64,000 nt of DNA, from NCBI GenBank assembly GCA_028712365.1, contig JAQTQE010000007.1, positions 1,026-65,025 on the forward strand, in the 5' to 3' direction. Both the position numbers and the translations under genes were made by a program. The stretch comes from a bacterium. Its GTDB lineage: Bacteria; CAYTYR01; UBA6262. How positions within the stretch are numbered: position 1 is the first letter of the stretch; every line of letters starts with the position of its first letter. Positions 1 through 64,000 of this stretch are shown here, one piece after another. The notes under the pieces are model-generated. The model saw only the letters and a list, made by a program, of their open reading frames with translations, was not told where the DNA came from and made no database searches.

Positions 1-93
1 GGTCCGGGTCATATTGATCAGCATAAGATAAAATGGGATGACGCAGAAGAACAGCAAAACTATTAGAAGCAAATAAACAGCAGTTTTACGCAT
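1..93 (-). CDS. Carbohydrate ABC transporter permease (MalG/UgpE-like). Only the N-terminus is in the window and the gene runs off the left edge.
   Basis: The reverse complement of 1-93 reads MRKTAVYLLLIVLLFFCVIPFYLMLINMTRT, a hydrophobic N-terminus typical of the second permease of sugar ABC importers. Its ATG overlaps the stop of the upstream permease (ATGCGTAA). Confidence 0.5.
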   Translation of the reverse strand, partial: MRKTAVYLLLIVLLFFCVIPFYLMLINMTRT

Positions 94-1006
94 CTGGTGT
101 ATTCCTGTTGAATACTTTTAAGTAAATAATGGAAAATATTGCCGTAAAGAAAAACATGATAAATGACACCGCGGAGCCACTTCCCAATTGCCCCCACCTG
201 AAAGCCCGGCTATACATATAAACCGCCATAGTCATCAAGGATTGGTCAGCTCCTCCCGTCCCTTCCGTGATCACCCAGGGCATATCGAACATATTCATGC
301 CTCCGATCAATGAGGTAATGATCACATATGCCAGCATCGGTTTAAGCAGCGGCAGGATAATAAAACGGAATAATTTCGTCTCAGAGGCGCCATCTACGAT
401 CGCGGCTTCAATAATATGTTTGGGGATTCCCTGGATGCCGGCCATCAGCAGGATCATGGTATAACCAAACCACATCCAGGTCTGAATTACAGAAATGATC
501 ATCCGGGACCGGGAAGGATCATTCAACCACCAGATATAGCGATCACTGGCGCCGGGACCGGTGCCGAAAAGAAATTGGTTGAGCATCCCATGCTGCCAAT
601 CAAGAATGGCATAGGCCAGCACAGCGATGGAAGTCACGGTTACAAGATTGGGGAAAAAATAGACAGCCCGGAATAATCCCATACCATATATTTTCAAGCG
701 GCGATTGGTTAAAACAAAAGCCAGAAAAAGCGCCAGGGACAACTGAGCGATGATATTGGGCAGCCAGATGATCCAGGTATTCAAAAAACTCTGCCAGAAA
801 AGAGATCTTTTACTGGTCAATTCTTCGATATAATTCCTGATCCCTACGAAATTATATGCCTGGGAATTCAAATTTTCGTTAGTCAGGCTGGTAATAAAAG
901 TATTGATGACCGGATAAATAGAAAAAAGAATAAACACGGCAAAAAATGGCAGGATAAACAAGTATCCATACCAGTCATACTTTATAGACTTAGTTTGCAT
1001 TTTCAT
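86..1006 (-). CDS. Carbohydrate ABC transporter permease (MalF/UgpA family).
   Basis: The 306-aa ORF has six predicted TM segments. It carries the EAA-like loop (IIEAAIVDGASETKLFRFIILP) typical of binding-protein-dependent permeases. Confidence 0.85.
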   Translation of the reverse strand: MKMQTKSIKYDWYGYLFILPFFAVFILFSIYPVINTFITSLTNENLNSQAYNFVGIRNYIEELTSKRSLFWQSFLNTWIIWLPNIIAQLSLALFLAFVLTNRRLKIYGMGLFRAVYFFPNLVTVTSIAVLAYAILDWQHGMLNQFLFGTGPGASDRYIWWLNDPSRSRMIISVIQTWMWFGYTMILLMAGIQGIPKHIIEAAIVDGASETKLFRFIILPLLKPMLAYVIITSLIGGMNMFDMPWVITEGTGGADQSLMTMAVYMYSRAFRWGQLGSGSAVSFIMFFFTAIFSIIYLKVFNRNTPDA

Positions 1007-1024
1007 GATCAGTCATTCTGGTAA

Positions 1025-2320
1025 TTATTTGATAGTTACTTGCGGATAAGCCTGTTTTACGCGTTGGCCAAGCGTGGTGATCAATCCAGCCAGATCATAT
1101 TTCCCGTTCAGGTATTCATTGACCAGCTGCCCGACCATCTGATTGATCTGGTAATCATCGCCGGAAATAGCGCTGGAATCAATATACTTCACCTGGTCGG
1201 CAAAATACTGATAGTGGTTCTGGCCATTAATAACAGGAGAAGACATAGCGCTTTTTATCTTATCTACCACGGTTTTATCGGACATAAAGTCACCAGTCTT
1301 CTTGGCATAAGCTTCCATATAGGCTTTGTCCTGGGTCAGCATTTGAATGAATTTCCAGGCCAGTTCTTTCTTTTTGCTGTTTTTGTAAATACCCATCCAG
1401 GTACCACCCCAGAAGAACGGGCTCGGAGGAGCAGTTACTGCCCAGTCACCTTTGGAATCAGACTGTTCGGAAAGGACAAAGAAAAGTCCCCAGGTCGGCC
1501 AGCCATAGACAAATACGGTTGCTTCATCGGGTTTGGAATTCATAGCAGAGAAGAACGGACCGGACCAGTCGCTGATCTTGGCGTCATAGTCATTATCACG
1601 GATCGCCTTTATTATCTTGAAATACTCGATCATCTGGGGATCAATGGAAAACTCATTTTTATCATTGATCCATGGAATCTTCCTGGCAGAATAGAACGGG
1701 CGATAAATTGTTTCTCCTGTGCCAGCAAACATTTTAACCTTTCCTTTACTCTTAGCTTTCAGAGCCGCCGCGGTACGCATGACCGCGTCCCAACTGGAAA
1801 AGTATTGCCCGATCTTTGCCGGGTCATCTGTACCAAAATATTTCCTGGCCACACTCCGGCGATAGAACCAGCCTCCGGGAGTCGCTTGCCAGGAAAGAGC
1901 TCTCAAAACACCACCCTTGTCTGTGCCCATTTGAACCACATAGGGATATGAATCCTTGGTTTTGGCGTTATAGGGAGCTTTGTTCAAATCCTCCCAGTAA
2001 CCGCCATCCAGGAATTGTTTTACCCAGGCTGCCTCACCGACAAAAACATCAGGAACTCCCTTGCCTGTTTTTAAAAGAGGCAGGATCTTGGCCTGGTATT
2101 GTTCAGTGGGAATGATCTGCAGGTCAACTTTTACATTGTACTTCTTCTCAAAGTCAGCCACAATACCCTGGCTTTTGAATTCAGAATTATAAGTTATAAT
2201 AGAGAGATTATTTGAGTCAGCACATCCGGCCAAGAAAGCAGCCAGGAAGATAACGATCAGCAGTAAGCCATTCTTTTGTTGCCTCCTAGCCTTAGCTAAT
2301 TTTCCTTTAAACCCAGTCAC
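1025..2320 (-). CDS. ABC transporter extracellular solute-binding lipoprotein (family 1, sugar-binding).
   Basis: The ORF is full of SBP-like sequence. The hydrophobic lipoprotein signal ...LLLIVIFLAAFLAGC lies well downstream of the first ATG. The likely start is the GTG at 2320, preceded by AAGGGG. Confidence 0.75.
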   Translation of the reverse strand: MTGFKGKLAKARRQQKNGLLLIVIFLAAFLAGCADSNNLSIITYNSEFKSQGIVADFEKKYNVKVDLQIIPTEQYQAKILPLLKTGKGVPDVFVGEAAWVKQFLDGGYWEDLNKAPYNAKTKDSYPYVVQMGTDKGGVLRALSWQATPGGWFYRRSVARKYFGTDDPAKIGQYFSSWDAVMRTAAALKAKSKGKVKMFAGTGETIYRPFYSARKIPWINDKNEFSIDPQMIEYFKIIKAIRDNDYDAKISDWSGPFFSAMNSKPDEATVFVYGWPTWGLFFVLSEQSDSKGDWAVTAPPSPFFWGGTWMGIYKNSKKKELAWKFIQMLTQDKAYMEAYAKKTGDFMSDKTVVDKIKSAMSSPVINGQNHYQYFADQVKYIDSSAISGDDYQINQMVGQLVNEYLNGKYDLAGLITTLGQRVKQAYPQVTIK

Positions 2321-2357
2321 TATACACCCCTTCGTTTCGTAGTAGAGACATAATATT

Positions 2358-3050
2358 TTATTCACTAAAGTACCTGCTTTTTTCAGCGCCGATAGTTGAG
2401 TCGGTCTTATGCCCCGGAAAGATCCTGGTTGACGGCGGCAGGTTGAAGAGCAGGTATTTAATGCTGCTATCAAGAGCTTCCTTGCTACCTCCCGGAAGAT
2501 CTGTTCTGCCCATACCACAGTTGAATAAAGTATCTCCGGTAAAAGCTAACCCCTCACTAACTAAGGTAATGCCTCCCGGGGTATGTCCCGGAGTACAGAC
2601 AACAGTCAACGTCTGTCCTCCTACCGGGATCTTCTCCCCGTCGGTTAAAAAACGGTCGGCGGTTATCTCATACAGGATCGATGCGTCATTACTATGGATC
2701 AGGACTTCTGCCTTCGTAGCTTTTTTTACTTCAGACGCGGCCTTGGTATGATCGCCATGCCCATGAGTAAGGATGATCTTCTTCACCTTTAATTTGTTTT
2801 CCTTGGCCAGGGAAATAATCTTTTCCGCTTCACCGCCGGGATCTATCACTACAGCGTCAAGAGTTTTCGGGTCATAGGCAATGTAGCAGTTGGATTTAAA
2901 ACGCGCCACCGGAATATTCAGGACAGTTAGCGGCAGCCCCTCGAACTTGTGGTATGAATTTGGATCAACTTTTTCTTGTTCAACCGAGCAACCAGTTAAA
3001 AATAACAGCCCTAAGATCATTAGAAGCCAAGACATTCTCATTGTTCTCAT
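2358..3050 (-). CDS. MBL-fold metallo-hydrolase lipoprotein.
   Basis: It has the HGHGDH zinc-binding motif (LTHGHGDHT) and a C-terminal D/H pattern. The lipoprotein signal is MRTMRMSWLLMILGLLFLTGC. Confidence 0.8.
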   Translation of the reverse strand: MRTMRMSWLLMILGLLFLTGCSVEQEKVDPNSYHKFEGLPLTVLNIPVARFKSNCYIAYDPKTLDAVVIDPGGEAEKIISLAKENKLKVKKIILTHGHGDHTKAASEVKKATKAEVLIHSNDASILYEITADRFLTDGEKIPVGGQTLTVVCTPGHTPGGITLVSEGLAFTGDTLFNCGMGRTDLPGGSKEALDSSIKYLLFNLPPSTRIFPGHKTDSTIGAEKSRYFSE

Positions 3051-3103
3051 TTACAATCTCCCGTTAGTTCTTTCTCCTAAATAAGCCATTCTCAGGCTCA
3101 ATA

Positions 3104-4264
3104 TTAAGGATTAGTTTCGTTGTCTTCCGTATCTTTTTCCGGTTCTTCATTTTCTGATTCGTCTTTTTGTTCAGCCGTAGTTTCAGTTGATTTTGAGCTG
3201 TCTATTTTTTCCTTAATACCCTTAAAAGTCTTGTCTAAAACAATTTTTACTTCATTTTGCGGAAGATTCTGCCACTGGCCGCCTCTGATCAGCATCTCAG
3301 ATGTATCCATGTCATAAAAATCTATTATGAAATATTTTAAAATACTAGAACTGCTGATCTGATAATAATCGTAACAAAAAACAGCCACCAGCTTGGGCAG
3401 ATTGATCTCTTCATTTGAGACAATACCGGGCCGAACCTGGATCACCGCGTTCTTTACATCATCAAAAGACAAGATTTTATTCGCCTCTGTCACCACTACT
3501 TTATTCTTGCCGAGAAATTCTTTTATTGCGCTGCTCTTAAGAGCAAAATTCACATTTTGAGGCAGATTACCAGAGTTATATAGCACTTTAAACGGATTAA
3601 TAGTACTTTGTACCAGCCCAATGACCGTACCTTGCGAATTCAACAAAGGGCTGCCGCTATTGCCTGGTTGGACTTCTACTGATATTTGCAATTGGAGCGG
3701 ATCATCTTTCAATCCGACCGTTGAGCTGATCAAGCCCTTATTTAAACGCGCGTTATTCCCCAGCAAGGTGCTCAAGGGAAATCCTATCGAATATACCTCT
3801 TGTCCCATTTTACAATCATCTGTAAAATACATCGGCAAAGGTTTTACTTTTTCTTGTAATGATCCAATTATCTTTAATAAAGCTATATCCTTTTTTTCAT
3901 CCTGGTCGATCAAGTCAGCTTCATACCTGATACTATTCACCCAGACACTGGCTTTCTTATCTTTCCCGATAACATGCGCGGCGGTAAGAAAATATCCCTC
4001 CTCCGTTATAATAAAGCCTGTACCTTGCGAGGCTATTTGGCCATCTTCAGCAACTTCATGTACTCTAAATTTAAGTTTCTTCAACTGGGCTTTTACTTTG
4101 GAGAATAATTTTATTGGGTCTTTTTCCTTTTTTGGCTTGATCAGGTAAACTTCGCGGTACTTTTTTAAATCAGCGTCTTTCTTTACTTGGACAATAGGCA
4201 TAACACACCCGCATAATAACAATGAACAGATGAATAAAGCCAAGACCTTGTTAAAATTAGTCAT
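3104..4264 (-). CDS. Trypsin-like (S1/DegP-type) serine protease lipoprotein with an acidic C-terminal tail.
   Basis: The catalytic triad context is TAAHVIG, DIALLKI and GNSGSPL. No PDZ domain is present. The signal is LLLCGC. Confidence 0.75.
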   Translation of the reverse strand: MTNFNKVLALFICSLLLCGCVMPIVQVKKDADLKKYREVYLIKPKKEKDPIKLFSKVKAQLKKLKFRVHEVAEDGQIASQGTGFIITEEGYFLTAAHVIGKDKKASVWVNSIRYEADLIDQDEKKDIALLKIIGSLQEKVKPLPMYFTDDCKMGQEVYSIGFPLSTLLGNNARLNKGLISSTVGLKDDPLQLQISVEVQPGNSGSPLLNSQGTVIGLVQSTINPFKVLYNSGNLPQNVNFALKSSAIKEFLGKNKVVVTEANKILSFDDVKNAVIQVRPGIVSNEEINLPKLVAVFCYDYYQISSSSILKYFIIDFYDMDTSEMLIRGGQWQNLPQNEVKIVLDKTFKGIKEKIDSSKSTETTAEQKDESENEEPEKDTEDNETNP

Positions 4265-4311
4265 CTTTCCTCCGGATAAAGTAATAACTACGCAGGTTAA
4301 GATCTAATTAC

Positions 4312-5487
4312 TTATCTGATCACGGCTATCTTTCCTTTTTCCTGCCGGCTGTTATCATCAGGATAAGTAATGACATAAACATAAATTCCGCTGGCTACTT
4401 TCTCCCCTTCTTTATTTACCAGGTTCCAGTACACAGAAGATGAATTGTTATTTTTATCTACCTCATTGATCAGCTTACCGGAAAGGTCATAGATCTCAAT
4501 GTTAGCCCTGCTCTGCAAATTGCGGAAGTAAACCCTGCTGCTGTTTTTGCAGGGATTAGGATGTGTTCGCGCTTTTGAACCAGGGCCGGGTAAGGCCGGT
4601 TCTGGTTCAGGATCATCAGGATCCGTGGGATCGGCGGCACTAGTTCCTCCATCCCAACCAGCGAGGCGTGCCCACAACCACCAGGCAGCATAGGCTTTCT
4701 GATTGGCATTCAGAGGTTGAGAATGGGCGGCAGAACAATTATACCAGTCAACTCCTTCAGTATGCGCAGCCTGCCATTCTTCAGCCCAATTATTATCACG
4801 GCTGCCATTGTTGTCACTGTCATAATTGCACCCGTCATCCGGGCTTTTATCCCCGAAATAAGCGCCGTCCGGATCATAACTTTCAATATCTTCAAAATCA
4901 TAAAGGATCTTGTCATTGGCGTTACAATAATCCCTGATCTGCTGGTTGCGGATATGGAGATTACCGGTAAGACCGCCTCCATCCAGATGACCGGTCATAT
5001 AGACGAATTTCACCTTTGGATAATCACTTTCCAGACCATTCATCAGGCTGAGATATGTACTGATATTAGAATACGAAGAACCACTTACCTGGCCGCACCA
5101 GGACCAGATGATAACGTTTATTTCAGGGTGAGCATCGAGGTAATCCCTGGTAGCGGTTTCCCAGGCAGTGAAATTCGGATTACCCAGGTCACTGGCTCCT
5201 GTAATGTTCTCCCTCAAGTCCAGAGCTCCGCCCGTACCACCGCTATTATAGGCATAGGATGACCCTTTAAAAATAACCAGGCCGGTCATGCCGGTAGTGA
5301 GTTGGCTGCCATGAGAAGTGTGCCCATAGGCGATATGCAGGTCCTGACGCGCCTTATCTACCCAGGCTGAGGGTATCGTGGACAAATTGACGCAATTGTG
5401 ATCAATAACTTTGCTCGCGCCATAAGCCGACGCAGACAGTATGAGCACATAAATAATTAAAACCAGTATTTGTATTCTTTTTTTCAT
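4312..5487 (-). CDS. Secreted protein with a C-terminal type IX secretion (Por) sorting domain. It may be a hydrolase.
   Basis: It has an N-terminal signal peptide. The C-terminus ...VYFRNLQSRANIEIYDLSGKLI...GIYVYVITYPDDNSRQEKGKIAVIR matches the T9SS CTD pattern. Confidence 0.6.
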   Translation of the reverse strand: MKKRIQILVLIIYVLILSASAYGASKVIDHNCVNLSTIPSAWVDKARQDLHIAYGHTSHGSQLTTGMTGLVIFKGSSYAYNSGGTGGALDLRENITGASDLGNPNFTAWETATRDYLDAHPEINVIIWSWCGQVSGSSYSNISTYLSLMNGLESDYPKVKFVYMTGHLDGGGLTGNLHIRNQQIRDYCNANDKILYDFEDIESYDPDGAYFGDKSPDDGCNYDSDNNGSRDNNWAEEWQAAHTEGVDWYNCSAAHSQPLNANQKAYAAWWLWARLAGWDGGTSAADPTDPDDPEPEPALPGPGSKARTHPNPCKNSSRVYFRNLQSRANIEIYDLSGKLINEVDKNNNSSSVYWNLVNKEGEKVASGIYVYVITYPDDNSRQEKGKIAVIR

Positions 5488-5498
5488 TAACGCTCCAG

Positions 5499-6488
5499 TT
5501 AAATATATAGTCTTTTTGACAATTCCTTTAGATCCCTCAGCGCGTAACCAAACATTATTCCAGCATTCTTTTTGAGTCCAAAGTGTATGCTATCTTCAAG
5601 GGCAGCCTGCAACGCGCCGCAGGCTTTATACAGCAGGACTCTCATATAAGCTGCTTCCTTTAGCGCCGGCATAGTTTTCCCGTACGCTTCCCAGAAAGAC
5701 TGGTTTGGATCAGTCCCATAAAGGATCCACTCAAAATACGGGTCTCCCCAGAGGCTCCTGTCCCAATCCAGGATAGCAGCTATCTGATAATGACTGTGTT
5801 GTTTCCTGACCAGTATGTTCCTGAGCCAAAGATCTCCGTGAATAAGTCTTGGCGTTTTTACTTTATCCAACAGGGGCGCCATTCTTCGCGCCATAGTTGA
5901 TAATGAATATTCCTGAGGAAGGCACAAATACGGATGCCCCTTCAGGTCCTCTTCCAGGGAAAGCACATACTTAGCGATAAAATCGCTCCACCTTTTATGC
6001 CGGCCAAATGGCGGCGGATAGCCGAACCATTTTCCTTTGTTCGCCAATGAATGTATCTGCCGGGCATATCCCCCAAGCTCCCGGTATATATGATCCATTT
6101 CCTTTTCAGTCAAATACTTTTGCTGATAGTGGAGTGTCTGGCCCTCACTAAACTCAGAAATGACATAATCCCGATCGATCAGTTTCCTGGTAAAGTCGGA
6201 GAACAAGAGCTGCGGGACAGGTATTCCAGTCCCTCTTAAATACCGGTTAATATATACTTCCCGTTTCAGCAGTTGTTTCTCCACTCCCAATAGCTTCTTA
6301 TCATTAGGGGGAGCGACCCTTAATACCACCATCCTTTGGTCAGCTAATTCAATTTGATAGGAAGTATTGAACAGGCCGCCGCGGATAGGCTGGGAGCGAA
6401 TCACCTTGATCCCGCTGCCCAATCCTCTCTTGATCAGTGATTCTATTGTTTTACTGCTGATGGGAGCTTTCAGGATCTTATGAGCCAA
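5499..6488 (-). CDS. Phosphotransferase (APH/choline-kinase-like) family protein.
   Basis: It carries the Brenner motif LIHGDLWLRNILV and a downstream DWD (ILDWDRS). Confidence 0.7.
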   Translation of the reverse strand: MAHKILKAPISSKTIESLIKRGLGSGIKVIRSQPIRGGLFNTSYQIELADQRMVVLRVAPPNDKKLLGVEKQLLKREVYINRYLRGTGIPVPQLLFSDFTRKLIDRDYVISEFSEGQTLHYQQKYLTEKEMDHIYRELGGYARQIHSLANKGKWFGYPPPFGRHKRWSDFIAKYVLSLEEDLKGHPYLCLPQEYSLSTMARRMAPLLDKVKTPRLIHGDLWLRNILVRKQHSHYQIAAILDWDRSLWGDPYFEWILYGTDPNQSFWEAYGKTMPALKEAAYMRVLLYKACGALQAALEDSIHFGLKKNAGIMFGYALRDLKELSKRLYI

Positions 6489-6497
6489 GATGTTCCC

Positions 6498-6857
6498 CTA
6501 TTTAGTTGTCTTTCTCTCGTTATAGCCTTTATCGCCATATGGCTGTAGTTTATCGAGCCACATTGCTTCAAGCACTTCCAGGTCATCGGAATAATTATAA
6601 GCTGGATCTTCTTTGGGCTTGAGCTGGTCAATTATTTCAAAAACGAAATTATCCTTGCCAAATTCCCTATAATCCTTCTGCAGATCCGTATTTGGATGGC
6701 TGCCCATATCTAATTGGAATGTTTCCCTATTGATCCTGCCCGGTATATTATTACTATTAATGACCAGGATCTTGCCATTTACTTTATTCCGTATTTTAAA
6801 AACACCCATCGGTTGCAAGGTTTCTTTGTATTGCTTTCTCAGCGCTTTTTTATCCAA
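6498..6857 (-). CDS. Small GIY-YIG-like nuclease family protein.
   Basis: GVFKIRNKVNGKILVINSNNIPGRINRE...GSHPN..LQKDYREFGKDNFVFEII resembles stand-alone GIY-YIG proteins in its Arg, H-N and FEI(L) positions. The YIG motif is degenerate. Confidence 0.4.
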   Translation of the reverse strand: MDKKALRKQYKETLQPMGVFKIRNKVNGKILVINSNNIPGRINRETFQLDMGSHPNTDLQKDYREFGKDNFVFEIIDQLKPKEDPAYNYSDDLEVLEAMWLDKLQPYGDKGYNERKTTK

Positions 6858-6867
6858 TTGGTCTCCT

Positions 6868-7323
6868 CTAATTGATCTTTTTTATTTCCTGCTTTTGGGT
6901 GAAAGGCACACCCTTCTCTCCGGTGAAGAACACAATAAGCACTACCTCCTCTGTCCCATTATTCCGTCCATTGTGCGCTACATTTACTACTTCAGCGAAT
7001 GCTTCTCCTGCTTTAAACTGCCGGGACACGGCTTTATCATACTCCAGCGTGATAGTCCCGGAAAGCACGTAAGCATAGCCAGGCACTGAATGAGTATGCC
7101 AGCCAGTTTCTTGTCCTATCGGTATCGTTACCTTCAGGCCAGTAACCTCTGGCTGCTCTACCTGGGGATAGACCAGATTTTGCCCGACAACATCCTGGGT
7201 TGCCTGGAGCACCATCTTTGACTGCACACCCGCGTTGTAGACTGTTTCAGCCTTAACTGGCCCAATAACTATCAAGCACAGCCCCAGGACCGCCAGCCTT
7301 ACCTTTGATCGATCAAGACGCAT
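6868..7323 (-). CDS. Secreted cupin-domain protein.
   Basis: It has a signal peptide and a cupin beta-barrel motif (GWHTHSVPGYAYVLSGTITLEY...GEAFAEVVNVAHNGRN). Confidence 0.7.
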   Translation of the reverse strand: MRLDRSKVRLAVLGLCLIVIGPVKAETVYNAGVQSKMVLQATQDVVGQNLVYPQVEQPEVTGLKVTIPIGQETGWHTHSVPGYAYVLSGTITLEYDKAVSRQFKAGEAFAEVVNVAHNGRNNGTEEVVLIVFFTGEKGVPFTQKQEIKKIN

Positions 7324-7348
7324 TTACCAATCTCCTTTTGTGTCTTTA

Positions 7349-10300
7349 TTATTGCTTTTTCATGGTGATATAAATGTTCTTTTTATACTGGTTATTATCA
7401 GCGTCTGTCCAGGCAATAGTAACCTTACCGGTTTGATCAGCGATATAGGAGCCATGATCAACCATTACTGTGACAATATCTTCTTCTCCCGTAGTATCAC
7501 CGTGAACCGGCATGATGATAGTGATCCAGTCTTCATCCTCGCTCAGCGTCCAGGAGATCGTCTGGCCGCTGGCGCTTTTTATTTTAAAAGCCCCCGCCTG
7601 CACTAAAGGCCCTATGATCAGATGCTCACTGTCTGTCTCCAGCAACGCCGGAAGGCTTTTTTTGCTTTTAGGCAACTGGTTTGGAAACCTCACGGCATTC
7701 GGATCATCCAGGGTGACTGTAATGAATTTCTTCCCGGCGCTACCCGCGTCCACCACCATTACCGTATGCGTGGAAGCTGTGACCGCGCTCCAATCCACGG
7801 TCAAAGCTACGGGCTCCATCTCATTGACAGTGGTACCAGTGGCTGGAGTGATCGCTAACCAGGTAACCGGCCGTAATTGGCTGATCGACCAGTTCATAGC
7901 CGCGAATCCATTATTCTCGATATTTATCTTCCTGGCAGTTTCCGGTCTATTGATGACCACTTCGCTTGCCGCGATAAATAATTCCGGTTGTACCGGCACA
8001 GAAACAGTGATATCTTTCCGTCCGGCGCCAGTACCATTCTCGTCAACGGCCAGGAGCGTGATCGTCCCGGTATAGGTTTTCGTCGCGGTTAATTTAGTCC
8101 TGTCTAATGTCACCCGCAGGATAAAATCATCCAGGTCATCATACACATAAGCTTCTGGTGTCACTGCGGTCCAAGCTTCACTATTGGCATGATCACGGCA
8201 GTTCACGCTAAACCAATCATCGCTGATATATATTTTGTATTTTAAAATTTTCCCGCCATCATTGTCGAGATAGATATATCTTTCACTTTCATTATTCGAC
8301 CAATCCAGGGTTAAGGGATAGGCCACCAGTTTGGCCGGCGGGTCAGCAGCCAAGTTCTTGGAATCGGGATTGCGCGGGTTGGTCCCGGCTGCTACTTCTG
8401 CGCTGTCACTGACAGCGTCATCATCGCTATCCTCATCAGTTATACTTGTGCCATATCTTATTTCCTGTGCGAGGGCTAGCCCGTCACCGTCGATATCCTG
8501 GTCGACGCTGTTATAAATACCATCATGATCATGATCTAAAGGCACGGCCAGGGTCACCTTGGCCATATTGCCGCTGCCCTTGGTTTCTTTCTTAGCCAGG
8601 CCAATCCCGTTTTTTACATAAACGATAAAAACCCAGGGGTCATGAGGGCTAACTGATGAGTATAGAGTCGACCCGAAAGCGCCAAGTTTCGCGCATTGGG
8701 CCAGGAAATTAACTTGTTTATGTTTAGCTAAAGCTAGAATATATTTGTCACTGGTATTGTCATATTGGTCTAGCCAGTTATGCACGGCTGTCACACTGGT
8801 TAGTTCCTTCATACTTTTACTTATCAGCCGGCCGCTGTCAGGGTCAAAAGCCGCGGCTAAAACACAAGCCGGGGAACTGGCGTCAAAATCCCAGATGAGC
8901 GAATCATTCTTAGTGATCCTGGCAGATGACGCGTTCAGGTCAGATCCTGCTTCTACTTCAAACACTGGTTTTAGATAATTCAACGCATTATATCTATTCC
9001 GGTAATCGGTAATAGCCGGGCGGGCGCGGCGATTATAACCGCTGGTGCCGCCGGTATCCCATCTTACGTGATCTATCCAGTACTGGATATTGCCGTTACC
9101 AGTCCTGATCGGCCTGCTGGAAACAGAGAAAACCATTTTCATCTTTTCCAGATTAAGCTTGGCCAAGTGCGACCCATTGGCAGGATGTTTGTAACCATAC
9201 TCATCCTGCCAGGTATAGCTGTGACTGTCCCACAAAGCGCTGATCGGCACAGTGATCTCCTGCCAGGCTGTACTATTAGCGTTGAATTCACTGAAATAAC
9301 TTTCATCGAACCATATAAAAACAGCGTTTTCCAAGCCGCTCTCGTCTTCGAACTTCAGGAAAATATCTTGCTTCAGCGGCTCCCCGATCGGTGTCGCCGG
9401 AGTAGTAGTTTGCTGGATCTTTATCCAAAATTTCAAATCACCATTGGCAAATCTTGATAGATCAATAAAATCCCTGGTGCGGAAGAGCCCCCAACCCCCG
9501 CCATAATCCTTGCCCCAGATCTCTGTATATGTGCAGCGGTGACCTTCGGGTATAATGTTGCCGGCCCCGCTGCCGCCAGTATAAGCATATTCTTTAAAAT
9601 TACTGTAATTTAACCTGCTGCCTTCCTGAAGGCTGATATAGTCAGCCTGGGAATTGATCTTACCATAACCTGTCCCTTGCGCCGGCAAGCCCCAGGTGAA
9701 AAAGTCCCAAGCCGGACTTCCGCCTTTTTGTTCACCGATCAAGCCCATATCGCTAAAGAAGACCAATGGGTTGATAGTCTTAGGATCCTGGCTGTTGAGC
9801 CCCCAAAACTCCTCTTCCATGCATCCGTCAGGCCACAAGTAAGTATTAGCCGGTACTCCGTTGTTTACCGGATAACCAGGATCATTATCATGAGTTTCCG
9901 GATTTTTGCCTTTCAGTTTCCACCATTCATCTACCCACTCAAAAGCGCAGCCACCAAGCAGGGAATCACTATTGTCTTGAGCCGACAACCGGCTTTGTAT
10001 TTCGCTCCATTGCCAACTGAGCCCTTCTTTCTGGCTCGCTACATCTTCAAATTCTTTTGCCGGGTCAGTATGGTAGCGCCACGCATCCACCCCATATTCA
10101 CTGAAATAATACGGCTTATTACACGTAACAGTATCGGCATACATCTCATAGAACGGGTCAAAGCTCTTGCCTTTATACAGGTTCAACCCTATCAGGTCAA
10201 TATTAGGCAACAAGCCAACACCGGCTTTATAATGTTCATATGAAGGATAATGCGGTTCACCCAAACACACGGCTACGGGATGATTGGGATCATTAGCTTT

Positions 10301-11089
10301 TATCCAGCCAGCCAGGTCGTTTACCGCCTGGCAGGCAGCTTCGAAACTGGCGTATCGCCACATATATGTTTGTTGATCGTTAAAATTGTAATTAAATTCG
10401 TTACCGATCGACCAGAACAGCAAGGCAGGATGATCTTTATACGTATTAATAATTTTTTGCGCCAACGCGGTATTGCAGTTTAAACCGTCTACCACCATGA
10501 TGACTTTCAAGCCGTTCCGGTAGGCTTCATCCAGGACTGCCAGGCCTTGTGTCACCGCGTTTGCCCCCTGATCGCCGATCATGGCCATACCATCCTGCCA
10601 ATCCATGAATCCATTACCATTTTCATCCAGGGCTACAGGATACCCGCCGATATATACTATATTGCCATTGGCATCGGTCTGCCACAGGAGGTGATCCGTA
10701 TTTTCATGGAAATATAAACTGCTGTCTTTAGCCAATCCCGGATCAATATACATTCTGATGGTATTGAACCCGGCTTCCCTGATCCGCGGGAAATCATACT
10801 TCGCCATCTCCCACATTCTCTTCCGGCCATCATGCTCGAATGGCGCTCCTGCCGGGTAGGTTTCCGAAGGCCAGAGAGTGGCTACGCTCCAACAGACCCC
10901 CTTGATCACGTAGTTAGTCTCTGCTTTCATCGTCCCGTCTTCCCTGATCTGATGAACTTTTAATTGGTGGCCGTCGACTCTGACCGTAGCAGGCACAGCC
11001 GGGATCGGGGGGAGCGGAGACAAGGTCTTACATGCCGCCAGAAAAACCAGTAGAACTGCCGCGGTGATGATCATTTTAAACACGCGCAT
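7349..11089 (-). CDS. Large multi-domain glycoside hydrolase lipoprotein (1246 aa). It has a GH-A clan TIM-barrel catalytic domain, Ca-binding TSP3-like repeats and Ig/BACON-like domains.
   Basis: The signal is MRVFKMIITAAVLLVFLAAC. The barrel motifs are GFNTIRMYIDPG, FWSIGNEFNYNF and YFSEYGVDAW. The run DHDHDGIYNSVDQDIDGDG...DEDSDDD is acidic and Ca-binding-like. Confidence 0.7.
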   Translation of the reverse strand: MRVFKMIITAAVLLVFLAACKTLSPLPPIPAVPATVRVDGHQLKVHQIREDGTMKAETNYVIKGVCWSVATLWPSETYPAGAPFEHDGRKRMWEMAKYDFPRIREAGFNTIRMYIDPGLAKDSSLYFHENTDHLLWQTDANGNIVYIGGYPVALDENGNGFMDWQDGMAMIGDQGANAVTQGLAVLDEAYRNGLKVIMVVDGLNCNTALAQKIINTYKDHPALLFWSIGNEFNYNFNDQQTYMWRYASFEAACQAVNDLAGWIKANDPNHPVAVCLGEPHYPSYEHYKAGVGLLPNIDLIGLNLYKGKSFDPFYEMYADTVTCNKPYYFSEYGVDAWRYHTDPAKEFEDVASQKEGLSWQWSEIQSRLSAQDNSDSLLGGCAFEWVDEWWKLKGKNPETHDNDPGYPVNNGVPANTYLWPDGCMEEEFWGLNSQDPKTINPLVFFSDMGLIGEQKGGSPAWDFFTWGLPAQGTGYGKINSQADYISLQEGSRLNYSNFKEYAYTGGSGAGNIIPEGHRCTYTEIWGKDYGGGWGLFRTRDFIDLSRFANGDLKFWIKIQQTTTPATPIGEPLKQDIFLKFEDESGLENAVFIWFDESYFSEFNANSTAWQEITVPISALWDSHSYTWQDEYGYKHPANGSHLAKLNLEKMKMVFSVSSRPIRTGNGNIQYWIDHVRWDTGGTSGYNRRARPAITDYRNRYNALNYLKPVFEVEAGSDLNASSARITKNDSLIWDFDASSPACVLAAAFDPDSGRLISKSMKELTSVTAVHNWLDQYDNTSDKYILALAKHKQVNFLAQCAKLGAFGSTLYSSVSPHDPWVFIVYVKNGIGLAKKETKGSGNMAKVTLAVPLDHDHDGIYNSVDQDIDGDGLALAQEIRYGTSITDEDSDDDAVSDSAEVAAGTNPRNPDSKNLAADPPAKLVAYPLTLDWSNNESERYIYLDNDGGKILKYKIYISDDWFSVNCRDHANSEAWTAVTPEAYVYDDLDDFILRVTLDRTKLTATKTYTGTITLLAVDENGTGAGRKDITVSVPVQPELFIAASEVVINRPETARKINIENNGFAAMNWSISQLRPVTWLAITPATGTTVNEMEPVALTVDWSAVTASTHTVMVVDAGSAGKKFITVTLDDPNAVRFPNQLPKSKKSLPALLETDSEHLIIGPLVQAGAFKIKSASGQTISWTLSEDEDWITIIMPVHGDTTGEEDIVTVMVDHGSYIADQTGKVTIAWTDADNNQYKKNIYITMKKQ

Positions 11090-11098
11090 TATTACCCC

Positions 11099-11827
11099 CT
11101 ACCTGACTCCTATAAGTTTATGTGTTTGCGGAATGACTTTCACGGTTGATAAATGTTCCAGGGCCAGGTTCTGGAACGCAAAGATATTTTTTGGCAACAT
11201 AGCCCTGACCTGGCGGAGGGGTGTGACTGGCTGTAAGACCAATGGAATATGCCGGGAGATCCCGGCAATGAGCTCAATGGCTTTTTTGATCTCGGCTGCC
11301 CTGGATTTAGAGGTTAAGATGATCTTCACAAAAATTTTTCCCGGTTTTAACCGAGATTTATTCAGAACCGTCAAAAACGCCTGGTGTTCTTTCCAAAAGG
11401 CAGGATTACCACTGGAAGGCAGTTTTATGTCCATAGCCACATAATCGACTAAGTTAACGATCTTCTTCAACTCTTGCGGTAATGTGCCATTAGTCTCAAG
11501 ATATATCCTTAATCCCAGTTTTTTAACCTGGGGGATCAGCTCTTTTAAAAAATCAGCATAGAGCAACGGCTCTCCGCCGGTGATAGAAACTGAATGGATT
11601 TTTGTTTTCTTTAATACCTCTATTTTACTTAAAACTTGTGAGCTGGTTAACTTGCCTGCTTGTTTGCTGCTTGTCGTATCACAATAAGCGCATTTCAGGT
11701 TACAATCCGCGAACCGGATAAAAGCCTGACGTTCTCCTACGAATAAACCTTCTCCCTGGATGCTGGCAAATATTTCAGTGATCGGCGCCTTGCTATTTGG
11801 TTGTAACTGCCATCTGCTATCTGTCAT
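11099..11827 (-). CDS. queE: 7-carboxy-7-deazaguanine synthase (radical SAM).
   Basis: The ADCNLKCAYCDT cluster motif is present. The gene sits in the queDCE context. Confidence 0.85.
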   Translation of the reverse strand: MTDSRWQLQPNSKAPITEIFASIQGEGLFVGERQAFIRFADCNLKCAYCDTTSSKQAGKLTSSQVLSKIEVLKKTKIHSVSITGGEPLLYADFLKELIPQVKKLGLRIYLETNGTLPQELKKIVNLVDYVAMDIKLPSSGNPAFWKEHQAFLTVLNKSRLKPGKIFVKIILTSKSRAAEIKKAIELIAGISRHIPLVLQPVTPLRQVRAMLPKNIFAFQNLALEHLSTVKVIPQTHKLIGVR

Positions 11828-12528
11828 CTGCTATCCAAAATCGCTGGATCAGCGATTTTAGCCTCCCGGAAACCTTTGGCGCGCAGGATACAGCTGTCAC
11901 AAATACCGCACGGCCTGGTACCGCCGCGATAGCAACTCCAGGTGAACTGGTACGGCACTTTTAATTCGCTGCCCCAGCGGATGATCTGGGCTTTGGTTTT
12001 ATGCAAAAGAGGCGTTACTATTTTTATTTTCCGGCCTTCTACTCCGGCCTTGGTAGCAAGATCAGCCATTTTTTGTATGGCTTGGAAATATTTTGGCCGG
12101 CAGTCAGGATACCCGCTATAATCAAGAGCATTGGCCCCGATCACCACCGCTTTGGCGCCAATAGCTTCAGCGCATGACAAGGCGAAACTGAGAAAAATAG
12201 TGTTGCGAGCCGGGACATAAGTACTAGGAATGGCGGATAGCGGACGGCGGACGGCAGTTGAAACAGGAACAGATAAATTCTTATCTAAGAGGGAGCTGCC
12301 TTTCCAGGGGAAAGATATTTTGACTATTTGATATTGGCATTTTGCGGTTTTAGCGATCTTAGCAGCTTGCTGTATTTCCTTCTTATGTCTTTGGCCATAG
12401 TCAAATACCAGGCAATGGCACTCATAACCCTGGTCCTTTGCCCAATACAGGCAAGTGGTTGAATCCAGGCCGCCAGAAAGTAACACCACCGCAGTTTTCT
12501 TTTTATTCATGATGCTCCCTAAATGCAA
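11824..12528 (-). CDS. queC: 7-cyano-7-deazaguanine synthase.
   Basis: It has the LLSGGLDSTTC PP-loop and a C-terminal CxxC...C zinc motif (CGICDSC). Confidence 0.9.
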   Translation of the reverse strand: MHLGSIMNKKKTAVVLLSGGLDSTTCLYWAKDQGYECHCLVFDYGQRHKKEIQQAAKIAKTAKCQYQIVKISFPWKGSSLLDKNLSVPVSTAVRRPLSAIPSTYVPARNTIFLSFALSCAEAIGAKAVVIGANALDYSGYPDCRPKYFQAIQKMADLATKAGVEGRKIKIVTPLLHKTKAQIIRWGSELKVPYQFTWSCYRGGTRPCGICDSCILRAKGFREAKIADPAILDSR

Positions 12529-12579
12529 ACAGTGTTGATAGATGTTCGATCAACTATCAACCATGAACGATCAACAGTA

Positions 12580-12948
12580 TTATTCTTTATACGTGGCGCA
12601 GGCAGTATCACTTTCCCAGACAGTAACTTTATTTAGACAGCAGCCAGTAGATGACAGCTGGCGGTTTAAAGACTCAAAAATATACTTGGCGAGGTTTTCA
12701 CTGGTCGGGTTGATTTTATCAAAAGGCGCTATTTCATTCAAATAGCCATGATCAAGCCTGGTTAAAACATCTTCTACTTTCTTCTTCAGGTCATGAAAAT
12801 CGATCAGCATACCTGATTTCCCAAGTTTTTTACCCCGCACTTCCACTTCTACTTTCCAGTTATGGCCATGCAGATTCTCGCATTTGCCTTTATAGTCGCG
12901 CAAATTATGCGCCGCACTGAATACTTTAATAACCTTCAAGATAAACAT
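12580..12948 (-). CDS. queD: 6-carboxy-5,6,7,8-tetrahydropterin synthase.
   Basis: The motifs FSAAHNL...CENLHGHNWKVEV are present. Start is taken at the internal Met (MFILKVIKVF) because the upstream part of the 138-aa ORF overlaps an intergenic repeat. Confidence 0.85.
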   Translation of the reverse strand: MFILKVIKVFSAAHNLRDYKGKCENLHGHNWKVEVEVRGKKLGKSGMLIDFHDLKKKVEDVLTRLDHGYLNEIAPFDKINPTSENLAKYIFESLNRQLSSTGCCLNKVTVWESDTACATYKE

Positions 12949-12959
12949 AAACACCCCTA

Positions 12960-13083
12960 TTAAAATACTAATTTCTAATATCGAATTCCTAAACAAATCA
13001 AAAATACTAAATTCTAATTTCCTAAACGTTTAGAAATTTGACCTTGTTTAGGATTCAGATATTAGTGCTTAGAATTTGCTTTT
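12960..13083. repeat. AT-rich palindromic intergenic repeat, family B, core (G)TTTAGGATT(C)AGATATTAG with CCTAAA(T) arms.
   Basis: ...TAATTTCCTAAACGTTTAGAAATTTGACCTTGTTTAGGATTCAGATATTAGTGCTTAGAATTTG... It lies between murI and queD. Confidence 0.55.
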
Positions 13084-13887
13084 TTAGTATTTCTCAATAT
13101 CGATCTGGGTGGCTTGTTGTATCTTTTCACCCAGCAGCTGCTGTCCGACCGTAATAAATTTATCCGGTATGTCACTGACATAGAACAGGCAATTACCTAT
13201 GCCTTTGGTCACTGCTTGCTCTTTGTTTTCCAGGATCTGCTGGACTTCCAGCGCTGCTTCCTGGGCAGAATCAACGAGTTTCACTTTTTTGCCCATTACC
13301 TGCCCGATTATTTTTTTCAGCAAGGGATAATGGGTACAGCCTAAGATAAGAGTGTCTATGCCTACCCTTTTTAGCCCGGAAAGATATTCCGCGGCGATCA
13401 GCGAGGTCACTTTTTTATGGACCCATCCTTCTTCCACCAGCGGCACAAATAAAGGACAGGCTTGCCCATATACTTGCACATCAGAGGCTTTACTTGTCAG
13501 TAAACGGTTGTAGGCCTGGCTGGAAATTGTAGCCATGGTGCCGGCTACGCCAACTTTTTTACTTTTTGTCGCCTTTAAAGCGGCTTTTACTCCCGGTTCG
13601 ATCACGCCAATGATCGGCAGGCCAGGAAAGCTTTCCTGTAGAGTGGGCAGACTTAAAGCTGATGCCGTATTGCAGGCGACAACTAATAACTTTATGTCCT
13701 GTTGCAATAAAAACCGCACGTTTTGCAATGAGTATTTAGTCACGGTAGCTGCTGATTTATTCCCGTACGGCACCCGGGCCGTATCCCCGAAATAAATAAT
13801 GGTTTCGCGGGGCAAGAGCTTCATTAATTCCTTTACTACGGTCAACCCGCCGACGCCAGAGTCAAAAACGCCAATATTCTTAGGCAT
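13084..13887 (-). CDS. murI: Glutamate racemase.
   Basis: IGVFDSGVGGLTV and GCTHYP motifs are present. Start is taken at MPKNIGVFDSG. Confidence 0.85.
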   Translation of the reverse strand: MPKNIGVFDSGVGGLTVVKELMKLLPRETIIYFGDTARVPYGNKSAATVTKYSLQNVRFLLQQDIKLLVVACNTASALSLPTLQESFPGLPIIGVIEPGVKAALKATKSKKVGVAGTMATISSQAYNRLLTSKASDVQVYGQACPLFVPLVEEGWVHKKVTSLIAAEYLSGLKRVGIDTLILGCTHYPLLKKIIGQVMGKKVKLVDSAQEAALEVQQILENKEQAVTKGIGNCLFYVSDIPDKFITVGQQLLGEKIQQATQIDIEKY

Positions 13888-13888
13888 A

Positions 13889-15487
13889 TTATTCTTGTTC
13901 CTTTCGCTCGATATAATCCATGATCCCATTAAAGATCGTTTTCGCTATCTTATCATTAAAGCTGCCCTTGTTCAATAACCTTTCTTCGCGCTTATTGGAC
14001 AAGAAAGCGCATTCGACCAGCACTGCCGGCATTTTGGCCCCGCGCAGGACATAAAAACCAGCTTGTTTTACTCCCCGGTTGAGCAGGTCCACGTCCATTT
14101 CATTGACCCGTCCTACGACAAAGGAACACAATTCACTGGAATCATTGACAAATTCATTCAAGGTCAGTGACCACAGGATAGCTTTTAACTTATCAGTCAC
14201 GGCTGATCTATCTTCCAGATCAATGACCGAGTTTTCGATATTCGCTACTGCTTCAGCTTCCATATCCGTAGCCCGTTCACTTAAAAAATAGATCTCAAAC
14301 CCGCTGGCCTTACGGTCCAAGCCAGAGTTGCAGTGAATAGAGACAAATAGATCGGCTTTTTTAAGGTTGGCGATCTGGGTGCGTTCGGCTAAGGGTATGA
14401 ATTCGTCTTCTTTCCTGGTGAGAATGACCTGCAAATTAGTTTTTTCATGCAACAACTGGGCCAATTTAAAGGCCAGAGAGAGATTAACATCTTTTTCCTT
14501 GGTGCCATATTGCCCTATAGCGCCCGGGTCCTTACCGCCATGTCCGGGATCGATCACGATTGTTCTTATTTTAGCAGTATTGACTTTCTTTGGTGGTTCA
14601 GGTTTGGATCTTATCTCTGGCGTGACTACCGGTGGTGGAGACAATTCCGGGGTAACTGGCGGAGCTTTCACCACTGCTACGCTGGCTGGCTGTGTAGACG
14701 CGGATATTTCCGACTCTGGCGGACAAACCTGGGCCCCTGTCTTCTTGATATTAACCAATATACGCCAGGGATTATCAACAACTTTGACACTGTATTCGAA
14801 TTCCGGGCAAACCTCTATCACCCAAGATACTTTATTGCTTTTTTGGATCAGGTTCATATTGGTGACCAAGGCATTACCCGGCACCGTGTATTTCTTATCC
14901 TGGTCCAGCACCCCTTTATAGATATCTACTGTGATCTTATTAGCCGCTTCCAGGGATGTCTCATAATACAGTTTTTCCTGGGTCTCCAATATTAGCTGGC
15001 TGAGGCCTTCTTGCTGTTGCGTTTTCACTCCGGATATATTAGGGGTTTGGAATATTTTTAAGGTTTTGGTTGATTCATCGAATTTTATTCTCAGCCCGAC
15101 AGGTTTGGTAAAACCGCGGCTGATAATAAAACTAAGAGGAACGTAAAGGTCCCCTTTTTCCAAGCGGCAAACCGAGGTCATCTTGACCTTCTGTTCATTG
15201 ATCGTAGCGGTTCTGCCGAAATATGTCAATTCGATCCGCACGCCTTTGAGGGACAAGATCACTTTTTTACTGACCGGCAGCCATTTTATATCGGCAGCCA
15301 GGAAATCAGCCAAGTCACTGACATCGAGGAATTTTTCCTTATTTAGTTCGTATAGTTTAGCGTTTTCAGTGCGGGTTCCGTTATCAAGAGTGACTTTGAT
15401 CGATAGCGGTACAGGCTGCGCCTGTACCGGTGTAACAAACAATGAAGATAGCAATAGAAATAAAGGGATGGTAATTTTAGAATGCAA
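13889..15487 (-). CDS. N-acetylmuramoyl-L-alanine amidase (Amidase_3) with an N-terminal AMIN-like region.
   Basis: The Amidase_3 motif is IVIDPGHGGKDPGAIG...VSIHCNS...E.YF. The signal peptide is PLFLLLSSLFVTPVQA. A probable TTG start at 15487 sits behind AAGGAA. Confidence 0.75.
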   Translation of the reverse strand: MHSKITIPLFLLLSSLFVTPVQAQPVPLSIKVTLDNGTRTENAKLYELNKEKFLDVSDLADFLAADIKWLPVSKKVILSLKGVRIELTYFGRTATINEQKVKMTSVCRLEKGDLYVPLSFIISRGFTKPVGLRIKFDESTKTLKIFQTPNISGVKTQQQEGLSQLILETQEKLYYETSLEAANKITVDIYKGVLDQDKKYTVPGNALVTNMNLIQKSNKVSWVIEVCPEFEYSVKVVDNPWRILVNIKKTGAQVCPPESEISASTQPASVAVVKAPPVTPELSPPPVVTPEIRSKPEPPKKVNTAKIRTIVIDPGHGGKDPGAIGQYGTKEKDVNLSLAFKLAQLLHEKTNLQVILTRKEDEFIPLAERTQIANLKKADLFVSIHCNSGLDRKASGFEIYFLSERATDMEAEAVANIENSVIDLEDRSAVTDKLKAILWSLTLNEFVNDSSELCSFVVGRVNEMDVDLLNRGVKQAGFYVLRGAKMPAVLVECAFLSNKREERLLNKGSFNDKIAKTIFNGIMDYIERKEQE

Positions 15488-15533
15488 AACCCCGTTCCTT
15501 TCTAGGATAAATAGGAAATAATAATTGAGAATA

Positions 15534-15576
15534 GAAAATCGAAAATTGACCACAATCAAATCTCGATTTTCGATTG
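15534..15576. promoter_or_regulatory. Palindromic tandem-heptamer element upstream of the amidase gene.
   Basis: (GAAAATC)(GAAAAT)TGACCACAATCAAATCT(CGATTTT)(CGATT) is an inverted tandem repeat about 60 nt 5' of the amidase start. Confidence 0.25.
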
Positions 15577-15583
15577 TTCTAAA

Positions 15584-15600
15584 TTTTGCCAAGGGCAAAA
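15584..15600 (-). terminator. Probable rho-independent terminator in the ssrA 3' trailer.
   Basis: On the minus strand a perfect 7-bp hairpin (TTTTGCC CTT GGCAAAA) is followed by TTTAGAAC. Confidence 0.4.
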
Positions 15601-15743
15601 TATGGAGGTGCCGGGAATCCTCCTCACCCAGGCCGTATGCGCGGCCTTCCTTCGTCGCCGGCCAGTCTCGCTCGGACCAATGGCGCTCAACTTGGCTTCG
15701 ATTCCCTTAAGCAAGGGAGAAAATATGGAGGTGCCGGGAATCG
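15590..15743. repeat. About 30-bp direct repeat of the tmRNA 3' end. Copy 1 is at 15590-15619 and copy 2, the functional 3' end, is at 15712-15743. The repeats flank a GC-rich 92-bp stretch.
   Basis: AAGGG(C/AG)AAAATATGGAGGTGCCGGGAATC occurs twice. Only copy 2 continues into the T-arm (GAACCCGG). Confidence 0.7.
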
Positions 15744-16075
15744 AACCCGGGTCCCAAAATACGGTGTCGAGAACTTCTACAGGTTTAGTCTAGTAATTGA
15801 TTTCGCTGCTTCTGGCTCCACTAGATAGGATACAAAGGCAGCTATCCTTACTGATCTCACTTGACTCGCTAAGGAGTAACTCGTCAAGCCAGCCTACAGT
15901 TTTTGTACCTCTACCGCCCGTAGGCAGAGCAGGTAAAGATACTACGCCTTAACAGGCGTATGCGTACTGCGTGTTATAGTTAGCAGTTATAATTTGCTAG
16001 GTATTTAACGGCGACCCAACCATGCCGACCTGCCATCCAAGACCCCAAATATTCCGGTCGAAACCTTTCACCCCC
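15726..16075 (-). ncRNA. ssrA: tmRNA (SsrA), standard one-piece form.
   Basis: The minus strand begins GGGGGUGAAAGGUUUCGACCGG... at the 5' end. It ends ...GGACCCGGGUUCGAUUCCCGGCACCUCCA with a tRNA-like T-arm and acceptor, and CCA is not encoded. The gene lies immediately downstream of smpB. Confidence 0.8.
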
Positions 16076-16077
16076 AT

Positions 16078-16122
16078 CTGAAATACAAATTCTAAATCCT
16101 AAATTCGAAATTCTAAACAAAG
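16078..16122. repeat. Short family B copy.
   Basis: GAAATACAAATTCTAAATCCTAAATTCGAAATTCTAAACAAAG lies between the ssrA 5' end and the smpB stop. Confidence 0.4.
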
Positions 16123-16578
16123 TTATTTATGTTTTTCGCGAAAGGCTCTTTGCATTTCTCTCTGAGCATCCTTCTTTTTCAACTCGTCTCTCTTATCCCG
16201 TGCATTCCTGCCACGCGCCAGGGCCAATTTTACTTTCACATTTCCTTTACTGAAATATAATTCCAAAGGGACCAAAGTCAGCCCCTTTTCTTTGACTTTG
16301 CCCATTAGCTTTTTTATCTCTTTTTTATGCAAAAGCAATTTGCGTACCCGTAAAGCGTCACATTCTTCCAGGCGCGAATGTTCATATGGCGAAATATGCA
16401 TATTATAAAGAAAGACTTCTTCTTTATTGATACTGGCATGGGCATCGCCCATATTGATATGGCCGCCCCTGATCGACTTCACTTCATTGCCTTTTAGGAC
16501 AATACCAGCCTCAAAAGAATCCAGGATCTCGTAATTATGCAGGGCTTTACGGTTCGTAGAAATGTTTTTTCGTTCCAT
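16123..16578 (-). CDS. smpB: SsrA-binding protein.
   Basis: MERKNISTNRKALHNYEI...GNEVKSIRGGHINMGDAHA... is canonical SmpB. The ORF extension upstream of this Met is antisense to a tRNA. Confidence 0.9.
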   Translation of the reverse strand: MERKNISTNRKALHNYEILDSFEAGIVLKGNEVKSIRGGHINMGDAHASINKEEVFLYNMHISPYEHSRLEECDALRVRKLLLHKKEIKKLMGKVKEKGLTLVPLELYFSKGNVKVKLALARGRNARDKRDELKKKDAQREMQRAFREKHK

Positions 16579-16694
16579 CAAGGTAATATACCATAAAAAT
16601 CTACTATTTTCAAGTCTATCTTGACAGAACTGTGGATTTAAGGTATACTTTAAATACCCGCCAAGCAAGGATATAGGCGGGCCGATATTTATAT

Positions 16695-16781
16695 GGACGA
16701 GTGGCGGAATTGGCATACGCGTAGCGCTCAGGACGCTATGGTCGTTAGACCTTAAGGGTTCAACTCCCTTCTCGTCCACCA
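16695..16781 (+). tRNA. tRNA-Leu (anticodon CAG), type II with a long variable arm. CCA is encoded.
   Basis: GGACGAGTGGCGGAATTGGCATACGCGTAGCGCTCAGGACGCTA...GGTTCAACTCCCTTCTCGTCCACCA. The D-arm is near-identical to E. coli tRNA-Leu. The anticodon loop is CUCAGGA. Confidence 0.85.
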
Positions 16782-16854
16782 AATTTTCTCGAAAATTTGG
16801 TAGAGCAATCGAGAATCCCTGCCTGCCGGCAAGCAGGGAAATTAGAAAAACAAA

Positions 16855-16890
16855 AACCTCTGTTAGTATTCTTAACAGAGGTTTCTATTA
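16855..16890. terminator. Bidirectional rho-independent terminator.
   Basis: An 11-bp perfect stem (AACCTCTGTTA / TAACAGAGGTT) has an A-run (AAAAACAAAAA) before it and TTTCTATT after it. It would serve the plus-strand tRNA-Leu and the minus-strand gene 16920-17819. Confidence 0.6.
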
Positions 16891-16919
16891 TAACCGCACT
16901 ATCTTGAACTATTCTTATC

Positions 16920-17819
16920 TTAGAATTTCACGCCTAAACTGATCCTATGCGTATCGCTCAGTTCGCCATATGGCACCCAGGCATAGGACAGGTTGATCTT
17001 GTTGATATTAAATCCTAATCCCGCGCTTACTCCTGCTAATCCGTCCAGTTTATCATCTTTACCCGCTTTGTATCCCAGGTCCAGCACCAGGGCATTGATC
17101 ACCTTGTATTCCATTCCTACGCCAATGGTCATTTTGGAATCATAGTAGTTGAGATCACTGGTCAGGTTGATCTTGGACAGGCTGTAGTTGATACCGGCCG
17201 CCAGGGTTAAAGGCAGGTCATATCCTTCGCTGATGAATTTCATCTGCGGCCCCAGGTTGCGTAAGGCTATACCGACATTTAAGTTGTCTATGCTGGTCTT
17301 GACCAATGCGCCCAGGTCCACAGCCATTCCGGTAGTGCTTTCATCATCGATCTTCTGGTTGATGACCTTGATACTGGCGCCTAAGGCAACCTTTTCATTT
17401 ATTTTCTTGGCCAGGGCTAAAGTCCCACAGGTATCAGTGGCGCTAAAAGTACCTAATTTTTCCCGGGTCTCGGACCGCTTCTCCATCTCCCCGGATTGCA
17501 GCATAACGATACTGCCGCCAAGAACTAAACCACTAGAGAAAGGTTGGGCATAGCTGGCAAATTCATAGTTCATATCAGCCAGCCAACTGGCATACATCGC
17601 GGATAATTCTTTCTCTTGCAGAAAGCCTAATCCTCCTGGATTCCAGTTGACGGCGTTGACATCATCGGCCAATCCCACATAATTGCCGCCCAGGGCAGAA
17701 GGCCTGGCCCCGGCGCCGATCTTTAAAAACGCCGCGCCCGTAGAAGCTGCCCAGACCGCGCTGGTTAGAATTAAGATTAAGCTGCTGCTTATTAGCGCCA
17801 CTTTCAACTTCCGTTTCAT
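16920..17819 (-). CDS. PorV/PorQ-family outer-membrane beta-barrel protein (T9SS-associated).
   Basis: It has a signal peptide. FLKIGAGARPSALGGNYVGLADDVNAVNWNPGGLG is the hallmark N-terminal motif of the PorV/PorQ/UPF0164 family. A C-terminal ...LGVKF closes the beta-barrel. Confidence 0.55.
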   Translation of the reverse strand: MKRKLKVALISSSLILILTSAVWAASTGAAFLKIGAGARPSALGGNYVGLADDVNAVNWNPGGLGFLQEKELSAMYASWLADMNYEFASYAQPFSSGLVLGGSIVMLQSGEMEKRSETREKLGTFSATDTCGTLALAKKINEKVALGASIKVINQKIDDESTTGMAVDLGALVKTSIDNLNVGIALRNLGPQMKFISEGYDLPLTLAAGINYSLSKINLTSDLNYYDSKMTIGVGMEYKVINALVLDLGYKAGKDDKLDGLAGVSAGLGFNINKINLSYAWVPYGELSDTHRISLGVKF

Positions 17820-17849
17820 TTCTTCCTCCTGATCTTTATTATAATTATA

Positions 17850-20800
17850 TTATTTCAGTATCGCGAATTTCTTAGTTATCTTGAGCTTATCCGAACCTCT
17901 GGTCGCCACGATCCGCGCGATGTATACTCCACTGGCCTGTCCGGATGTATCCCATTGGTATTCATATGCATACTGGCCGTTAATGATAGTCGGAGTATCG
18001 GTAATCTCAAAGCTGTCCTGCAGGTCACCGGCGACATCATAGATGTATACTTCTACCTTGTCTGCTTCTCCCACTTCCACATGGATCACCGGTTGTTGGC
18101 TTTCCTTAGCCGGATTCGGATACACATAAGTCTCTCCTTCAACAAAGTCAGTGCTGGGCGCGTAACCCAGGGCCGCTGCTGCCATCGTGGTCGGTGAGAA
18201 TTTGAGCGCTACCCCGTTGCTGATGCTGGCGGTAGGATACGTTACTCCAGCGGTGCCGGTCGGATTCTCGATCCCGATCACCGTGGTCAGGTCTTTGGTC
18301 ACTGACTGGTATTGGTATACGATCACGCCGGTCTTGTAGATGATCACCTGGAAAGTTTGCTTGTTGGTGTTGGCGTAGTTATAGACGCTCCAGGTTACCA
18401 CAAACTTATCGCTATAGCTGCCATAAGTTATGGCACTGCCGGATTTGGCCGGATTGAGGTCCCGCCAGTAGGCGGCTAAGAGCGCGTTCGGCTGGTAACT
18501 GCTCGGTATGGTGACTGGTGAATAAGCGGTGCTATTGGAGACAAAGCTCATAAAGCCGTTGCCGCAAACATAGACTGAACTATAGCTGACGCCGTAGAAG
18601 CTGACCGTGAAAGGCAAGGTGAACAGCTTGCTCTGGTCATCCAGGGTAATGCCGGTCGTAGTGCTGGTGGTGATCCAGCTGTATGGCGTCGTGTTTACCG
18701 TATAAGTCGGCGCGTTACCTACCTGGATCAGGATCCCGTTGCTGGCCGCGGTATAGCTGCCATACAAGGTGGCTCCGTTACGGGCACGTACTCGCGCGTA
18801 GTAGGTTAACCCGTTGGTGCAGCCGCTGATGGCCTTGGTGACTACATTGCCAACATACTCATTGTAGGCAAAGGTACTGAATGATGTATTGGTGGATACT
18901 TGCAAAGTATACCCACTGATCCCGCTTTCCGCGTCGACGGCAGTGCCTGCGGTCCAGTTAAAGGTAAGGCTGGTGGAGGTGGAGGTTGTTCCGGCATCGG
19001 TCGGAACTGATGGCAAACCTGTCGGGGCAGTGGTATCGATCTTGATCCCGTTGCTGCTGCCACTGTATGTGCCGTACAAGCCGCCGCCGTTCTTGGCCCG
19101 GATCCGCGCATAATATGTCTGGCCCTGGGTGCAACCAGTGATGGTCTTGGTCAGAACATTCCCGGTATCACTGTTAAAGATGGAAGTAGCAAAAGTAGAA
19201 CTGGTGGAAACTTGCAGGGCATACCCGGCTATACCGCTTTCCGCGTCTGCCGCGGTACCTATCGTCCAGTTGAATACCAAGGTCGTGCTGGTGCTATATA
19301 CTCCGGCATCGGTCGGTACAGTGGGCGTACCGGTAGGAGCGGTTGTGTCCGCGGTCTGCACCAGTATACCATTACTGGCGCCTGAAAAACTGCCATATAA
19401 TCCAACGCCATTCTTGGCCCGGACGCGGGCATAATAAGTCAATCCATTAGTGCAGCCAGAAATAGACTTGGTCAGCACAGTGCTTACATCTCCATTGAAG
19501 ATAAAGGTGCTGAACGCGGTGCTGGTTGATACTTGCAGGTAGTAGCCATTTAAGCCTGATTCCGGATCAGCGGCGGTACCGGCAGTCCAGTTAAAAGTTA
19601 AAGTAGTACTACTTGAAGCAGTCCCCGCATCCGTTGGTACGGATGGTGTACCCGTGGGTGGAGTAGTATCCGTCGCTACCGGTACTTCATCATAAGAAAC
19701 TTCGTCTACATAAAAAGTAATGGGACTGGAGATGCCGGTATTGCGTGACGCTTCGATGAAAAAGTACCATACTCCATTTATGGAGCTGAGATTTAATCCA
19801 GCCAGGTCAATGGTAATCGGCTGCCAGGCAGTAGTTAAAGTGAAGGCAGACTCTTTCTTGGCAGTATCAGTAGCTTGACCCGTACCAAAGGTGACTACTA
19901 CGCCGTTAACTGAAGATTTTGCCAGGAAGGTCAGGCGTTTATTGCCGGTTAAGTTAATGCCTGCTCCATTCCAGTTCCCGGAGTACAAACTATAAATACC
20001 AGCCCAAGTCTCTGCTGAGGGATTATAAGTGAATTTTGTGCTGGTGCTGCCGCTATACTTCTCGCCGGTAAAAGCCGGATCACAAGTCAAGCTTGCTCCG
20101 TTATTGGATCCCATCCAGCCGGTAAGACCGTTCAGCCAGCTAGTGTCCCAATACATGCGATATGGGAACGTGCCTGTACCGCCGCTGTCTGAATGGTCAT
20201 AGGCAATAGTCATATCATTAAGATAAGGAGTAACTGCGGTATTGGTAGTGGCCAGGAAAGCCCTGACGCGCAGGTCAGACCCGGATGAAGGGAAAGTATA
20301 TTTTGTACCAGGGGTAATATCACGCCAGCTGCTACCACCATCATTACTCAAACGGAAAGTGAGACTCTGGCCGTTCAAGGTAGCGTTATAGGTTAAGGTA
20401 GCTGCTGTTATGTTAGTAGTAGCAATATCTATGGCCGTAGTCTCGGCAAAGGAACTAGTAACATATGATGTCCCTGCTGAGAACAAAGCCAGGTCACCGG
20501 ACCAAGCCCTGGTCCCGGCAGACAATATCTTATTGGCATACAGGTTACTGTTAGACATCCAGACGCCAAACAATCCGCCGGCTCCATCAGTGGCAATTTC
20601 AGCTCCGCTTTGGTCAATGAAATCAGTCTGGCAAATCTGGACACCGCCAGACGTCCATTGCGTGGCGTCAGTAGAACTAAGCTTTTGTCCGCGTAATGTA
20701 TAGTCATAACCGCTGCCAGTATCATAACGATCACGGAAAACGATATATTTATTTCCTGAGTAATCCGTGGCTATGTCTGCCAGCTCTTTTTGCAGGTACA

Positions 20801-21725
20801 TGGCCCCTGTATTGGAGATCTGGATCGGGCCAGCCAGCCTGGTACCGCTGGAATTATATTTTTCATAATATACCGTATAATTAACATTGTAAACAGCGCA
20901 AACATAACCCAAGGCATCTACTGCTATTTCTACTTGCCCCGGAGAGCCAACATCTACTGTCCAAAGGGTATTGCCACTGGCATCGATCCTGGTAATAGCG
21001 CCGTTAACGCTGGCAGTATAGGTATAGCCAACATTACTGGCAATAGCCGGGTCATTACCATTATTATACTTATCGCCCCAGAGCTTGTTGCCATTGATAT
21101 CAAACTTGGACATAAATGAGCCGGTCCCCTGGGGGCCATACCGCTGATAGATCACATATATATTATTACTATTGTCAACTGCCAGGTCATGCAGGCACCA
21201 TTCCGCTGAATAAGCCGCGGAATCAGCTTGCCGGTCCCATTGATAGTCCCCATTGGAATTGTATTTTAAAAGCCTCAGGTTACCAGTACTGACCGCGTAA
21301 GATACATATATATTACTACTGCTGTCACAGGCTACTCTTGGCGCCTGATCCCAGACACCATCCAACAGCACTGACTGGTTCAGTTTCTTATCTCCCCAGA
21401 TTTTGGTCCCGCTGGTATTGTACTTGGCGCCATAGACATCAATAGCCCCGTTACGGCTGTCTATCCAGACCATGATCATGTTGCCGGAGGCATCACGCGT
21501 TATGTGCATGCTCTTCTGGGTATAGCTGGCTGTGCTGGTGGTCGGCAAAGAAACTTGGCCGGTGGCAGTGTTCCATACCGCGGTGGTATTGGATGCTTTG
21601 TAGGTTGTACTAGTGAAGGTTTCGGTAAAACTGGTGGTGGTAGCTAGAGCCGCCTGCCCATAGCAGAGACAGGAAAAAATAGCTATGACCCTTACTGCAG
21701 ACTTAAGAATGGTACTCAACTTCAT
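17850..21725 (-). CDS. Giant secreted T9SS cargo protein (1291 aa) with beta-propeller-like repeats, three tandem fibronectin-III-like repeats and a C-terminal Por sorting domain.
   Basis: The signal is LCYGQAALA. Three ~97-aa repeats (PTG.PSVPTDAG...LTFNWT.GTA.D.ESG..GY.LQVST...GCT.G.TYYARVRA.NG.GLYG) show up as ~290-bp DNA repeats at about 18840-19700. The C-terminus is YVYPNPAKES...GVYIARIVATRGSDKLKITKKFAILK. Confidence 0.7.
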   Translation of the reverse strand: MKLSTILKSAVRVIAIFSCLCYGQAALATTTSFTETFTSTTYKASNTTAVWNTATGQVSLPTTSTASYTQKSMHITRDASGNMIMVWIDSRNGAIDVYGAKYNTSGTKIWGDKKLNQSVLLDGVWDQAPRVACDSSSNIYVSYAVSTGNLRLLKYNSNGDYQWDRQADSAAYSAEWCLHDLAVDNSNNIYVIYQRYGPQGTGSFMSKFDINGNKLWGDKYNNGNDPAIASNVGYTYTASVNGAITRIDASGNTLWTVDVGSPGQVEIAVDALGYVCAVYNVNYTVYYEKYNSSGTRLAGPIQISNTGAMYLQKELADIATDYSGNKYIVFRDRYDTGSGYDYTLRGQKLSSTDATQWTSGGVQICQTDFIDQSGAEIATDGAGGLFGVWMSNSNLYANKILSAGTRAWSGDLALFSAGTSYVTSSFAETTAIDIATTNITAATLTYNATLNGQSLTFRLSNDGGSSWRDITPGTKYTFPSSGSDLRVRAFLATTNTAVTPYLNDMTIAYDHSDSGGTGTFPYRMYWDTSWLNGLTGWMGSNNGASLTCDPAFTGEKYSGSTSTKFTYNPSAETWAGIYSLYSGNWNGAGINLTGNKRLTFLAKSSVNGVVVTFGTGQATDTAKKESAFTLTTAWQPITIDLAGLNLSSINGVWYFFIEASRNTGISSPITFYVDEVSYDEVPVATDTTPPTGTPSVPTDAGTASSSTTLTFNWTAGTAADPESGLNGYYLQVSTSTAFSTFIFNGDVSTVLTKSISGCTNGLTYYARVRAKNGVGLYGSFSGASNGILVQTADTTAPTGTPTVPTDAGVYSTSTTLVFNWTIGTAADAESGIAGYALQVSTSSTFATSIFNSDTGNVLTKTITGCTQGQTYYARIRAKNGGGLYGTYSGSSNGIKIDTTAPTGLPSVPTDAGTTSTSTSLTFNWTAGTAVDAESGISGYTLQVSTNTSFSTFAYNEYVGNVVTKAISGCTNGLTYYARVRARNGATLYGSYTAASNGILIQVGNAPTYTVNTTPYSWITTSTTTGITLDDQSKLFTLPFTVSFYGVSYSSVYVCGNGFMSFVSNSTAYSPVTIPSSYQPNALLAAYWRDLNPAKSGSAITYGSYSDKFVVTWSVYNYANTNKQTFQVIIYKTGVIVYQYQSVTKDLTTVIGIENPTGTAGVTYPTASISNGVALKFSPTTMAAAALGYAPSTDFVEGETYVYPNPAKESQQPVIHVEVGEADKVEVYIYDVAGDLQDSFEITDTPTIINGQYAYEYQWDTSGQASGVYIARIVATRGSDKLKITKKFAILK

Positions 21726-21989
21726 TGTTGCCCCCTAAAAAAAATATAGTCCCCCGCTTCAGTGTTTGAAAATGCTATCAAATTGATACAATCATGCTCG
21801 TATCACTTTGATCATACTTCCACACACGTCAACGGAGCACTATTTTAGGTTACCAACAATGCTTAATGAGCACCCGAGATTGGCGTCTTTTGTTTTGTTT
21901 TTTGGAGTCAGCACTAAATATAACAGTTATATTCGTTTTGTCAAGCGGTATTTTTTTAAGAACGACGATTACACGGATTCCTGATCTTC

Positions 21990-23507
21990 TTACTTAATTG
22001 CTTCCTGCTTCAGGATCTTCCAAGTCCCTTGTTCCTTCTTGAAAGTCAGGATCAATTCCCCTGCACTGATCGTGTCCAGGATCTTCAATTCCCGGAATAT
22101 GCCATCGATCTTATACGTGTAGGTAAGCGTAGCGGAATCAGGACCGGCAAAGACTATCGGGTTGCTAATAGCGTATATTCTTTTAATATCATCATATTGC
22201 CGGAAAATATCGTTGATCCGGAGTTTATAAGTCTCAAAATCAATGCTTTTAACGGTAGGATCATCAATGACGCATTCAGTACTGTACGCGACCATATAAT
22301 CATCAATACTCTTGGTCTTTTCAGCTTGTTTGAGCTTTTCCAGGATCTCTGTAATAGCCTTGGTGTTTTTCCTTTGTTCTTCCTCACTGAGCGCGACCGC
22401 GGCCAAGCGGGCCGGTTGGTCAATATTACTACGGATAAAAGTCTGGTTATTATCCCGGCTGACCTCTTGCAATGCTTTATCTCTATCCAGTATGCCCACT
22501 ATCCTCATCCGTTTAGCCGTCGCGCCAAAAGTATAACTGACTTCATTGTTATAAGAGCCCTGGCTGGGTATTTTGGGTATATCTTCATAGAGCCGGCTGG
22601 TTTCTTTGTTATCTTCCAATACCAGCAATTCCAATATACAGGGCGTGCTAGCTCCCAGCCCGATATTAGCTATGGTATATTTTATCTTGTTCACCGTGCC
22701 GGCTACGGGCGGCATGGCGGCCAGTTCCATTTTAGCCAGGGTTAGGTCCGGCAAAATCGATTCAACCGTAAAAGTGGTTGCTTTTTCATTATTAGTGCTG
22801 TTAATTTCACCCAGAGCGCTGTCCCGGTTGATCACAACTTTGATCGTATGCTCCCCCGGCTGGGTAAAGACATACTTAATAGCTGTGTCCCTATTCTCTT
22901 TCACCGGCAAATAGACTTCATAACTTATATCCTGCGTTTCCCTGCCGTCAATGAAAAATTTCAGGTTGCAGGGAGAGAGCCGTCCTTCATCAGCGCTCCA
23001 TACCGGCCGAAAGGTGATAGTCTCACCGGTTTCATATAATTGTTTTAACGGTTCAAGCTCAAGTCGAACGATCCGGAAGTCAGGTTTTTTTTCAGGTATT
23101 ATCGTAAAGGATGCGGTCTGGACTACCGGCAGGATGGTTTTCAGCTTGATCTCCACGCTTCCATTCATTGCTTTAACAGCGTTAGGGGTATAAGCTAATT
23201 CAAATACTTTCTTTTCTCCGGCGGCCAATGGCGATAATAAAAACTCTTTGTATAATTTACGGTATCCAGTGGTCCGGGGCTTTCCTTCTTCAATAACCAC
23301 GGTAACCATTTCCGCGGATACAGGCAATGATCCGGGATTCCTGACACTAAAATTGATCAGTACTTCTTTATTGCTTACTAAGGGTTGAACCGCGGAAAAA
23401 CCGATACCTTCTATAACCAGGGCAGGACCGGCCTGTTCAGCAAATGCCGAACAGGAAATAAGGACGCATAATAATGATAAATATAATATTTTTCTGGTCC
23501 TGTCCAT
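21990..23507 (-). CDS. Secreted hypothetical protein with repeated CARDB-like beta-sandwich domains and an NTF2/SnoaL-like C-terminal domain.
   Basis: It has a signal peptide with a Cys (LISCSAFA). The architecture is repetitive. I did not recognise a catalytic motif. Confidence 0.45.
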   Translation of the reverse strand: MDRTRKILYLSLLCVLISCSAFAEQAGPALVIEGIGFSAVQPLVSNKEVLINFSVRNPGSLPVSAEMVTVVIEEGKPRTTGYRKLYKEFLLSPLAAGEKKVFELAYTPNAVKAMNGSVEIKLKTILPVVQTASFTIIPEKKPDFRIVRLELEPLKQLYETGETITFRPVWSADEGRLSPCNLKFFIDGRETQDISYEVYLPVKENRDTAIKYVFTQPGEHTIKVVINRDSALGEINSTNNEKATTFTVESILPDLTLAKMELAAMPPVAGTVNKIKYTIANIGLGASTPCILELLVLEDNKETSRLYEDIPKIPSQGSYNNEVSYTFGATAKRMRIVGILDRDKALQEVSRDNNQTFIRSNIDQPARLAAVALSEEEQRKNTKAITEILEKLKQAEKTKSIDDYMVAYSTECVIDDPTVKSIDFETYKLRINDIFRQYDDIKRIYAISNPIVFAGPDSATLTYTYKIDGIFRELKILDTISAGELILTFKKEQGTWKILKQEAIK

Positions 23508-23531
23508 ATATAACCCGGCCTAGAGAAAATT

Positions 23532-23557
23532 AGGGGACATAATTTTATATGTCCCCT
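23532..23557 (-). terminator. Hairpin terminator downstream of the small membrane ORF.
   Basis: A 10-bp perfect stem (AGGGGACATA aattt TATGTCCCCT) is followed on the minus strand by AATTTTCTCT. Confidence 0.4.
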
Positions 23558-23584
23558 AGTCGATCGGAAAAAACAACAAGCTGA

Positions 23585-23773
23585 CTATTTTTGTACCTTG
23601 GTCATTTCCATTAACGAAAGAGCAATGGAAAAAGCCAAAGAACAAATTGTGAATTGGCCATATGCCTTGACCGAAAATCCCAATAATTCCGATCCCTTCA
23701 TAGCTGCGGCCACCATGGATGTAACAAACCCGACAAAAGCTAGAAAAATGAATATTTCAGACCAACGTCTCAT
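23585..23773 (-). CDS. Small two-TM membrane protein (62 aa), hypothetical.
   Basis: There are two hydrophobic helices and a downstream hairpin. It is the last ORF of the tol-pal run. Coding status is uncertain. Confidence 0.3.
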   Translation of the reverse strand: MRRWSEIFIFLAFVGFVTSMVAAAMKGSELLGFSVKAYGQFTICSLAFSIALSLMEMTKVQK

Positions 23774-23796
23774 TTCTTCACCCCCTTGCTGTTATT

Positions 23797-23895
23797 TGGG
23801 TATTAGGTTAGGAAATAAGTTTGGTTTAAGGTCTCTGGGTGTTAGGCTCCAAACCACAAACCTCAGACTTACTTCCATACCTACTTCTACAACTA
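23797..23895. repeat. Intergenic palindromic repeat, family A, core TACTTCCATACCTACTTC[TC]ACAAC. Copy 1.
   Basis: It is an imperfect inverted repeat whose right arm reads ...CAGACTTACTTCCATACCTACTTCTACAAC. It lies immediately 3' of tolR. Confidence 0.6.
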
Positions 23896-23969
23896 TTAAC
23901 CTTTCTTCAGTTTTCACGAATTCTTAAGAATATATATAGCAAAAAATACATTATTTTGTAAAGCTCTTT

Positions 23970-24377
23970 CTATGGTTTTTCCGGTTCCGTGGCGATAGCC
24001 AGTTTTTCCACTCCGCTTTTTTTCGCGACGTCCATAGCCTGGACAACCACCCCATGCAGTACCGCCCGGTCCGCTTTTATGATCAAAGCAGTATCTTTAC
24101 GGGTGGAATATTCTGCTTTCAATTCCTGGGGTAAAGTAGCCAGATACACTTTTTTTTCATTAAGATAGAACTGGTTATCCTTGGTAATGGTCAACACCAG
24201 CTGTTTTTCCGGATGGGGATCGCTTGTGGCCGCTTTTGGCAGTTTTACTCCTATGGCCTGTGGTAAACCAAAGCTGGCCCCGATCATAAAAAAGATGACC
24301 AGGTTAAAGATAACATCAGTCATCGGGGTTGGGTCCAGCCGCTCTATCAGGCGATGATGTCTTCGCTTAAACTTCAT
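23970..24377 (-). CDS. tolR: Biopolymer transport protein ExbD/TolR.
   Basis: It has a single TM (VIFNLVIFFMIGASF) followed by a periplasmic ExbD fold. Confidence 0.85.
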   Translation of the reverse strand: MKFKRRHHRLIERLDPTPMTDVIFNLVIFFMIGASFGLPQAIGVKLPKAATSDPHPEKQLVLTITKDNQFYLNEKKVYLATLPQELKAEYSTRKDTALIIKADRAVLHGVVVQAMDVAKKSGVEKLAIATEPEKP

Positions 24378-24394
24378 AATGCCCTCATGTCCTT

Positions 24395-25042
24395 CTAATC
24401 TTTTTCCCTGGTCACTATACCTACCAACTCAGCCGATCCTTTTTCTATTCCCAGTACAAAATTATCTACCTTGGAAATAAAATAATTATACGCTACCACT
24501 GTGGGGATCGCGATGAAAAGGCCGTAAGCAGTGGTTATCAGGGCTTCACTCACTCCACTGGCGACAACCTGGGGAGTAGTGACATTGGCCGAGGCAATGG
24601 CATTAAAAGCGGCGATCATCCCGGTTACCGTGCCGGTAAAACCAAGCAAAGTAGAAACACTGGCTAAAGTGGACAAAGGAGATAAAAACTTTTCTAACCG
24701 GGGAATAGCATCCAGCCCCGCTTCTTCCATGGCTTCTTCCATAGCTACCCGGCCATGCTCTTTATCTTTTAGGCCAGCGGCCAGGACAAAGGCCACCGGA
24801 CCGGGAGTCTTTTCGCAGAGGGAGATCGCCTCAGCGACCCGGTCCGCATAAACCATTTTTTTTAGCTCCGCCATAAAACCGGCCAGATCGGTTTTAATCC
24901 GGTGATAATAAAAGAACCTTTCGATGATGATCGCGGCCGATAATATGGAACACATTAACAGCGGCCACATCATTATTCCGCCCTTGGCAAAATACTCCAG
25001 CACGATTTTCTCCTTTTTTTCGCTTTTACTCTCAACTACCAA
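24395..25042 (-). CDS. tolQ: MotA/TolQ/ExbB proton-channel protein.
   Basis: It shows the three-TM topology and the conserved C-terminal helices (LGFTGTVTGMIAAFNAIA...). Confidence 0.85.
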   Translation of the reverse strand: MVVESKSEKKEKIVLEYFAKGGIMMWPLLMCSILSAAIIIERFFYYHRIKTDLAGFMAELKKMVYADRVAEAISLCEKTPGPVAFVLAAGLKDKEHGRVAMEEAMEEAGLDAIPRLEKFLSPLSTLASVSTLLGFTGTVTGMIAAFNAIASANVTTPQVVASGVSEALITTAYGLFIAIPTVVAYNYFISKVDNFVLGIEKGSAELVGIVTREKD

Positions 25043-25085
25043 CTACGAGCCCCGCTGCAAATCGGGGCGGACTATGAACCGGTTC

Positions 25086-26387
25086 CTAAGGTGACCAACT
25101 GGGGGTTTGTATCTCTCCCTTAAATTGGTCAGAAAATTCCCCGGGAAACAAGGGTCGCTGGCTAGAGCCGTCATTATTCATGACAAACAATTGGCTTTGA
25201 CCGTTACGCGTACTGACAAAAACCAGGAATCTCCCGTCAGGCGACCAGCTGGGATTTTCATTACGTTTGGCCCCCTTGGTCAACTGCTGCTGGTAATTAC
25301 CGCTGAGATCGGTAGTAAAAATGTTAAATTCACCCTGTGACATCCGGCAAACATAGGCGATCCGCTCGCCGGTTGGCGACCACTCAGGAGAATCCGTGTA
25401 AGTGTTGTTGTAGATCAACCGGCGCACATTCGCGCCATCAATATCCGTTACGAAGAGTTGCGGTATCCCGGTCCGGTCGCTGATAAAAACAATGTCCCGG
25501 TTGCTTGGCGACCAGCTGGGAGAAGAATCAATATTCTTATTATTGGTCAGGCGGCGCAGCATTTCCCCGACAGGATTCAGCAGGTATAACTCAGGATTAC
25601 CATCTTTGCTCAAGACGATCACCAGTGAGTTGCCGTCAGGAGAATACCTGGCCATGGAATTCAGGCCCTGGTAGCCCGACAACCTTTTTCGCCCGGTGCC
25701 ATTCTCTTTAATGACATATAAGTCAGGATTATTATCCTTATATGAAGTGTAGAGTATCTTATTACCATCAGGAGTCCACTTTGGCAGCAAGACCAGGGAA
25801 TTTTCCTTGGTCACCTGCTTCAATCCATAACCGTCGTAATCAACCGCGTAAATCTCCCGGCTACCTTTGTAGTCGCCTACAAAACATATCCGGGTATGGG
25901 CGATCCCTTTTTCGCCGGTATAGCGGAAAACTATTTCATCGCTGAAATCGTGGACAGACTTGCGCAGGATAGGCTTGACCGCCTTATATCGCACCCCGGT
26001 GACCCTGACCTTACTGGCAGTATCGAACAGATAACATTCCAGGAGATACTGGCCATCTTTTTTAGAGATCGTTCCTTTTACTACCGCGTCCACTCCCTGT
26101 TCGCTTAATTCATTATAATCCAAGGTGGCAGACTGCAATTGTTGTTCTTCTATCCCTTCGGTTATAGTAAAATATCCGGATAAGTACAAGTCATTCTTGA
26201 TGATCGCCGCGATCTGGGCCCCCATATTATCTTCACCCAGGTCTTCGATTTCAGTAAAAGGCGCCACGGCTACGGTTATCTTGCGGGAGTCAAACCTGGA
26301 GACATCGATTCTGACATCAGCCGGAGCCGCAAAAGCAACAGAGACTATGCTAAAAAGTATTATTAAAAGCAGATAAATTTTGCGCAT
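25086..26387 (-). CDS. tolB: Tol-Pal system beta-propeller protein TolB.
   Basis: It has a signal peptide, an N-terminal TolB domain and repeated SPDG/WSPDG blades. Confidence 0.8.
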   Translation of the reverse strand: MRKIYLLLIILFSIVSVAFAAPADVRIDVSRFDSRKITVAVAPFTEIEDLGEDNMGAQIAAIIKNDLYLSGYFTITEGIEEQQLQSATLDYNELSEQGVDAVVKGTISKKDGQYLLECYLFDTASKVRVTGVRYKAVKPILRKSVHDFSDEIVFRYTGEKGIAHTRICFVGDYKGSREIYAVDYDGYGLKQVTKENSLVLLPKWTPDGNKILYTSYKDNNPDLYVIKENGTGRKRLSGYQGLNSMARYSPDGNSLVIVLSKDGNPELYLLNPVGEMLRRLTNNKNIDSSPSWSPSNRDIVFISDRTGIPQLFVTDIDGANVRRLIYNNTYTDSPEWSPTGERIAYVCRMSQGEFNIFTTDLSGNYQQQLTKGAKRNENPSWSPDGRFLVFVSTRNGQSQLFVMNNDGSSQRPLFPGEFSDQFKGEIQTPSWSP

Positions 26388-26388
26388 G

Positions 26389-27072
26389 CTAATCCTCTTT
26401 CATAATATGGTTAAAATGGAAATGTATATTCAGCTCTTTTTCTTGGTACCCTTCTGGCAAAGGAAGAAATTTCTGGCAGCGCAAAATCGCCTTTAAGGCC
26501 AGCTGATCATAAAAATCAACGCCTGAAGATTTTTCTATTTTTAAGTCCTTGATCGTCCCGTCTCTTTCAATTAGAAAATAAACAACTACTTTATGCGAGG
26601 CGATCTGATTAATATCCCAATTGCTTTTCACCTGTTTCGTAAGGCTATTTAAATAATATTGATAATTGAAATCTTTTACATCAGGCACAGCCGTTGTTAG
26701 CTGCGTTTTAGCCGGGGCCGCTTCTACCGGAGCCGGAGCAGCCTGTGGGACTGTTTTAGCCTCTGGCTTTGGCTCAGCGGCTTTTCCTTTTGGCTTAATG
26801 ACAATGGCCTCTTTTTTCGGTTCTGCTTTTTTCTCTTTTGTCTTTTTTGGTTCCTTAGCTTTCTTTTTTTTCAGGACCGGCTTGACTTGTTCCGCCGGCT
26901 GAGCGACACTGGGTGGTTCAGCGACAGGCAATGATACCAGTTCTACCGGGGAAGAGAGCCAATAACGCACGGTCTTCCGCTGGAATCGCGGCCCCGTCAT
27001 CACAAATAAAGCTATATGTAAACAAAGTGACAACAATAACGCTCTTTTAAGGGTCATTTCCGGCGTTATCAC
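26389..27072 (-). CDS. TonB/TolA-like energy-transducer protein, probably the TolA functional analogue.
   Basis: It has an N-terminal TM, a Lys/Pro/Ala-rich linker (KKKKAKEPKKTKEKKAEPKK...) and a C-terminal TonB_C-like domain (VVVYFLIERDGTIKDLKIEKSSG). Confidence 0.65.
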   Translation of the reverse strand: MITPEMTLKRALLLSLCLHIALFVMTGPRFQRKTVRYWLSSPVELVSLPVAEPPSVAQPAEQVKPVLKKKKAKEPKKTKEKKAEPKKEAIVIKPKGKAAEPKPEAKTVPQAAPAPVEAAPAKTQLTTAVPDVKDFNYQYYLNSLTKQVKSNWDINQIASHKVVVYFLIERDGTIKDLKIEKSSGVDFYDQLALKAILRCQKFLPLPEGYQEKELNIHFHFNHIMKED

Positions 27073-27078
27073 TATATC

Positions 27079-27816
27079 CTACTCCTTCTTTTTAGGCTTA
27101 TTCCATTCCTTCTTTTTTTCCTCGGCAGACTTGGCTTCATCAGAGTCAGGATATTGGTCTATAACTTCATCCAGCAAGGCTAAAGCTTCTTTTTTCTTGT
27201 CCGTTAATTCCAAGGCTAAAGCAATTTTAAGTTTGGCCGGGGGATTTTTAATGCTTTGGGCATAAGCCAGGTTGACTTTCTTGAATTCTTCGATCGACTG
27301 GTCATATTTCTGCTGGCTGAAAAAACTCTCCCCGATCCAGTATTGGGCGCTGTCTGCCAGTACCCCGGCGGGATATTTCTCCAGGTATTGCCGAAATCCC
27401 ATTATCGCCAGGTCAAAATTACCCTTGGTATAATCAGTATACGCGGTCTGGTAAAGTTTTTCCGAAGAAACCGTTAATTCAGCCGCGGCCCGGTCTTCCA
27501 GGGCTTTTAACCGCGCTTGATGCGCGGCCTCCAGGTTATCTATCCGCAAACCGATCTTATCCATTTTATTATTACTTTCGTCAACTTTAGCTTCAACCTT
27601 TTGCTGGCCAAGTTCCAGGGTGTCCATCCTGGCCCCGATGTCCGCTTGACCGATCTTGATCTTCGAGGTGGATTTGCTCATGCCCTGCTGTACTCCCCCA
27701 ACCTGCTCCTGCAGCCTGGCCAGGTCCTCTTGCAGCGTAGCCATTTCCTCCCTGGTAGCAAAACAACCAGGCAGGCATAATCCGCCCAATATAAATAATA
27801 AAATTATTCTTTTCAT
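27079..27816 (-). CDS. cpoB: Tol-Pal system protein CpoB/YbgF (coiled-coil plus TPR).
   Basis: It has a lipoprotein-like signal, an N-terminal coiled coil and C-terminal TPRs (YTKGNFDLAIMGFRQYLEKYPAG...AQYWIGESF). Confidence 0.75.
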   Translation of the reverse strand: MKRIILLFILGGLCLPGCFATREEMATLQEDLARLQEQVGGVQQGMSKSTSKIKIGQADIGARMDTLELGQQKVEAKVDESNNKMDKIGLRIDNLEAAHQARLKALEDRAAAELTVSSEKLYQTAYTDYTKGNFDLAIMGFRQYLEKYPAGVLADSAQYWIGESFFSQQKYDQSIEEFKKVNLAYAQSIKNPPAKLKIALALELTDKKKEALALLDEVIDQYPDSDEAKSAEEKKKEWNKPKKKE

Positions 27817-27822
27817 ATTCGC

Positions 27823-28383
27823 CTATTTGACAGCCGGCGCCAAATGTGCCCGCCGGTTCTTGGCCCAGGCTTCTTCATTATGACCCGGATCAAGCGGTTT
27901 TTCTTTGCCGTAACTGATGGTGAAAATACGGGCTGAATTGATACCGGCCGCGATCAGGTAACTACGTACGGCAGAAGCTCTTTTCTGCCCGAGAGCCAGG
28001 TTGTATTCAACCGTACCCCGTTCATCCGCGTGTCCTTCGATCTGGACGACAACCTTGGGATTGCTCTTCAAGGTTTCCACGTTTTTAGCCAGTATATTCA
28101 TTGCCTCCTGGGTTAAAGTATATTGGTCATATCCAAAATAGACATCGTCCAGAGAAACGTTCATGACCCTGCTGAAATCTATCCCCCGGGCGCTTTGTTC
28201 TTCAGGGATAGCGCCTTCGTCCATGCTCCTATCATCTGTTTCCTTATCTTCAGCGGCTAATGCTTGGGCTCTTGTCCTGGCATCAGCCGAGGTTGGTTTT
28301 ACCGCTTTTTTAGCGCACCCTACCAACAAGAACAATATTAATAACCCCATGTAACCGAGCACAATTAACCTGCTTTTTTTCAT
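27823..28383 (-). CDS. pal: Peptidoglycan-associated lipoprotein (OmpA-family C-terminal domain).
   Basis: The signal is LLVGC. The OmpA_C motifs are VQIEGHADERGTVEYNLALGQKRA and YGKEKP. Confidence 0.85.
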   Translation of the reverse strand: MKKSRLIVLGYMGLLILFLLVGCAKKAVKPTSADARTRAQALAAEDKETDDRSMDEGAIPEEQSARGIDFSRVMNVSLDDVYFGYDQYTLTQEAMNILAKNVETLKSNPKVVVQIEGHADERGTVEYNLALGQKRASAVRSYLIAAGINSARIFTISYGKEKPLDPGHNEEAWAKNRRAHLAPAVK

Positions 28384-28425
28384 AACTTACCTCCTTATTT
28401 GTTCTATCTTACATTATACAACCGT

Positions 28426-31224
28426 CTAATTTAAAGTCAAGAACTGTTTCAGGTATTGCCCGGTATATGATCCCTGCTCCGCGGCTACTTCCTCCGGTGT
28501 GCCGGAAATGATCAATCGGCCGCCGGCGGCCCCGCCCTCTGGGCCCAGATCAATAATATGATCAGCGGTTTTAACTACATCCAGGTTATGTTCGATGATC
28601 AAGACCGTATTACCTTTATCCGTTAACCGGTGCAGCACATCCAACAAATTATGGATATCGGCAAAATGCAATCCAGTCGTTGGCTCGTCCAGGATATAGA
28701 TGGTCTTCCCGGTACTGCGCCGGCCCAACTCTGCCGCCAATTTAACCCGCTGCGCTTCGCCGCCGGATAAGGTGGTAGCTGATTGTCCCAGTTTAATATA
28801 ACCCAGCCCGACATCAAACAGGGACTGCAGGGGTTGTTGTATCTTGGGTACATTCTGGAAGAAAGCTAAAGCTTCTTCCACGGTCATATCCAGAACTTCA
28901 GCAATGTTTTTTCCTTTAAACTTGATCTCCAGGGTTTCCTGGTTGAAGCGCGCGCCCTGGCATTCTTCGCATTTAATATAAACATTAGGAAGAAATTGCA
29001 TCTCAATTTTAATAACCCCGTCTCCCTGGCAGGTTTCGCATCTTCCACCCTTGACATTAAAGCTGAAACGTCCTGGTTCATATCCCCTGACCCGGGCCTC
29101 AGGCAGTTTACTGAATAATTCCCTGATCGGGGTAAATACCCCGGTATAGGTAGCTGGATTAGAACGCGGGGTTCGTCCGATCGGGGACTGGTCCACCATG
29201 ATCACCTTATCTATCAGGTTCAGTCCCTTGATGGTCGTGAATTTCCCTGGTTTTTCTTTGGCCTGCCCTAACTTCTGGGCCAGGGCTTTATAAATAATTT
29301 CGTTGACCAGGGTGCTTTTGCCTGAGCCGCTCACTCCGGTGACGCAGACAAATAATCCTAACGGGATCTTGACATTAATATTTTTCAGGTTAAAATGACT
29401 GGCGCCGATTATTTCCAGGTACCGGTTGCCTGGGTTCCTTCTTTCTGCAGGTATGGGGATCTTTATTTTGCCGCTTAAATATTTGCCAGTGGGAGAATCA
29501 TCGCAGGCCAGGATATCCTGGAGCGATCCCTGGCAGACGATCCTGCCCCCGTGCTCTCCAGCCCCGGGACCCAGGTCCAGTATATGTTCCGCTCTTTTAA
29601 TAGTGTCCACATCATGTTCTACGATCAAAACAGTATTACCCAGCTTTTTTAATTCTTCCAAGCTATCTAATAAGCGTGCCGTATCGCGGGCGTGCAGGCC
29701 GATAGTCGGTTCATCCAGGACATATAACACCCCTACCAGTCCGGAACCGATCTGGGTAGCCAATTGTATGCGCTGCGCTTCTCCACCGGCCAAAGTACTG
29801 GTTTCCCTGGCCAAGGTAATATAGTCCAATCCGACATCCAATAAAAATTTCAGCCGGACCTTGATCTCCTTCAATATCTGCTGGCTGATCTTCTGTTCCT
29901 TCTCATTCAAGGGCAGGGTCTGGAAAAATTCCATACTCTCCTTGATAGATAATAAGACAAGGTCAGCGATCGATTTGTTCCTGATCTTCACGCTCAAAGC
30001 TTCCCGGCGCAGGCGCGCGCCTTTGCAGGCCGGGCAGGGATGGGTCATCATATATTTCTGGTAAATTTCTTCGCGTACAAAATCGCTTTCTGTCTCTTTG
30101 TAGCGCCGCTGCAGGTTAGTGATAACTCCCTCAAAAGTACCGGCGCCGTCACCATACAAAATAATATCCTGTTTTTCCGGAGAGAGTTTTTTGAAAGGCA
30201 CTTCCAGGGAGATCCCATATTTTTTCGAAACACCCGCCAATAGTCCAAAATACCAGTTATTCCAGGCCCCTTTCCAGCGGTGCCGCTTGGTCGTGATCGG
30301 CTGGCTCCACGGGACCAGTGCCCCGTCATATATGGACAAATCCCGGTTAGGGACTACCAGATCAGGATCCACTTCGATCTTATGTCCCAGTCCGGTACAC
30401 TCGGGACAAGCACCCTGCGGCGCATTGAATGAAAAAAACCGCGGCGTTATTTCCGGCAGGCTGATGCCGCATTTCTGGCAGGCATGATGCTCGCTATACA
30501 CCTGGTCTTGGCCAGTTATATTGATCACGACCACGCCCTGTCCTAGTTTCAACGCTGTTTCCACGGAATCAGCGATCCGGCTTTTTGATCCCTGGGATAC
30601 CTCTATCCGGTCCAGCAGCACCAGGATATCATGTTTTTTCTTTTTATCCAGTTTAATATCTTCTTCCAGGGCATATTGTTTGCCATCTATTCGGACCTTC
30701 AGGTATCCTTCTTTGCGGACTCGCTCAAACAAATCCCGGTACTCTCCCTTGCGGCCCTGGACCAGGGGAGCCAGGATCTGGACCTTGGTGCCAAAAGGCA
30801 ATTTATTGATCTGGGTAATGATCTGTTGGGCGGTTTGCGGTTGTATCGGCGAGCCGCACTGCGGACAAAAAGGTTTGCCGATACGGGCAAAAAGCAAACG
30901 CATATAGTCATAGATCTCCGTGGTAGTGCCGACGGTGGACCGGGGGTTGTGCGACATGGCTTTTTGCTGGATGGCAATGGCCGGGGACAAACCTTCGATA
31001 TAATCGAGGTCTGGCTTGTCCATTTGTTCCAGGAATTGGCGGGCATAAGCGCTTAATGATTCCACATAACGACGCTGGCCCTCGGCATAAATAGTATCGA
31101 ACGCCAGCGAAGATTTACCTGACCCGGACATCCCCGTGATCACGACCATCTGGTTGCGGGGTATTTCCACATCTATATTTTTTAGATTGTGCTCTCTGGC
31201 ACCTTTAATGATTATCTTATCCAT
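28426..31224 (-). CDS. uvrA: Excinuclease ABC subunit A.
   Basis: The N-terminus is [64 protein letters not shown]. There are two ABC ATPase modules, zinc-finger CxxC motifs and a length of 932 aa. Confidence 0.95.
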
Positions 31225-31365
31225 ATATCACCTTTAAAATTTCTAAATCCTAAGCCCTAAATCCTAAACAAATTCCAAGCCCTAAATTCAAATTTTCAAA
31301 ATACCGCGACATTTGAATTTTGAACATTTGAAATTGTTTAGAGTTTAGATATTAGGATTTCGGAT
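31225..31365. repeat. Family B palindromic repeat, the longest copy.
   Basis: ...CTAAATCCTAAGCCCTAAATCCTAAACAAATTCCAAGCCCTAAATTCAAATTTTCAAAA ... TTTGAATTTTGAACATTTGAAATTGTTTAGAGTTTAGATATTAGGATTTCGGATTTAAG. It lies between uvrA and the response regulator. Confidence 0.6.
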
Positions 31366-32145
31366 TTAAGCCTTCCCTATCAGTTCTTCGATCTTTTTCA
31401 GTAACTGGTCCGGTTCAAAGGGCTTGGTCATATACGCGTCAGCCCCTAATTGCTGTCCCAAATTGCGGGATTCCTCAGCGCTACGGGCCGTTAACATGAC
31501 GATCGGTATCTTCTTATAATTATTATCGAATTTAAGCATCCGGCATACTTTAAATCCATCTATCACCGGCAAGACCAGGTCCAGGAGGATCAAGTTGGGA
31601 TTGACCTTGTGTACCAACTCTAAACCAGCTTTGCCGTCGTGAGCCATAAATACGCTGTAGCCATTGGCTTCCAGCCTGATTTTCAGCATCCTGGCAATAG
31701 GCACCTCATCATCCACCACTACGATCTTTTTACGATTATCAGTCTCCGCCGGCGCCTGCTTGGCCTGGAACTCAGCCAGTAACTGCCGGGTCATGTACAC
31801 AATAATATCCGCGGCCGCCGGTTTTTTAATATATTTGGTGACGCCCAGGGTCATCGCTTCCAATAAAGCGTCTCTTTCAGTTTCATCGGATAATATCAGG
31901 ATGGGCCAACCTTTGGTGCGTTCATTCGTTTTTAGCCGCCGGACAAACTCCACCATGCTGACGATCAGTATCTTATCATCGATCACTACCGCGTCAAAAG
32001 TGCGCTCAGCGGTCATGACCTCATAAAGGCCTCTCTTGCCGTCACCGCACAAAGTTACCTCAAAATTATCCACGCTGAACTTGGTTTTAAGTTCTTCCCC
32101 CAGCTCATAATTATCACTAATGATCAAAACACTTTTATCCGCCAT
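31366..32145 (-). CDS. Response regulator with two receiver domains. The first is atypical and the second canonical.
   Basis: REC2 shows VVVDDE...ILLDLVLPVIDGF...TKPF. REC1 lacks the usual acidic pair (IISDN). Confidence 0.7.
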   Translation of the reverse strand: MADKSVLIISDNYELGEELKTKFSVDNFEVTLCGDGKRGLYEVMTAERTFDAVVIDDKILIVSMVEFVRRLKTNERTKGWPILILSDETERDALLEAMTLGVTKYIKKPAAADIIVYMTRQLLAEFQAKQAPAETDNRKKIVVVDDEVPIARMLKIRLEANGYSVFMAHDGKAGLELVHKVNPNLILLDLVLPVIDGFKVCRMLKFDNNYKKIPIVMLTARSAEESRNLGQQLGADAYMTKPFEPDQLLKKIEELIGKA

Positions 32146-32159
32146 TGCTCAACCTCTGG

Positions 32160-32278
32160 AACTTAGTCTATGGGTATAAGTTGTGGAAGTAGGTATAGAA
32201 CTAAGTCTGAAGTTTTTGGGTCAAAACCAATTCCCTTAGACTTTAGACCAAACTTACTTCCAAAACTTTCAACTTACT
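32160..32278. repeat. Family A palindromic repeat, copy 2. It is a full hairpin element.
   Basis: The left arm GTATAAGTTGTGGAAGTAGGTATAGAACTAAGTCT pairs with the right arm AGACTTTAGACCAAACTTACTTCCAAAACTTTCAACTTAC. It lies between the two response-regulator genes. Confidence 0.65.
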
Positions 32279-32650
32279 TCATTTTAAGAGCTTTCGTATC
32301 TTTTCCATTAATATTTCCGGTTCAAAAGGTTTGGGCATATAATCATCCGCGCCGGCTATCACTCCCAGGTCAGTGGCTTTTTCTTCCGCTTTTACCGACA
32401 ACATCAAGACCGGGATGCTTTTAAAAACCGGATCATCCTTTAACTTGCGGCATACTTCAAAACCATCCATCTTCGGCATCATAACATCCAGGATGATCAA
32501 GTCAGGTTGACTTTGCTGTACCTTAGCCAGGCCTTCCAGACCGTCATTGGCTACGTCTGCTTCATAACCTGATGCTTCCATCCGGATCTTCAGCATCCTG
32601 GCGATCTGCTTTTCATCATCAACAATGAGTATCTTTTTTTTCACAACCAA
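32279..32650 (-). CDS. Single-domain CheY-like response regulator.
   Basis: ILIVDDE...LIILDVMMPKMDGF...MPKPF motifs are present. Confidence 0.8.
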   Translation of the reverse strand: MVVKKKILIVDDEKQIARMLKIRMEASGYEADVANDGLEGLAKVQQSQPDLIILDVMMPKMDGFEVCRKLKDDPVFKSIPVLMLSVKAEEKATDLGVIAGADDYMPKPFEPEILMEKIRKLLK

Positions 32651-32664
32651 TTAATCCTTAGGAC

Positions 32665-34107
32665 TCACAAGGGGCGGTCTTGTAAGTTATTATGGGCTGA
32701 TTCCAATAGTTCTTTTGGCTTATCGCTATTATCCGGATAAGTGGTCCGTCCTATCTTGAGCCATGGTTTCTTTTCTTTTATCCGTAATTCAGCCCTGGAC
32801 AGTGATTCAATGATCCTGTGTTCCACGGCTTTGACTCCTTCCGCGTTCGCTTCCGGCAAAATAATGATCACTTCTTCACCCTCGATGATCACTTTATCAT
32901 ATGGCCGGCGCACCGTCCGGCTGATGAGCTGTTCCAGTTTTTTCAACTCCATTTCTATCTCAAACCCAGCCAGGTCCTTAAAATTATCCACCTTGATGAC
33001 CAGTATAGAAAACTTGGATTGGTAAATAAAAGCGGTCTTGATCACTTCTTCCAGCACTAACGTCAGGTAGTTCTTATGCTGGCGCTCTTCCAGGAATAAC
33101 TCATCTTCCGGCTTGATCTTGATCTCAGATTCTTTCTGTCCGGAATAACGAGGCAAAGTAAAAATAAATCTACTGCCTTTGCCCAATTCACTTTGCACGG
33201 AAATCTTGCCCCCATGGGCTTCTACCAGGCTCTTGGCAATAGACAATCCCAAACCACTACCGCCGCTCTGCCTGGTAAGATGAGAGCCAATTTGGTAAAA
33301 TTTTTCAAAGATCCTTTCCACCTCATCTTTAGGGATACCTAATCCGGTATCAGCCACACTTACTGCCACATAGCTAATATCAGCCTGGTCAGGTTCATTT
33401 ATTGTTTCTTTTTCAGCTACTGCTATTGTGATCCTACCACCCTCATTGGTAAATTTAAGGGCATTGTCTATCAGGTTGGTCACGATCTGGGTGATCTTAT
33501 CCGGATCGCCAAAGACCCTGGGCAATTCCCGGGGAATATCAAATTCCAAACCTATTTTTTTCTCCTGCATAGAAGCTTTATAACTATCTCTCAAATTTTC
33601 CAGCAGTTTGTTTATATCTACTTCCCTTTTAGCCAGCCGCAGCCTGCCAGCCTCGATACGGCTGACATCCAACAGGTCGCTGATCAGGCGCCCTAAACGA
33701 CTGGCCCCATCCAGAGCCATATTCAGGCATTCCTTTTGCGTCTCGTTAGTCGGTCCGGCTGTGCCATCCAGGTTCAGCCTAATGCCTTCTTTTATAATAG
33801 TCAATGGCGTGCGTAATTCATGGCTGACCATGGAAACGAATTCGCTTTTGGTCTGGTTCAGGCGCCGTAATTCATTCGTTTGCTGGTTAAGCCGTTCATA
33901 AGCAAAACTCAATTCATCATTGGCCGCCAGCAATTCAGACTGGGCAGCCTGTAATTCCTGCTGGCTGATCGTCAATTCTTTATTCTTTATCTCACACAGG
34001 GTATCGCTTTGGCGTTTACCCCAATAACCGATAGCCAGCAGGATCACCACTGCCAGCATCAGCAACACAAAGACAATCAGCAAATAAACATTGACCGGTA
34101 TATTCAC
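32665..34107 (-). CDS. Sensor histidine kinase with a C-terminal degenerate GGDEF-like domain.
   Basis: It has an N-terminal TM, a coiled coil, the H-box SHELRTPLT and the HATPase motif [19 protein letters not shown]. The roughly 150-aa tail aligns to GGDEF ([13 protein letters not shown]...[21 protein letters not shown]...ERI), but GG[DE]EF is replaced by EGEEV. Confidence 0.75.
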
Positions 34108-34134
34108 CCACTACTCCTAATTAAATTCCTTGTC

Positions 34135-35730
34135 CTAGAGGCTGAGAAGCGTGTCTTTTTGCCATTGTAAATCATTTCTCTCGGGATAGTCAATAGTATA
34201 ATGCAAACCACGGCTCTCTTTGCGCTTGATAGCTGATTTGATGATAATTTCCGCTACCGTAGCGATATTGCGCAATTCCAGCAGATCGCTCGTGACAATA
34301 AAGTTCCAGTAATAATCGGCGATCTCTTTCTGCAGGAGGTCGATCCGGCGTTTAGCCCTGGCCAGACGTTTTTCCGAACGGACGATGCCGACATAGTTCC
34401 ACATTAGCCGCCGGATCTCATCCCAATTATGCGTGACCATGATCGATTCATCACTTTTCACGGCTTTACCGATATCCCAGGACTTGACCCGGGGAAAAGA
34501 AACCTTGTTCTGTACATCCAGGATCGCGTCTTGCGACGCATTATGCGCGTAAACCATGGCTTCCAGCAAAGAATTGCTGGCTAAGCGGTTAGCGCCATGC
34601 AAACCGGTATGCGCCACTTCCCCGATAGCATACAGCCGGTCAATCGTTGTCCGGCCATTAACATCAGTCATGATGCCACCGCACATATAATGAGCCGCCG
34701 GAGCCACAGGGATAGGCTGTCTGGTCATATCTATGCCAAAAGACCGGCATTTTTTGTAAATATTAGGAAATCTTTTTTTAACATACGCGGCTGATTTATG
34801 AGTAATATCCAAATAGACACATTCATCACCGGTTCGTTTCATTTCCGCGTCGATCGCCCTGGCTACTACGTCACGCGGCGCCAGATCCTTCAACGGATGA
34901 TATTTTTTCATGAACGCAGTTCCGTCCTTCAACCGCAAAATACCGCCTTCGCCGCGCACTGATTCGCTCACCAGGAATGATTTGGCCTGGGGATGATATA
35001 AACAAGTCGGGTGAAACTGCATGAACTCCATATTGGCGACTTTTGCTCCCGCGCGATAAGCCATAGCCACACCATCTCCGGTGGCTGTATCAGGATTACT
35101 CGTCAGTAAATATACCTTTCCCGCGCCACCGGTAGCCAACACAGTTATTTTGGACAAAAACGTAATGACTGCTTTTCTTTTAACATCCAGGACATACGCT
35201 CCCCAGCAAGTATGGACATTTGAATTCTTGATCAGGTTAATGGCTATATGATCTTCAAAAATACTGATATTCTTTTCCCGTTTGACCCGGTCTAATAATT
35301 TTTCTTCGATCTCCCGGCCGGTCAAATCCTGGGCATGTACAATACGGCGTTTAGAATGTCCGCCTTCCCTGGTCAGGTCTAAATGCTCAGCGTCTTTATC
35401 CCAGCGGGTAAATTTTACGCCATAGGTTAAGAGTTCACGAATGCGCGCTGGCGCGCTCTTGACGACCATGGCCACGACATCAGGATGACATAACCCGTCC
35501 CCGGCGATCAAAGTATCTTTTATATGCATTTGGAACGAGTCTTCACTGCTCAGAACTGCCGCGATCCCACCCTGGGCATAAAAGGTGGAAGATTCAGTAG
35601 CCTGTTTCTTGGTAATAATAGCCACCTTGCCATACGGAGCCACTTTCAGGGCAAATGAAAGCCCCGCCACCCCGCTGCCAATGACGAGAAAATCAAACTG
35701 TACTTGTTTATGGATTAGTTTTTTGCTCAT
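34135..35730 (-). CDS. nadB: L-aspartate oxidase.
   Basis: FAD-binding motifs [12 protein letters not shown] and [10 protein letters not shown] are present. The C-terminal capping domain is present. Confidence 0.9.
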
Positions 35731-36665
35731 CCTATCACCATATTGTCGATCAGCCTTGTTTTGCCAACATAAACAGCCAGGGCGATCACAACTTTACCTT
35801 TTATCAACTTAACTGGTTCAAGAGTTTCTGTATCTACGATCTCAATATAATCAATCCTTCGACTTCCCCGGGGTATGCTCAGGATTAATACTGAGCGGCG
35901 CTTTTGACTGCGGCCTAAATGCCGCAGCTTAGCGCCGTCGAATGTATCAACTTTGGCTAGCAAATTACTTTCTAAAATATTCCTGATCTCTTTTTTGATC
36001 TTACCAGCTTCTTTGATCCTGCTTTTGATCATAGCCTTGGCAACTTTAAGAGCTTCATACAAACAAGTCGCTGACTTTCTTTCCTCAGGGCTTAAATACT
36101 GGTTGCGCGAGCTCATGGCTAAACCGTCTTGCTCGCGAATGATCGGACAGGTTACGACTTGTACCGCTATGTTTAAATCCCGCACCATCTGCTTAATGAC
36201 TTGCACCTGCTGGTAATCTTTTTGCCCGAAATAGGCTTTATCCGCCGGCACCGCGTTAAATAATTTATTCACGACTGTGGCTACGCCGCGGAAATGCCCG
36301 GGACGCGAAGCACCGCACAATCCCTGGGTTATTTTGCCCACTTCCACATAAGTATGATATCCTGCAGGGTACATTTCTTCTACGCTGGGATTGAAGATCA
36401 CACTTGCTCCGGCACTCTTAGCCAACCGCGCATCTTTGGCAAATGGCCTCGGATATTTTTTAAAGTCTTCTTTTGGGCCGAATTGGGTGGGATTGACAAA
36501 AATACTCACCACCACCACATCATTTTCTTTCTTGGCCTGGCGGATCAGGCTGAGATGCCCTTCGTGCAGCGCTCCCATCGTCGGCACAAACCCCACGGTT
36601 TTGCCAGTCTTACGCTGCCGCTGTATATACTTTTGCATTTTATTAACGGTTTTGATTATTAACAT
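35727..36665 (-). CDS. panC: Pantoate--beta-alanine ligase.
   Basis: [18 protein letters not shown] (HIGH-type) and [11 protein letters not shown] motifs are present. Confidence 0.85.
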
Positions 36666-36687
36666 ATATTCCTTGTTGAGGAGCTGT

Positions 36688-36797
36688 TATTAGGTATAAG
36701 TTTTGGAAGTAAGTTTAGTCATAGGTCTTAGGAAGTTTGGCTTAAAACCTTAAAACCTACTTCCTACTTCCATACCTACTTCCACAACCTTCACCCT
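36688..36797. repeat. Family A palindromic repeat, copy 3.
   Basis: The left arm GGTATAAGTTTTGGAAGTAAGTTTAGTCATAGGTCTTAGGAAGT pairs with the right arm ACCTACTTCCTACTTCCATACCTACTTCCACAACC. It lies between the hydrolase and panC. Confidence 0.65.
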
Positions 36798-36798
36798 A

Positions 36799-37689
36799 TT
36801 ATAAGTACTTATCAAAAAAGGCGATGACCTTTTCTTCATACTCTCTTGGCCACAAGCCATGCGCCTCCAAATGATCCGCCTCTGGCGCTATCCACAACTG
36901 CCTCGGCTCACCCGCCGCTTTAAACAAATCATCCTGATTCACCGGCGGTATCCGCACATCATTGGCGCCGCCAATAATAAAGACTGCCCGCGGGGAGATA
37001 TGGCCAATATATTTTGTGGCATCAGCTTTCCTGGCGCTAAATCCTGCCCGCAGTTCTGCGAACCATATAGCCGGCGGTACAAATGGATACTTCGGCAGGT
37101 TATAAAACAACTTGGCAAATTTGGTAATTGTCTTTTCAAAAGAAGCAAAACCACTGTCTGCCACTATTGCTTTTATCCGCGGATCATTAGCCGCCCCAAT
37201 TATGGCCACATTAGCTCCCATGGAGCAGCCAAGCACGCCTATCTTGTTTTGGTCAATATCCTTGCGAGTCATTAAGTAATTCACCGCGCCAGCCAGGTCC
37301 CTGGTCTCGTTATAGCCCAAGGTACATTTCCCCTTAGTCTGCCCATGAGCCCGGAAATCAAACACTAGGACATTATATTTATGGTGGTGCAGCATTTCCG
37401 CGAAAGTCAGAATATCGCTCTTATTGGTGCCATAGCCATGCAGAACTATAACCGTAGGCTTAGTGTTGTCACCCGGGATAAAAAAACCAATGGTTTGGAT
37501 GCCATCGGTAGAAGAAAAGGTCACGTCTTCATAAGACATATTCAATTCTGAAGGTTTAGTGTCCAGATCATACCGTGGCGGGGTTAAGATAAGCCGCGAA
37601 GCCCCCCACCCCCATATTATCGTCACAGCAACGATAATCACTACTATAGAAGTCCAAACAGGAACATGTATGTTAAAATAGTTAGTCAT
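36799..37689 (-). CDS. Alpha/beta-hydrolase (dienelactone-hydrolase/peptidase S9-like) with an N-terminal membrane anchor.
   Basis: It has an N-terminal TM. The nucleophile elbow is GCSMGA. The Ser-Asp-His order is GGANDVRIP...ADHLEAH. Confidence 0.75.
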   Translation of the reverse strand: MTNYFNIHVPVWTSIVVIIVAVTIIWGWGASRLILTPPRYDLDTKPSELNMSYEDVTFSSTDGIQTIGFFIPGDNTKPTVIVLHGYGTNKSDILTFAEMLHHHKYNVLVFDFRAHGQTKGKCTLGYNETRDLAGAVNYLMTRKDIDQNKIGVLGCSMGANVAIIGAANDPRIKAIVADSGFASFEKTITKFAKLFYNLPKYPFVPPAIWFAELRAGFSARKADATKYIGHISPRAVFIIGGANDVRIPPVNQDDLFKAAGEPRQLWIAPEADHLEAHGLWPREYEEKVIAFFDKYL

Positions 37690-38162
37690 ATAATTAATAC
37701 TGATTACTCGTATTATAAAATGTTTTACCGGGGTCCTGTCTCGGGTTGATTTTACAGGGACGTTTGCTCCACCCAGCGGTTACGCTGCACTTTAGTTCAG
37801 CTTTTGCTCGTCCCGATAAAGAACATCGGGACACCGTGCTCGCAAAAGCATCAATAACCCTGGCAAAAATCAAACCCTCGCCACCCCCAGCTACTGTGAT
37901 AATAATAACAGCAACCATATAAATCAGGGAACTCGTCATTATTTTGAGCGAGCTTGTCGGTTTCAGCCAAAGCACGCTTGCAGACAACGAGGGCATCTGT
38001 TGGTTGCTGGATGCCGAGGCATGTTTGAGCCCTGTGGGCGAGTTGCGAGGCACCGAGTTGTCAAAAGACCTTTGGCGCAGGATCCGCCAAGGGCGGATAT
38101 GGAAACCGACACTGGAGTGAACAAATAGTGACAGTTACCTGATATACGGAGAAGTTATTTTA

Positions 38163-38960
38163 TCAATATGAATGTTTTTTATCCGGGAATTTGCCGGATT
38201 CCACTTCCTGTTTATATTGTTTGAACGCCTTTAGCATTATCTTCCTAACATCCACGTACTGCTTCACGAATTTCGGTTTAAAATCCGGGAACAGTCCCAG
38301 CATATCCGGTGTCACCAGCACTTGCCCGTCGCAATACTTGCCGGCTCCGCAACTGATAGTTGGTATAGCCAGGCTTGCAGTGATCTCCTTAGCCAGCTGC
38401 CAAGGCACACTTTCCAGCACTATGGAAAAGACGCCTGCTTCCTGTAATAATAAGGCATCTTGTTTTAATCTTTCGGCTTGGACATTCTCCCGTCCCTGGA
38501 CTTTGTATCCGCCCATTTTATGCACTGCCTGGGGAGTTAGTCCGATATGCCCCATTACCGGGATATCAGCGTCCAGCATCGCCTTGATCGTCTTGATCAT
38601 TTCCCGCCCACCCTCGATCTTCACCGCTTCAGCCCCGCCTTCTTTCAGGAACCGGCCGGCATTGCGCACTGCCTCGCTGGGCTTGATCTGGTAGGAAAGA
38701 TACGGCATATCAGCGACTATCAAGGCATTCTTATTGCCTCTTTTCACTGCCTTGACATGATGCAGCATTTCTTCAATAGTCACCGGCAGGGTTGTCTCAT
38801 AGCCAAGCACTACCATAGCCAGGGTATCCCCCACCAATAAAATATCAATACCAGCCTCATTCATCAGCCTGGCGGTGGGATAATCATAGCAGGTAAGCAC
38901 AGCTATTTTTTGTTTAGCTTGTTTTTTAGTTAATAATGAAGTTGTTGTTACTTTTCCCAT
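38163..38960 (-). CDS. panB: 3-methyl-2-oxobutanoate hydroxymethyltransferase.
   Basis: KIAVLTCYDYPTA...LLVGDTLAMVVLGYETT...GHIGLTPQ motifs are present. Confidence 0.9.
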   Translation of the reverse strand: MGKVTTTSLLTKKQAKQKIAVLTCYDYPTARLMNEAGIDILLVGDTLAMVVLGYETTLPVTIEEMLHHVKAVKRGNKNALIVADMPYLSYQIKPSEAVRNAGRFLKEGGAEAVKIEGGREMIKTIKAMLDADIPVMGHIGLTPQAVHKMGGYKVQGRENVQAERLKQDALLLQEAGVFSIVLESVPWQLAKEITASLAIPTISCGAGKYCDGQVLVTPDMLGLFPDFKPKFVKQYVDVRKIMLKAFKQYKQEVESGKFPDKKHSY

Positions 38961-39382
38961 CTAAACACCTTCCTGTTTAATGCCGGAGCAATTTCCTTGA
39001 GAGGTTTAAGCACAAAATTACGTTTATTGATCTGCGGATGCGGAATGATAAGCTTGCTATGTTTGATCTTTTTGCCTTCGTAGAGCAGTATATCTATATC
39101 GATGAGCCTGGGACCCCAGCGCGCTGTCCTGGTCCGCCCCATAATTCTTTCAATGCTTTTAACCTGTCGCAATAATTGCAGCGGCGTTAAACTTGTTTTA
39201 ATTTCCGCGACCGCGTTCAGGAAATCAGGCTGATCCAGGTAACCAACTGGTTTGGTTTTGTATAATGAAGAAACCTTTACTATTTTTACGTCCCGCCGCA
39301 ACAACCTGATCGCTTCTTTAATATTCTTTCTCTTATTTCCCAGATTTGTTCCCAATCCCAGGTATATTGTTTTTATTACCAT
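38948..39382 (-). CDS. folK: 2-amino-4-hydroxy-6-hydroxymethyldihydropteridine pyrophosphokinase.
   Basis: IYLGLGTNLGN...RWGPRLIDIDILLY...HPQINKRNFVLKPL motifs are present. Start is taken at the internal Met (MVIKTIYLGLG). Confidence 0.85.
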   Translation of the reverse strand: MVIKTIYLGLGTNLGNKRKNIKEAIRLLRRDVKIVKVSSLYKTKPVGYLDQPDFLNAVAEIKTSLTPLQLLRQVKSIERIMGRTRTARWGPRLIDIDILLYEGKKIKHSKLIIPHPQINKRNFVLKPLKEIAPALNRKVFRWEK

Positions 39383-40542
39383 TTTATTTTTTCGATACGT
39401 TTCAGCGCTTCCTGCAGGCGTTGCTTGTCCTGCGTCAGGGCAAAACGGACGTATCCTTCCCCGGAAGGACCAAAGCCAATGCCAGGAGTAGCTACTATAC
39501 CAGCTTGCTCTAAGAGCATAGACGAACAGTGCATCGAGGTATAGCGCGGAGGTACTTCTGCCCACACATAGAAGCTGGCTTTTGGCTTATCCACTTTCCA
39601 GCCCATTTTCTGCAGGCCGCCGACAAAAATATCACGGCGCTCCTGGAACACTTCACGCATTTTGTCGACACATTTCTGGTCCCCGGTCAAAGCCGCTATC
39701 CCGGCATATTGCACTGCCTGGAATACTCCGGAATCAACATTTTCTTTCACTTTGGCCAATCCCTGCAATACCTTGGCATTGCCGCAAGCGAACCCCATGC
39801 GCCAACCAGTCATGCAATATGTCTTGGAAAGAGAATGGAATTCAATGCCCACATCCTTGGCCCCTGCCATTTCCAGGAAGCTGGCCGGCTTTTCACCGTC
39901 ATAATACATTTCACTGTATGCCGCGTCATGACAAACAATAATATTATGATGCTGGGCGAATTTAATCACCTTTTCAAAAAACTTTTTATCACAGCAGGCG
40001 GCTGTTGGATTATTGGGATAATTAATGAACATCAGGGCCGCTTTTTTAGCCACTGCTTCGGGAATAGCGTGCAGGTCAGGCAGGAAATGGTTTTCCTTTT
40101 TCAGCGGCATAAAATAATTCTGTCCCTCGGCGAAAACCGTGCCATTGGCATAGACCGGGTAACCCGGCTCCGGCACCAGCACATCGTCACTGGGATCCAC
40201 GAAAGCATCATGGATATGGTAAATGCCTTCTTTTGAGCCAGCCAGGGCTACAACCTCTGTCGCCGGGTCAAGAACGACGTTAAATCTTTTCTTATACCAG
40301 TCAGCGACTGCCTGCCGGAACTCCAGCAAGCCGATACCAAAAGGATATCTTTGGTTATCGAGTATCCGCATCGCCTTGTTCGCGGCTTCCACTATATGGT
40401 CAGGAGTAGGGATATCCGGATCGCCGACTCCCAGGTCGATCACATCGACGCCTTTATCCCGGGCCAGCTTTTTCTTTTTGTCAATTTCGATAAACAAATA
40501 GGGCGGTAACTTTTTTAATTTCTCGCTAAAATCGATCTGCAT
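39376..40542 (-). CDS. dapL: LL-diaminopimelate aminotransferase-like class I/II aminotransferase.
   Basis: The N-terminus LPPYLFIEID...VIDLGVGDPD resembles DapL, as do NYPNNPT and the PLP-lysine motif SLSKTYCMTGWRMGF. It is adjacent to the dapB/dapA/dapF/lysA cluster. Confidence 0.65.
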   Translation of the reverse strand: MQIDFSEKLKKLPPYLFIEIDKKKKLARDKGVDVIDLGVGDPDIPTPDHIVEAANKAMRILDNQRYPFGIGLLEFRQAVADWYKKRFNVVLDPATEVVALAGSKEGIYHIHDAFVDPSDDVLVPEPGYPVYANGTVFAEGQNYFMPLKKENHFLPDLHAIPEAVAKKAALMFINYPNNPTAACCDKKFFEKVIKFAQHHNIIVCHDAAYSEMYYDGEKPASFLEMAGAKDVGIEFHSLSKTYCMTGWRMGFACGNAKVLQGLAKVKENVDSGVFQAVQYAGIAALTGDQKCVDKMREVFQERRDIFVGGLQKMGWKVDKPKASFYVWAEVPPRYTSMHCSSMLLEQAGIVATPGIGFGPSGEGYVRFALTQDKQRLQEALKRIEKIKW

Positions 40543-40544
40543 TT

Positions 40545-40656
40545 AAACCCCTCTTGAAATACAATTTTGAATTTTGAGTGTTGAGTTTTGAATTATGGAA
40601 AAAGATTTTACCTTAACTTAAAACTTAAAACTCAAAACTTATAACTGCTTTTAAAA
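40545..40656. repeat. AT-rich palindromic repeat, a TTTTGAA variant.
   Basis: The inverted pair is TTTTGAATTTTGAGTGTTGAGTTTTGAA and TTAAAACTTAAAACTCAAAACTTATAA. It lies between dapL and the small membrane ORF. Confidence 0.45.
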
Positions 40657-40908
40657 CTACTTTTTAAAAACATAGATGATCTCACCAACCAGGATCAAGA
40701 GAACGACCGCGGCAATGATATTGGTGGTCAGGCTATGGGCTACCATTAAAGACCAAAACAGCCAGAACAATAATCCCATGCTGACAATTACTATGACTAT
40801 AGTCGCCGCCAGGTTTGCCGGATCCCAACCCTCCTCAACTTCTGGCGCCGTAATAACGGTTTGATTCTCAATCCTTGGTTTCTCGTCTCCGGCCATATAA
40901 CCCTCCAA
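40657..40908 (-). CDS. Small hypothetical membrane protein (83 aa).
   Basis: It has an acidic N-terminus and two TM helices. It is flanked on both sides by intergenic palindromic repeats. Confidence 0.35.
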   Translation of the reverse strand: MEGYMAGDEKPRIENQTVITAPEVEEGWDPANLAATIVIVIVSMGLLFWLFWSLMVAHSLTTNIIAAVVLLILVGEIIYVFKK

Positions 40909-41047
40909 ATATTAACACAAATTCTAAGCACTAATATCTAAACCTTAAACAATTTCAAAACTCCAAATCCTAATTTCTAAACGTTTTACATTTTAAGATA
41001 GATTTTGTCTAGGATTTCGATATTCGAATTTAGGATTTGCTCCAAAA
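40909..41047. repeat. Family B palindromic repeat copy.
   Basis: ...CCAAATCCTAATTTCTAAACGTTTTAC...GTCTAGGATTTCGATATTCGAATTTAGGATTTG. It lies between the small membrane ORF and the HEAT gene. Confidence 0.55.
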
Positions 41048-43090
41048 CTAGTATGTTTTATTCTTCTGCAGCCAGTTGTGCCATCTATCCTTGTCTTCAC
41101 CATAACTTTTACCGGTAATCCTCTCAAGCGCGACTGCCGCCACTACCCGGACACTGGCAAATTTGTCATTTAAAGCCTCGATCAATGGTTCCACTGCCTG
41201 TGCGTCCTTTATTTCTCCCAGGGCCCAGGCAGCTTTTTCCCGTACTCCTGAGTTGGGATCCTTTAAGATCTTGATCAACGGCAGGGTCGCCTGGTTGTGG
41301 GCGATCTCGCCAAGTGATTTAGCCACCTGCTCACGCACCAGTTCGCTTTCGTCCTGCAAGGCTTCTATTAAAGGTTGCACTGCTCTTGAATCCTTGATCT
41401 TGCCCAGGGCAAAAGCGACGTCGGTACGTATTTCCTTATTTTCATTTTTCAACGACATGATCAGCGGTTCTACCGCCCGGCTGTCACAAATTATACCCAG
41501 GGCTACCGCCGCTACGATACGCACATTTTTATCTTTATCTTTAAGCGCTCCGATCAATGGCTCCACTGCTTTGGGATCTTTTATCTTACCCAAAGACAAC
41601 GCGGCATTCCAACGCACTATATCAATTTTATCTTTAAGTAACCGGACCAGGGATTCAACTGCCCGGGGATCTCTCAACTCCCCCAAGGTCAAAGCGGAAT
41701 AACTGCGTACGACCTCATTGCTGTCATCCAGGGAAATGATCAACTGATCAATAGTTGCTTCTCCGATCTTCACCAATGCTTCAGAAGCTTTTTCCCGGAC
41801 CATTTCACTTTTGTCTTTCAACGCCAGGATCAGAGAAGCGATCGCCCGTTCATCCCTGATCTCCCCCAGGGCTTTAGCGGAATTTATTCTGACTTCTTCA
41901 TCCGCGTCCATTAAGGCTTCCGTCAGTCCCTCTAACGCCCGGTTGTCCCGCACTTCTCCCAATATTATGGCCACATTCCGGCGCACATTTACATTATTGT
42001 CTTTCAACGCCGAAATGAGCGGATTTACCGCCGGATTCCCGATGATCTTGGTAATAGCTTCGGTAACCGAACTTTGGATGAATTTAAAATTCTTTTCATC
42101 TCTCATGGCTTCGATCAGAGGCACCACCGCGCGGGTATCCCGTATTTCACCCAGCGCTTTGACTGCCTGCTCACGGACCATTTCACCTTTATCAGACAAA
42201 GCCGAGACTAAAGGGCCAACTGCCCGGTTATCCCTGATCACACCGAGCGCTTTAACCGCTTCTTCGCGGACAATGGCGCTTTCATCTTTTAATGCCAAGA
42301 CCAACGGCTCCACTGCCCGGCCATCGCCAATTTCACCGAGAGCTTTAGCCGCGTATTTCCTGATAAACCACTTATCATCGCTCAGAGCGGTAATTAACGG
42401 ATTAACCGCTGATTTGCCGATCTTAACCAAGGAGCGGGAAGCATACCGGCGGGCAATGTCATTCTTATCTTTAAGAGCGGTGATCAAAGCGGAAACCGCC
42501 GGTTCACCTATTCTCTCCAGGGATAGGATCGATTCCCTGAGCACAAAACCATCATCATCTTTCAAGCCGGCTACCAAGGCTTCCACTGCCCGGTTGTCAC
42601 CAATATCACCCAAAGCTTTAGCCGCGTGTTCCCTGACGGTGGAGTTCTCATCCCTGAGAGCGCCGATCAGGGCTTCTACCGCCCTGGTATTGCGCAGATC
42701 TCCCAGGGCCCGGGCAGCCTGGTCCCTGGCATACCACTTTTCCGCTTTGAGCGTCACGATCAGCGGATCAACGGCAGGCTCACCCGTGCTAACCAGGGCT
42801 TGTTCCGTGATCTCGATAAATTCACGGGAATTCGTATCCCCCAACAACTCGATCAGGTAAGGGATCGCTGGCGCTGCTTCTGCCCCCATATTCCTGAGGG
42901 CTATAACTGCCTGCTGTCTTTCATCTGGATTAGTGGAATACAATCTTTCTATTTGGGTCCTTACTGCTCCGGTAATAGAAGAGGGAATATGGGATGAGGT
43001 TTCATGCAACTGGGCAGATACTGGATTGGTGATGAACATAATGATACCGATTAATACTCCGAACCAACTCTTGGAGTTAATCGTTGTCAT
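41048..43090 (-). CDS. HEAT-repeat (PBS-lyase-like) protein, secreted or periplasmic.
   Basis: It has a signal peptide and about 18 tandem ~31-aa repeats (AA.ALG.IGD.RAVEPLI.ALKD....VR..A..ALG). The repetition is visible at the DNA level. Confidence 0.75.
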   Translation of the reverse strand: MTTINSKSWFGVLIGIIMFITNPVSAQLHETSSHIPSSITGAVRTQIERLYSTNPDERQQAVIALRNMGAEAAPAIPYLIELLGDTNSREFIEITEQALVSTGEPAVDPLIVTLKAEKWYARDQAARALGDLRNTRAVEALIGALRDENSTVREHAAKALGDIGDNRAVEALVAGLKDDDGFVLRESILSLERIGEPAVSALITALKDKNDIARRYASRSLVKIGKSAVNPLITALSDDKWFIRKYAAKALGEIGDGRAVEPLVLALKDESAIVREEAVKALGVIRDNRAVGPLVSALSDKGEMVREQAVKALGEIRDTRAVVPLIEAMRDEKNFKFIQSSVTEAITKIIGNPAVNPLISALKDNNVNVRRNVAIILGEVRDNRALEGLTEALMDADEEVRINSAKALGEIRDERAIASLILALKDKSEMVREKASEALVKIGEATIDQLIISLDDSNEVVRSYSALTLGELRDPRAVESLVRLLKDKIDIVRWNAALSLGKIKDPKAVEPLIGALKDKDKNVRIVAAVALGIICDSRAVEPLIMSLKNENKEIRTDVAFALGKIKDSRAVQPLIEALQDESELVREQVAKSLGEIAHNQATLPLIKILKDPNSGVREKAAWALGEIKDAQAVEPLIEALNDKFASVRVVAAVALERITGKSYGEDKDRWHNWLQKNKTY

Positions 43091-43878
43091 ATATTGTTCT
43101 CCCCGCTGACATTATTTTTTAAAGTGCCGACTCCCGCGACGGTTACTTCCACAGTATCACCGATATTCATCGCTCCCACGCCAAGCGGGGTTCCCGTAGT
43201 AATTACATCTCCCGGTAAAAGAGTCATGACCTGGGAAATAAAACTTACCAGTCGCGGAATAGGAAAGATCAGGTTTTTAGTGCTGGAAGACTGCTTGACC
43301 TGGCCGTTCAAGCGTAACTCTACCGATAAATCAGCCGGATCCAAACCACTGGCAATAAAAGGCCCGATGGGACTAAAGGTATCGAAGCTTTTAGCCCTGG
43401 TCCACTGCCCGTCTTTTTTCTGCAGGTCCCGGGCAGTGACATCATTAAAGCAGGTATACCCGAGAATATATTCACCAGCTTGTTCCGAAGATACACGCCG
43501 GCACGTTTTCTTAATGACCACTGCTACCTCAGCTTCGTAATCCAGCTGAGCGCACATTTTAGGATATACTATTTTCTCGCCGGGACCGATCACTGAAGTA
43601 CTGGGTTTGATAAACAGCACTGGTTCTTCCGGCACCGCCATTTTCAGCTCCTGGGCATGTTCAGTATAATTCAACCCGACAGCGACAATTTTGGAAGGCA
43701 AACAGGGCAACAAGATCTTGCATTGGGATAAAGGATGCTTATGGCGGCTGGGATAAGAACTATAATCACCCTCCATCTCCAGGATCACATCATCTTTTTC
43801 CAAGATCCCATATTTTATTTCATTATTATGCGAAAACCGTAAATACTTCACCCCGTTAGACCTCCTAGACAAATTCAA
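43087..43878 (-). CDS. Fumarylacetoacetate-hydrolase family protein (2-keto-4-pentenoate hydratase-like).
   Basis: FAH fold motifs are IFPIPRLVSFISQVMTLLPGDVITTGTP.G and EAEVAVVI. Confidence 0.8.
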   Translation of the reverse strand: MNLSRRSNGVKYLRFSHNNEIKYGILEKDDVILEMEGDYSSYPSRHKHPLSQCKILLPCLPSKIVAVGLNYTEHAQELKMAVPEEPVLFIKPSTSVIGPGEKIVYPKMCAQLDYEAEVAVVIKKTCRRVSSEQAGEYILGYTCFNDVTARDLQKKDGQWTRAKSFDTFSPIGPFIASGLDPADLSVELRLNGQVKQSSSTKNLIFPIPRLVSFISQVMTLLPGDVITTGTPLGVGAMNIGDTVEVTVAGVGTLKNNVSGENNI

Positions 43879-43969
43879 CTATACCAATTCTATTCAATTA
43901 CCTATTTATTTGTTCTTACCCGTCAGCCCGAACTTTCAAAAGGTCTAACGGGGTTCATAGCACCTCTTT

Positions 43970-44752
43970 TTATTTTAGTCCCAGGACATCCTGCATATCA
44001 TAAAAACCGGTTTTAGCTTTAGCCATGAACCTGATAGCATGCACTACGCCGCGAGCTAAAGTATCGCGGCTGGAAGCGCGGTGAGTTAATTCCAACCTTT
44101 CGCCGCGACCGGCAAAGATCACGGTATGATCACCCACAATATCCCCGCCGCGGATCGCGTGAATGCCGATTTCCTTGGGCAAACGTTCTCCCACATTTCC
44201 TTTTCTGCCATATACCAGGTCTTCCTTGATATTGCGGTTAAGAGCCGCAGCAATTTCTTTAGCCAACGTTAAAGCTGTTCCGCTGGGAGCGTCTTTCTTA
44301 CGGTTATGATGGGCTTCTATGATCTCTACATCATAAGAATCACCCAGTTTTTGAGCCACATCACGAACTAAACGGAATAATAAATTCACGCCAATACTCA
44401 TATTGGAAGCCAGTAAGCACGGGAAATTCTGGGTAATGAACTTAATATTCTTGATCTCATCATCAGTAAATCCGGTAGTGCCGATAATGAACGGCTTTTT
44501 CAGCCTGGCCAGAACCGCTAAAAAATCCAGGGTGGCCTTGGGTGAAGTAAAATCCACGACCACATCAGCCAGGTTGGCAACTTCTTCCAGGTTATGGATG
44601 ATCTTAACCTCCGGACTTACCTGCGTACCGAGCATAGGATGATGGATTCCTTCAATGGCTCCCACTAATTTCATATCCGGCTCTTCATGGATCATGCTAA
44701 TGATTCGCTGCCCCATCCTGCCGGCAGCCCCGCAAACCACTACTTTGATCAT
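43970..44752 (-). CDS. dapB: 4-hydroxy-tetrahydrodipicolinate reductase.
   Basis: MIKVVVCGAAGRMG at the N-terminus and EIIEAHHNRKKDAPSGTA in the catalytic region. Confidence 0.9.
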   Translation of the reverse strand: MIKVVVCGAAGRMGQRIISMIHEEPDMKLVGAIEGIHHPMLGTQVSPEVKIIHNLEEVANLADVVVDFTSPKATLDFLAVLARLKKPFIIGTTGFTDDEIKNIKFITQNFPCLLASNMSIGVNLLFRLVRDVAQKLGDSYDVEIIEAHHNRKKDAPSGTALTLAKEIAAALNRNIKEDLVYGRKGNVGERLPKEIGIHAIRGGDIVGDHTVIFAGRGERLELTHRASSRDTLARGVVHAIRFMAKAKTGFYDMQDVLGLK

Positions 44753-44773
44753 ATTAAACTCCTATTCGCTCTA

Positions 44774-45646
44774 CTAAATTAACCCAAAGTCTTTCATTAC
44801 TTTCTTTAACTTCTGTATGTTACTTTCAGCCATTGGTGATAACGGCAACAACATTTCAGCGGAACATAACCCCATGATCTCCATGGCTGTCTTAACCGGT
44901 ATGGGATTAGTCTCAATGAACATGGCTTTCATGAGCGCAAACATCTTGAAATGCAATTCGCGAGCCTTGTCCAGGTCACCTTTTGCAAAAGCAGTGATCA
45001 TGGCCGCGACAGCGGCGGGAATAATATTAGAGACTACGGAAATTACTCCCTGGCCACCCAAAGCCAGGATCGAGAAAGTGAGCGAATCCTCACCGCTTAA
45101 CACTATGAAATCCCGGTCAACATTCTGCACGATCTGGCTCACCTGCTCCAGATTGCCGCTGGCTTCCTTAATACCTACTATATTTTTTACCTTGGACAGC
45201 CTGATGACAGTTTCCGGCAGCAAATTCACGCTGGTCCGCCCAGGGACATTATACAATATCTGGGGAATATCTACCGTCTCTGCTATCTTTTTAAAATGCC
45301 GGTACATTCCCTCTTGAGTCGGCTTATTATAATAAGGCGTGATCAATAAAGCTCCATCTGCCCCAGCTTCTTTGGCATACTTGGTCAACATAATGGCTTC
45401 ATCGGTGCTATTAGAACCGGTGCCAGCCAGTACTTTTACTCTCTTTTTGGCCTGCTGTACGCAGAACTTGATCACTTGGTCATGTTCTTCGTAAGTCAAG
45501 GTAGCTGATTCCCCGGTCGTACCGCAGGGGACCAATACCTGGATCCCATTCTTTATCTGGAATTCAATTAATTTTCCCAGGGTCTCAAAATCAACCTTGC
45601 CATTGGCAAAAGGCGTTACAATCGCTGTTCCTGAACCACTAAACAT
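44774..45646 (-). CDS. dapA: 4-hydroxy-tetrahydrodipicolinate synthase.
   Basis: GSGTAIVTPF...VLVPCGTTGE...GIKEASG motifs are present. Start is taken at MFSGSG. Confidence 0.9.
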   Translation of the reverse strand: MFSGSGTAIVTPFANGKVDFETLGKLIEFQIKNGIQVLVPCGTTGESATLTYEEHDQVIKFCVQQAKKRVKVLAGTGSNSTDEAIMLTKYAKEAGADGALLITPYYNKPTQEGMYRHFKKIAETVDIPQILYNVPGRTSVNLLPETVIRLSKVKNIVGIKEASGNLEQVSQIVQNVDRDFIVLSGEDSLTFSILALGGQGVISVVSNIIPAAVAAMITAFAKGDLDKARELHFKMFALMKAMFIETNPIPVKTAMEIMGLCSAEMLLPLSPMAESNIQKLKKVMKDFGLI

Positions 45647-45728
45647 TTTCTTCCTCCTACCTTTCATAAACTATCTCTATTACGATCAACCACGAACGAC
45701 CAACTACGAACGTCTCTTGCTCTTTCTA

Positions 45729-46541
45729 TCAAATCTCCTTCACTTCCCCTTCAAATACGAACTGTACCCGGCCTTCCATATACACATCATAGAATCTATT
45801 CGCGCTGTACTTAAAATAAACAGTCAATACTTCGCCGCCTTGGGTATGTACCCGTACCGGTGAGACCGTGTTTTTGGCAAGAGAACTGCCTAAAGCAGCC
45901 GCTACCGAGCCGGTACCACAGGCTAAGGTTTCATTCTCCACGCCCCGTTCATACGTCCTGATCCTTATGGTGTGCTGATCGATCTTGCTGACAAAATTCA
46001 CATTGGTCCCGGCTGGTTTAAAGATCCGGTGGTTACGGACCATCCTGCCCCATTCAAAAACCGGCACCTTACTTAGATTATTGACAAAGATAACAGCATG
46101 AGGCACGCCGGTATTAATGAATAATACCTTTTGCGCACGACCAGCCAGACTGATGGTTATATTATCCTTGAGGCTATGCGGATCGCTCATGTGCAATTTA
46201 ACCTCAGAGCCCTTGACCTGGGCGCTGATCAACCCGGCCAATGTTTCAAAGATCATTTTCGCCGGGGCGATCTTATGCAGGTAGGCGAAACGGGCTATAC
46301 AACGGGCACCGTTACCGCACATCTCCGCTTCACTGCCGTCTGGATTAAAAATACGCATCTTAAAATCAGCTTTTGCCGATCTTTCCAACAGTATCAATCC
46401 ATCCGCGCCTACGCCGGTTTTGGGCTGGCACAATTGTATCGCCAATTTTGCCGCGGCCGAAGGCAAAACCTTCCGCCGGTTATCGATCACGACAAAATCA
46501 TTACCCGCGCCGCTTAATTTGGCAAACCTGATTCTTCCCAT
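45729..46541 (-). CDS. dapF: Diaminopimelate epimerase.
   Basis: FAKLSGAGNDFVVID...CGNGARC...CGTGSVAAA motifs are present. Confidence 0.9.
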   Translation of the reverse strand: MGRIRFAKLSGAGNDFVVIDNRRKVLPSAAAKLAIQLCQPKTGVGADGLILLERSAKADFKMRIFNPDGSEAEMCGNGARCIARFAYLHKIAPAKMIFETLAGLISAQVKGSEVKLHMSDPHSLKDNITISLAGRAQKVLFINTGVPHAVIFVNNLSKVPVFEWGRMVRNHRIFKPAGTNVNFVSKIDQHTIRIRTYERGVENETLACGTGSVAAALGSSLAKNTVSPVRVHTQGGEVLTVYFKYSANRFYDVYMEGRVQFVFEGEVKEI

Positions 46542-46607
46542 ATATCCCCTTATTTTTAAAAACAATTACGCGGATTATTAACATTGATTACGCAGATTAG
46601 TAGGATA

Positions 46608-47864
46608 TTATTTTATATCCAGCAATCTCTCGTTACTTACCATATCGCCGAACGTTTCCCTGTCCCGGATCATGTAATACTGGTTCTTACTGACCACTAC
46701 CTCACAGGCGCGCGGACGGGCATTATAGTTTGAGGCCATGGAAAAACCATATGCCCCGGCATTGAAGATGGCCAGCAAATCACCCTGTTCCACGAGTGGC
46801 AGGCTGCGCTTCTTAGCGAAATAATCGCCGCTCTCGCAGATCGGCCCGACCACATCGACGAGCATTTCGTTCTTGCCGGATCCCTTGACCGGCTTGATCT
46901 CATGATAGGCGTCGTATAACACCGGACGGGAAAGGTCATTCATGCCGGCATCCACGATCACAAATTTCTTAGCCTGGGTTTCCTTAAGATACAAGACCTT
47001 GGTTACCAGTATTCCCGCCGTACCGGCAATATACCGGCCAGGTTCAAAAATGTATTGGTAATGGGTTTTCCTGATCAAGGGCATGATGGCCTTGGCCAGG
47101 TCTTGCGGTGTGGGTGGCTTTTCATCATTATACGTAATGCCCAATCCTCCGCCCAGATCAATATACTTTAGTTCAATACCCAGGTCCTTGAGCGTTTTCA
47201 GCAAGATGAATACTTTCTGCACTGCTTCCACGAACGGTTCCACGGTAGTTATCTGGGAACCGATATGGACCTGTACCCCGATCACCTCCAGGGACTTATC
47301 CATACTGGCGCGTTCATACGCTTCAGCTGCGTGATTTATGCTGATACCGAATTTATTCTGGGCCAGGCCAGTGGATATATGGTGATGAGTTTTAGGATTA
47401 ATATCCGGATTTACCCTGAATGAGATCCTGGCCTTTTTCTTTACTTTTCTGGCTACGGCGCAGATCAAGTCCAGCTCCGGCAAAGATTCCACATTAAACA
47501 TCAGGATATCATTCTTCAAAGCATAATAGATCTCGTCTTCTGTCTTGCCTACTCCGGCAAACACTATCTTTTCCGGCTTAAAACCAGCGGTCAAGGCACG
47601 GTACAGCTCACCAGCGCTGACAATATCAGCTCCAGCTCCCAGGTTGGCTAAAGTCCGCAGTATTGAGAGATTGGCATTGGTCTTCACCGCGTAACAGACC
47701 GTATGCTTCACTAAGGTAAAAGCTTCATCAAAAGCCTGATAATTATCTACCAAGGTCTTGTGACTATAAAGATAACAAGGGGTCCCTACTGCCTCGATGA
47801 TCTCCCTGACGCTAAGGTTTTCACAGTAGAGCTCACCCTTCTTGTATTCAAACGCACCCATCAA
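46608..47864 (-). CDS. lysA: Diaminopimelate decarboxylase.
   Basis: The PLP-Lys context is CYAVKTN. GPICESGD and the Orn/DAP/Arg decarboxylase fold are present. Confidence 0.9.
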   Translation of the reverse strand: MMGAFEYKKGELYCENLSVREIIEAVGTPCYLYSHKTLVDNYQAFDEAFTLVKHTVCYAVKTNANLSILRTLANLGAGADIVSAGELYRALTAGFKPEKIVFAGVGKTEDEIYYALKNDILMFNVESLPELDLICAVARKVKKKARISFRVNPDINPKTHHHISTGLAQNKFGISINHAAEAYERASMDKSLEVIGVQVHIGSQITTVEPFVEAVQKVFILLKTLKDLGIELKYIDLGGGLGITYNDEKPPTPQDLAKAIMPLIRKTHYQYIFEPGRYIAGTAGILVTKVLYLKETQAKKFVIVDAGMNDLSRPVLYDAYHEIKPVKGSGKNEMLVDVVGPICESGDYFAKKRSLPLVEQGDLLAIFNAGAYGFSMASNYNARPRACEVVVSKNQYYMIRDRETFGDMVSNERLLDIK

Positions 47865-48928
47865 CGATCTCCTTTGTTGGAAGTTAAAATTGCGATATTC
47901 TTCTGTGCCAGGTCCTGCATCCAGGACACATTCTTTAATTCCAGTACCTGTTGAAAATCTGCTATCGCGTCCTGGTCATGATGTAATTGCCTGGCACACC
48001 AGCCCCGCCCGGTCAAAACCAAAGCGCTCTGGGAATTCATTTCCAACGCTTTGGAAAATTGTTCCATAGCGATCTCCCAATCAGCGAAATCACTATAGAT
48101 CAATCCCCCGATCGCATAATTTAAATATTCATTCGGTTCAAGTTTAATAGCTTCCAGCAGGGTAGCAATGGCTTTCTCTTTTTCCCGCAAGTAAAATAAG
48201 CAGAGAGCCATATAGCGAAATACCCGTCCTTGCGGTTGCAGGCTGGCAACATATTTTAATTCTCCCAGAGCCTGGCCGTACTCTTTTTTGTGATAATAAA
48301 TATCCGCCAAAGCCAGGTGCGCCTCTGTATTCGTGGGATCATGGCTGATCACCTGCAGCAGGGCTTGATGCGCTTTCTGGTAGAGGCCCCAGTCACGGTA
48401 CAACAATCCGCTGGTTAAATTATATTCAGTTCTCAATTTCTTTGATTTGCTGATATGATCAAGTTCTTGTTTGGCTTCCGCGTACATTTTCATATCTTTG
48501 TATATTTTCGCCAGGCCTAAATACGCCGGTTCATAATTACGTTTCAGTTCAATACAGTCCTTAAAGTACCCCATAGCCTGGGCATAGTCTTGCCGGTAAT
48601 AGCTTATTTTTCCTAGCATTTCACGGGCGCTGAGTTGGTCACTTTTATTCAGCTTCTGGTCTAAGGCCTTCAATATATGTTTTTCCGCTTCCTGGTAATT
48701 TCCCGCCGCCAGATACAACCGGCCCAAGGCAATATGCATCTTTCCCGGGCGATACCCTTTATCCAATGCTTTCTGGTAATTCTCGATCGCCGCGGCAAAA
48801 TCGTTCTGCTGATCCGCCTTGGCCGCGTTTGCCAGGAAAGTTTTCAGTTCCCGATCCGCCGCTTGCAGGCACGGGACAGGCATGGCCAGCGCCAGGAACG
48901 CTATGATCAACCAGGTCTTTTTATTCAT
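47861..48928 (-). CDS. Secreted tetratricopeptide-repeat protein.
   Basis: It has a signal peptide and many TPR motifs (AEA.......ALELNP....A...LG..Y). Confidence 0.7.
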   Translation of the reverse strand: MNKKTWLIIAFLALAMPVPCLQAADRELKTFLANAAKADQQNDFAAAIENYQKALDKGYRPGKMHIALGRLYLAAGNYQEAEKHILKALDQKLNKSDQLSAREMLGKISYYRQDYAQAMGYFKDCIELKRNYEPAYLGLAKIYKDMKMYAEAKQELDHISKSKKLRTEYNLTSGLLYRDWGLYQKAHQALLQVISHDPTNTEAHLALADIYYHKKEYGQALGELKYVASLQPQGRVFRYMALCLFYLREKEKAIATLLEAIKLEPNEYLNYAIGGLIYSDFADWEIAMEQFSKALEMNSQSALVLTGRGWCARQLHHDQDAIADFQQVLELKNVSWMQDLAQKNIAILTSNKGDR

Positions 48929-49866
48929 TGCAGTTTATCCCAGACTTTATTCAAGATCACTTTCTTAATCTGTTTGACCTTGGCCCGGGTCGCTATGATG
49001 CCGGCGTCAACACATTCCACGCCGCGGTTCAACTCAGACACGGTAATATTTTTCACGTCCGGACTGATCACCAGGTCAGCTAATTTAAGCTGTTCCTGGG
49101 CTAAAAAATTTCCCCGGATATAGATCACCTGGCTCAAAATTAAAAGAGCGTTATTGGTTTTCGCTATCCCTACTTCCGCGGTCACATCTACCGCTATAAT
49201 GATATCCGCGCCCATGAGTTTGGCAACATCCGCCGGGACATTATCGATGATCCCGCCATCCATCAGCAAGCGATGCCGGTATTCTACCGGCTGGAACAAG
49301 CCAGGCATAGTTGAACTGGCGCGCACCGCAGGCGCGACCTGGCCTTCCTTCAGGATGATCTTTTCCCCGTTGCGTATATCTACAGCCACGCAGGCAAACG
49401 GTATTTTCAATTCATCAAAACGTTTATTCCCGATATACTTAGAAACGTATTCTTCCATTCTTTTGGTAGAATACAGGCCGACCGGAGAGATCTTGAAGCT
49501 TACCAGCTTATTCCAGGTCATATTCTGCGCCATGTCCACGATCGTATCAGCCGGCACGCCAGCGGCATACAATGAACCGATCAAAGCCCCGACACTGGTG
49601 CCGACAATTATATCTACCGGTAAAAGTTCTTCGGCAAACACCTGGACGACCCCGGCATGGGCCAACCCCCGGGCTCCGCCGCCCCCCAGTACCAACGCTA
49701 CTTTAGGTTTTTCCGCTGCCGGTAAAGATAGATATTTTTGCCAGAAAAAATCGATCAGTAATTCTTCTTCGTCAATAGTACCGGCGGTAGCCGGCGCTGT
49801 CGGGACCCAAAGAATAAAACCGAGTAATAAATAAACAAAAAGTTTTTTAATTGTGAACTGGACCAT
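48925..49866 (-). CDS. Patatin-like phospholipase.
   Basis: The oxyanion hole GGGARG, the nucleophile GTSVGA and a DGG dyad are present. Confidence 0.8.
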   Translation of the reverse strand: MVQFTIKKLFVYLLLGFILWVPTAPATAGTIDEEELLIDFFWQKYLSLPAAEKPKVALVLGGGGARGLAHAGVVQVFAEELLPVDIIVGTSVGALIGSLYAAGVPADTIVDMAQNMTWNKLVSFKISPVGLYSTKRMEEYVSKYIGNKRFDELKIPFACVAVDIRNGEKIILKEGQVAPAVRASSTMPGLFQPVEYRHRLLMDGGIIDNVPADVAKLMGADIIIAVDVTAEVGIAKTNNALLILSQVIYIRGNFLAQEQLKLADLVISPDVKNITVSELNRGVECVDAGIIATRAKVKQIKKVILNKVWDKLQ

Positions 49867-51342
49867 TTATTTGTTTCCCAGAGCCAATCCCGTGGCCACA
49901 TTCAATTCCTGTTCGCCTATGGTATACTCATAGGAATTATCCAAAGCCTGGATCCTGGTTTCTATGACTCTTTTCTGTATCGCCAGCAGGTCTGTGCAGG
50001 ATAGCTGGTCATTTTTGTAATAATTCAGCGCTGAATCCAAGGCCTTCTGCGCCAAGTCATTATTTTTGGACATTTCTTCCAGGTTTTTCCCGGCACGAAT
50101 ATATCGCCGGTAGCTTTCTTCTATGTTCATTTTCAGGTCATCACTGATCCGCACCTTCAGCAAATTGGTGGATTTCAACTCACTACGCATCTGCCTGACT
50201 CTCGCCCAGCTCAACCAGCCGTTGAACAACGGGTAATGCAATGCCACCGTAGCGGTCCAGTTCCTGCCCTCCAGCTCCGAATTTAATCCGCTGCGTTCAT
50301 AATCCGCGCCCAGCACGATAGTCGGATAACGCTCACTAAAAGCCTGGCTGATCTTATGGTTAATCTTTTTTTCTTCCAAAGAAAGTCCTTGCAGGACCGG
50401 CGACCGGTCAATGGCCAGGGCAATATAGGTATTCAAGCCCTGGCACTCTTCTCCAGGGATCACTGTTTTAAAATCACCGACCAGCTTTACCTGCGAGTCC
50501 AATTCAAATCCGACCGCCTTATTAAAGGCCGTATAAACCAGTTGGAGCTTTTCTTCTTCAGCCGCTATTTGCATCTCCCACCGGGAGCATTCGATCGTCA
50601 AGAGAGTGATCTCATAATCCTTCGCTTTGTTTTTGCTTTTAGCTGTTTCCAGATAAGTCTTAACCTGGGCCAAGGCTTCCCGGCTAAATTCCAGCGCCTG
50701 CTGCTGGTAGAGAACGCTATAAAACCTCTGGGTCACTTCCAGGTAAACTTTCCGCTTGGTTGTTTCATATGCCTTATTAGTGATATCGAGATCTTTTTTC
50801 GCGATATTAAGCTGGTTAATAAGATAGCCGCCGGTAAATAAAGACTGGCTGACAGAGATCCTGGCCGCGTAGTGATTGCTGACTCCCACTGCCAAACTGG
50901 ATCCGCCCAAGCTAGGCGGCAACGTGGTAGGCGTACCCACGTTCAAGCGGGTATAAGCGCCAGTCAGGTTGATCTTGGGGAAAAAATAAGAATCAGCTTC
51001 TTCAATTTTCTGCTCGGCAATATATTTTTTTTCTGAGGCTTCCAATAACTCCTGGTTGTTGGTCATAGCCCATTTAATGCTGTCTTCCAGGGTTAGTATC
51101 TTTTCCGGCTGTTCCAGCGCCCAAGAGGCAGTGCCCCAATATAATAAGCATAATAATAAAAGTATTTTTTTAACGAACCCAAGAGTTGTATTAGATTTTG
51201 AGAACCGAGACGTAAAAGTGCGATATTTTCCCGCATAAAAAATTGTGAGCATACTCACAGGAGTATGTAAGCAATTTTTTAGAAAGGAAAATGAAGCAAT
51301 ATTACGTCGAATTCCTAAATCTAACGCAATTTTTGGGTTCAA
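49867..51342 (-). CDS. TolC-family outer-membrane efflux protein.
   Basis: Two OEP repeats and coiled-coil helices are present. The signal peptide (ILLLLCLLYWGTASWA) lies about 60 aa inside the ORF. The start could be the ATG overlapping the argH stop (ATGA) or the internal Met at about 51252. Confidence 0.65.
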   Translation of the reverse strand: MNPKIALDLGIRRNIASFSFLKNCLHTPVSMLTIFYAGKYRTFTSRFSKSNTTLGFVKKILLLLCLLYWGTASWALEQPEKILTLEDSIKWAMTNNQELLEASEKKYIAEQKIEEADSYFFPKINLTGAYTRLNVGTPTTLPPSLGGSSLAVGVSNHYAARISVSQSLFTGGYLINQLNIAKKDLDITNKAYETTKRKVYLEVTQRFYSVLYQQQALEFSREALAQVKTYLETAKSKNKAKDYEITLLTIECSRWEMQIAAEEEKLQLVYTAFNKAVGFELDSQVKLVGDFKTVIPGEECQGLNTYIALAIDRSPVLQGLSLEEKKINHKISQAFSERYPTIVLGADYERSGLNSELEGRNWTATVALHYPLFNGWLSWARVRQMRSELKSTNLLKVRISDDLKMNIEESYRRYIRAGKNLEEMSKNNDLAQKALDSALNYYKNDQLSCTDLLAIQKRVIETRIQALDNSYEYTIGEQELNVATGLALGNK

Positions 51343-52712
51343 GATAATTCCTTCTGCTCTTTCTTAATCCCGGCCAGCACCTGGAGCGGAGCAGTGCCGC
51401 CGGTTGATTTTTTCCGTTTGAGGCAATTCTCGATCTTGATAAACGAGAAAATATCCTGGTTGAATTTAGGGCTAAACTGCCGGTATTCTGCCAGCTTCAG
51501 GTCATGGAAGTCTTTATGCTGTTCCAGGCAATACTTAACCAGGCTGCCAACGACAAAATGCGCTTGCCGGAAAGGGATGCCTTTTAAAACCAGGTAATCA
51601 GCGATATCCGTGGCTTCCATCAAACCTTTGGCTATTTTCTGCGCCATGTTGTTGGAACAGACCTTCATGGTCCTGACCAGTTCACCGGTGATAGCCAGGG
51701 TATCATTGACTGTATCTACCGTATCGAATAGCGGACCTTTGTCTTCCTGCAGGTCCCGGTTATAGGATAATGGCAATCCTTTCAGCAATGTCAGCAAGGC
51801 CATCAGGTTACCATAGATCTTGCCGCTTTTGCCGCGGATCAGCTCTGCCACATCCGGATTCTTCTTCTGCGGCATGATGGAAGAACCTGTGCAGAAAGCA
51901 TCGGCCAGTTCCACAAATTCAAACTCGCTGGAACTCCACAGCACCAACTCCTCTGCTAACCGCGAAAGATGCATGATCAGGATAGAAGAAACAGCCAGGA
52001 ACTCAATAATAAAATCCCGGTCACTGACCGTGTCAACACTGTTCTCGCTCACTTTCGGGAAATTGAGCAATTTGGCGGTAAATTCCCGCCGTACCGGATA
52101 ATTCACCCCGGCTAAAGCCCCTACTCCCAGGGGCAGGACATTGGTCCGCCCAAGGCATTCGGCAAACCGGGCCTTATCCCGTTTGAGCATATAATAATAG
52201 GCCATGATATAGTGGCTGAACAAGATCGGCTGGGCATGCTGCATATGCGTATAGCCCGGCATCACGACTTTAATATTTTTCTCAGCCACGTTCAGCAATA
52301 CCTTTTGTAATTGAGCAATACCCTTGATAATATCCTCTGTCTCAGAACGCAAAAACAGACGCACATCCAGCAGCACCTGGTCGTTACGCGACCGGGCAGT
52401 ATGTAGTTTTTCCCCTACCGGCCCGATCTTGGCGATCAGTTTTTTTTCTATAGCCATATGGATATCTTCGTCAGTCTGCTTGAAAATAAATTTCCCGGCT
52501 TCGATCTCTTTGAGGATACTTTTTAGGCCAGCTTTGATACCGGCTGCTTCTTTTTTGGAAATAATACGGCTTTTTGCCAGCATGGTAGCATGGGCAATGC
52601 TACCGGCAATATCATAGGCATACAACCGCTTATCAACTTGAATGGAAGCAGTATAGTCCTCGCATTGTTTGTTCGTGGATCCCTTGAACCGTCCACCCCA
52701 TAATTTTTTCAT
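51339..52712 (-). CDS. argH: Argininosuccinate lyase.
   Basis: MKKLWGGRF at the N-terminus and the signature GSSIMPQKKNPD. Confidence 0.9.
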   Translation of the reverse strand: MKKLWGGRFKGSTNKQCEDYTASIQVDKRLYAYDIAGSIAHATMLAKSRIISKKEAAGIKAGLKSILKEIEAGKFIFKQTDEDIHMAIEKKLIAKIGPVGEKLHTARSRNDQVLLDVRLFLRSETEDIIKGIAQLQKVLLNVAEKNIKVVMPGYTHMQHAQPILFSHYIMAYYYMLKRDKARFAECLGRTNVLPLGVGALAGVNYPVRREFTAKLLNFPKVSENSVDTVSDRDFIIEFLAVSSILIMHLSRLAEELVLWSSSEFEFVELADAFCTGSSIMPQKKNPDVAELIRGKSGKIYGNLMALLTLLKGLPLSYNRDLQEDKGPLFDTVDTVNDTLAITGELVRTMKVCSNNMAQKIAKGLMEATDIADYLVLKGIPFRQAHFVVGSLVKYCLEQHKDFHDLKLAEYRQFSPKFNQDIFSFIKIENCLKRKKSTGGTAPLQVLAGIKKEQKELS

Positions 52713-52744
52713 GGCAAAACTCCAATTTTTAGTCTATTAATTAT

Positions 52745-52790
52745 CACCAACCTAAGACCTACTTCTATACTTACTTCTACACCTTTCACC
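52745..52790. repeat. Family A repeat, half-element.
   Basis: CCTAAGACCTACTTCTATACTTACTTCTACACC sits between argG and argH. Only one arm is recognisable. Confidence 0.45.
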
Positions 52791-52815
52791 CTGTGACTGT
52801 TCTTAACATTGGCTC

Positions 52816-54027
52816 TTAGTATTTCTTTTTATTCACTAACGCTTGCACTTTTAACGGCAAGCCCAACAGATTAATAAAACCTTCCGCGTCGTACTGGTTA
52901 TATACGGTATCTGCTTCAAATGTGGCCAAATCCGGCTGGTACAATGATTTATCCGCTTTCCGGCCAACGATCGTGCAATTTCCTTTATACAATTTTACCC
53001 GCACTGTTCCGGTCACGGTAGCCTGGGTCTGGTCGATAAAAGCATCGAGAGCTTGCCGTAAAGGCGTGAACCAAAAACCAGCGTAGATCAATTCAGCGTA
53101 TTTATCACTGACTTTTTTCTTCCACACCGTAGTTTGCCGGTCCAGGCAGAGCGTCTCCAAAGCCTGGTGCGCGGTCATCAGGATCGTGCCGCCCGGTGTT
53201 TCATATACGCCGCGGGACTTCATACCCACTACCCGGTTTTCTACAATGTCCACCCGGCCGATCGCATTGGCTCCGCCGACCTTGTTTAGCTTTTCGATCA
53301 ACTTGACCCCGTCATACTTCACGCCATTAATGCTGACCGGAATACCTTTGAAAAAACCGATGTCAACATAGGTAGCTTTATTAGGCGCCTTTTCCGGAGA
53401 CACAGACAGCAAGAACATATCTTCCGGCGGTTCGTTCCATGGATTCTCCAGGATGCCGCCTTCGAAACTGATATGCCAGAGATTCCGGTCGCTGGAATAA
53501 GGTTTTTTCTTGGTAACCGGGACAGGAATGCCATATTTTTTGGCATAAGCGATCTCTTCTTCCCGGGATTTCAGGTCCCAGGTACGCCATGGGGCAATGA
53601 TCTTGATCTTCGGGTCAAGAGCTTTAAAGGTCAATTCAAAACGCAACTGGTCGTTCCCTTTGCCGGTGCAACCATGTGCCACAGCGTCGGCATTTTCTTT
53701 CTTAGCGATCTCGATTTGCTTTTTCGCGATCAATGGCCGGGCGATACTGGTTCCGAGCAGGTATTTGTCCTCATAAATGGCTCCTGCCTTCAGCATTGGC
53801 CAAATATACTCTTCCACAAATTCCTTGGTCAAGTCCTCGATATAGATCTTGCTGGCGCCGGTCTTCAGGGCTTTTTGTTTCAGCCCGCTCAATTCTTCAT
53901 TCTGGCCGATATTGGCGGCAAAAGCTACTACTTCACAGCCATATTCTTTTTTCAGCCAATGGATAATAATAGACGTATCCAGCCCGCCTGAATAGGCCAA
54001 CACAACTTTGTTAATTTTTTCTGACAT
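52816..54027 (-). CDS. argG: Argininosuccinate synthase.
   Basis: [13 protein letters not shown] and the ATP-binding context are present. Start is taken at the internal Met (MSEKINK). Confidence 0.9.
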
Positions 54028-54101
54028 ATTATACTCCTTGAATGTAAGGGTCAATGAAAAGGATCACAAAAGAGGGTCATAAAAGAGGATCACTGTTTTA
54101 A

Positions 54102-54185
54102 TGCCGCGGAAGGGATTTGAACCCCCAAGTCCTTGCGGACACATGGTCCTAAGCCATGCGTGTCTGCCAATTCCACCACCGCGGC
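54102..54185 (-). tRNA. tRNA-Leu (anticodon UAG), type II.
   Basis: The reverse complement reads GCCGCGGTGGTGGAATTGGCAGACACGCATGGCTTAGGACCATG...GGTTCAAATCCCTTCCGCGGCA. The anticodon loop is CUUAGGA. CCA is not encoded. Confidence 0.8.
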
Positions 54186-54456
54186 GTATTTTGCTGAAAG
54201 CTGAATGCTGAAAGCTAAAAGCCGAAGAGAAATGTTTTTGGCATCCAGCATTTAGCATTTAGCATTTAGCCAAAATTTACTTCGTAAATTTTGGGCCGTA
54301 GAGGACTCGAACCTCCAACCTTATCCTTAAGAGGGATCTGCTCTACCATTGAGCTAACGGCCCATATATAAACTGCTTGATGCTGGAAGCTGAAAGCTTG
54401 ATGCAAAATCTTTTAGCATCCAGCTTTTAGCATTTAGCGGTCTTTAGTAAATTAAG
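54186..54456. repeat. tRNA-spacer heptamer-based hairpins.
   Basis: GCTGAAAGCTGAATGCTGAAAGCTAAAAGC pairs with GCATCCAGCATTTAGCATTTAGCATTTAGC at 54186-54291. A similar hairpin lies at 54375-54447. Confidence 0.45.
54292..54363 (-). tRNA. tRNA-Lys (anticodon CUU), probable.
   Basis: The reverse complement reads GGGCCGTTAGCTCAATGGTAGAGCAGATCCCTCTTAAGGATAAGGTTGGAGGTTCGAGTCCTCTACGGCCCA. The anticodon loop is CUCUUAA, with one mismatched stem pair at 27-43. Confidence 0.65.
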
Positions 54457-54529
54457 CGCGCCTGCTGGGACTTGAACCCGGACATCTAGCTCCGGAGGCT
54501 AGCGCTCTATCCAATTGAGCTACAGGCGC
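54457..54529 (-). tRNA. tRNA-Arg (anticodon CCG).
   Basis: The reverse complement reads GCGCCTGTAGCTCAATTGGATAGAGCGCTAGCCTCCGGAGCTAGATGTCCGGGTTCAAGTCCCAGCAGGCGCG. The anticodon loop is CUCCGGA. Confidence 0.8.
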
Positions 54530-54533
54530 GTAT

Positions 54534-54643
54534 CAACACCCCAAACCCCGCTCAAAGGGGCTCCCGCCCCTATTGCGCTCGCTCGGCTGATCCCGATAAA
54601 TCGGGATCAATACACCGGCTCGCTATTACCCCTTGGGGTGTTG
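54534..54643. other. GC-rich structured element of about 110 nt between the HD-GYP gene and tRNA-Arg.
   Basis: The outer 11-bp stem CAACACCCCAA...TTGGGGTGTTG encloses internal hairpins CCCCGCTCAAAGGGG and GATCCCGATAAATCGGGATC. GC is about 60 % against about 43 % locally. Confidence 0.3.
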
Positions 54644-54737
54644 CCGGGAAACAATAATATACCTTAGTTATGGAAGAAAAACAGCGTCCATAGCTATTTT
54701 GTTACTTATACCATAAATGGGGATTTTTGGCAAGTAT

Positions 54738-56150
54738 TTACTCGAACTTAAATCCTTCTTGCGTGACTACTTTAATGCAGGCATCAACTACCGCTGGATC
54801 ATAGAGGGTCCCTTTATTTTGGGAAATATGTTGCAGCGCTTCATTCATGGATAAAGCGGGACGATACGGACGGTCAGAAGCCATGGCCTCGACGACATCT
54901 GCGACTCCTAATATTTTAGCTTCCAGTAGTATTTGCTCATTGACCAAGCCTTTGGGGTAGCCGGAACCATTGGGCCTTTCGTGATGCTGTACCACGATCT
55001 GGGCGATCGGCCAGGCAAAATCAATGTTTTTCAAGATATCAAAAGCTACCTGGGGATGTAGTTTCATCAAGTTAAACTCATTCTTATCCAAAGCTCTTGG
55101 TTTGGTCAATATCTCGGCTGGCACGCAAATCTTGCCAATATCATGCAGGACACCGGCAATACGGATCATTTCGATCTGATCCTGAGTAAGCTTCATCTCT
55201 TTAGCAATGGCGCAAGCCAGGTTAGCTACGCGGCGCTGATGGCCGGCAGTATAAGCGTCGCGCATTTCCAGGGTCAGGGCCATAGCATTAATGATACCTT
55301 CCAGGACTTTCTTCTGCTGGACCAGGCTTTCCTGGACCTTTTCTTCTGCCATGGTACGCTCAATGATCTCTTTAACCAGCTTTTCATTAATTTCACTTAA
55401 TTCAGCGGTACGTAATTCCACCTGTTTTTCCAGGTAATCACGGGTTACCGTGATCTTTTGCAGGTTTTCGGCCATTTTATTGAACGAACTTGCCAATAAG
55501 CCGATCTCATCATTTGTTTTAATGGGTACTTTATAATCCAGGTCTCCCCGGGAAATATTTTGCGTACCTATTACCAGTTGGTCGATCGGTTTGCCCAGCA
55601 TGATCCTGATCAACCAGGAACTGCCGATAGCGGCCAGCAACATGCCTATGGCGCCCATGATCCAGATCGTTTTTTTGGCCTGCTCCAGCTTACTGGTGAG
55701 ACTATCCAAAGAAAATACGATCTTTACCTTGCCGATAGTCTCAATTTCCTTTTCGATCTGGCCGCCGCCTAAGATCAATTCTTCTTCACTTACCGACGCT
55801 TTTATCTTTTCGGTAATAATATTATTAGAATAAGCCCGCAACTGCTGGCTTTCTTTTTTACTGTCTTGAAATAATACCATTCCGGCTTGATCCTTAACTT
55901 CACAGAAAATAACATCTTTCTGCTGCATGGCTCCTTTACCGATCTTAGAAATCGAATCCTGGTCACTGATCAGCACGGGATATTCACAGCTATTGACTAC
56001 GCTGTTCAAGAGAGTATACGCCCGCTCATCCAACTCTACTAATAACGCCTTCTTTTCCTGGTTGACAAAATAGTACGAAAAGAATCCGCCCAGGATACCG
56101 ATCACCATAGTCACTAATAGAATAATTTTTTTATCGATGCCAAATCTCAT
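54738..56150 (-). CDS. Membrane-bound HD-GYP phosphodiesterase with a periplasmic sensor region and HAMP domain.
   Basis: Two TM helices flank a ~140-aa periplasmic domain. A HAMP domain and coiled coil follow. The HD motif is VLHDIGK and the GYP motif is HHERPNGSGYPKGL. Confidence 0.8.
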   Translation of the reverse strand: MRFGIDKKIILLVTMVIGILGGFFSYYFVNQEKKALLVELDERAYTLLNSVVNSCEYPVLISDQDSISKIGKGAMQQKDVIFCEVKDQAGMVLFQDSKKESQQLRAYSNNIITEKIKASVSEEELILGGGQIEKEIETIGKVKIVFSLDSLTSKLEQAKKTIWIMGAIGMLLAAIGSSWLIRIMLGKPIDQLVIGTQNISRGDLDYKVPIKTNDEIGLLASSFNKMAENLQKITVTRDYLEKQVELRTAELSEINEKLVKEIIERTMAEEKVQESLVQQKKVLEGIINAMALTLEMRDAYTAGHQRRVANLACAIAKEMKLTQDQIEMIRIAGVLHDIGKICVPAEILTKPRALDKNEFNLMKLHPQVAFDILKNIDFAWPIAQIVVQHHERPNGSGYPKGLVNEQILLEAKILGVADVVEAMASDRPYRPALSMNEALQHISQNKGTLYDPAVVDACIKVVTQEGFKFE

Positions 56151-57076
56151 TATTTATTCTCACCGAATACATTATTTGTGTTTTCGACGATTTCCGGGGA
56201 AAACTTTATATCCAGCCGGGCAGCGGTAGACAGGTTAAGGGAAAAACTGGTTTTCCTCGGTTTGACCGGCTTGATATCCACAGGTCTTTCCCCATTGAGT
56301 ACGCGCAAAGCTATTTCCCCGGCCTGGCGGCCCAGGTCCTCATAGTCACAATCAATAGAGAGTAAGGCGCCGGATTTAGAATGATACTTGGATAATCCGA
56401 TCACGGGAAACTTCTGCCGCAGGCTTTCCAGGAGCAGGTATTTCACGGATTGGGGGAAATAGATCTTGGCATCGGGGATCATCAGCAGGCAATTGATCTG
56501 CCAGGTAATGTCCGCTAGAGCGGCGGGCAATTCTTTTTCATCATTCACTTTTCGTTTAACCAATTTCAGCCCTAGTTCGCCACAGGTCTGATTCAATTCA
56601 GTAACCTTATTGGTTGAATCCGCAGTATAAACAACGCCAATTTTCTTTGCCTCAGGGAATACTTTCTGCAGGGCTTCCAACTGCATCCTAACCGGGACAT
56701 CCAGCAGTACTCCGGCCAAGTTCGCGCCGGTCAATTTCTCCGGATTAAGGACCATAGCATATACTATCGGTTTATCTTTAAATGATTCCTCTGCCAGCTT
56801 GGCTGCCCTAGTGCCTATCGCGAAAACGATATCCGGTTTCTCGGCGTTTACCTGAGCCACTATTTTTTGCGTATTTTTATCCAGTAGGAAATACTCGGTA
56901 AACCATAAAGCTATCTTTTTATCCTTAAAAAACTCCTTAAAACCAGTACAGGATTGTAAATACGGCTCAATATCCGAAGAATAAATAACCGAAACCAATA
57001 CCCGGTCAGCAGCCTGGCATTGGCTCCAGGTTAAGGCTAATATAAATACACTTAACAGTATCGCTTTGATCTTCAT
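56150..57076 (-). CDS. Periplasmic substrate-binding protein of the uncharacterised ABC_sub_bind (PF04392-like) family. No permease or ATPase partner is present.
   Basis: It has a signal peptide and an SBP type-I fold pattern (IGVVY...PDAKIYFPQSVKYLLLESL...PVIGLS). It is paralogous to 59320-60267. Confidence 0.6.
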   Translation of the reverse strand: MKIKAILLSVFILALTWSQCQAADRVLVSVIYSSDIEPYLQSCTGFKEFFKDKKIALWFTEYFLLDKNTQKIVAQVNAEKPDIVFAIGTRAAKLAEESFKDKPIVYAMVLNPEKLTGANLAGVLLDVPVRMQLEALQKVFPEAKKIGVVYTADSTNKVTELNQTCGELGLKLVKRKVNDEKELPAALADITWQINCLLMIPDAKIYFPQSVKYLLLESLRQKFPVIGLSKYHSKSGALLSIDCDYEDLGRQAGEIALRVLNGERPVDIKPVKPRKTSFSLNLSTAARLDIKFSPEIVENTNNVFGENK

Positions 57077-57097
57077 CCTGCTTTTAAATCCTTAATC

Positions 57098-59302
57098 CTA
57101 CCAGAGATAATTTACCTTGACTTCATAACTCACCGGTTCAATTTCATAGTAATGCCCCGGGTCCATCGCATTACCGTTCAGATAGAGTTTATTGGTCACG
57201 TTCTTACCGATGATCGACAGATTCAGGTTTTTCAGCCCAACGTTTTTGGCCGTGGCAGTTAGGTCGACGGTAGAACCACCTGTAAATACGCTCGGGTGAT
57301 AGTAATCCGCCCAGAATTCTTCACTTCTTACTGCGATCTTCCCATGATGTTTCCAGATACCGGAGATACTATAGTTTTCAGTAATGTCGTAATATCCGCC
57401 AATGGACACATTGTACCGCGGCACGCTGGAACGGTTGAATTTGCCTTCATCTGGAGCATTATTCCAGGCCCAGGCAATTTCATCCATTGCCTTGTCAACA
57501 GCATTCACTCCTGATCCGCTGGCAAATTTTGAATCGTGCAAATTCTTGATCCGATTTTCAAATAATTGACTGCCGGAAATAAAAGCGCCAAATTGGCGCC
57601 AGTCATAAGACAAGTTTGCTTCTACTCCTCTTACCTTCTGGTCACCCATATTGAAAAAGCCGCGGAGTTCGCCAGGATTCAATACTGGCCACGCTGTGCC
57701 AGTATATATAAAGTTGGCAAAGTCATATAGTTGCGCTTGATAATAACTGGTGAGCAATTTCATGTTCTTGATCGGCCGCCAGTCAATGACGAACTCAGTG
57801 CTTTCCGAGGTAGTAGCATTCTGAGTCCCTCTTAGATCAATATTATTATGTTCTGAATATCTCTCAAAAGTATTCATCCTGGTAAACGCTTGCTGATAAA
57901 TGCCTTTCAAATACAGGTTCTCGATCGGGCTATACACTACCGCGCCTTTCGGGAAGAACTTGTGCATTTTCTCACGCGAATCACGGAATTGGTCGCCAGG
58001 ATTAAATTCACTTACATAACGACCGCCACCAGTCAGACTGAGATTATCCAGTAACTGATACTTGGCATCAATATAACCCTCAAAAGCAGCTATATCATTA
58101 CCCATTTCGGTAAAGGTAGGCAAAAATTCCGGCGGATCAATAATATTGCCGCTGCCGGCCACATTAGGATCCCAGGGCCTGGTATTTGGGTTCCAGTTTA
58201 CTGTCGGGCCGGACCCCTGCGGGCTCCACACGCCAACCTGCGCGCCGAGCACTACGCTTAGTTGTTCAATAGGCGATAGCAGGAAATTGGTATCAAGCTC
58301 ATATCTTTTCTCACTTTTCATCTCATAGCCGCCCACCGTCTCATCCGTGAAGCGGAATACGTCGTACATCTGGTAAAAATTGTTATATCTTAAGGTGGTA
58401 GTCCAATCGACATTCTTGAAATATTCAGGCTTCTTGATAATGATATTCAAGTCATCCGCATAATTCTCAATATACTTAGCGCTAAAACCTTTATCCTGAC
58501 GCCCGGTCCTGGATTCAAGCCGCCGATACGCGATAGTGAATTCCTTATAATTGGCGCTGGCAAATATTTCATAATCAGGCAGGGGATTAGCGATATCATG
58601 AGCATCCAAATTAGTCGTATTGGGGCCCCACCACTCTTTAATATTCCGGTAAAAACCTTTATAGTATACTGAATTAGCTAAAAATTGGTAGGAGAAATCT
58701 TCAGTTGGTTTTTGAGAATAATTAACATTATATCGCGCCATGCCATATTTCCCTATAGTAATACCAGTCTTCAGGCCCTGGAAATGATCTGGACCTTTAT
58801 GAACAATGTTTATCGTGGCCTGGGTCGCTTGGCCACCCCAGATAGAGGTGTTCGGCCCCTTAATTAATTCAATCCTTTCCACTTCCGCCATGTCACCAGC
58901 CGGCCAGTTATTCTCACCCAAACCTAAAAATGTCGGGAAAAGCATGCCATCATAAAGGAATAGTATTTTGTCATTGGCATAACCTACGACTCCTCTTAGC
59001 GCCAATACTTCATCCATACCTTTATGTGTATGATAGCCACCTTCTATCACTTCAAACAAGTCATTGATATTCCTGATCGCATACCTTTCCAGAAACTTCC
59101 CCGGGATAATAGTCACATTAGCTGCCGCTTCATAGGTTTTTTCCAACCGTCTGGTAACCCCGCTGACATTCTCCGAAAATAACAATTCATCTTCTGTCCG
59201 CTCCACCGGTGACAACATTACCGTGGATTCCGCTTGAACTGGAGAGTAAAGGCCAAGGCTGCAGGCCATTAACAATAATAATATTGAAACATTCTTCAGC
59301 AT
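57098..59302 (-). CDS. TonB-dependent-receptor-like outer-membrane beta-barrel protein with a plug domain. Paralogue 1.
   Basis: It has a signal peptide and a plug motif (ANVTIIPGKF...LRGV...ILFLYDGMLF...IERIELIKGPNTSIWGGQATQATINIV). The ~600-aa barrel ends ...VKVNYLW, a terminal aromatic residue. Confidence 0.7.
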   Translation of the reverse strand: MLKNVSILLLLMACSLGLYSPVQAESTVMLSPVERTEDELLFSENVSGVTRRLEKTYEAAANVTIIPGKFLERYAIRNINDLFEVIEGGYHTHKGMDEVLALRGVVGYANDKILFLYDGMLFPTFLGLGENNWPAGDMAEVERIELIKGPNTSIWGGQATQATINIVHKGPDHFQGLKTGITIGKYGMARYNVNYSQKPTEDFSYQFLANSVYYKGFYRNIKEWWGPNTTNLDAHDIANPLPDYEIFASANYKEFTIAYRRLESRTGRQDKGFSAKYIENYADDLNIIIKKPEYFKNVDWTTTLRYNNFYQMYDVFRFTDETVGGYEMKSEKRYELDTNFLLSPIEQLSVVLGAQVGVWSPQGSGPTVNWNPNTRPWDPNVAGSGNIIDPPEFLPTFTEMGNDIAAFEGYIDAKYQLLDNLSLTGGGRYVSEFNPGDQFRDSREKMHKFFPKGAVVYSPIENLYLKGIYQQAFTRMNTFERYSEHNNIDLRGTQNATTSESTEFVIDWRPIKNMKLLTSYYQAQLYDFANFIYTGTAWPVLNPGELRGFFNMGDQKVRGVEANLSYDWRQFGAFISGSQLFENRIKNLHDSKFASGSGVNAVDKAMDEIAWAWNNAPDEGKFNRSSVPRYNVSIGGYYDITENYSISGIWKHHGKIAVRSEEFWADYYHPSVFTGGSTVDLTATAKNVGLKNLNLSIIGKNVTNKLYLNGNAMDPGHYYEIEPVSYEVKVNYLW

Positions 59303-59319
59303 ATCTCATCCCCCTTTTG

Positions 59320-60267
59320 CTATTTTACCGTTTCTTCGTAAATAAAGGTAGCCGCTTTGATAATCTCCGGAGAGAACTTGACCCCTAATTTTTTCGCCAC
59401 TATCAAATTAAGGGAGAAATTGATCTTCCGCGGCTGCACTGAAGCGATATCCTTCGGTTTGGTCCCGTCTATTATCTTGACCGCTAATTCGCCGGCTTGT
59501 TTTCCCATATCCAGATAATCGCAATCAAAGGATATGATCGCCCCGTCCTTGCTATAATACCTGGATAAGCCAACCACCGGTAACTTTTGTTTTAGGCTTT
59601 CCTGCAGTAAATATTTTACTGACTGGGGAAAATATATTTGCGTGTCCGGGATCATGATAAATATTTCTACCTGGGATTTTATCCCCCTAATAGCTTCTGG
59701 CAACTGCTTTTCCGAATTGACTTTTTCGGCAATTAATTTCATGCCTAATTCATTACTAGCCTGTTGTAACTCCACGGCTTTAGCCGTGGTCCGGTCGGAA
59801 AACACCGCCCCTAGTATATTTACTCCAGGAAACAATTTTTTAATCCACTCCAATTTCATTTTTGCCGGGATATCCATTAAAACCCCAGTGATATTTGGCT
59901 CATTAAACAATCCAGGCTCTAGCACCAGGGCAAAAACGATAGGGATATTTTTAAAACTAACTTGCGCGAGCCTGGTCGCCTTAGTGCCCAGGGCAAATAT
60001 GATCTGCGGTTTTTCCTCCGCGACCTGGGAAATGATCTTTTCCGGGCTTTGTTCATTTAAATTATACTTGGAAACCCATAAAGCAACATTTTTGGAAGTC
60101 AAATACGTCCTGAAACCTTCCCAAGCTTGCTGGTATGGTTCACTACTTGAAGAATAAATTACTGAAACGATCACCCGTTCCGCCGCATAGCTATTAATAG
60201 CCGCGCAAGCGGGATTAATAAAAAGCCAGCTGGTTATGACGCTTAATAATAAAGCAATGTATTTCAT
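59320..60267 (-). CDS. Periplasmic PF04392-like substrate-binding protein, paralogue 2.
   Basis: It shares about 50 % identity with 56150-57076 over the whole length (VIVSVIYSS...PIVFALVL...IMIPDTQIYFPQSVKYLLQESL). Confidence 0.6.
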   Translation of the reverse strand: MKYIALLLSVITSWLFINPACAAINSYAAERVIVSVIYSSSSEPYQQAWEGFRTYLTSKNVALWVSKYNLNEQSPEKIISQVAEEKPQIIFALGTKATRLAQVSFKNIPIVFALVLEPGLFNEPNITGVLMDIPAKMKLEWIKKLFPGVNILGAVFSDRTTAKAVELQQASNELGMKLIAEKVNSEKQLPEAIRGIKSQVEIFIMIPDTQIYFPQSVKYLLQESLKQKLPVVGLSRYYSKDGAIISFDCDYLDMGKQAGELAVKIIDGTKPKDIASVQPRKINFSLNLIVAKKLGVKFSPEIIKAATFIYEETVK

Positions 60268-60292
60268 TTATCTGTCCTGCTCCTGGCGTTTA

Positions 60293-62443
60293 TTACCATA
60301 AATAACTTGCTTTTACTTCATAATAAACCGGATTAATCTCGGTAAAAGCGGAAGCATCCATCGCGCTGCCGGTAATATAATTGGAATTCAATACATTTTT
60401 ACCAATAATGCTAAAACTCAGGTTTTTAAATATCACGTCCCTGGCTACCGCGGAAAGATCGATCTGCGTCCCGCCATTAAAATAAGAATCCAGGCGTCCG
60501 CCGCCGCTGCGATCACCCCGGACCTGGATCTTTTGGTGGACCTTATATATTCCGGAAACGCTATATTTATCAGTCAGATCATAATAACCGCCAATACTTA
60601 AGTTATAGCGCGGTACAGACGCTTTATTGAAATCTTTGTCCATCTCGGGAATTATCACTCCTGATCCAGTGGCCAGGCCAGGCACTATATTATCGATCTT
60701 ATTCTTCAGCAAATGGCTGCCGGAAATAAAGCCCCCCATATTTTTCCAGTCATACGAAATATTCGCTTCCAGGCCTTGTACCTGGTGATCGCCGACGTTG
60801 AAAAATCCCCGATATTGGCCGGGATCGACAAAAGGCCAAGCCGACCCGGTATACACAAAATTAACAAAATCATATAACGTCGCTTGGTAATAGCTTCCCA
60901 GTATTTTTGCATTTTTAAATGGCCTCCAATCAACCACGAACTCTGTTGACTTGGAAGTTGTAGCTTTTTGAGATCCTCTTTTATCAATATTGATCTGTTC
61001 AGAATACCGCTCAAAAGTATTCAATCTGGTAAAAGCCTGCTGGTAAATGCCCTTCAAATAAAAATTTTCCAGCGGATTGTAGACTACAGCTGCTTTTGGG
61101 AAAAAATGATGCAGTTTCTCCCTTTCATCCCTGAATTGGTCACCGGGATTGAACTCCTCTACATACCTGCCGCCGGTGGTCAGAGTAATATTATCACGGA
61201 TCTTGTATTTAATATCGATATATCCTTCCAGCGCCGCGATGTCATTACCCATCTCTGTGAAGGTAGGTAGAAATTCCGGTGGATTATAAATATTGCCGGA
61301 ATTAGGGACATTGGGATCCCACCAGCGCATGACCGGGTTCCAGGCAACGGACGAGCCGGAACCCTGCGGGCTCCAGACGCTGGCCTGCGCGCCCAGGACC
61401 AGGTCCAGCCGATCGGTGAACGTGACCAGTATATTCGAGTCAACCTCATACCTTTTTTCAGTTTTTAATTCATAATTACTGGTACCAGCGTCAGCGGAAA
61501 AATTATGAAACACATCATACATTTGATAAAAATTAGCGAACCTGAATGTAGTCGTCCAATTGATATTGCTGAAAAATTCTGGTTTCTTAATTATGACATT
61601 TATATCATCAACAAAGTTATTAATATAAATATTCCGGTAGATCCTGCTGGCAGTTATTTCCTCCCGGTGCACTCTCTCTTCCAAACGTCGATAGGATAAA
61701 GTAAAATCTTTATACCGCACATTGGCAAAGACCTGGTAATCAGGCAGAGGATTAACCTGGTTGGCCCCGTCCGTGATCCGCAGGCGCACTCCGCCATATT
61801 CTTCGATCCAACGCCGGCATCCTTTATAATAAGTTGAGTTTAACAACAGCTGGTAGCTCAAGTCATCATTAGGTTTCTGCGCATAATTTATATTATAGCG
61901 AGCCATACCGAACTTGCCGGCTACCACGCTCGTTTTCAAGCCGCTAAATTGTTCCGCCCCTTTATGAACAATATTGATCGTCCCCTGGGTCCCCTGACCG
62001 CCCCAAATTGATGTATTTGGTCCCTTGATAAGTTCGATTTTTTCCACATCATCAAAAGTATTTGGCCAGTTGTTCTCGCCTAAGCCTAAAAATGTCGGGA
62101 AAAGCATGCCATCATACAGGAACAATATTTTGTCATTGGCGTATCCGGAGACGCCTCTCAACACCAGGACTTCATCAACGCCCTTTATGGTGTGCCAGCC
62201 GCCCTCTAACACTTCAAACAGGTCATTGATATTCCTAATGGCATATCTTTCCAGGAATTTCCCGGGGATAACCGTAACATTGGCTGCCGCTTCATAGGTT
62301 TTTTCTTGCCGTTTAGTAACGCCCGTCACTATTTCCTCAAACAAAAGCTGTTCTTCGGTTAGCTCTTCCTGGCCCAATACTTCCAGGTTGATCCCGAACA
62401 AGATAATAAAGATCACACAAATAGTCATAAAATACTTAGGCAT
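60293..62443 (-). CDS. TonB-dependent-receptor-like outer-membrane protein, paralogue 2.
   Basis: It has a signal peptide and the same plug and barrel motifs as paralogue 1 (IELIKGPNTSIWGGQGTQGTINIV ... YEVKASYLW). Confidence 0.7.
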   Translation of the reverse strand: MPKYFMTICVIFIILFGINLEVLGQEELTEEQLLFEEIVTGVTKRQEKTYEAAANVTVIPGKFLERYAIRNINDLFEVLEGGWHTIKGVDEVLVLRGVSGYANDKILFLYDGMLFPTFLGLGENNWPNTFDDVEKIELIKGPNTSIWGGQGTQGTINIVHKGAEQFSGLKTSVVAGKFGMARYNINYAQKPNDDLSYQLLLNSTYYKGCRRWIEEYGGVRLRITDGANQVNPLPDYQVFANVRYKDFTLSYRRLEERVHREEITASRIYRNIYINNFVDDINVIIKKPEFFSNINWTTTFRFANFYQMYDVFHNFSADAGTSNYELKTEKRYEVDSNILVTFTDRLDLVLGAQASVWSPQGSGSSVAWNPVMRWWDPNVPNSGNIYNPPEFLPTFTEMGNDIAALEGYIDIKYKIRDNITLTTGGRYVEEFNPGDQFRDEREKLHHFFPKAAVVYNPLENFYLKGIYQQAFTRLNTFERYSEQINIDKRGSQKATTSKSTEFVVDWRPFKNAKILGSYYQATLYDFVNFVYTGSAWPFVDPGQYRGFFNVGDHQVQGLEANISYDWKNMGGFISGSHLLKNKIDNIVPGLATGSGVIIPEMDKDFNKASVPRYNLSIGGYYDLTDKYSVSGIYKVHQKIQVRGDRSGGGRLDSYFNGGTQIDLSAVARDVIFKNLSFSIIGKNVLNSNYITGSAMDASAFTEINPVYYEVKASYLW

Positions 62444-62466
62444 TGTATTGTTCCCCTATTTTTATT

Positions 62467-64000
62467 TTACCAGAGATAACCGATTTGCACTTCGTAATAC
62501 ACCGGATTGATTTCCTGAAAATGGCCAGGATCCATGGAACTGCCGGTGATGAAGTGGGAATTAAGCACATTTTTACCGATTATGCTTAAATCCAGGTTCT
62601 TGACAAAAACGCCTTTCGCCGTACCGGCCAGATCCAACTGAGTCCCGCCATTGAAGTTATAGCCCGACCACCCGCCACCATCGCGGTCACCCCGGACCTG
62701 GATCTTTTGATGGACCTTATAAACGCCTGAAACACTGTATTGCGAAGTAATATCATAATAAGCTCCTAAAGCGATATTATAACGGGGTACCGCGGATTTA
62801 TTAAAATCAGAATCGATCTCCGTATCAATAACGCCGGTGCCTCCAGCCAATCCCGTCACTATGTTGGCGATCTTATTCTTGAGCAAATGGCTGCCGGAAA
62901 TAAAGCCGCCCATATTCTTCCAGTCATATGAAATATTGGCCTCTATCCCCCTGACTTGATGATCACCAACATTAAAAAATCCCCGCAACTGGCCAGGCAC
63001 TATAGTCGGCCACGAAGTTCCGGTATAGACAAAATTAACAAAATCATAAAGAGTCGCTTGATAATAGCTGGCGAGCACTTTCATATTGGTTATAGGCTTC
63101 CAATCAATTACCAACTCACTAGATTCACTGGTGGTCGCTTTTTGGCTACCTCTCTTGTCAATATTGACTTGCTCAGAATACCGCTCGAAAGTATTCAATC
63201 TGGTAAAAGCCTGCTGGTAAATACCTTTCAGGTATAGATTCCGTAGCGGGTTATAAACAGCCGCGACCTTGGGGAAAAACTTATGCAGTTTTTCCCTGTC
63301 ATCACGGAACTGGTCACCAGGATTAAATTCACCGACATAGCGGCCGCCTACGGTAAAACTCAATTCTTTTAAAACATCATACTTAACGTCGACATAAGTT
63401 TCTATGGCGGCAATATCATTACCCATTTCAGTAAAAGTAGGCAAGAATTCCGGAGGATCTACCACATTGCCCGTGCCTGGTGTATTCGGATCCCAGCTGC
63501 GGGTAACCGGATTCCAAGAAACGGTAGGGCCTGACCCTTGAGGGCTCCACACCCCGGCCTGGACCCCAAAAATAAGGCTTAGCTTATCAACAGGAGTGAT
63601 CAACAGGTTAGAATCCACTTCATATCTTTTCTCAGATTTCATCTCATACGTATCAGGCAAATCTCCTTGATTAAAATGAAACACATCATACATCTGATAG
63701 AAATTATTGAATCGTAAGGTAGTGGTCCAATCGGTATTTTTGTAATATTCCGGTTTTTTGATTATGATATTCACATCATCAGCGTAATTTTCAATATATT
63801 TCTTCCGATAAGTGCCATCATAATTAGTAATTTGCCTTAACACCCGTTCTTCCAGGCGGCGATAAGCTAAACTAAAATCTTTATACGCTACATTAGCAAA
63901 CACCTGATAATCAGGCATAGGATTAAGCATATCCGCGCCATCCACAACCTGCGTCGTCACCGTACCCCATCCCTCAGAGGCTCTCCAGGCGCCTTCATAA
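62467..64000 (-). CDS. TonB-dependent-receptor-like outer-membrane protein, paralogue 3. The N-terminus runs past the right edge of the window.
   Basis: The frame stays open to nt 64000 (…YEGAWRASEGWGTVTTQVVDGADMLNPMPDYQVF). It aligns to the middle of paralogues 1 and 2 and ends ...YEVQIGYLW. Confidence 0.65.
   Translation of the reverse strand, partial: YEGAWRASEGWGTVTTQVVDGADMLNPMPDYQVFANVAYKDFSLAYRRLEERVLRQITNYDGTYRKKYIENYADDVNIIIKKPEYYKNTDWTTTLRFNNFYQMYDVFHFNQGDLPDTYEMKSEKRYEVDSNLLITPVDKLSLIFGVQAGVWSPQGSGPTVSWNPVTRSWDPNTPGTGNVVDPPEFLPTFTEMGNDIAAIETYVDVKYDVLKELSFTVGGRYVGEFNPGDQFRDDREKLHKFFPKVAAVYNPLRNLYLKGIYQQAFTRLNTFERYSEQVNIDKRGSQKATTSESSELVIDWKPITNMKVLASYYQATLYDFVNFVYTGTSWPTIVPGQLRGFFNVGDHQVRGIEANISYDWKNMGGFISGSHLLKNKIANIVTGLAGGTGVIDTEIDSDFNKSAVPRYNIALGAYYDITSQYSVSGVYKVHQKIQVRGDRDGGGWSGYNFNGGTQLDLAGTAKGVFVKNLDLSIIGKNVLNSHFITGSSMDPGHFQEINPVYYEVQIGYLW

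Follow-up and report, generated by a model that had tools for sequence, protein, structure and literature searches.

A PorV/PorQ-family barrel gene directly downstream of a type A-like CTD cargo gene in Elusimicrobiota: a candidate cognate pair

Background

The question raised by this locus is whether an outer-membrane barrel of the PorV/PorQ family and the large exported protein encoded directly beside it form a dedicated pair, and whether such a pair can exist in a phylum from which no type IX secretion is described. Reviews confine type IX secretion to Bacteroidota/FCB (PMC4793230, PMC11205867), and our literature search found no paper linking Elusimicrobia with it. In the published view, cognate shuttles encoded next door are known only for type B cargo: these are the PorP/SprF barrels, which anchor the cargo beside which they are encoded (PMC9143113, PMC12618676), and in Bacteroidota one general PorV serves all type A signals (PMC12618676). 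A sequence-only reading of the window (the whole 64-kb stretch of DNA that was analysed) had described a type IX-style footprint consisting of a PorV-like barrel next to a giant cargo, plus a second cargo with a C-terminal sorting domain (CTD), and had suggested a dedicated barrel-cargo pair. The gene-level annotation is not new, because the NCBI pipeline already labels the individual proteins correctly; the analysis below concerns how the genes are arranged and what this arrangement may mean.

Genomic organization of the locus

The three open reading frames have the coordinates first given for them and all lie on the minus strand. The cargo gene followed by the barrel gene constitutes a two-gene operon on an Elusimicrobiota chromosome, with a 30-nt gap between the genes, a promoter-like site 5' of the cargo gene and a terminator-like hairpin 3' of the barrel gene:

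21917-21944, minus strand: candidate promoter preceding the cargo gene, sigma-70-like, TTGACA-16-TATATT, TG-extended, 11/12 (consensus match only)
17850-21725, minus strand: cargo gene, 1291 aa (open reading frame, profile matches)
17820-17849, minus strand: cargo-barrel spacer, 30 nt
16920-17819, minus strand: barrel gene, PorV/PorQ family, 299 aa, with signal peptide and 14 predicted strands
16849-16889, minus strand: terminator-like hairpin, with a stem of 17 pairs and then a T run, right after the barrel stop codon
4312-5487, minus strand: gene for the second CTD protein, 391 aa, with no adjoining barrel gene

Every taxon-named sequence among the best 120 matches of a UvrA search came from Elusimicrobiota/Endomicrobia, as did the syntenic relatives, so that the host falls outside the FCB group and not among the Bacteroidota and allied phyla to which its T9SS CTDs had been taken to point. 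Relatives whose barrels are 69-83 % identical have the cargo-then-barrel order too, in a neighbourhood otherwise made up of housekeeping genes, and one genome, RIFOXYA2_FULL_39_19, holds at least 6 barrel paralogues.

The barrel protein

The 299-aa protein contains the motif FLKIGAGARPSALGG...NPGGLG, as had been claimed, and a search with the PorV/PorQ family model NF033709 gave 196.2 bits (cutoff 90) over positions 2-326 of the 326 in the model. The name PorV-like therefore holds at the level of the family but not for PorV itself: the score against the PorV equivalog NF033710 is 75.8 bits, below the cutoff of 250, and that against the PorQ equivalog NF033711 is higher, at 140.6 bits, but also below its cutoff of 220, while PorV2 gives 65.1 bits against a cutoff of 325. 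By these equivalog cutoffs, the protein is assigned to the PorV/PorQ family as neither a PorV nor a PorQ ortholog. A sequence search of the PDB gave a single match, to F. johnsoniae PorV (6h3i_F, E 1.8e-7). The AF2 model contains 14 long strands (pLDDT 73, pTM 0.74), and its best Foldseek matches are again PorV (8gl6_F and 6h3i_F, E 1e-12 to 1e-11, TM 0.71), ranked above TodX and FadL. Minor matches were obtained to Pfam Toluene_X (34.7 bits, cutoff 29.7, profile positions 6-147 of 421 only), to UPF0164 (29.3 bits) and to PF11751 for PorP/SprF (23.4 bits, cutoff 22.3, residues 154-280 only), the last of these far under the PorV/PorQ family score.

The cargo proteins and their sorting domains

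From N- to C-terminus, the large cargo consists of a Sec signal peptide, an SBBP-like beta-propeller region, a middle region to which no domain is assigned, three tandem FN3 modules of 104-107 aa each (three stretches matching Pfam fn3, together spanning 18717-19670), a NIDO-like domain and a type A-like CTD:

21642-21725, minus strand: predicted signal peptide, aa 1-28, ...GQAALA/TTT, as read from the translation
19350-19670, minus strand: FN3 module 1, aa 686-792 (Pfam fn3)
19038-19349, minus strand: FN3 module 2, aa 793-896 (Pfam fn3)
18717-19037, minus strand: FN3 module 3, aa 897-1003 (Pfam fn3)
18156-18716, minus strand: NIDO-like domain, aa about 1004-1190; PF06119 is found in homologues of this segment, and the cargo itself has no match to it at E<=0.01
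17853-18125, minus strand: type A-like CTD, aa 1201-1291 (TIGR04183)

Both cargoes had been said to end in Por-type CTDs, and searches with TIGR04183 (cutoff 23) bear this out, with 27.4 bits for the large cargo (34.7 bits for its isolated last 110 aa) and 34.0 bits for the 391-aa protein, so that a failure of the C-termini to match CTD models, named beforehand as what would overturn the reading, did not occur. The large cargo passes one of the two curated CTD models, since its score against Pfam PF18962 (22.6 bits) lies below the cutoff of 27; the small one passes both, with 27.7 bits against PF18962. With a PorV/PorQ-family barrel and two type A-like CTDs, the window does show the type IX-style footprint that had been described. 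Neither cargo passes the type B model TIGR04131 (cutoff 35), which gives 18.5 bits for the small protein and no match for the large one. In both proteins the CTD runs to the very C-terminus and a hydrophobic N-terminal signal sequence is visible in the translation; the small protein combines its signal peptide with an N-terminal domain that has no assignment and a type A-like CTD at 4315-4560. The large cargo's CTD is predicted to be a beta-sandwich (pLDDT 60-91) within a low-confidence model of the C-terminus (pLDDT 54.6, 13-row alignment), and Foldseek searches with that model returned generic Ig-like domains only, FlgD among them. In PDB sequence searches the large cargo matched nothing but the FN3 domains of titin and neogenin, and the small one gave only weak matches to the CTDs of PorU and PorZ.

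Conservation of the gene order

Related barrels were located by a genome scan with an alignment of 9 sequences as query, and the same-strand gene immediately 5' of each barrel was scored for a CTD, which gave 82 cases from 80 non-redundant related loci. All barrels of the related loci (86/86) match NF033709. A CTD gene lies directly upstream of the barrel on the same strand in 51 of the 82 cases (62 %), compared with a background of about 5 %; at other positions the frequency is 5-12 %, and for non-adjacent genes it is 35/725. This corresponds to an odds ratio of 32 with a Fisher p of 6e-36, and such p-values overstate the evidence because the surveyed loci are not phylogenetically independent. 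Within loci of the Elusimicrobiota type the proportions are 26/39 directly upstream compared with 9/356. Forty of the 51 neighbours match TIGR04183 at their C-termini, and 5 of the 51 match TIGR04131 at E<=1e-3. Independent gene calls together with Pfam reveal two tandem cassettes, one a mannanase-CTD gene and then a barrel gene, the other a subtilisin-CTD gene and then a barrel gene. Together with the synteny in the closer relatives, these frequencies uphold the suggestion of a dedicated barrel-cargo pair. The pairing is not obligatory, because the gene at 4312-5487 has no adjoining barrel and about a third of the surveyed barrels have no CTD neighbour.

Barrels and adjacent CTDs also diverge together. 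Barrel identity is correlated with the identity of the adjacent CTD (Spearman 0.45, Mantel p 0.001), and for four cassettes of a single genome barrel and CTD identities rank alike (0.91/0.96, 0.72/0.60-0.62 and 0.62/0.44-0.47). A cassette that duplicates as a unit can suffice to produce this pattern, with no physical specificity needed.

Search for type IX core machinery

The core set looked for comprised SprA/Sov, PorK/L/M/N (GldK/L/M/N), PorU, PorZ, PorT and PorW, and none of these was found with Pfam and NCBIfam among the about 50 genes of the window, which covers 64 kb of a 67.4-kb contig. When the related loci (1.36 Mb) and the window were translated in six frames, P. gingivalis Sov (sequence from the supplement of PMC7323717) had no match at E<=10; this negative is weak, the query being single and distant and the sampled genomes biased. 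PorU did not adjoin any barrel examined. The CTD proteins of about 1000 aa found upstream of barrels were considered as PorU candidates in loci from Poribacteria, KSB1, Calditrichaceae and 'Cytophagia' and in three other loci, and none matches the PorU model at E<=1e-5. Similarly, four large neighbours without a CTD were considered as SprA and rejected, as they carry LTD/fn3/PQQ, an eCIS core, LysM or nothing instead.

Proposed function and known systems

We consider it probable, at roughly 60 %, that the CTD cargo encoded by the upstream neighbour has in this barrel its cognate receptor or anchor. The 1291-aa cargo would be a modular surface protein exported by Sec, with the FN3 modules as spacers; the barrel would receive it at the outer membrane through the CTD and would probably retain it on the cell surface by gripping the uncleaved CTD, so that the protein is anchored rather than released. 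Translocation would fall to a separate translocon, and a plugged 14-strand barrel is not plausible as a channel for proteins of 1291 aa or of 1000-3000 aa. The models for such a role are SprF/PorP-like barrels with their type B cargo and, in Bacteroidota, PorQ and PorV, which hold PorZ and PorU.

The PorP/SprF pairs (SprB-SprF in Flavobacterium johnsoniae, PG1035-PorP in Porphyromonas gingivalis) resemble the cassettes in that a cargo gene is linked to the gene of a 14-strand barrel of the FadL family, several paralogous pairs occur per genome and some orphan cargoes have no adjoining barrel. In PorP/SprF pairs the barrel is documented to bind and anchor the cargo with which it is paired (PMC9143113, PMC12618676); for the cassettes described here, adjacency and co-divergence point to such binding indirectly. 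The cassettes differ from those pairs in the family of the barrel, which PF11751 matches over a part only, in the type A-like CTD of the cargo and in the host phylum. The type A CTDs of Bacteroidota all use one PorV (PMC12618676), so no experimental precedent exists for a type A-like CTD with a barrel of its own.

A second comparison is offered by the P. gingivalis attachment complex, in which a PorV-type barrel holds a surface protein by its CTD (PorQ-PorZ, PorV-PorU). The CTDs of PorZ and PorU are retained uncleaved. In general, type A cargo depends on T9SS for its secretion, with PorU removing the CTD and A-LPS taking its place. Of the PorV, PorV2 and PorQ equivalog models, the window barrel scores best on PorQ, even though it remains below the cutoff, and the CTDs described here match the PorZ and PorU models at their C-terminal ends, although the cargo bodies are unrelated and the CTD alone matches. 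In P. gingivalis, porQ and porZ are not known to adjoin each other.

In this locus and its relatives, which lie in a phylum outside FCB, many paralogous cassettes each pair one type A-like signal with one PorV/PorQ-like barrel. Among their cargoes are a mannanase, a subtilisin and giant adhesin-like proteins. Should the pairing prove functional, the cognate-shuttle principle would extend to the PorV/PorQ branch, a genomic rule would predict the barrel for each surface protein in uncultured Elusimicrobiota, and the origin of the type IX attachment/shuttle module could be tested through the presence of translocon and motor in these genomes.

Alternative explanations

The barrel could instead be the general PorV shuttle of a complete canonical type IX system encoded elsewhere, its adjacency to the cargo being incidental, a reading that we regard as unlikely. 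PorV, the general type A shuttle on the SprA translocon (PDB 6H3I, 8GL6), is the best match of the barrel in sequence and fold and has the N-terminal motif in common with it, a single PorV serves all type A CTDs in Bacteroidota (PMC12618676), and the window contains a second CTD protein without a barrel of its own. Against this, the barrel is shorter (299 aa versus about 400 aa) and scores far below the PorV equivalog cutoff and higher on PorQ. Unlike the single, general PorV, the barrels here are multi-copy and cargo-linked, related genomes holding several paralogues, the majority of them immediately preceded by a different cargo gene, and barrel and neighbouring CTD co-diverge. In Bacteroidota porU and porV are linked, in contrast to the barrels here, which have no adjoining PorU.

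It is similarly doubtful that Elusimicrobiota lack the type IX translocon (SprA) and motor (GldLM/KN) altogether and that the cassette is an autonomous or differently powered surface-display device, in which the Ig-like C-terminal domain would dock on a cognate FadL-type (PorQ-like) barrel after export by another route. If so, the cassette would be either the ancestral core of the attachment/shuttle functions of Bacteroidota or a reduced derivative of them. The outcome of the core-gene and Sov searches, the rejection of the large CTD-less neighbours as SprA and the state of the literature all fit this proposal. The absence, however, comes from small, biased genome samples and a single distant query, the plugged barrel is implausible as a channel for its cargo, and the fact that the CTDs pass a curated type A model speaks for recognition by the same machinery.

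A separate proposal concerns the FN3 modules, which had been read as triplicated, near-identical units of about 97 aa at 18840-19700, 70-80 % identical even at the DNA level and a hotspot for slippage or recombination. The three modules are confirmed, with the greater length and different limits given above, but the identity was overstated: among themselves the modules are 65-73 % identical in protein and 62-64 % in DNA, their longest common exact DNA words are 11-15 nt, and neither a repeat search nor Tandem Repeats Finder detected a DNA repeat over them. A contingency locus in which copy number varies within populations by slipped-strand mispairing or homologous recombination is thus very improbable: identity at the DNA level does not suffice, and a relative has positional orthologues of the modules. 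Cargo orthologues do hold 2, 3 or 4 FN3 modules, and module 1 is slightly nearer to module 3 (73 %) than to its own positional orthologue (68 %); modules 2 and 3, however, are nearest to their positional orthologues in the relative (78 % and 75 %), and the additional module of the relative is an unrelated FN3 domain (21-26 % identity). Judged from these sequence comparisons, the three modules predate the split from an 83 % relative.

The last proposal, a FadL/TodX-type channel that would carry hydrophobic compounds and be unrelated to the neighbouring protein, is the least probable: these channels belong to the same 14-strand barrel superfamily, FadL and TodX appear among the structural matches and Toluene_X is passed, with UPF0164 also scoring, but the resemblance is partial and weaker, the score against the PorV/PorQ family model is far higher, PorV ranks above both in the structure search, and the barrels are not linked to genes of lipid or aromatic metabolism and instead show a strong, oriented link to CTD cargo genes, which a lipid channel would leave unexplained.

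A PorV/PorQ-type barrel and two sorting-domain proteins

From 3 to 23.5 kb every long ORF is on the minus strand, the three considered here included:

16920-17819, minus strand, barrel ORF, 299 aa
17850-21725, minus strand, large cargo ORF, 1291 aa
4312-5487, minus strand, small cargo ORF, 391 aa

Besides a signal peptide, the translated barrel carries the motif FLKIGAGARPSALGG...NPGGLG; it reaches 196.2 bits against the NCBIfam PorV/PorQ family model NF033709 (cutoff 90), which confirms the PorV/PorQ-type barrel of the sequence-only reading. The narrower label used there, 'PorV-like', holds in part. The only solved structure matched in a sequence search was F. johnsoniae PorV (6h3i_F, E 1.8e-7), and an AlphaFold2 model with 14 long strands (26 homologues; pLDDT 73, pTM 0.74) retrieved in Foldseek the PorV of the translocon complexes 8gl6_F and 6h3i_F first (TM 0.71), with TodX and FadL ranking lower; against the label, the ortholog-level NCBIfam cutoff for PorV was missed (75.8 of 250 bits), as were those for PorV2 (65.1 of 325) and for PorQ, on which the barrel scored higher (140.6 of 220). 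Pfam gave partial matches above threshold to Toluene_X and UPF0164, a marginal one to PorP_SprF and one to PorV slightly under threshold.

Both cargoes end in the Por-type C-terminal sorting domain (CTD) claimed for them: their extreme C-termini pass TIGR04183, the type A sorting domain model, at 27.4 (large) and 34.0 bits (small; cutoff 23), while its Pfam counterpart is borderline (22.6 and 27.7 bits, cutoff 27). No further large secreted protein in the window has such a domain. In order, the large cargo comprises a signal peptide, an N-terminal region that weakly matches the SBBP beta-propeller, a middle region with no assigned domain, three FN3 modules, a stretch whose homologues bear NIDO (PF06119) along with Por_Secre_tail, and the CTD.

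The promoter-like site upstream of the large cargo, the 30-nt gap between cargo and barrel and the 17-pair hairpin with a T run after the barrel stop codon fit a bicistronic operon. The pair is flanked on one side by a Tol-Pal cluster with a CARDB protein and on the other by tRNA-Leu, smpB and tmRNA, followed by amidase, racemase and queuosine genes.

FN3 modules and evolution of the large cargo

The FN3 modules lie as follows:

19350-19670, minus strand, FN3 module 1, aa 686-792
19038-19349, minus strand, FN3 module 2, aa 793-896
18717-19037, minus strand, FN3 module 3, aa 897-1003

The triplication had been described as near-identical, 70-80 % at the DNA level, and as a hotspot of copy-number variation. 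Three modules are indeed present, but they share 65-73 % identity in protein and just 62-64 % in DNA, their longest common exact words are 11-15 nt, and neither of two repeat finders reported a DNA repeat. A relative with an 83 % identical barrel carries four modules in its orthologous cargo; modules 2 and 3 of the window are nearest to their positional counterparts there (78 % and 75 %), and the additional module of the relative is an unrelated FN3 (21-26 % identity). With such low DNA identity, such short shared words and positional orthology, we judge the triplication to be old and the region an implausible substrate for slippage, and the hotspot falls away.

Modular change does occur over longer times. 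Compared with the fen_1175 lineage, the large cargo is a mosaic: the barrel there has a CTD gene on either side (L001 7008-9989 and L001 10921-13353), and aa 11-682 best match the downstream one (50 %), aa 791-1291 the upstream one (62.5 %). Such a pattern suggests that domains have been shuffled between paralogous cargoes at the barrel locus. The FN3 region (18001-20000) has a GC content of 0.52 and positive GC skew, against 0.42-0.48 and negative skew elsewhere in the window, probably because its modules are rich in Thr, Gly, Ala and Ser.

Conservation of the cargo-barrel pair

The dedicated pair proposed from the sequence is borne out in relatives. Cargo-then-barrel order and neighbourhood are kept where barrels are 69 % and 83 % identical to ours, the 69 % relative having a second CTD gene immediately downstream of the barrel. 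A scan of species-representative genomes gave 79 loci, mostly from Elusimicrobiota, then FCPU426, Poribacteria, TA06, KSB1 and Calditrichaceae, in which we called ORFs ourselves and identified barrels and CTDs by HMM, the CTD model being iterated. The gene directly upstream of the barrel on the same strand carried a CTD in 51/82 cases, against 5-12 % at all other positions from -4 to +4 and 35/725 non-adjacent genes (odds ratio 32, Fisher p 6e-36); because the loci are phylogenetically non-independent, these statistics describe a pattern and are not a calibrated probability. Elusimicrobiota-type loci alone gave 26/39 adjacent upstream versus 9/356. Curated models back the ad hoc HMMs: TIGR04183 matched 40 of the 51 neighbour C-termini, the C-terminus of the PorZ model matched 43, and NF033709 matched all 86 barrels in the related loci.

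Cargo-barrel gaps are operon-like, many of -4 to +60 nt. The cargoes are diverse (181 to >3300 aa), with S-layer-like, NosD-like beta-helix and CBM-bearing proteins among them, and none of those tested upstream of barrels was PorU. Two tandem cassettes, seen with independent gene calls and precomputed Pfam, consist of a GH113 mannanase-CTD and a Peptidase_S8-CTD, each followed by its own barrel. Barrel identity correlates with adjacent-CTD identity (Spearman 0.45, Mantel p 0.001), and both rank four cassettes of one genome identically. NCBI already names such proteins 'PorV/PorQ family protein', correctly for the individual proteins; what is new is that Elusimicrobiota conserve an arrangement of one barrel per cargo in which the signals are type A-like.

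A CTD protein of ~1000-1190 aa precedes the barrel in Poribacteria, KSB1, Calditrichaceae and 'Cytophagia' loci (L058, L060, L061, L063, L064, L065, L071, L072, L076, L078, L080, L081). Five tested had no NCBIfam match at E<=1e-5 except one CTD-only PorZ match, and are not PorU; this protein and its barrel may be a conserved pair of a separate kind. An FCPU426 MAG has, close to a PorV-like barrel, a 1508-aa protein with the core domain of an extracellular contractile injection system (eCIS; L050 4758-9284).

Host organism and type IX machinery

Sorting-domain cargo had been taken to place the host in Bacteroidota or allied phyla. MAGs labelled Elusimicrobia supplied the closest homologues of the barrel as well as the syntenic loci, and among the best 120 UvrA matches the taxon-named ones are all Elusimicrobia, Elusimicrobiota, Endomicrobiales, Endomicrobiia or Endomicrobium; a few close relatives are labelled 'Clostridia', which look like automatic mislabels. 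Judged by UvrA and the barrel relatives, the host belongs to neither Bacteroidota nor the FCB group. The sequence-only reading was largely right on the genes and right to see a type IX-style pairing of barrel and cargo; it erred on the repeats, the hotspot and the taxonomy.

Reviews and surveys confine type IX secretion to Bacteroidota or the FCB group (PMC4793230, PMC11205867, PMC7463736), and our literature search found no paper linking Elusimicrobia to it. Pfam and NCBIfam revealed no core type IX component among the ~50 window ORFs; SprA, GldKLMN, PorU and PorZ are absent from the 64 kb. P. gingivalis Sov (supplement of PMC7323717) had no match in 1.36 Mb of related loci, and none of four large barrel neighbours considered as candidates proved to be SprA. 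These negatives are weak, the sample being small and biased.

Proposed role of the barrel

The CTDs of PorZ and PorU remain bound to PorQ and PorV. In Bacteroidota, all type A cargo passes from SprA to PorV (PMC12618676), whereas type B cargo needs cognate PorP/SprF-like barrels, often encoded alongside, which anchor it (PMC9143113, PMC12618676). Genetically, our locus follows the logic of the type B system, but its parts are a PorV/PorQ-type barrel and a type A-type CTD; we therefore propose that the barrel is the cognate receptor for the CTD of the neighbouring cargo and probably also anchors it through that CTD. We lean towards anchoring over release because PorQ is the ortholog model on which the barrel scores highest and the CTDs match PorZ and PorU C-termini, and because some family barrels have apparent OmpA-like peptidoglycan-binding or TPR extensions, as suggested by length and aggregate model matches, or adjoin separate downstream TPR and OmpA genes (L085 11315-12863 among them), recalling PorP-PorE. 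The apparent extensions are among barrel ORFs of 470-685 aa, at L041, L042, L043, L045, L052, L054 and L068. Binding and anchoring, like the path of the cargo across the membrane, are inferences.

Other features of the window

The tmRNA (15723-16075, minus strand) adjoins smpB, and ARAGORN gives its tag as ANYNTQYAYAC*, ending in -YAC where the -LAA type is usual. The tRNA-Leu(CAG) at 16695-16781 is the sole plus-strand gene among ~50 in 64 kb and overlaps a spurious 5' extension of the smpB ORF (16123-16782), whose SmpB domain begins at ~aa 70-74. A 1246-aa lipoprotein-like protein (7349-11089, minus strand) has a GH2-type TIM barrel and a BACON domain, and a 680-aa protein (41048-43090, minus strand) has HEAT repeats throughout. 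At 56150-62443 (minus strand) a two-gene module of TonB-dependent receptor and ABC-type substrate-binding protein is duplicated in tandem:

57098-59302, minus strand, TonB-dependent receptor, unit one
56150-57076, minus strand, substrate-binding protein, unit one
60293-62443, minus strand, TonB-dependent receptor, unit two
59320-60267, minus strand, substrate-binding protein, unit two

Follow-up and report, generated by a model that had tools for sequence, protein, structure and literature searches.

What are the AT-rich palindromes that recur between the genes of the stretch of DNA analysed here (64 kb, hereafter the window), and are they more than local hairpins? The host genome is Elusimicrobia-like, and a sequence-only reading had grouped the palindromes into a dispersed family, family B, which it allowed might turn out to be generic AT-rich hairpins without conservation beyond the window. 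That possibility fails decisively: beyond the window, more than 100 loci from many phyla carry the same element. Two kinds of sequence bear on the question, heptamer repeats and the intervening sequences (IVSs) of rRNA genes; the latter came to light some 35 years ago, and we know of no accepted origin, function or means of spread for either. The third player is PF05635, the very large 'four helix bundle protein' family, for which we know of no assigned role outside diversity-generating retroelements (DGRs).

Copies in the window

A 22-nt arm motif, TTGTTTAGGATTYRGATATTAG, searched with up to three mismatches, matched six times in the window, at both arms of three elements (E1, E3 and E4), against 0.01 matches expected from shuffled sequence; family B is a sequence-specific dispersed family, as had been proposed. 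An arm HMM trained on 112 arms found exactly seven arms across the window, the same six and one more (E2). The copies and one sister element are as follows:

12960-13083, minus strand: E1, full family-B element (arms 12963-13021 and 13029-13077), between the stop codon of murI (glutamate racemase, 13084-13086) and the start of PTPS/queD near 12951
16087-16123, minus strand: E2, lone family-B arm (arm HMM E = 7.6e-07), between the smpB stop at 16123 and the tmRNA 5′ end at 16075
31225-31367, minus strand: E3, full family-B element (arms 31238-31297 and 31308-31367), between a response-regulator stop at 31366 and the uvrA start at 31224
40545-40656, minus strand: TTTTGAR/YTCAAAA palindrome, a sister element outside family B (fold z = -3.9), between a small ORF stop at 40657 and an aminotransferase start at 40542
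40909-41047, minus strand: E4, full but degraded family-B element (arms 40919-40976 and 40995-41038), between the stop of a HEAT-repeat protein gene at 41048 and the start of a small membrane ORF near 40897

By motif and arm HMM, the palindromes originally noted at 12960-13083, 31225-31365 and 40909-41047 are full family-B copies. The compound palindrome described at 16078-16122 does contain a family-B arm, which reads TTGTTTAGAATTTCGAATTTAGGATTTAGAATTTG on the minus strand, but it is a single arm that forms no hairpin (fold z = -0.42). The partial member suggested at 51290-51338 has to be withdrawn, as it was missed by the arm HMM, does not fold significantly (z = -1.35) and is part of a different nested inverted repeat at 51175-51340. 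The strings taken as a core are genuine shared sequence, more precisely the right-hand arms, and the left arms are their imperfect reverse complements (73-76% complementary, over arms of 41-49 nt); by direct reading, the left arm of E4 holds a 22-nt exact match to the reverse complement of the right arm of E1. E1, E3 and E4 are 66-75% identical to one another. Family-B copies have 24-28% GC, and all window copies are ORF-less. E1 folds at -33.1 kcal/mol (z = -5.95) and E3 at -38.9 kcal/mol (z = -5.3), and the z of -1.2 for E4 indicates a degraded hairpin. E3 was identical in two independent metagenome assemblies.

The element at 40545-40656, which had been taken for a TTTTGAA/TTCAAAA variant of family B, is related to it in architecture only and is a separate palindrome of TTTTGAR heptads (its strict lag-7 arrays span 40563-40591 and 40614-40646); the TTTTGAR heptad also composes the inner arms of family B. 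A strict lag-7 detector accepted 40563-40646 and 54193-54271, family B being too degenerate to pass, and the strict array detector found no array at any other lag in the window. The palindromic families of the window, which had been called unrelated, have a common construction as inverted arrays of 7-nt units, and for both family B and the TTTTGAR element there are counterparts outside the window with a PF05635 gene enclosed.

Placement was described correctly as intergenic and co-directional, the gap between ssrA and smpB included, but no window copy lies between convergent genes. Almost all window genes are on the minus strand, so every copy falls between co-directional genes, where it fills the space that separates a stop codon from the following ribosome-binding site. 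Rfam found no rRNA gene in the window, all copies lying between protein genes or before ssrA, and no family at gathering score there; at its E-value threshold it gave just chance miRNA-hairpin matches, in five element-bearing loci.

Architecture, conservation and distribution

Family B is a discrete element of about 135 nt with sharp fixed ends, AAATYCTAA...TTAGRATTT, which fall 34 nt from the TTGTTTAG anchor. Each half consists of about nine degenerate heptads, of the CTAAAYY type on the left and the RRTTT[A/C]G type on the right, and the two arrays form an inverted pair in convergent orientation within intergenic DNA. Conservation is periodic at 7 nt along both arms, which shows that tandem 7-nt units are present; in the arm that was not used in the pattern search, about 95-100% of copies retain the TT and the G of each heptad, and the remaining positions are variable. 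The order of the heptads is fixed, the units are non-identical, the inner arms are distinct and identity between phyla is 69-85%. Full copies carry two to seven stop codons per frame, with all six reading frames closed.

It is the heptad sequence, not base pairing, that is conserved. RNAalifold predicted zero pairs from 56 copies, arm complementarity was 0.66 within elements versus 0.68 between elements, TTAG/TTCG did not covary between the arms, chimeric hairpins folded as stably as native ones, and sense-strand G·U mismatches (82, versus 103 A·C) were not favoured. Because the RNAalifold, arm-swap, contingency, chimera and G·U versus A·C tests were all negative, we dropped the idea of a conserved structured RNA, and since pairing is under no detectable selection, an RNase III stem is weakened as the selected feature.

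A pattern scan of genome contigs, in which one arm of each match was ascertained by the search pattern, listed at least 120 loci, nearly all with the same element. Among the matches listed, it occurs in metagenome-assembled genomes (MAGs) under at least 15 phylum labels, these being the submitters' MAG names, and in at least one archaeon; CPR bacteria, Planctomycetota, Nitrospirota, Desulfobacterota, Omnitrophota, Elusimicrobia and others have it in common. Run over the 1.03 Mb of loci fetched, the family-B arm HMM recovered 92 full and 85 half elements. Relative to transcription, the half elements lie on either strand about equally often (27 versus 28), and full elements occupy all spacer types, divergent ones included, at background frequencies. 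Median identity is 0.73 within one genome versus 0.69 between phyla, with no genome-specific bursts; such a lack of closer similarity among copies that share a genome is odd if the element multiplies there. BLAST of the element against isolate plasmids and GenBank phages gave no match.

Gene-bearing forms and known systems

In four loci (L052, L073, L253 and L263), the only gene-bearing family-B units in the analysis, family-B arms lie on both sides of a gene whose 120-aa product belongs to PF05635 (four-helix-bundle, or "23S rRNA intervening-sequence protein"). The L253 unit sits in a cheA|cheB spacer, and L263 is from the MAG of a Methanophagales (ANME-1) archaeon. The four proteins form one subfamily, L073 being 61% and L253 and L263 73-74% identical to L052, whereas identity to L052 is 29-43% for the PF05635 proteins that go with other heptads. 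E1, E3 and E4 align with the joined arms of the gene-bearing units over 109-128 nt (z = 11-18). Likewise, the TTTTGAR element aligns with the flanks of the L238 PF05635 gene over 96 nt (z = 8.5) and with those of a Nostoc flagelliforme PF05635 gene over 62 nt (z = 5.4). The comparison of the window's 'family A' (GGAAGTAGG) with the GTGAAGT arrays of the L102 PF05635 gene was not significant (z = 1.4-2.6), and neither the window (64 kb) nor the contigs fetched for the close relatives L139 and L219-L221 contained a PF05635 gene.

The association extends beyond family B. All six plasmid PF05635 genes, cyanobacterial and Bacteroidota (Nostoc, Anabaena, Planktothrix, Chondrinema, Bernardetia), have flanking heptamer arrays; in 50 kb of the N. 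punctiforme plasmid pNPUN01, five of the six lag-7 arrays abut its two PF05635 genes, and there are no arrays at other lags. Among 16 independently sampled PF05635 genes on viral contigs, the best periodicity was lag 7 in 12, and 11 had inverted flanks at z >= 4. PF05635 genes are in general flanked by inverted heptamer arrays. Apart from a note on the Coxiella IVS, we found no literature that links heptamers with four-helix-bundle genes, and a literature sequence search for the heptad strings returned unrelated primer matches only.

Avd, the accessory protein of DGRs, is a basic pentamer that binds nucleic acid and the reverse transcriptase. DGR accessory proteins are reportedly placed in PF05635 (PMC10053308), the family matched by the proteins described here. 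In contrast to DGR Avd genes, the PF05635 genes described here are solitary between unrelated operon genes and have no adjacent reverse transcriptase or template/variable repeats. Separately, the outer arm of family B comprises five heptads, and the PF05635 protein is putatively pentameric.

Among the closest known counterparts are the 23S rRNA IVSs of Coxiella burnetii and Leptospira with an S23p/PF05635 ORF. Like family B, they have terminal inverted repeats that could pair into a long stem; their full form carries a PF05635 gene within the loop, as do the four gene-bearing units, and ORF-less short forms exist both among rRNA IVSs (Salmonella and others) and in family B. In Coxiella, the terminal inverted repeats of the 23S IVS are cut by RNase III, the IVS has an S23p ORF, and two to three tandem GACAGAT heptamers of variable copy number precede that ORF (PMC4990558). 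Both groups are sporadic in distribution, which suggests horizontal transfer (PMC4990558; CPR rRNA insertions). They differ in that rRNA IVSs lie in rRNA helices 25/45, whereas family B lies between protein genes and before ssrA, and in that family B has long arms of about nine heptads and a consensus common to many phyla. The rRNA motif search of all fetched loci gave a single 16S motif (L116). Cleavage by RNase III, a property of rRNA IVSs, is for family B a prediction by analogy, and its pairing shows no sign of selection.

Other close counterparts are heptamer repeats. Xanthomonas genomes carry 70-75 convergent pairs of GGGAATC repeats each, and Nostoc GGGGAYT and the cyanobacterial STRR are likewise intergenic 7-nt units, often as two convergent arrays able to form a stem-loop (PMC4692102). 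These are near-perfect repeats of one heptamer that have been treated as species-specific microsatellites, while family B has a fixed length, non-identical heptads and inner and outer arms; the link to PF05635, not drawn in that work (PMC4692102), is direct in our analysis. The TAACTGA direct repeats of Beggiatoaceae, cyanobacteria and Bacteroidetes lie a few nt upstream of start codons, essential genes included, and have been proposed as translational regulator sites that cross phyla with no known transfer mechanism (MacGregor, 2015, PMC4679880). Those arrays are direct, with no associated gene identified, whereas the arrays of family B are inverted.

Taken together, we think it rather probable that family B is an ORF-less member of an IVS-type family of intervening elements whose long form carries the PF05635 gene. 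The short form would correspond to the long form minus the gene body between the innermost CAAAAC...GTTTTG repeat, which it resembles. Such a unit would pass between very distant lineages and settle in transcribed spacers, leaving genes intact. Once transcribed, its arms may form a long imperfect stem cut by RNase III, by analogy with the rRNA IVSs of Coxiella, Leptospira and Salmonella, and the predicted cut would split a polycistronic RNA harmlessly between cistrons. The heptads would presumably be read by a sequence-specific factor; since the protein subfamily and the arm family go together, the obvious candidate is the element's own, putatively pentameric, PF05635 protein. More tentatively, and with some doubt on our part, inverted heptamer arrays and the PF05635 gene may constitute one previously unrecognised class of mobile intervening elements spanning bacteria and archaea, in which the pentameric protein would read its own heptads and ORF-less copies would ride in trans.

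Competing explanations

Close relatives differ at the sites of the elements. The syntenic L139 lacks E4 (6-nt spacer), the TTTTGAR element (24-nt spacer) and also the family-A element; at the site of E1, L231 has an orthologous copy and L230 an empty site of 8 nt, both with 94% MurI identity. L220 has an ACGAATA-type palindrome in place of E3, and the smpB|ssrA junction holds other heptad palindromes in L221, L230, L231 and L232 and is empty in L233, so the palindromes at the uvrA and smpB|ssrA junctions differ between relatives. Presence/absence polymorphism and replacement by different families at one junction are thus demonstrated. Such polymorphism is as expected for the non-autonomous element that had been suggested, but recent activity cannot be claimed, because identity among the three window copies is only 66-75%.

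The same junctions enter into the strongest alternative, which we nevertheless consider unlikely: that family B is a host-beneficial cis element under selection, either a site between cistrons for RNA processing, stability or insulation or an array of sites bound by a heptad-reading host protein, with a secondary association with PF05635. E3 and its ortholog in L219 share 134 of 141 nt (95%) where identity at nearby four-fold-type third codon positions is 58-63%, a GTTGATC palindrome and the right half of E1 are also conserved above neutral sites, conservation depends on position within the heptad, and at the smpB|ssrA, RR|uvrA and tolB|exbB junctions some heptad palindrome is repeatedly present in different relatives. 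A host function and a selfish element would account equally well for the high conservation of E3. Against a host function, close relatives manage with spacers of 4-24 nt at the same junctions, half elements favour no strand and full elements no spacer type, and horizontal spread, not lineage-specific regulation, is indicated by a near-identical consensus under so many phylum labels and in an archaeon. Among specific host roles, a promoter was rejected by eye, the arms giving no -35/-10 pair at proper spacing; a scan of 12000-31999 gave two weak promoter-like 9-of-12 matches, touching E2 and the edge of E3, and none at E1. Binders of 7-nt-register repeats (HutP-like UAG-N4, TRAP, CsrA GGA) were not supported either, UAG often being UCG or UUG, GGA being unconserved and strand bias being absent.

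REPIN/REP sequences (RAYT) and bacterial MITEs (ERIC, Correia, RUP, Nezha) share with family B a length of about 100-150 nt, the capacity to form hairpins and an extragenic, dispersed and strain-variable occurrence. REPs, however, are GC-rich, carry a GTAG/CGTC tag and belong to one species with its RAYT, unlike an AT-rich element with AAATYCTAA/TTAGRATTT ends found, among the matches listed, under at least 15 phylum labels; no RAYT-type Y1 gene occurs in the window or adjoining the elements. MITEs, for their part, show target-site duplications and have a parent element that bears a transposase. We regard it as improbable that family B is a classical MITE, an IS shortened by deletion and moved in trans by a transposase that recognises its terminal inverted repeats, even though it is small, AT-rich and intergenic, with such repeats, sharp ends and insertion polymorphism. 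In 70 copies aligned at their ends there was no target-site duplication, direct repeat, conserved flank or target motif, and clustering of 959 neighbouring ORFs from about 136 loci revealed no recurrent transposase, the neighbouring proteins in common, apart from PF05635, being generic ABC ATPases. The sole longer version with matching ends encodes PF05635, not a known transposase, and the only Y1_Tnp gene found (L232) has GC-rich hairpins on its flanks instead of heptads. Family B thus behaves unlike a classical MITE or REP, having no target-site duplication, transposase-bearing parent, genome-specific subfamily or selection for pairing. Integron attC sites were also discarded, the RYYYAAC/GTTRRRY boxes being absent and the flanking genes housekeeping.

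It is very improbable that the arrays are microsatellites generated in situ through polymerase slippage and template switching, without common origin or movement. Many bacterial genomes hold an excess of heptameric repeats (Rehm, 2015, PMC4692102), many unrelated heptad sequences occupy equivalent spacers of relatives, and array lengths vary; yet family B has fixed length, ends, heptad order and inner arms, keeps its identity across phyla, and matches the pattern far above chance. A slippage origin is contradicted for family B, and could still explain some simpler arrays. We give hardly any credence to generic AT-rich bidirectional terminators, which are contradicted as an account of the family, since, for all their hairpin capacity, position after stop codons and mildly T-rich 3′ flanks, the copies are low in GC, show no terminator-like site at E1, E2 or E3 in the scan of 12000-31999 (canonical GC-rich terminators in the window lie at 23558-23531 and 16889-16849), lie within gene runs that form tight operons in relatives and also in divergent spacers, and are conserved in sequence between phyla.

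If the IVS-type reading holds, it would offer a testable handle on the origin, function and spread of heptamer repeats and rRNA IVSs and on the role of PF05635, with Nostoc punctiforme, which has the same arrangement, as a tractable host. It would also explain the expanded AT-rich spacers and small operon-wedged genes that are a nuisance in MAG annotation. If the broader class is real, rRNA IVSs, cyanobacterial STRR, Xanthomonas GGGAATC pairs, Beggiatoa-type heptamers and the stray 'IVP' genes in cas and other operons would be tied together.

Family-B elements in the window and their anatomy

Nearly all genes in the window are on the minus strand and its GC content is about 46%. The sequence-only reading had described AT-rich compound palindromes in several intergenic spacers, and this observation is largely right. 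The element spacers are 24–28% GC, and at each site they extend exactly from the stop codon of the upstream gene to the ribosome-binding site of the downstream gene. Of the sites originally assigned to the family, three are full elements, while other entries had to be corrected. The copies are:

12960-13083: E1, full element, in the spacer from murI to queD/PTPS
16078-16122 (spacer), 16087-16123 (arm): E2, lone arm, from smpB to ssrA
31225-31367: E3, full element, in the spacer from a response regulator gene to uvrA
40909-41047: E4, full element, in the spacer from a HEAT-repeat protein gene to a small membrane ORF

A 22-nt arm motif with up to 3 mismatches matched six times in the window, at both arms of E1, E3 and E4, against 0.01 matches expected in shuffled sequence. 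The arm HMM recovered these six arms and one more at 16087-16123, with no others in the window; the smpB–ssrA site, previously read as a palindrome, is a single arm. The stretch 51290-51338, listed as a partial copy, gave no arm-HMM match and is part of another nested inverted repeat (51175-51340), and the palindrome at 40545-40656, thought to be a variant of the family, is a separate one made of TTTTGAR units. Pairwise identity among the three full copies is only 66–75%.

The repeat at 51175-51340 fills the spacer between argH and an outer-membrane-efflux gene, with 48-nt arms (51209-51256 and 51261-51308) enclosed by 24-nt arms (51175-51198 and 51317-51340). It is neither heptad-built nor family B, and the listed start (51342) of the 491-aa ORF is probably too far upstream. 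Next to E2, the tmRNA (15723-16075) encodes the tag ANYNTQYAYAC, ending in a Cys instead of the usual hydrophobic/Ala-Ala terminus, and the string coding for it is identical in the relative L221. A short AATCGAAAATCGA/TCGATTTTCGATT palindrome (15530-15575) lies directly downstream of ssrA. A tRNA-Leu(CAG) gene (16695-16781, plus strand) overlaps the long smpB ORF (16123-16782, minus strand), a call that is an artefact, as the SmpB domain begins only at about 16602.

The anatomy of the element was obtained from an alignment of 56 full copies with per-position counts. Both halves consist of roughly nine consecutive 7-nt units. In the right half these are ..TTTTGAA, ..TTTGAAT, TTGTTTAG, GATTTAG, ATATTAG, GATTTAG and GATTT; the left half is complementary to it. 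The TT and the final G of each unit are retained in about 95–100% of copies, equally so in the arm that was not used for detecting the copy, and variation falls on the first three positions (GAT, AAT, ATA, TGC, GGT) and on the A or C preceding the G (TTAG or TTCG). The element stops abruptly 34 nt outward from the TTGTTTAG anchor, its left end being AAATYCTAA and its right end TTAGRATTT; the flanks past these ends show neither conserved sequence nor a target-site duplication. Every unit contains TAA or TAG and, as 7 is not divisible by 3, these stops close all six frames several times within each copy.

Distribution across taxa and turnover among relatives

We scanned one genome per species with a degenerate 22-nt arm pattern and obtained at least 120 matching loci; nearly all the matches listed are the family-B element, one arm of each being ascertained through the search pattern itself. 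An HMM census of the 1.03 Mb of fetched loci counted 92 full and 85 half elements. By the names given by the submitters, the element-bearing loci belong to Patescibacteria (many CPR classes), Planctomycetota, Omnitrophota, Nitrospirota, Nitrospinota, Desulfobacterota, Gammaproteobacteria, Chloroflexota, Elusimicrobia, WOR-3, Latescibacterota, Saganbacteria, Bacteroidota, Bdellovibrio and others. The element is also present on some IMG/VR contigs, is absent from the isolate plasmids and GenBank phages searched, and has no model in Rfam. The sequence-only reading had left room for generic AT-rich hairpins; since the same element recurs across many phyla, its copies are not generic hairpins but members of a sequence-specific family. 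The window organism is an Elusimicrobia-related MAG, and its copies resemble each other no more than do copies of different phyla (median 0.69; highest cross-phylum pairs 0.82–0.85). The comparison of copy identities gave no sign of genome-specific bursts.

Among relatives, spacers gain, lose and swap heptad elements. In L139, a syntenic relative (87% amino acid and about 75% nucleotide identity), the positions of E4, the TTTTGAR palindrome and the palindrome at 36666-36798 are taken up by spacers of only 6, 24 and 19 nt, respectively. Between murI and queD, L231 retains the ortholog of E1 with a nested 45-nt GC-rich insert, while L230 has only an 8-nt spacer (94% MurI identity in both). Between the response regulator gene and uvrA, E3 is retained in L219 (94% UvrA identity) and another palindrome, of ACGAATA units, is found in L220 (90%). 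The heptad content of the smpB–ssrA spacer differs between the window, L221/L230, L231 and L232, and in L233 this spacer is empty. Single copies can nevertheless be strongly conserved. The E3 spacer is identical at 134 of 141 nt between the window and L219, four of the seven changes falling within the 131-nt element proper, whereas the flanking genes are 85.5% identical and four-fold-type third positions only 58–63%. Two further sequences are conserved above neutral sites: the E1 right half and a palindrome of GTTGATC type between queD and queC (12529-12579).

Other repeats in the window were noted alongside. GTTGATC/GTTCGTA-type heptad palindromes are located at 12529-12579 and 45668-45728; the former has orthologous palindromes of 105–109 nt in L230 and L231, matches L230 at 50 of 51 nt and resembles what an internal deletion would leave behind. 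A further family of GGAAGTAGG/CCTACTTCC-type units occupies three spacers (32146-32278, 36666-36798 and 52713-52815) and is probably the other palindromic family of the sequence-only reading, family A; its first copy is about 45 nt shorter in L219. A GC-rich REP-like palindrome containing gatcccgataaatcgggatc, flanked by C/G runs, lies at about 54560-54615 and recurs in the clade (L221, L231:4322-4366 and L232:3694-3776); the L231 copy of 45 nt interrupts the E1 ortholog in its left arm, an element nested in an element. The spacers between tRNA-Leu, tRNA-Lys and tRNA-Arg (54190-54440) are full of GCTGAAA, GCTAAAT and GCTGGAT arrays with inverted partners, and two stretches (54193-54222 and 54240-54271) passed the strict lag-7 detector.

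Pairing potential and gene context

Two opposed arrays of one heptad type have, by their arrangement, the potential to form a hairpin. The predicted RNA folds of E1 and E3 are far better than those of shuffled sequences (z = −5.9 and −5.3), and that of E4 is not (z = −1.2). Nevertheless, it is the heptad sequence and not the pairing that is kept, and hairpin potential is not visibly selected. Complementarity between the arms of one copy (0.66) shows no excess over that with the arms of other copies (0.68), and the two arms vary independently in the TTAG/TTCG state of their paired heptads. Chimeric hairpins joining left and right halves of different copies are as stable as native ones (−33.8 versus −32.1 kcal/mol), RNAalifold predicted nothing, and G·U mismatches, counted on the strand that is transcribed, do not outnumber A·C ones (82 versus 103).

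Full elements are flanked by co-directional genes in 55 cases, by convergent genes in 10 and by divergent genes in 5, close to the background of 76, 12 and 12%, and lone arms have no strand preference relative to transcription (27 versus 28). The median distance from the element ends is 17 nt to stop codons and 19 nt to starts. In a scan of 12000-31999 for canonical terminators, none coincided with E1, E2 or E3; such terminators are present elsewhere in the window. Many lone right halves (L028, L033, L045, L057, L062, L064 and L094) carry a short GC-rich hairpin directly before the GTTTTGA… inner arm, an arrangement resembling the fusion of an intrinsic terminator with a half element.

PF05635 genes within heptad arrays

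Clustering of the neighbouring ORFs yielded no transposase; it did yield a small gene family, PF05635/TIGR02436, annotated as the "23S rRNA intervening-sequence" (IVS) or four-helix-bundle protein, with 2rld as the nearest solved structure. At L052 and L073 such a gene lies within a family-B element: the left outer arm stops just upstream of the ATG, the inner-left arm forms the first codons (ATGACAGAAATACAAAATTCAAAACAG), and past the stop codon come the inner-right and outer-right arms. The closest homologues of this protein number in the thousands, with up to 70–89% identity in very different organisms. Two further homologues that we retrieved are likewise enclosed by family-B arms: L253, from a groundwater bacterium, between cheA and cheB, and L263, from a Methanophagales archaeon MAG, between two glutamate-synthase-like genes. 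Across these four gene-bearing units, all that were examined, E1, E3 and E4 align with the joined arms over 109–128 nt (z = 11–18), and CAAAAC...GTTTTG, which brackets the ORF body, is the innermost stem of the short form. In all four, PF05635 subfamily and flanking heptad type agree. Heptad families are nested at L103, where two inverted copies of a composite (4146-4314 and 6510-6678, about 2.2 kb apart) have a GTCAGYN/GCTGANN palindrome enclosed by family-B outer arms.

The association of PF05635 genes with inverted heptamer arrays is general. Genes 29–43% identical to the family-B type have other heptads in their flanks, as at the MAG loci L030, L070 and L102; a link between the L102 arrays and the GGAAGTAGG/CCTACTTCC-type family was not significant. 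The same holds for six of six plasmid genes from cultured Nostoc, Anabaena, Planktothrix, Chondrinema and Bernardetia, which are wedged into operons (RND adaptor|permease, cas2|cas1, DrmD|MmeI, KASIII|hydrolase). Examples are GTCGGAG ×4/CGACCTC ×5 in N. punctiforme and ATTCAAA ×4/TTTTGAA ×4 in N. flagelliforme. Six lag-7 arrays occur in 50 kb of pNPUN01, and five of them are no more than 60 nt away from the two PF05635 genes; lags 5, 6 and 8–11 gave no arrays. Viral contigs supplied an independent sample of 16 distinct PF05635 genes: lag 7 was the best flank periodicity (at least 0.8) in 12, and upstream and downstream flanks were inverted with z of at least 4 in 11. One of these, L238, carries TTTTGAA/TTTTGAG arrays like those at 40545-40656 (96 nt aligned, z = 8.5). 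On pNPUN01 (L228, 21763-25051), the two four-helix-bundle genes have different arrays, GGGTGTA and GTCGGAG respectively, and bracket an integrase-XisH-XisI cluster adjoining Tn7-like transposition genes.

PF05635 ORFs have been reported in CPR rRNA insertions and within cas loci. In the 23S rRNA IVS of Coxiella, terminal inverted repeats pair into a 28-bp stem that RNase III cuts, and a PF05635 ORF (S23p) is directly preceded by two to three tandem GACAGAT heptamers, a number that differs from strain to strain; the origin of this IVS and its mobility are unexplained (PMC4990558). Xanthomonas is known to have paired convergent heptamer arrays (GGGAATC) and Nostoc to have repeats of heptamers (PMC4692102); TAACTGA arrays occur upstream of start codons across phyla without a known mechanism (PMC4679880). 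Beyond the remark on Coxiella, our literature search found no paper linking heptamer arrays to PF05635 genes.

The main tensions for an IVS-type reading are the lack of detectable selection for pairing, the high conservation of individual copies, which could point to a host function, and a 64-kb window with no PF05635 gene. The earlier proposal of a non-autonomous repeat family was right in spirit; the most fitting description of family B is as the ORF-less form of an intervening element of IVS type, made of inverted heptad arrays, which RNase III would cut out of transcripts and whose heptads would be read by a PF05635 pentamer.

Follow-up and report, generated by a model that had tools for sequence, protein, structure and literature searches.

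A probable footprint of site-specific integration at the 3' end of the tmRNA gene in an uncultured Elusimicrobiota lineage

In the stretch of 64 kb of bacterial DNA analysed here (the window), the last nucleotides of the tmRNA gene, ssrA, occur twice in direct orientation. We consider that the 123 bp accounting for this duplication are probably (with a probability of roughly 0.7) a footprint that site-specific integration left in the 3' end of ssrA, at a site reaching from the T-loop to the 3' end of the gene, and that they are either what a deletion has left or a miniature non-autonomous element. The footprint is made of 100 bp of GC-rich DNA and a second copy of the repeat. A previous sequence-only reading of the region had interpreted it as the scar of an element that targets ssrA, or else as a tiny residual island; this view is supported by an empty site in one relative (L012) and by another insert at the same site in two others (L003 and L002), whereas a full island, a parent element and an integrase were not found and the extent of the duplicated segment had been overstated.

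The host of the window is an uncultured member of the Elusimicrobiota; judged by SmpB, the nearest genomes at species level are MAGs that bear the label Elusimicrobia or 'bacterium'. On the minus strand, smpB lies upstream of ssrA and a gene of the Amidase_3 type lies downstream (Table 1). The synteny of tRNA-Leu, smpB, ssrA, amidase, racemase, PTPS, queC and queE is kept in most relatives.

Table 1. Features at the ssrA locus, in positions of the window.
Feature	Coordinates	Strand	Evidence or remark
smpB, upstream neighbour	16123..16578	-	Pfam PF01668
ssrA (tmRNA gene), one-piece	15726..16075	-	ARAGORN; Rfam RF00023, 182.2 bits, model positions 1-374, full length
Proximal repeat copy (attL-like), GATTCCCGGCACCTCCATATTTT	15720..15742	-	runs on into the true T-arm on its 5' side; the functional tmRNA gene takes its last 17 nt from it, and 6 nt of trailer follow
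Insert, 100 nt, between the exact cores	15620..15719	-	63% GC; no ORF of its own
Inverted T-arm-like motif in the insert, GGCTTCGATTCCC	15694..15706	+	reverse complement (12/13) of tmRNA T-arm segment 15736-15748
GC-rich hairpin GGCCG-TATGCG-CGGCC in the insert	15631..15646		read from sequence; in the MFE fold; sole element kept in the centroid fold
Distal repeat copy (attR-like)	15597..15619	-	no T-arm 5' half before it; joined to the native trailer
Native ssrA trailer, 77 nt, two hairpins	15526..15602	-	alignment to L012, 75/77 identical
Trailer hairpin TTTTGCC-CTT-GGCAAAA	15578-15606	-	inverted repeat search; directly abuts the tmRNA end in L012
Trailer AT-rich hairpin, 20-nt arms	15530-15575	-	inverted repeat search
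N-acetylmuramoyl-L-alanine amidase, downstream neighbour	13889..15487	-	Pfam PF01520 and PF07833

The duplicated end of ssrA and the DNA between its copies

The ssrA gene is intact in the window, including its T-arm and its acceptor stem, for which the pairing GGGGGUG/CACCUCC is read from the sequence; the G3:U70 pair is present, and the terminal CCA is not encoded. The predicted proteolysis tag is ANYNTQYAYAC*, with its frame at 15949-15984. This tag ends in Y-A-C, whereas the usual end is hydrophobic, of the ...LAA type; among the relatives the variants ANYNTNTQFAYAC, ANYNTQFSYAC and ANYNTQFAYAC occur, and the terminal YAC is retained in all.

A repeat search returned a direct repeat of 32 nt (15588-15619 and 15711-15742, 88% identity without gaps, spacing 123), within which the two copies share an exact core of 23 nt with the same spacing. 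Within the 64 kb this core occurs twice and no more, even when up to three mismatches are allowed, and none of 100 shuffles gave any match, which confirms the earlier claim that the ssrA 3' end is duplicated in direct orientation. The duplication is shorter than had been thought: it takes in 17 nt of the gene, and not about 30, comprising GATT of the T-loop, the 3' strand of the T-stem, the 3' acceptor strand and the discriminator A. These are followed by 6 nt of trailer (TATTTT) and then, in both copies, by an imperfect extension, CCCTTG, offset by a 1-nt indel. The spacing of 122 bp given by the sequence-only reading likewise becomes 123 for the core.

The repeat begins at GATT within the T-loop TTCGATT, which is the canonical T-loop sublocation. 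As the sequence-only reading had pointed out, a single copy reaches the T-arm: the 5' half of this arm stands ahead of the proximal copy alone, and it is this copy that the full-length 182-bit tmRNA uses, so that the direct repeat flanks the insert and the gene is regenerated intact. From its sequence context, the distal copy appears to be the displaced native 3' end of ssrA. It is perfect although free of tmRNA constraint, as would be expected of a very recent event, or of an att site that still functions, no less than of an old and decayed scar.

The insert is foreign by composition (63% GC against 46% in the 64-kb window, with local 90-nt windows peaking at 0.667) and carries no cargo. The GC-rich contrast described earlier thus stands, with new figures for a segment that had been given as 92 bp of about 60% GC against about 43%, and the GGCCG...CGGCC hairpin noticed at the time is present (Table 1). 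In the window and in all the relatives' loci that were fetched, the insert is a unique, single-copy sequence, found only in the window and in L001, a separately assembled JGI contig (sample 3300037067) that is 99.8% identical, with 11 differences over 6.5 kb, and has the same 123 bp. The left end of the insert carries GGGAATCGAAGCC, which is the reverse complement (12/13) of the T-arm segment GGGTTCGATTCCC. This likeness is beyond chance, only 4 of 2000 dinucleotide shuffles of the insert complementing the tmRNA 3' end equally well, and the motif may be a putative recombinase half-site in the arm. Otherwise, the two ends share only CTCC/GGAG, with essentially no other terminal inverted repeats.

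Several other origins of the insert were rejected. Derivation from the native trailer beyond CCCTTG is not significant (559 of 2000 shuffles), and the comparison of the insert 3' arm with the tmRNA sequence 5' of the core is not significant either (4168 of 5000 shuffles). A tandem duplication is rejected, the insert being unlike both the tmRNA sequence upstream of the core and the trailer. A MITE or IS derivative is ruled out by ends that have CTCC/GGAG alone in common, by a duplication of 23 nt and by the single copy in the window and the relatives.

The ssrA site in related lineages

Relatives were located via SmpB homologues of 73-93% identity, which gave about ten related lineages. L001, with an SmpB 100% identical to that of the window, has the same 23-nt repeat around the same 100-nt insert, and encodes no CCA. 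In L012 (MAG STB_115), whose SmpB is 91% and tmRNA 98.0% identical and which also encodes no CCA, the site is empty: a single tmRNA 3' end, ...CACCTCCA, is joined straight to AATTTTGCCCTTGGCAAAATTTAGAAC..., the same trailer as stands after the distal copy in the window. The tmRNA gene of L012 ends ...CACCUCCA and runs directly into this hairpin-rich trailer. L012 thus provides an unoccupied site, and the window differs from it by exactly one additional 123-bp unit. We infer, from parsimony, that the L012 arrangement is the ancestral junction and that the unit was gained in the window rather than lost in L012; alternatively, recombination between the 23-nt repeats could have removed the insert from L012.

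A different arrangement is found in L003 (SmpB 86%, CCA not encoded), where a 14-nt repeat, TCCCGGCACCTCCA, with a spacing of 100, surrounds an unrelated insert of 86 nt (2848-2961); this insert shares no sequence with that of the window. The distal copy of the repeat in L003 is followed by a hairpin homologous to the first native trailer hairpin of the window. L002 (SmpB 87%, CCA encoded) shares the right 46 nt of the L003 insert together with a truncated copy of the repeat (TCCCGGCAC; about 1123-1290), and the left part of its segment resembles the L009 trailer. On these alignments, L003 and L002 carry a second, independent scar, and the site has been hit more than once in the clade.

The remaining relatives (L013, L014/L078, L004-L008/L017, L009, L010 and L016; SmpB 78-93%) have a single 3' end and encode the CCA. 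The insert is missing from all the other relatives, about eight lineages, and their trailers are mutually unrelated, diverging from the discriminator base, or from the CCA, onward. Because the relatives differ at the site, the segment is not a conserved functional trailer. The sequence-only reading had suggested such a comparison of related genomes, and had taken a duplicated segment conserved in all of them as the outcome that would speak against integration; L012 and the others without the insert, as well as L003 and L002 with a different one, do not show this outcome. Relatives with an island between the repeats, which it had also suggested looking for, were absent among the about ten lineages.

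The CCA is encoded in ssrA of L002, L004, L009, L010, L013, L014 and L016 and absent in the window (15723-15726), L012 and L003, despite tmRNAs that are 92-98% identical. Close relatives would thus differ in the route by which the 3' end of the tmRNA is matured, and the variation may have come about as a side effect of integrating elements replacing the 3' end.

Two further observations concern the trailers of the relatives. No genes lie between ssrA and the amidase gene in the relatives, except in L012, in which two adjacent genes for small membrane proteins (188 and 191 aa) follow the trailer at 4525-5666. This two-gene stretch has no ssrA-end repeat, is flanked on both sides by the RBS-like sequence AAAGAAAGG, and is a lineage-specific indel. 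In L013 the trailer (10914-10971) contains a 10-nt direct repeat (CACAGATTAA, spacing 48) around a GC-rich hairpin (CCCGCCAAAAAGCGCTGGCGGG), which may be another small insertion.

Integration and its alternatives

In the scheme that we favour, a circular element with an attP matching the segment from the T-loop to the trailer would have recombined with ssrA. The 17 nt at the end of the gene, together with the first bases of the trailer, would have come from the element, with the tmRNA sequence left unchanged, while the native 3' end would have been displaced 123 nt downstream with the native trailer still attached. The interior, including the recombinase gene, would later have been deleted, with 100 nt of GC-rich arm DNA left behind; or else the element would have been miniature and non-autonomous from the start. 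The empty site would then read ...GGTTCGATTCCCGGCACCTCCATATTTTGCCCTTGG and the circular attP ...GGGTGAGGAGGATTCCCGGCACCTCCATATTTTCTCCCTTGC.

We favour integration because the exact repeat is far beyond chance and, as in ssrA-targeting islands, starts in the T-loop and runs through the 3' end of the gene, with the proximal copy completing a full-scoring tmRNA. The comparison with relatives points the same way, since L012 offers an empty site with a trailer identical at 75 of 77 positions, against about 52% upstream of ssrA, since the compositionally foreign insert is found nowhere in the relatives' loci, and since the independent assembly L001 shows the same structure. Moreover, L003 and L002 carry an independent scar, and the trailers of L013, L014/L078, L004, L009, L010 and L016 are wholly different. 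Repeated integration in the clade would explain both this second scar and the fact that trailers of close relatives are unrelated from the discriminator onward. The inverted T-arm-like motif at the left end of the insert is as expected of a recombinase half-site, and attP-like cores of the same kind exist in two viral contigs (L105 and L110). Against integration stand the lack of any mobile-element gene in the 64 kb, of a full island in the about ten lineages and of a source for the 100 nt; the direction of the change comes from parsimony, and the perfect distal copy suits a very recent event or a usable att site no less well than an old, decayed scar.

The search for a parent element covered the window and several collections. 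The 64-kb window has 49 ORFs of 120 aa or more, all with ordinary cellular Pfam domains and none with a recombinase, transposase or phage family, in agreement with the earlier statement that the window has no integrase; nor does an integrase lie within the element itself, the 100-nt insert being gene-free. Since neither insert nor window holds an integrase, the footprint can be filed only as a remnant or as a non-autonomous derivative. In blastn comparisons of the region with GenBank phages and PLSDB plasmids, only the tmRNA T-arm was matched, and IMG/VR viral contigs gave no match for the attR junction, the attL-side insert, the 23-nt core or the L002/L003 junction. The search of the insert against mobile-element sequences that the sequence-only reading had proposed therefore yielded no source in phages, plasmids or viral contigs. 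A scan of metagenome contigs with a clade-specific pattern for the tmRNA 3' end returned one locus, already known, and a protein search with the antisense ORF spanning both repeat copies returned no match.

The 17-nt gene part of the core was found at 32 loci in IMG/VR, most of them tmRNAs of phages. Without the 5' half of the T-stem, it occurs in two GC-rich viral contigs, L105 and L110 (67-70% GC). In L105 a gene for a tyrosine integrase (PF00589) starts about 150 nt downstream of the core, and in L110 the core is followed by a similar ORF, truncated at the end of the contig. On this sequence evidence, attP sites with a T-loop core are real. Like these temperate-phage attP sites, the window has the identical 17-nt core, GATTCCCGGCACCTCCA, starting at the T-loop without the 5' T-stem; unlike it, the contigs have flanks sharing nothing with the insert and cores that continue differently after the discriminator, and both were rejected as parent element.

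For a general survey of integrative elements that target this gene, see Williams (2003), 'Traffic at the tmRNA gene'. In Dehalococcoides, ssrA islands have a repeat of 20 bp with mid-T-loop insertion and form tandem arrays, and some of them are without integration modules, which led the authors to regard them as possible cis-mobilizable elements (PMC3146451). As with ssrA-targeting islands and prophages, the gene is regenerated intact in the window, relatives have empty or differently occupied sites, and the DNA downstream of ssrA is hypervariable. Unlike such islands, the window has 100 nt between the repeats, with no integrase, integration module or cargo, and no relative examined has a full-length occupant. 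CIMEs (cf. ICEberg 2.0) are att-flanked, lack integrase and transfer genes, and are mobilized by a related integrative element. Similarly, the two intact att-like 23-nt copies in the window flank DNA without recombination or transfer genes. Described CIMEs, however, extend over kilobases and contain genes, and a cognate element sharing their att sites can be identified, whereas the insert is 100 nt and no cognate autonomous element was found in the window, in the about ten related loci or in the phage, plasmid and viral collections. The footprint is a further instance of a well-known phenomenon, and no sign of current activity or function was seen among the sequences compared.

It is rather unlikely that the insert and the two 23-nt repeats constitute a complete miniature non-autonomous integrative element, movable by a recombinase encoded elsewhere or on a helper, with L012 as its unoccupied site and with an attP junction that would read GGGTGAGGAG-GATTCCCGGCACCTCCATATTTT-CTCCCTTGC. 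Both att-like copies are identical, including the 6 trailer bases outside tmRNA selection, and the empty site in the close relative L012, the comparably small insert (86 nt) between ssrA-end repeats in L003 and the significant inverted T-arm-like motif, retained as a putative binding site, are all consistent with such an element, as is the proposal of cis-mobilization for Dehalococcoides islands that have intact ssrA repeats but no integration module (PMC3146451). But a single copy in a single context is known (the window and L001), the window encodes no helper integrase, and the inserts of the window and of L003 share no sequence. Furthermore, 100 nt is, to our knowledge, far smaller than any described cis-mobilizable element. 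A broader and more speculative proposal, to which we give little credence, is that a family of att-flanked mini-cassettes of about 90-120 nt services the ssrA 3' end in this Elusimicrobiota clade, each bringing a tmRNA 3' end and the first trailer bases and being moved in trans by a recombinase encoded elsewhere; the inserts of the window (100 nt, spacing 123) and of L003 (86 nt, spacing 100) would be live members. Such cassette turnover, if true, would explain the unrelated trailers of near-identical tmRNA genes, the coming and going of an encoded CCA and the still-perfect distal repeat.

We also find it improbable that no site-specific recombinase took part, and that filler DNA was captured in break repair or template switching, re-priming upstream of the departure point having given the 23-nt duplication. 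Although neither a recombinase nor a parent element was found, terminal inverted repeats are essentially nil beyond CTCC/GGAG and the inverted T-arm-like segment could be a fold-back product, the duplication coincides with the canonical recombinase target from the T-loop to the end of ssrA, and an independent event placed a different insert at the same site in L003. In addition, the CCCTTG after the repeat resembles the native trailer, as expected of an attP adapted to the site, and a source of the 100 nt is absent from the window and the relatives' loci. That the ssrA transcript has a functional portion in the duplicated segment and the insert, whether as a structured 3' trailer, as a small RNA or as a fragment of a second or permuted tmRNA, is very unlikely. 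The insert, which follows ssrA on the same strand, is probably transcribed with it, its left end is paired with the T-arm in the MFE fold, and a weak tmRNA_permuted hit of 20 bits was obtained with the true T-arm included; yet this hit vanished when the T-arm was excluded, the insert then matching no Rfam family, the insert folds no better than shuffled sequences (z = +0.64), and origin from the tmRNA body is rejected as not significant, 163 of 1000 shuffles scoring as well. The segment moreover occurs in the same population only and is absent from every other relative, as conservation would not have it, and a structured RNA or a second or permuted tmRNA is rejected on these findings. Finally, both sequences with the repeat and insert are short-read metagenome assemblies, and the sequence-only reading had raised an assembly artefact, the structure being absent from the organism. 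We hold this to be extremely improbable, as L001 is a separate JGI assembly with 11 differences over 6.5 kb and an identical 123 bp, the insert is unique and so not a collapsed repeat, and a 23-nt repeat is short relative to the usual assembly k-mers.

Trailer, transcription and gene context

The hairpin TTTTGCC-CTT-GGCAAAA, previously described as the probable ssrA terminator, is real: it was found by the inverted repeat search and abuts the tmRNA end in L012. It was not flagged by the terminator scan because its T-tail is weak. The native trailer is the probable terminator region, now 123 nt further from ssrA. As the proximal trailer has no convincing terminator, read-through of the insert is probable, and transcription would pass through it as far as the native hairpins at 15530-15606. 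The precursor would then be cut at the discriminator and, since the CCA is not encoded, this would be added enzymatically. Today the insert is most likely inert, without a function of its own.

The trailer is 75/77 identical between the window (15526-15602) and L012 (4429-4505), compared with about 52%, a random level, for the 60 nt upstream of ssrA and 77-85% for the flanking genes, and this identity ends abruptly at the extra genes of L012. Such conservation (97%) could reflect a strong constraint, as of a terminator or promoter, or recent exchange of the segment. Immediately upstream of ssrA (16078-16117), an imperfect tandem repeat of 19 nt (CTGAAATACAAATTCTAAA / CTAAATTCGAAATTCTAAA) overlaps the sole minus-strand promoter-like site, TTTAGA-17-TAGAAT (16117-16089), which is probably the ssrA promoter region.

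Beyond annotation, the significance of the footprint is slight. It flags ssrA as a site where integration is, or recently was, active in an uncultured Elusimicrobiota lineage, and gives the exact attB (T-loop to discriminator plus the start of the trailer) with occupied and empty alleles that can be compared. If the insert were mobile, all att-flanked integrative elements described so far would be far larger, and it would offer a tmRNA-targeting recombinase a convenient minimal substrate. The footprint also calls for caution, in that an ORF called across the trailer is spurious. The amidase gene likely starts at the TTG at 15487-15485, ahead of a signal peptide, with a leader that is conserved in relatives, whereas the mechanical ORF (13889-15598, minus strand) over-extends into the trailer and the JGI call starts at 15592. 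On the plus strand (15586-15828), mechanical ORFs cross the repeats and the insert, including an antisense ORF of 80 aa with KYGGAGN twice. The ORF calls over the repeats, insert and trailer are spurious or over-extended, and are caused by the non-coding region.

A few observations concern the wider locus. SmpB is 151 aa long in the window, against 181 aa in the database call. The coding-strand bias is complete over the 64 kb, all 49 of the ORFs of at least 120 aa (after overlap filtering) lying on the minus strand; of the four tRNA genes, only that for tRNA-Leu (16695-16781) is encoded by the plus strand. A look-up of the identical racemase protein revealed the same population in two further samples (L081, JGI 3300029288, and L082, ENA ERZ27247363), whose contigs both break within the amidase, about 391-392 residues from its C-terminus and short of ssrA. 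The shared break point suggests that this stretch of the amidase is strain-variable or hard to assemble.

Follow-up and report, generated by a model that had tools for sequence, protein, structure and literature searches.

Short gaps between genes of this 64-kb stretch of bacterial DNA (the window) repeatedly hold long imperfect palindromes that resemble one another, which raises the question of what kind of element they are and whether their host makes use of them. The first-pass annotation had described four copies of one palindromic family, each directly after a stop codon, and had proposed a REP- or MITE-like repeat that could act, among other roles, as a terminator. Here, the family (family A) is traced through the window and related genomes, and its possible origins and functions are weighed.

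Copies of family A in the window

All four loci stand. The first-pass annotation gave its motif as the reverse complement of the 21-mer core GTRGAAGTARGTATRGAASTA; this core has four exact matches in the window, all at these sites, and none in 100 dinucleotide-preserving shuffles (4 observed versus 0 expected). A profile built from 33 copies gives the same picture: its only matches in the window are three full copies, at 23794-23903 (-), 32170-32277 (+) and 36685-36800 (-), and a 5' half copy at 52745-52795 (-). Each copy occupies a gap between two minus-strand genes, the flanks having been assigned with Pfam. Full length at 119 nt and sense in orientation, copy A1 (23789..23907, minus strand) is found in the gap that separates exbD/tolR (23970..24377) from a small membrane ORF starting at 23772. 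Copy A2 (32165..32279, plus strand), also full length, occupies the gap within a pair of response-regulator genes (32279..32650 and 31366..32145), touching the TGA stop at 32279-32281; its polarity is antisense to the flanking genes, with the forward profile scoring 89 bits on the plus strand and 56 bits on the minus strand. Copy A3 (36683..36802, minus strand) is full length at 120 nt, sense to the genes, and contains a 7-nt GGAAGTA duplication; its first bases overlap the TAA stop (36799-36801) of an alpha/beta-hydrolase gene, and panC starts at 36665, 19 nt past its end. The half copy A4 (52745..52795, minus strand), sense to argG (52816..54054) and argH (51339..52712) on either side, retains the 5' arm only and forms no hairpin. 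It appears to be what decay has left of a full copy, similar to a REP singlet, and shows that family A copies can decay.

Two of the original claims need adjustment. Placement directly after a stop codon describes A2 and A3, which abut or overlap their stops, but not A1, which starts 62 nt past the exbD stop. Moreover, the copies had been treated as equivalent palindromes, whereas the element has a polarity (89-104 bits forward versus 33-56 bits reversed).

Structure of the repeat unit

The family A unit measures 117-120 nt in 31 of the 33 copies, despite a mean pairwise identity of 72%, and its forward-sense consensus, AGTAATAGGGTGAAGGTTGTAGAAGTAGGTATGGAAGTAGGTCTGAAGTTTGTGGTTTAGAGCCTAACACCCATAGACCTCAGACCAAACTTACTTCCAAAACTTACACCTAATAACTG, is 119 nt long. 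The 5' arm is G/T/A-rich and almost C-free, the 3' arm is C/A/T-rich, and pairing spans almost the whole length, with arm complementarity running from AGTAATAGGGTG to CACCTAATAACT. The blocks GAAGTAGGTATGGAAGTA and AAACTTACTTCC are invariant; the centre and the ends are variable. No copy lies inside a real gene, family A is free of coding capacity, and internal 7-nt and 12-nt duplications are found in some copies. A promoter signal was not detected in the element.

RNA folding bears out the imperfect hairpins of ~100-120 bp proposed for A1, A2 and A3, with minimum free energies on the better-folding strand of -32.6, -41.1 and -44.8 kcal/mol and z-scores of -2.55, -3.74 and -4.25, respectively; the half copy A4 does not fold (z-score +1.07). 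Across the 33 copies, single-copy energies range from -23 to -46 kcal/mol, and the forward and reverse strands are equivalent (means of -34.8 and -34.4 kcal/mol; the forward strand folds more stably in 18 of 33 copies, p = 0.70). The imperfect stem comprises 37 pairs with 89% of cells paired. Changes on both sides occur in 10 pairs, and the compensatory signal amounts to 50 cells changed on both sides versus 32 in shuffles, a value reached in 0 of 500 shuffles. Such covariation of the arms is equally expected from terminal inverted repeats co-evolving at the DNA level. G-U cells outnumber A-C cells 139:32, an excess that partly reflects how the structure was derived and that is not reversed in antisense copies (18:8). 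Folded alone as DNA, each arm has an energy of 0 kcal/mol, no better than shuffles.

The lineage carries at least six families of hairpin repeats, family A among them, several of the others having heptamer-periodic arms, and hairpin repeats fill 9 of the 13 intergenic gaps of at least 80 nt in the window. Arm autocorrelation is significant for sibling families B-E in the window (p <= 0.006 at lag 7 or 14); in family A it is highest at a lag of 7, 12 or 13, where the shuffle p is 0.07-0.57. With no significant 7-nt periodicity, a tandem heptamer repeat of the STRR/TAACTGA type was rejected as the identity of family A.

Distribution and genomic context

The first-pass annotation had allowed that a genome-wide scan might find no further copies; 30 more full copies were recovered in 23 loci from four other metagenome-assembled (MAG) species, CAYTYR01, JAQTPL01, DJVG01 and CAZFDO01. 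Family A has been copied to many unrelated genomic places within a narrow, uncultivated clade of Gram-negative bacteria. DJVG01 corresponds to Elusimicrobia bacterium UBA6262, the one MAG labelled Elusimicrobiota, and the host is probably an uncultivated Elusimicrobiota bacterium. Density was estimated at 3.5 copies per 64 kb in the window and, leaving out the copies by which the loci were selected, at 8 copies per 104 kb in 13 CAYTYR01 loci, or roughly 55-77 per Mb; extrapolated from the window and these loci, hundreds of copies genome-wide are plausible.

Beyond this clade, no copy was detected in more distantly related metagenome loci (0.95 Mb, carrying a nadB homologue of 56-71% identity) or in the viral contigs, plasmids and phages searched. 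Blastn against 5,426 complete E. coli genomes gave no match at E <= 0.001, which rules out a homologue of ERIC or of another E. coli repeat. The proposal of a dispersed REP/MITE-like hairpin family is supported, and the suggested Rfam check returned nothing: no covariance model of Rfam 15 matched in the window at the gathering threshold, and none matched A2 or A3 at E <= 5. The window copies are 66-68% identical among themselves and up to 76-85% identical to MAG copies, and divergence within a genome is as large as between genomes. The best reading is an old, vertically inherited and lineage-restricted family.

The placement of the copies keeps within narrow limits. The upstream stop codon ends a median of 7 nt before the element; in 10 of 27 copies it falls within the first 12 nt of the element or directly abuts them. 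Past the element's end, the next start codon is a median of 21 nt away (IQR 13-27.5). Flanking genes are ordinary operon genes, such as tol-pal/exbBD, panC, argGH, ispDF, aroK, def and recX, and one locus (L039) carries four copies within 8 kb. Between co-directional genes, 25 of 28 copies point gene-wise. Since all protein-coding genes of the window lie on one strand, with constant GC skew, this bias is inseparable from replication direction.

Conservation and turnover between species

Four orthologous spacers could be compared between species. In three of them the copy is shared, one being only partly visible. The argument for conservation is built on the two full orthologous pairs: these copies of CAYTYR01 and DJVG01 are 94.2% and 96.0% identical, in surrounding DNA that is 82% and 74% identical, which places both at about the 99th percentile or equal top of 120-nt windows in the respective alignments, and both pairs share private variants. 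The partial pair (50 nt) does not stand out from its background (84% versus 83%). On sequence comparison, family A copies look constrained, with a fixed length at 72% identity and slowly evolving orthologous pairs. At the fourth spacer the occupants differ: CAYTYR01 has family A there, and DJVG01 has another hairpin family, also multi-copy.

Signs of transposition were sought in several ways. The target-site-duplication check proposed in the first-pass annotation, run over all boundary offsets for k = 2-8, revealed no variable duplication; the best case (k = 2) reached 9 of 32 copies versus 4 expected, and a fixed TA or TAATA could hide in the conserved A/T-rich termini. No transposase, including a Y1 transposase or RAYT, was found in the window or in the genes beside any copy, no longer parent element with family A ends was present in the window and copy loci, and no clean empty site was recovered among the four orthologous spacers. 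Because transposase, parent, duplication and empty site all failed to appear, the case for mobility comes down to the dispersal of the family and the one differently occupied spacer.

Comparison with known repeat systems

Among the closest parallels are REPINs, doublets of REP sequences that form hairpins and are mobilised by RAYT transposases (Bertels and Rainey 2011, PMC3116915). Like these, family A is an extragenic, multi-copy hairpin of ~100-120 nt, with two conserved inverted blocks around a less conserved centre, compensatory changes, decayed single-arm remnants and no variable target-site duplication. Its population is likewise old, diverged, vertically inherited, lineage-restricted and absent from the phages and plasmids searched. 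REPIN-RAYT systems are inherited vertically and persist for a long time in a lineage (bioRxiv 10.1101/2022.05.22.493013), and persistence of this type is seen in family A, where orthologous copies are common to species with 74-83% identical flanks. The differences are also considerable. A REP unit is a short imperfect palindrome (PMC3116915), whereas the conserved arm of family A is not itself a palindrome; REPINs are G+C-rich and family A is A/T-rich; and family A has a strong sense bias and abuts stop codons. A RAYT is recognised as a single-copy Y1 transposase gene flanked by the same repeats (PMC3116915), and no RAYT gene has been linked to family A in the window or in the genes flanking its copies.

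ERIC (~127 bp) and Correia/NEMIS elements are MITE-type imperfect palindromes over their whole length and are co-transcribed with their neighbours (Delihas 2011, PMC3184786). Family A resembles them in size, in its whole-length imperfect palindrome and in its probably transcribed intergenic sites close to the 3' ends of genes, and effects on mRNA processing or stability are plausible for it as well. Unlike them, it has no sequence similarity to these elements (E. coli genomes, Rfam) and no demonstrable TA or other target duplication, and its orientation is 25/28 sense, whereas ERIC and Correia elements occur in both orientations. Bacterial MITEs are usually shorter than 200-400 bp, lack a transposase, and have terminal inverted repeats, a target-site duplication and a parent insertion sequence (PMC3184786); family A shares the small non-coding size and the terminal inverted repeats that fold into a long stem-loop. 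A further comparison is offered by the intergenic heptamer repeats (TAACTGA direct repeats) of cyanobacteria, Beggiatoaceae and some Bacteroidetes (MacGregor 2015, PMC4679880), which are similarly built of short units, intergenic, near start codons, biased in orientation relative to the downstream gene and lineage-restricted, and which recall the 7-nt periodic arms of sibling families B-E. Those repeats are tandem and direct, without long hairpins, whereas family A is a single 118-nt hairpin unit that is not significantly periodic.

Origin and possible function

We consider it probable that family A is an old, vertically inherited, non-autonomous and non-coding REPIN/MITE-like repeat that is transcribed within operon mRNAs and may be retained as an intercistronic RNA hairpin. 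Copying would have occurred in trans by a putative transposase, in REPIN or MITE fashion. The surviving copies occupy very short spacers between co-directional housekeeping genes, and some of them have been passed on vertically since the species split. As the copies lie inside operons and are mostly sense, we infer that they are transcribed in polycistronic mRNAs. The transcript would fold into an imperfect hairpin of ~37-45 bp, extending from the upstream stop codon to ~10 nt before the next ribosome-binding site. With less certainty, selection may keep copies as intercistronic RNA hairpins, possibly as a barrier to 3' exonucleases or as an RNase III/E processing site that sets the relative stability of neighbouring cistrons. 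Roles in mRNA stability or processing have been reported for REP, ERIC and Correia elements, and by analogy such a role is plausible for family A.

Among the alternatives, transcription terminators or attenuators are suggested by hairpins that begin at or near a stop codon and by the short T-run that follows ~10 of the 33 copies (in other genomes). However, the stem is A/T-rich and ~40 bp long, no U-tract follows any window copy (the sequences past the 3' arms of A1-A3 are AACAGCAAGG, TTTTAAGAGC and AACAGCTCCT), and a terminator scan of 23000-41500 picks up none of these three, yet finds a canonical terminator at 23558-23531. One window copy (A2) is antisense, and copies lie inside single pathways (argG-argH, ispD-ispF neighbours), where termination would be harmful; the terminator role raised in the first-pass annotation is accordingly very improbable. 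Still less credence is given to integron attC-like recombination sites separating gene cassettes. Rows of ~120-nt imperfect palindromes in one orientation directly after ORFs, as at L039, do superficially recall Vibrio VCR/attC arrays, but the flanks are conserved housekeeping operons, syntenic between species, rather than cassettes, the RYYYAAC and GTTRRRY core sites are missing from the consensus ends, and there is no integrase gene in the window. Independent origin in place, by slippage or expansion of short units, is equally hard to credit: tandem 7-nt units in the arms of sibling families from the same genome and the internal duplications of some family A copies point that way, yet the 33 copies, though their loci are unrelated, all follow a single 119-nt consensus that has defined ends and a polarity, which already contradicts such an origin for family A, and the periodicity of its arms is not significant.

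A purely selfish REPIN- or PATE-like element without host function is a more serious possibility, although we regard it as rather unlikely. Such an element would be moved by a single-strand transposase (Y1/HUH, RAYT or IS200/IS605-type), without target duplication and with a replication-linked strand preference; the sense bias would arise simply because genes and replication run the same way, and copies would persist only in harmless sites, namely operon spacers. The lack of a detected target-site duplication, the singlet remnant A4 and the equal folding of both strands fit this account, as do conserved inverted arms around a less conserved centre with compensatory changes, described for REPINs (PMC3116915), and the lineage-restricted, vertical distribution outside phages and plasmids that characterises REPIN-RAYT systems (bioRxiv 10.1101/2022.05.22.493013). 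With one-strand genes and constant GC skew in the window, orientation to genes and orientation to replication are indistinguishable. Against it, the arms have no self-complementarity and so offer no REP-type palindrome for RAYT recognition, and no Y1 transposase is encoded in the window or beside the copies. Neutral copies would not be expected to remain 94-96% identical where coding DNA between the species is 74-82% identical, nor would neutrality be expected to keep the length within 117-120 nt when mean identity is 72%.

More speculatively, and with a lower probability than the selfish account, family A and siblings B-F could form a host-maintained "operon punctuation": lineage-specific structured intercistronic RNA modules whose sequence, length and sense orientation are maintained by purifying selection, and through which a putative dedicated RNA-processing or RNA-binding factor would set cistron stoichiometry. 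The modules would be interchangeable, as sister species can carry different families in one spacer. If so, the heptamer-periodic arms of the siblings would point to a mechanism, of recognition or of generation, that proceeds in steps of 7 nt, and the system would be relevant to the heptamer repeats of cyanobacteria and Beggiatoaceae, which have long lacked an explanation.

Implications

Hairpin repeats of the REP, ERIC and Correia type are known mainly from Proteobacteria, Firmicutes and cyanobacteria. Family A, for which we favour the REPIN/MITE-like reading, is a new example of this REPIN/MITE/ERIC kind of bacterial repeat, with unusually well kept copies, and extends the kind to an uncultivated lineage labelled Elusimicrobiota. 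For practical work on this lineage, hairpin repeats will be a source of error for ORF callers, for terminator and sRNA predictors and for assemblers, and the family A profile is a potential lineage marker. With its fixed length, sense bias and fixed position between stop codon and ribosome-binding site, and with two fully visible orthologous copies that evolve more slowly than the neighbouring genes, family A offers an unusually clean case for the question of whether such repeats are selfish or useful to their hosts.

Structure and polarity of the family A repeat

In the window, family A, a dispersed hairpin repeat of ~118 nt, is represented by three full copies, A1 (23789..23907, minus strand), A2 (32165..32279, plus strand) and A3 (36683..36802, minus strand), and by one 5' half copy, A4 (52745..52795, minus strand); a profile of 33 copies, comprising the three full window copies and 30 full copies from loci of four MAG species (CAYTYR01, JAQTPL01, DJVG01 and CAZFDO01), recovers nothing more. 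The four loci reported in the first-pass annotation are indeed present: the core GTRGAAGTARGTATRGAASTA, the reverse complement of the motif given there, matches four times and nowhere else in the window, against 0 matches expected from 100 shuffles.

Alignment of the 33 copies with their flanks, combined with per-column information content, places the ends of the element at AGTAATAGGGTG... and ...CACCTAATAACT. The element is 117–120 nt long in 31 of 33 copies; the exceptions are explained by duplications of 7 nt or 12 nt within the element or by a small deletion. The 5' arm, rich in G, T and A, is nearly devoid of C and is complementary to the C/A/T-rich 3' arm; the most conserved blocks are GAAGTAGGTATGGAAGTA and AAACTTACTTCC, and the variable parts are the centre and the extreme ends. 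With nhmmer, each copy scores ~85–120 bits in one direction and 25–55 bits in the other, which defines an asymmetric element; A1, A3 and A4 lie sense to the genes and A2 antisense.

The elements are read on the minus strand, because it encodes every one of the window's 52 long ORFs and GC skew is negative throughout. The gene-strand RNA folds with an MFE of -32.6 kcal/mol for A1 (z = -2.55) and -44.8 kcal/mol for A3 (z = -4.25); for A2 the plus strand folds better, at -41.1 kcal/mol with z = -3.74, and RNA folding of the half copy A4 gave no fold. The earlier description of the family as palindromic holds in part: A1–A3 fold as hairpins, but a symmetric palindrome is refuted by the nhmmer polarity, and A4 is unfolded.

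RNAalifold alone returned only a 12-pair invariant core. In a 37-pair hairpin, 89% of cells are paired and ten pairs show two-sided changes, in 50 cells vs 32 cells in shuffles (0 of 500 reached the observed value), figures that lean in the structure's favour because the hairpin was taken from the same alignment used to score pairing. Sliding the partners by one column lowers pairing to 49–57%. Neither arm folds when folded separately, and strand-specific folding revealed no difference in mean MFE (forward -34.8, reverse -34.4, p = 0.70). The ratio of G-U to A-C cells is 139:32 in sense copies and 18:8 in antisense copies; the G-U excess was rejected as a sign of per-copy RNA selection, being partly circular and showing no flip in antisense copies, and looks like an inherited family trait.

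Distribution and host lineage

A scan of the species-representative genome collection yielded at least 105 loci, mostly chance 20-mer matches; among the matches listed, full-length copies (75–89% identity over ~100 nt) occur only in CAYTYR01, JAQTPL01, DJVG01 and CAZFDO01. Overlapping regions of these four MAGs are 74–90% identical to one another, and DJVG01 is on record as Elusimicrobia bacterium UBA6262, phylum Elusimicrobiota. Window proteins include Tol-Pal/ExbBD, TonB-dependent receptors and an outer-membrane efflux protein, and one MAG copy is flanked by pilin-like N-methyl proteins; this repertoire fits a Gram-negative Elusimicrobiota-type organism, against the 'Clostridia' label of two records. 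A 246-nt block and three repeat families (A, B and D) are common to the window and the MAG loci. Missing synteny between the window and the MAG loci is no sign of a distant relationship, as these loci are other parts of the genome.

Family A was not found in IMG/VR viral contigs, where 70 viral 20-mer matches are due to chance, nor in plasmids, phages or E. coli genomes. Metagenome loci totalling 0.95 Mb, centred on nadB homologues (56–71% identical, partial synteny), contained no family A and few long hairpins; these loci yield no empty sites, because the window has extra genes at those junctions. Family A has no match in Rfam 15, and literature searches on the core motif and on Elusimicrobia repeats returned no earlier description; judged by Rfam and the searchable literature, the family was previously undescribed.

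Placement between co-directional genes

Every copy with two visible neighbours has long ORFs on both sides, and the element lies sense to the genes in 25 of the 28 copies between co-directional neighbours (p ~1.4e-5, one-sided, by our own binomial calculation). Its first base follows the end of the upstream stop codon at a median of 7 nt; in 10 of 27 copies the stop codon falls within or against the first 12 nt of the element, and A3 is overlapped by TAA. The next start codon follows at a median of 21 nt (IQR 13–27.5), which is just enough space for a ribosome-binding site. Neighbours in the window are exbD, two response regulators, panC and argG/argH; those in the MAGs include ispD/ispF, aroK, def and recX, as well as an ABC-transporter operon in which 8 kb contain four copies.

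Evolution of family A copies

Family A is an old, diverged population without a recent burst, judging from copy identities: the window copies are only 66–68% identical to one another and up to 76–85% identical to MAG copies, with a mean pairwise identity of 72% across all 33 copies. Three orthologous spacers are each filled by family A in two species. The pair L006_2522/L063_362 is 94.2% identical within surroundings of 5.4 kb at 82%, and the pair L071_1730/L063_7666 is 96.0% identical with surroundings at 74%, which equals the top 120-column-window identity of its alignment (0.97). In the third pair, 50 nt are visible, with 84% identity and surroundings at 83%. L006_2522 and L063_362 share private variants absent from all other copies, which argues that this pair was inherited and neither inserted independently nor homogenised. 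The fourth orthologous spacer holds family A in CAYTYR01 and a different, ATCAGG-type hairpin in DJVG01; a second copy of the latter is present in CAYTYR01.

Origin and possible role of family A

The first-pass proposal of a REP/MITE-like dispersed family is supported, and we regard family A with high confidence as a dispersed non-autonomous repeat family of the REPIN/MITE/ERIC kind. REPINs are closest in architecture and population biology (PMC3116915; bioRxiv 10.1101/2022.05.22.493013, 10.1101/2021.07.10.451892), with the link of family A to a RAYT being only putative; unlike in REPINs, the family A arm is no palindrome, so that one defining REPIN feature is missing. In its size, its location in operons and a dyad symmetry that spans the whole element, family A is similar to the ERIC and Correia MITEs; it differs from them in having no common sequence and no target duplication seen. 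The target-site duplications raised in the first-pass annotation did not emerge: the best boundary/k-mer combination covers 9 of 32 copies (k = 2; 4 expected), although a fixed TA or TAATA could hide within the A/T-rich termini. There were no solo family A ends bounding a longer parent element, and Pfam identified no transposase, RAYT or integrase, either in 50 proteins of the window or in 10 small ORFs adjacent to MAG copies. The family was probably spread in trans by a putative transposase, would be tolerated only in operon spacers, and would there be transcribed as part of polycistronic mRNAs.

Several other readings were weighed. A role as terminators, suggested initially, is contradicted by a promoter/terminator scan that was blank at the elements, with neither terminator nor promoter signal, though it detected a canonical terminator at 23558-23531. 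An attC reading is contradicted by the absence of an integrase among the proteins scanned with Pfam and by the ordinary genes next to the copies, and in-situ slippage by the tests run. Chief among the rivals is a purely selfish REPIN-like element, with an orientation bias that arises from the insertion mechanism; since genes and replication are co-oriented in the window, the sense bias is as compatible with RNA-level selection as with strand-biased single-strand insertion. The constant length at 72% identity and the slow divergence of two orthologous pairs, a small sample, suggest that the hairpin is under purifying selection. With REP, ERIC and Correia elements as analogues (PMC3184786), we tentatively consider that retained copies might serve, or at least be constrained, as intercistronic RNA hairpins, acting as a stability barrier or processing site, a reading to which we give less than even weight.

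Other features of the window and the MAG loci

The tmRNA gene (15726-16075, Rfam 182 bits) has smpB directly upstream (16123..16782) and a predicted tag peptide, ANYNTQYAYAC, ending in ...YAC; tmRNA tags more usually have an alanine-rich ending, ...LAA or ...VAA. Besides all long ORFs, the minus strand carries the tmRNA gene and three tRNA genes; the sole plus-strand gene of the window, tRNA-Leu(CAG) at 16695-16781, overlaps the smpB ORF at its over-extended 5' end. TonB-dependent receptors are encoded by three paralogous genes with 71–78% DNA identity (57098..59302, 60293..62443 and 62467..63960), which alternate with ABC_sub_bind genes (57098-63960); this stretch is a recently duplicated uptake module.

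Between panB and a hydrolase gene lies a 246-nt non-coding block (37725-37970), 91% identical to JAQTPL01 L081 5028-5269, with sharp boundaries, one 4-nt indel and unrelated flanking genes. An overlapping 119-aa ORF has no Pfam match, and the block has no Rfam match at E <= 1; its MFE z-score is ~-2 for either strand. The block is a candidate for a conserved RNA of a new type, or it may be a further piece of mobile non-coding DNA. A unique 100-nt near-perfect palindrome (51209-51308; 48-nt arms, 4 nt apart, 73% complementary) is situated just past the argH stop codon, within the N-terminal part of a TTG-start outer-membrane efflux ORF; the efflux gene more likely starts at an ATG near 51150, which would make the palindrome another intergenic hairpin. 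In CAZFDO01, a hairpin-forming insertion of ~160 nt unrelated to family A (L004, about 1205-1365) is missing from the orthologous DJVG01 site (L058 7416-7427). This is the sole clean filled-vs-empty pair among the loci examined, and it could define the ends and target of another element.

Sibling hairpin families

The lineage holds at least six hairpin repeat families, family A included, and these occupy nine of the 13 window gaps of at least 80 nt. Arms of tandem 7-nt units characterise families B, C, D and E (shuffle p <= 0.006) and are not found in family A; CAYTYR01 loci also hold families B, D and F. Family B (12955-13083, 16084-16121, 31225-31367 and 40910-41047) is a dispersed hairpin repeat of ~90–140 nt with arms of tandem TTTAGGA/TTTAGAA and their complement (lag-7 autocorrelation 0.54–0.66, shuffle p = 0.000). 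Three operon spacers (queD-like/racemase, uvrA/response regulator, and one upstream of a HEAT-repeat gene) each hold a full family B hairpin, and one single arm lies directly 5' of the tmRNA gene; further copies are present in CAYTYR01 L023 and L019.

Family C consists of two hairpins of ~65–90 nt (54190-54290 and 54365-54455) built from GCTAAAT/GCTGGAT heptamers and their complement, and since each fills a spacer between tRNA genes (tRNA-Arg, tRNA-Lys and tRNA-Leu, 54102-54529), they are probably part of a tRNA operon transcript. The 110-nt family D hairpin (40545-40660; AAGTTTT/GAGTTTT heptamers) is followed by a small ORF and then a family B copy, all in one 505-nt gap, and has a 33-nt match at 97% identity in CAYTYR01 L086. 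Family E comprises GTTGATC/GTTCGTG heptamer tracts in two short gaps (12529-12579 and 45668-45728), in the queC/queD-like gene and dapA/dapF spacers.

Family F, a 130-nt hairpin of NNATCAGG units, is present in DJVG01 L063 (1251-1405) and CAYTYR01 L019 (1977-2101), with an MFE of -52.8 kcal/mol for the 155-nt stretch including flanks. The DJVG01 copy fills the spacer orthologous to a family A site of CAYTYR01 (L006 3446-3570), which suggests that the hairpin family at this site has turned over or been replaced. The set of hairpin families and their exchange at a single spacer stand out as more unusual than family A alone and merit genome-wide study.
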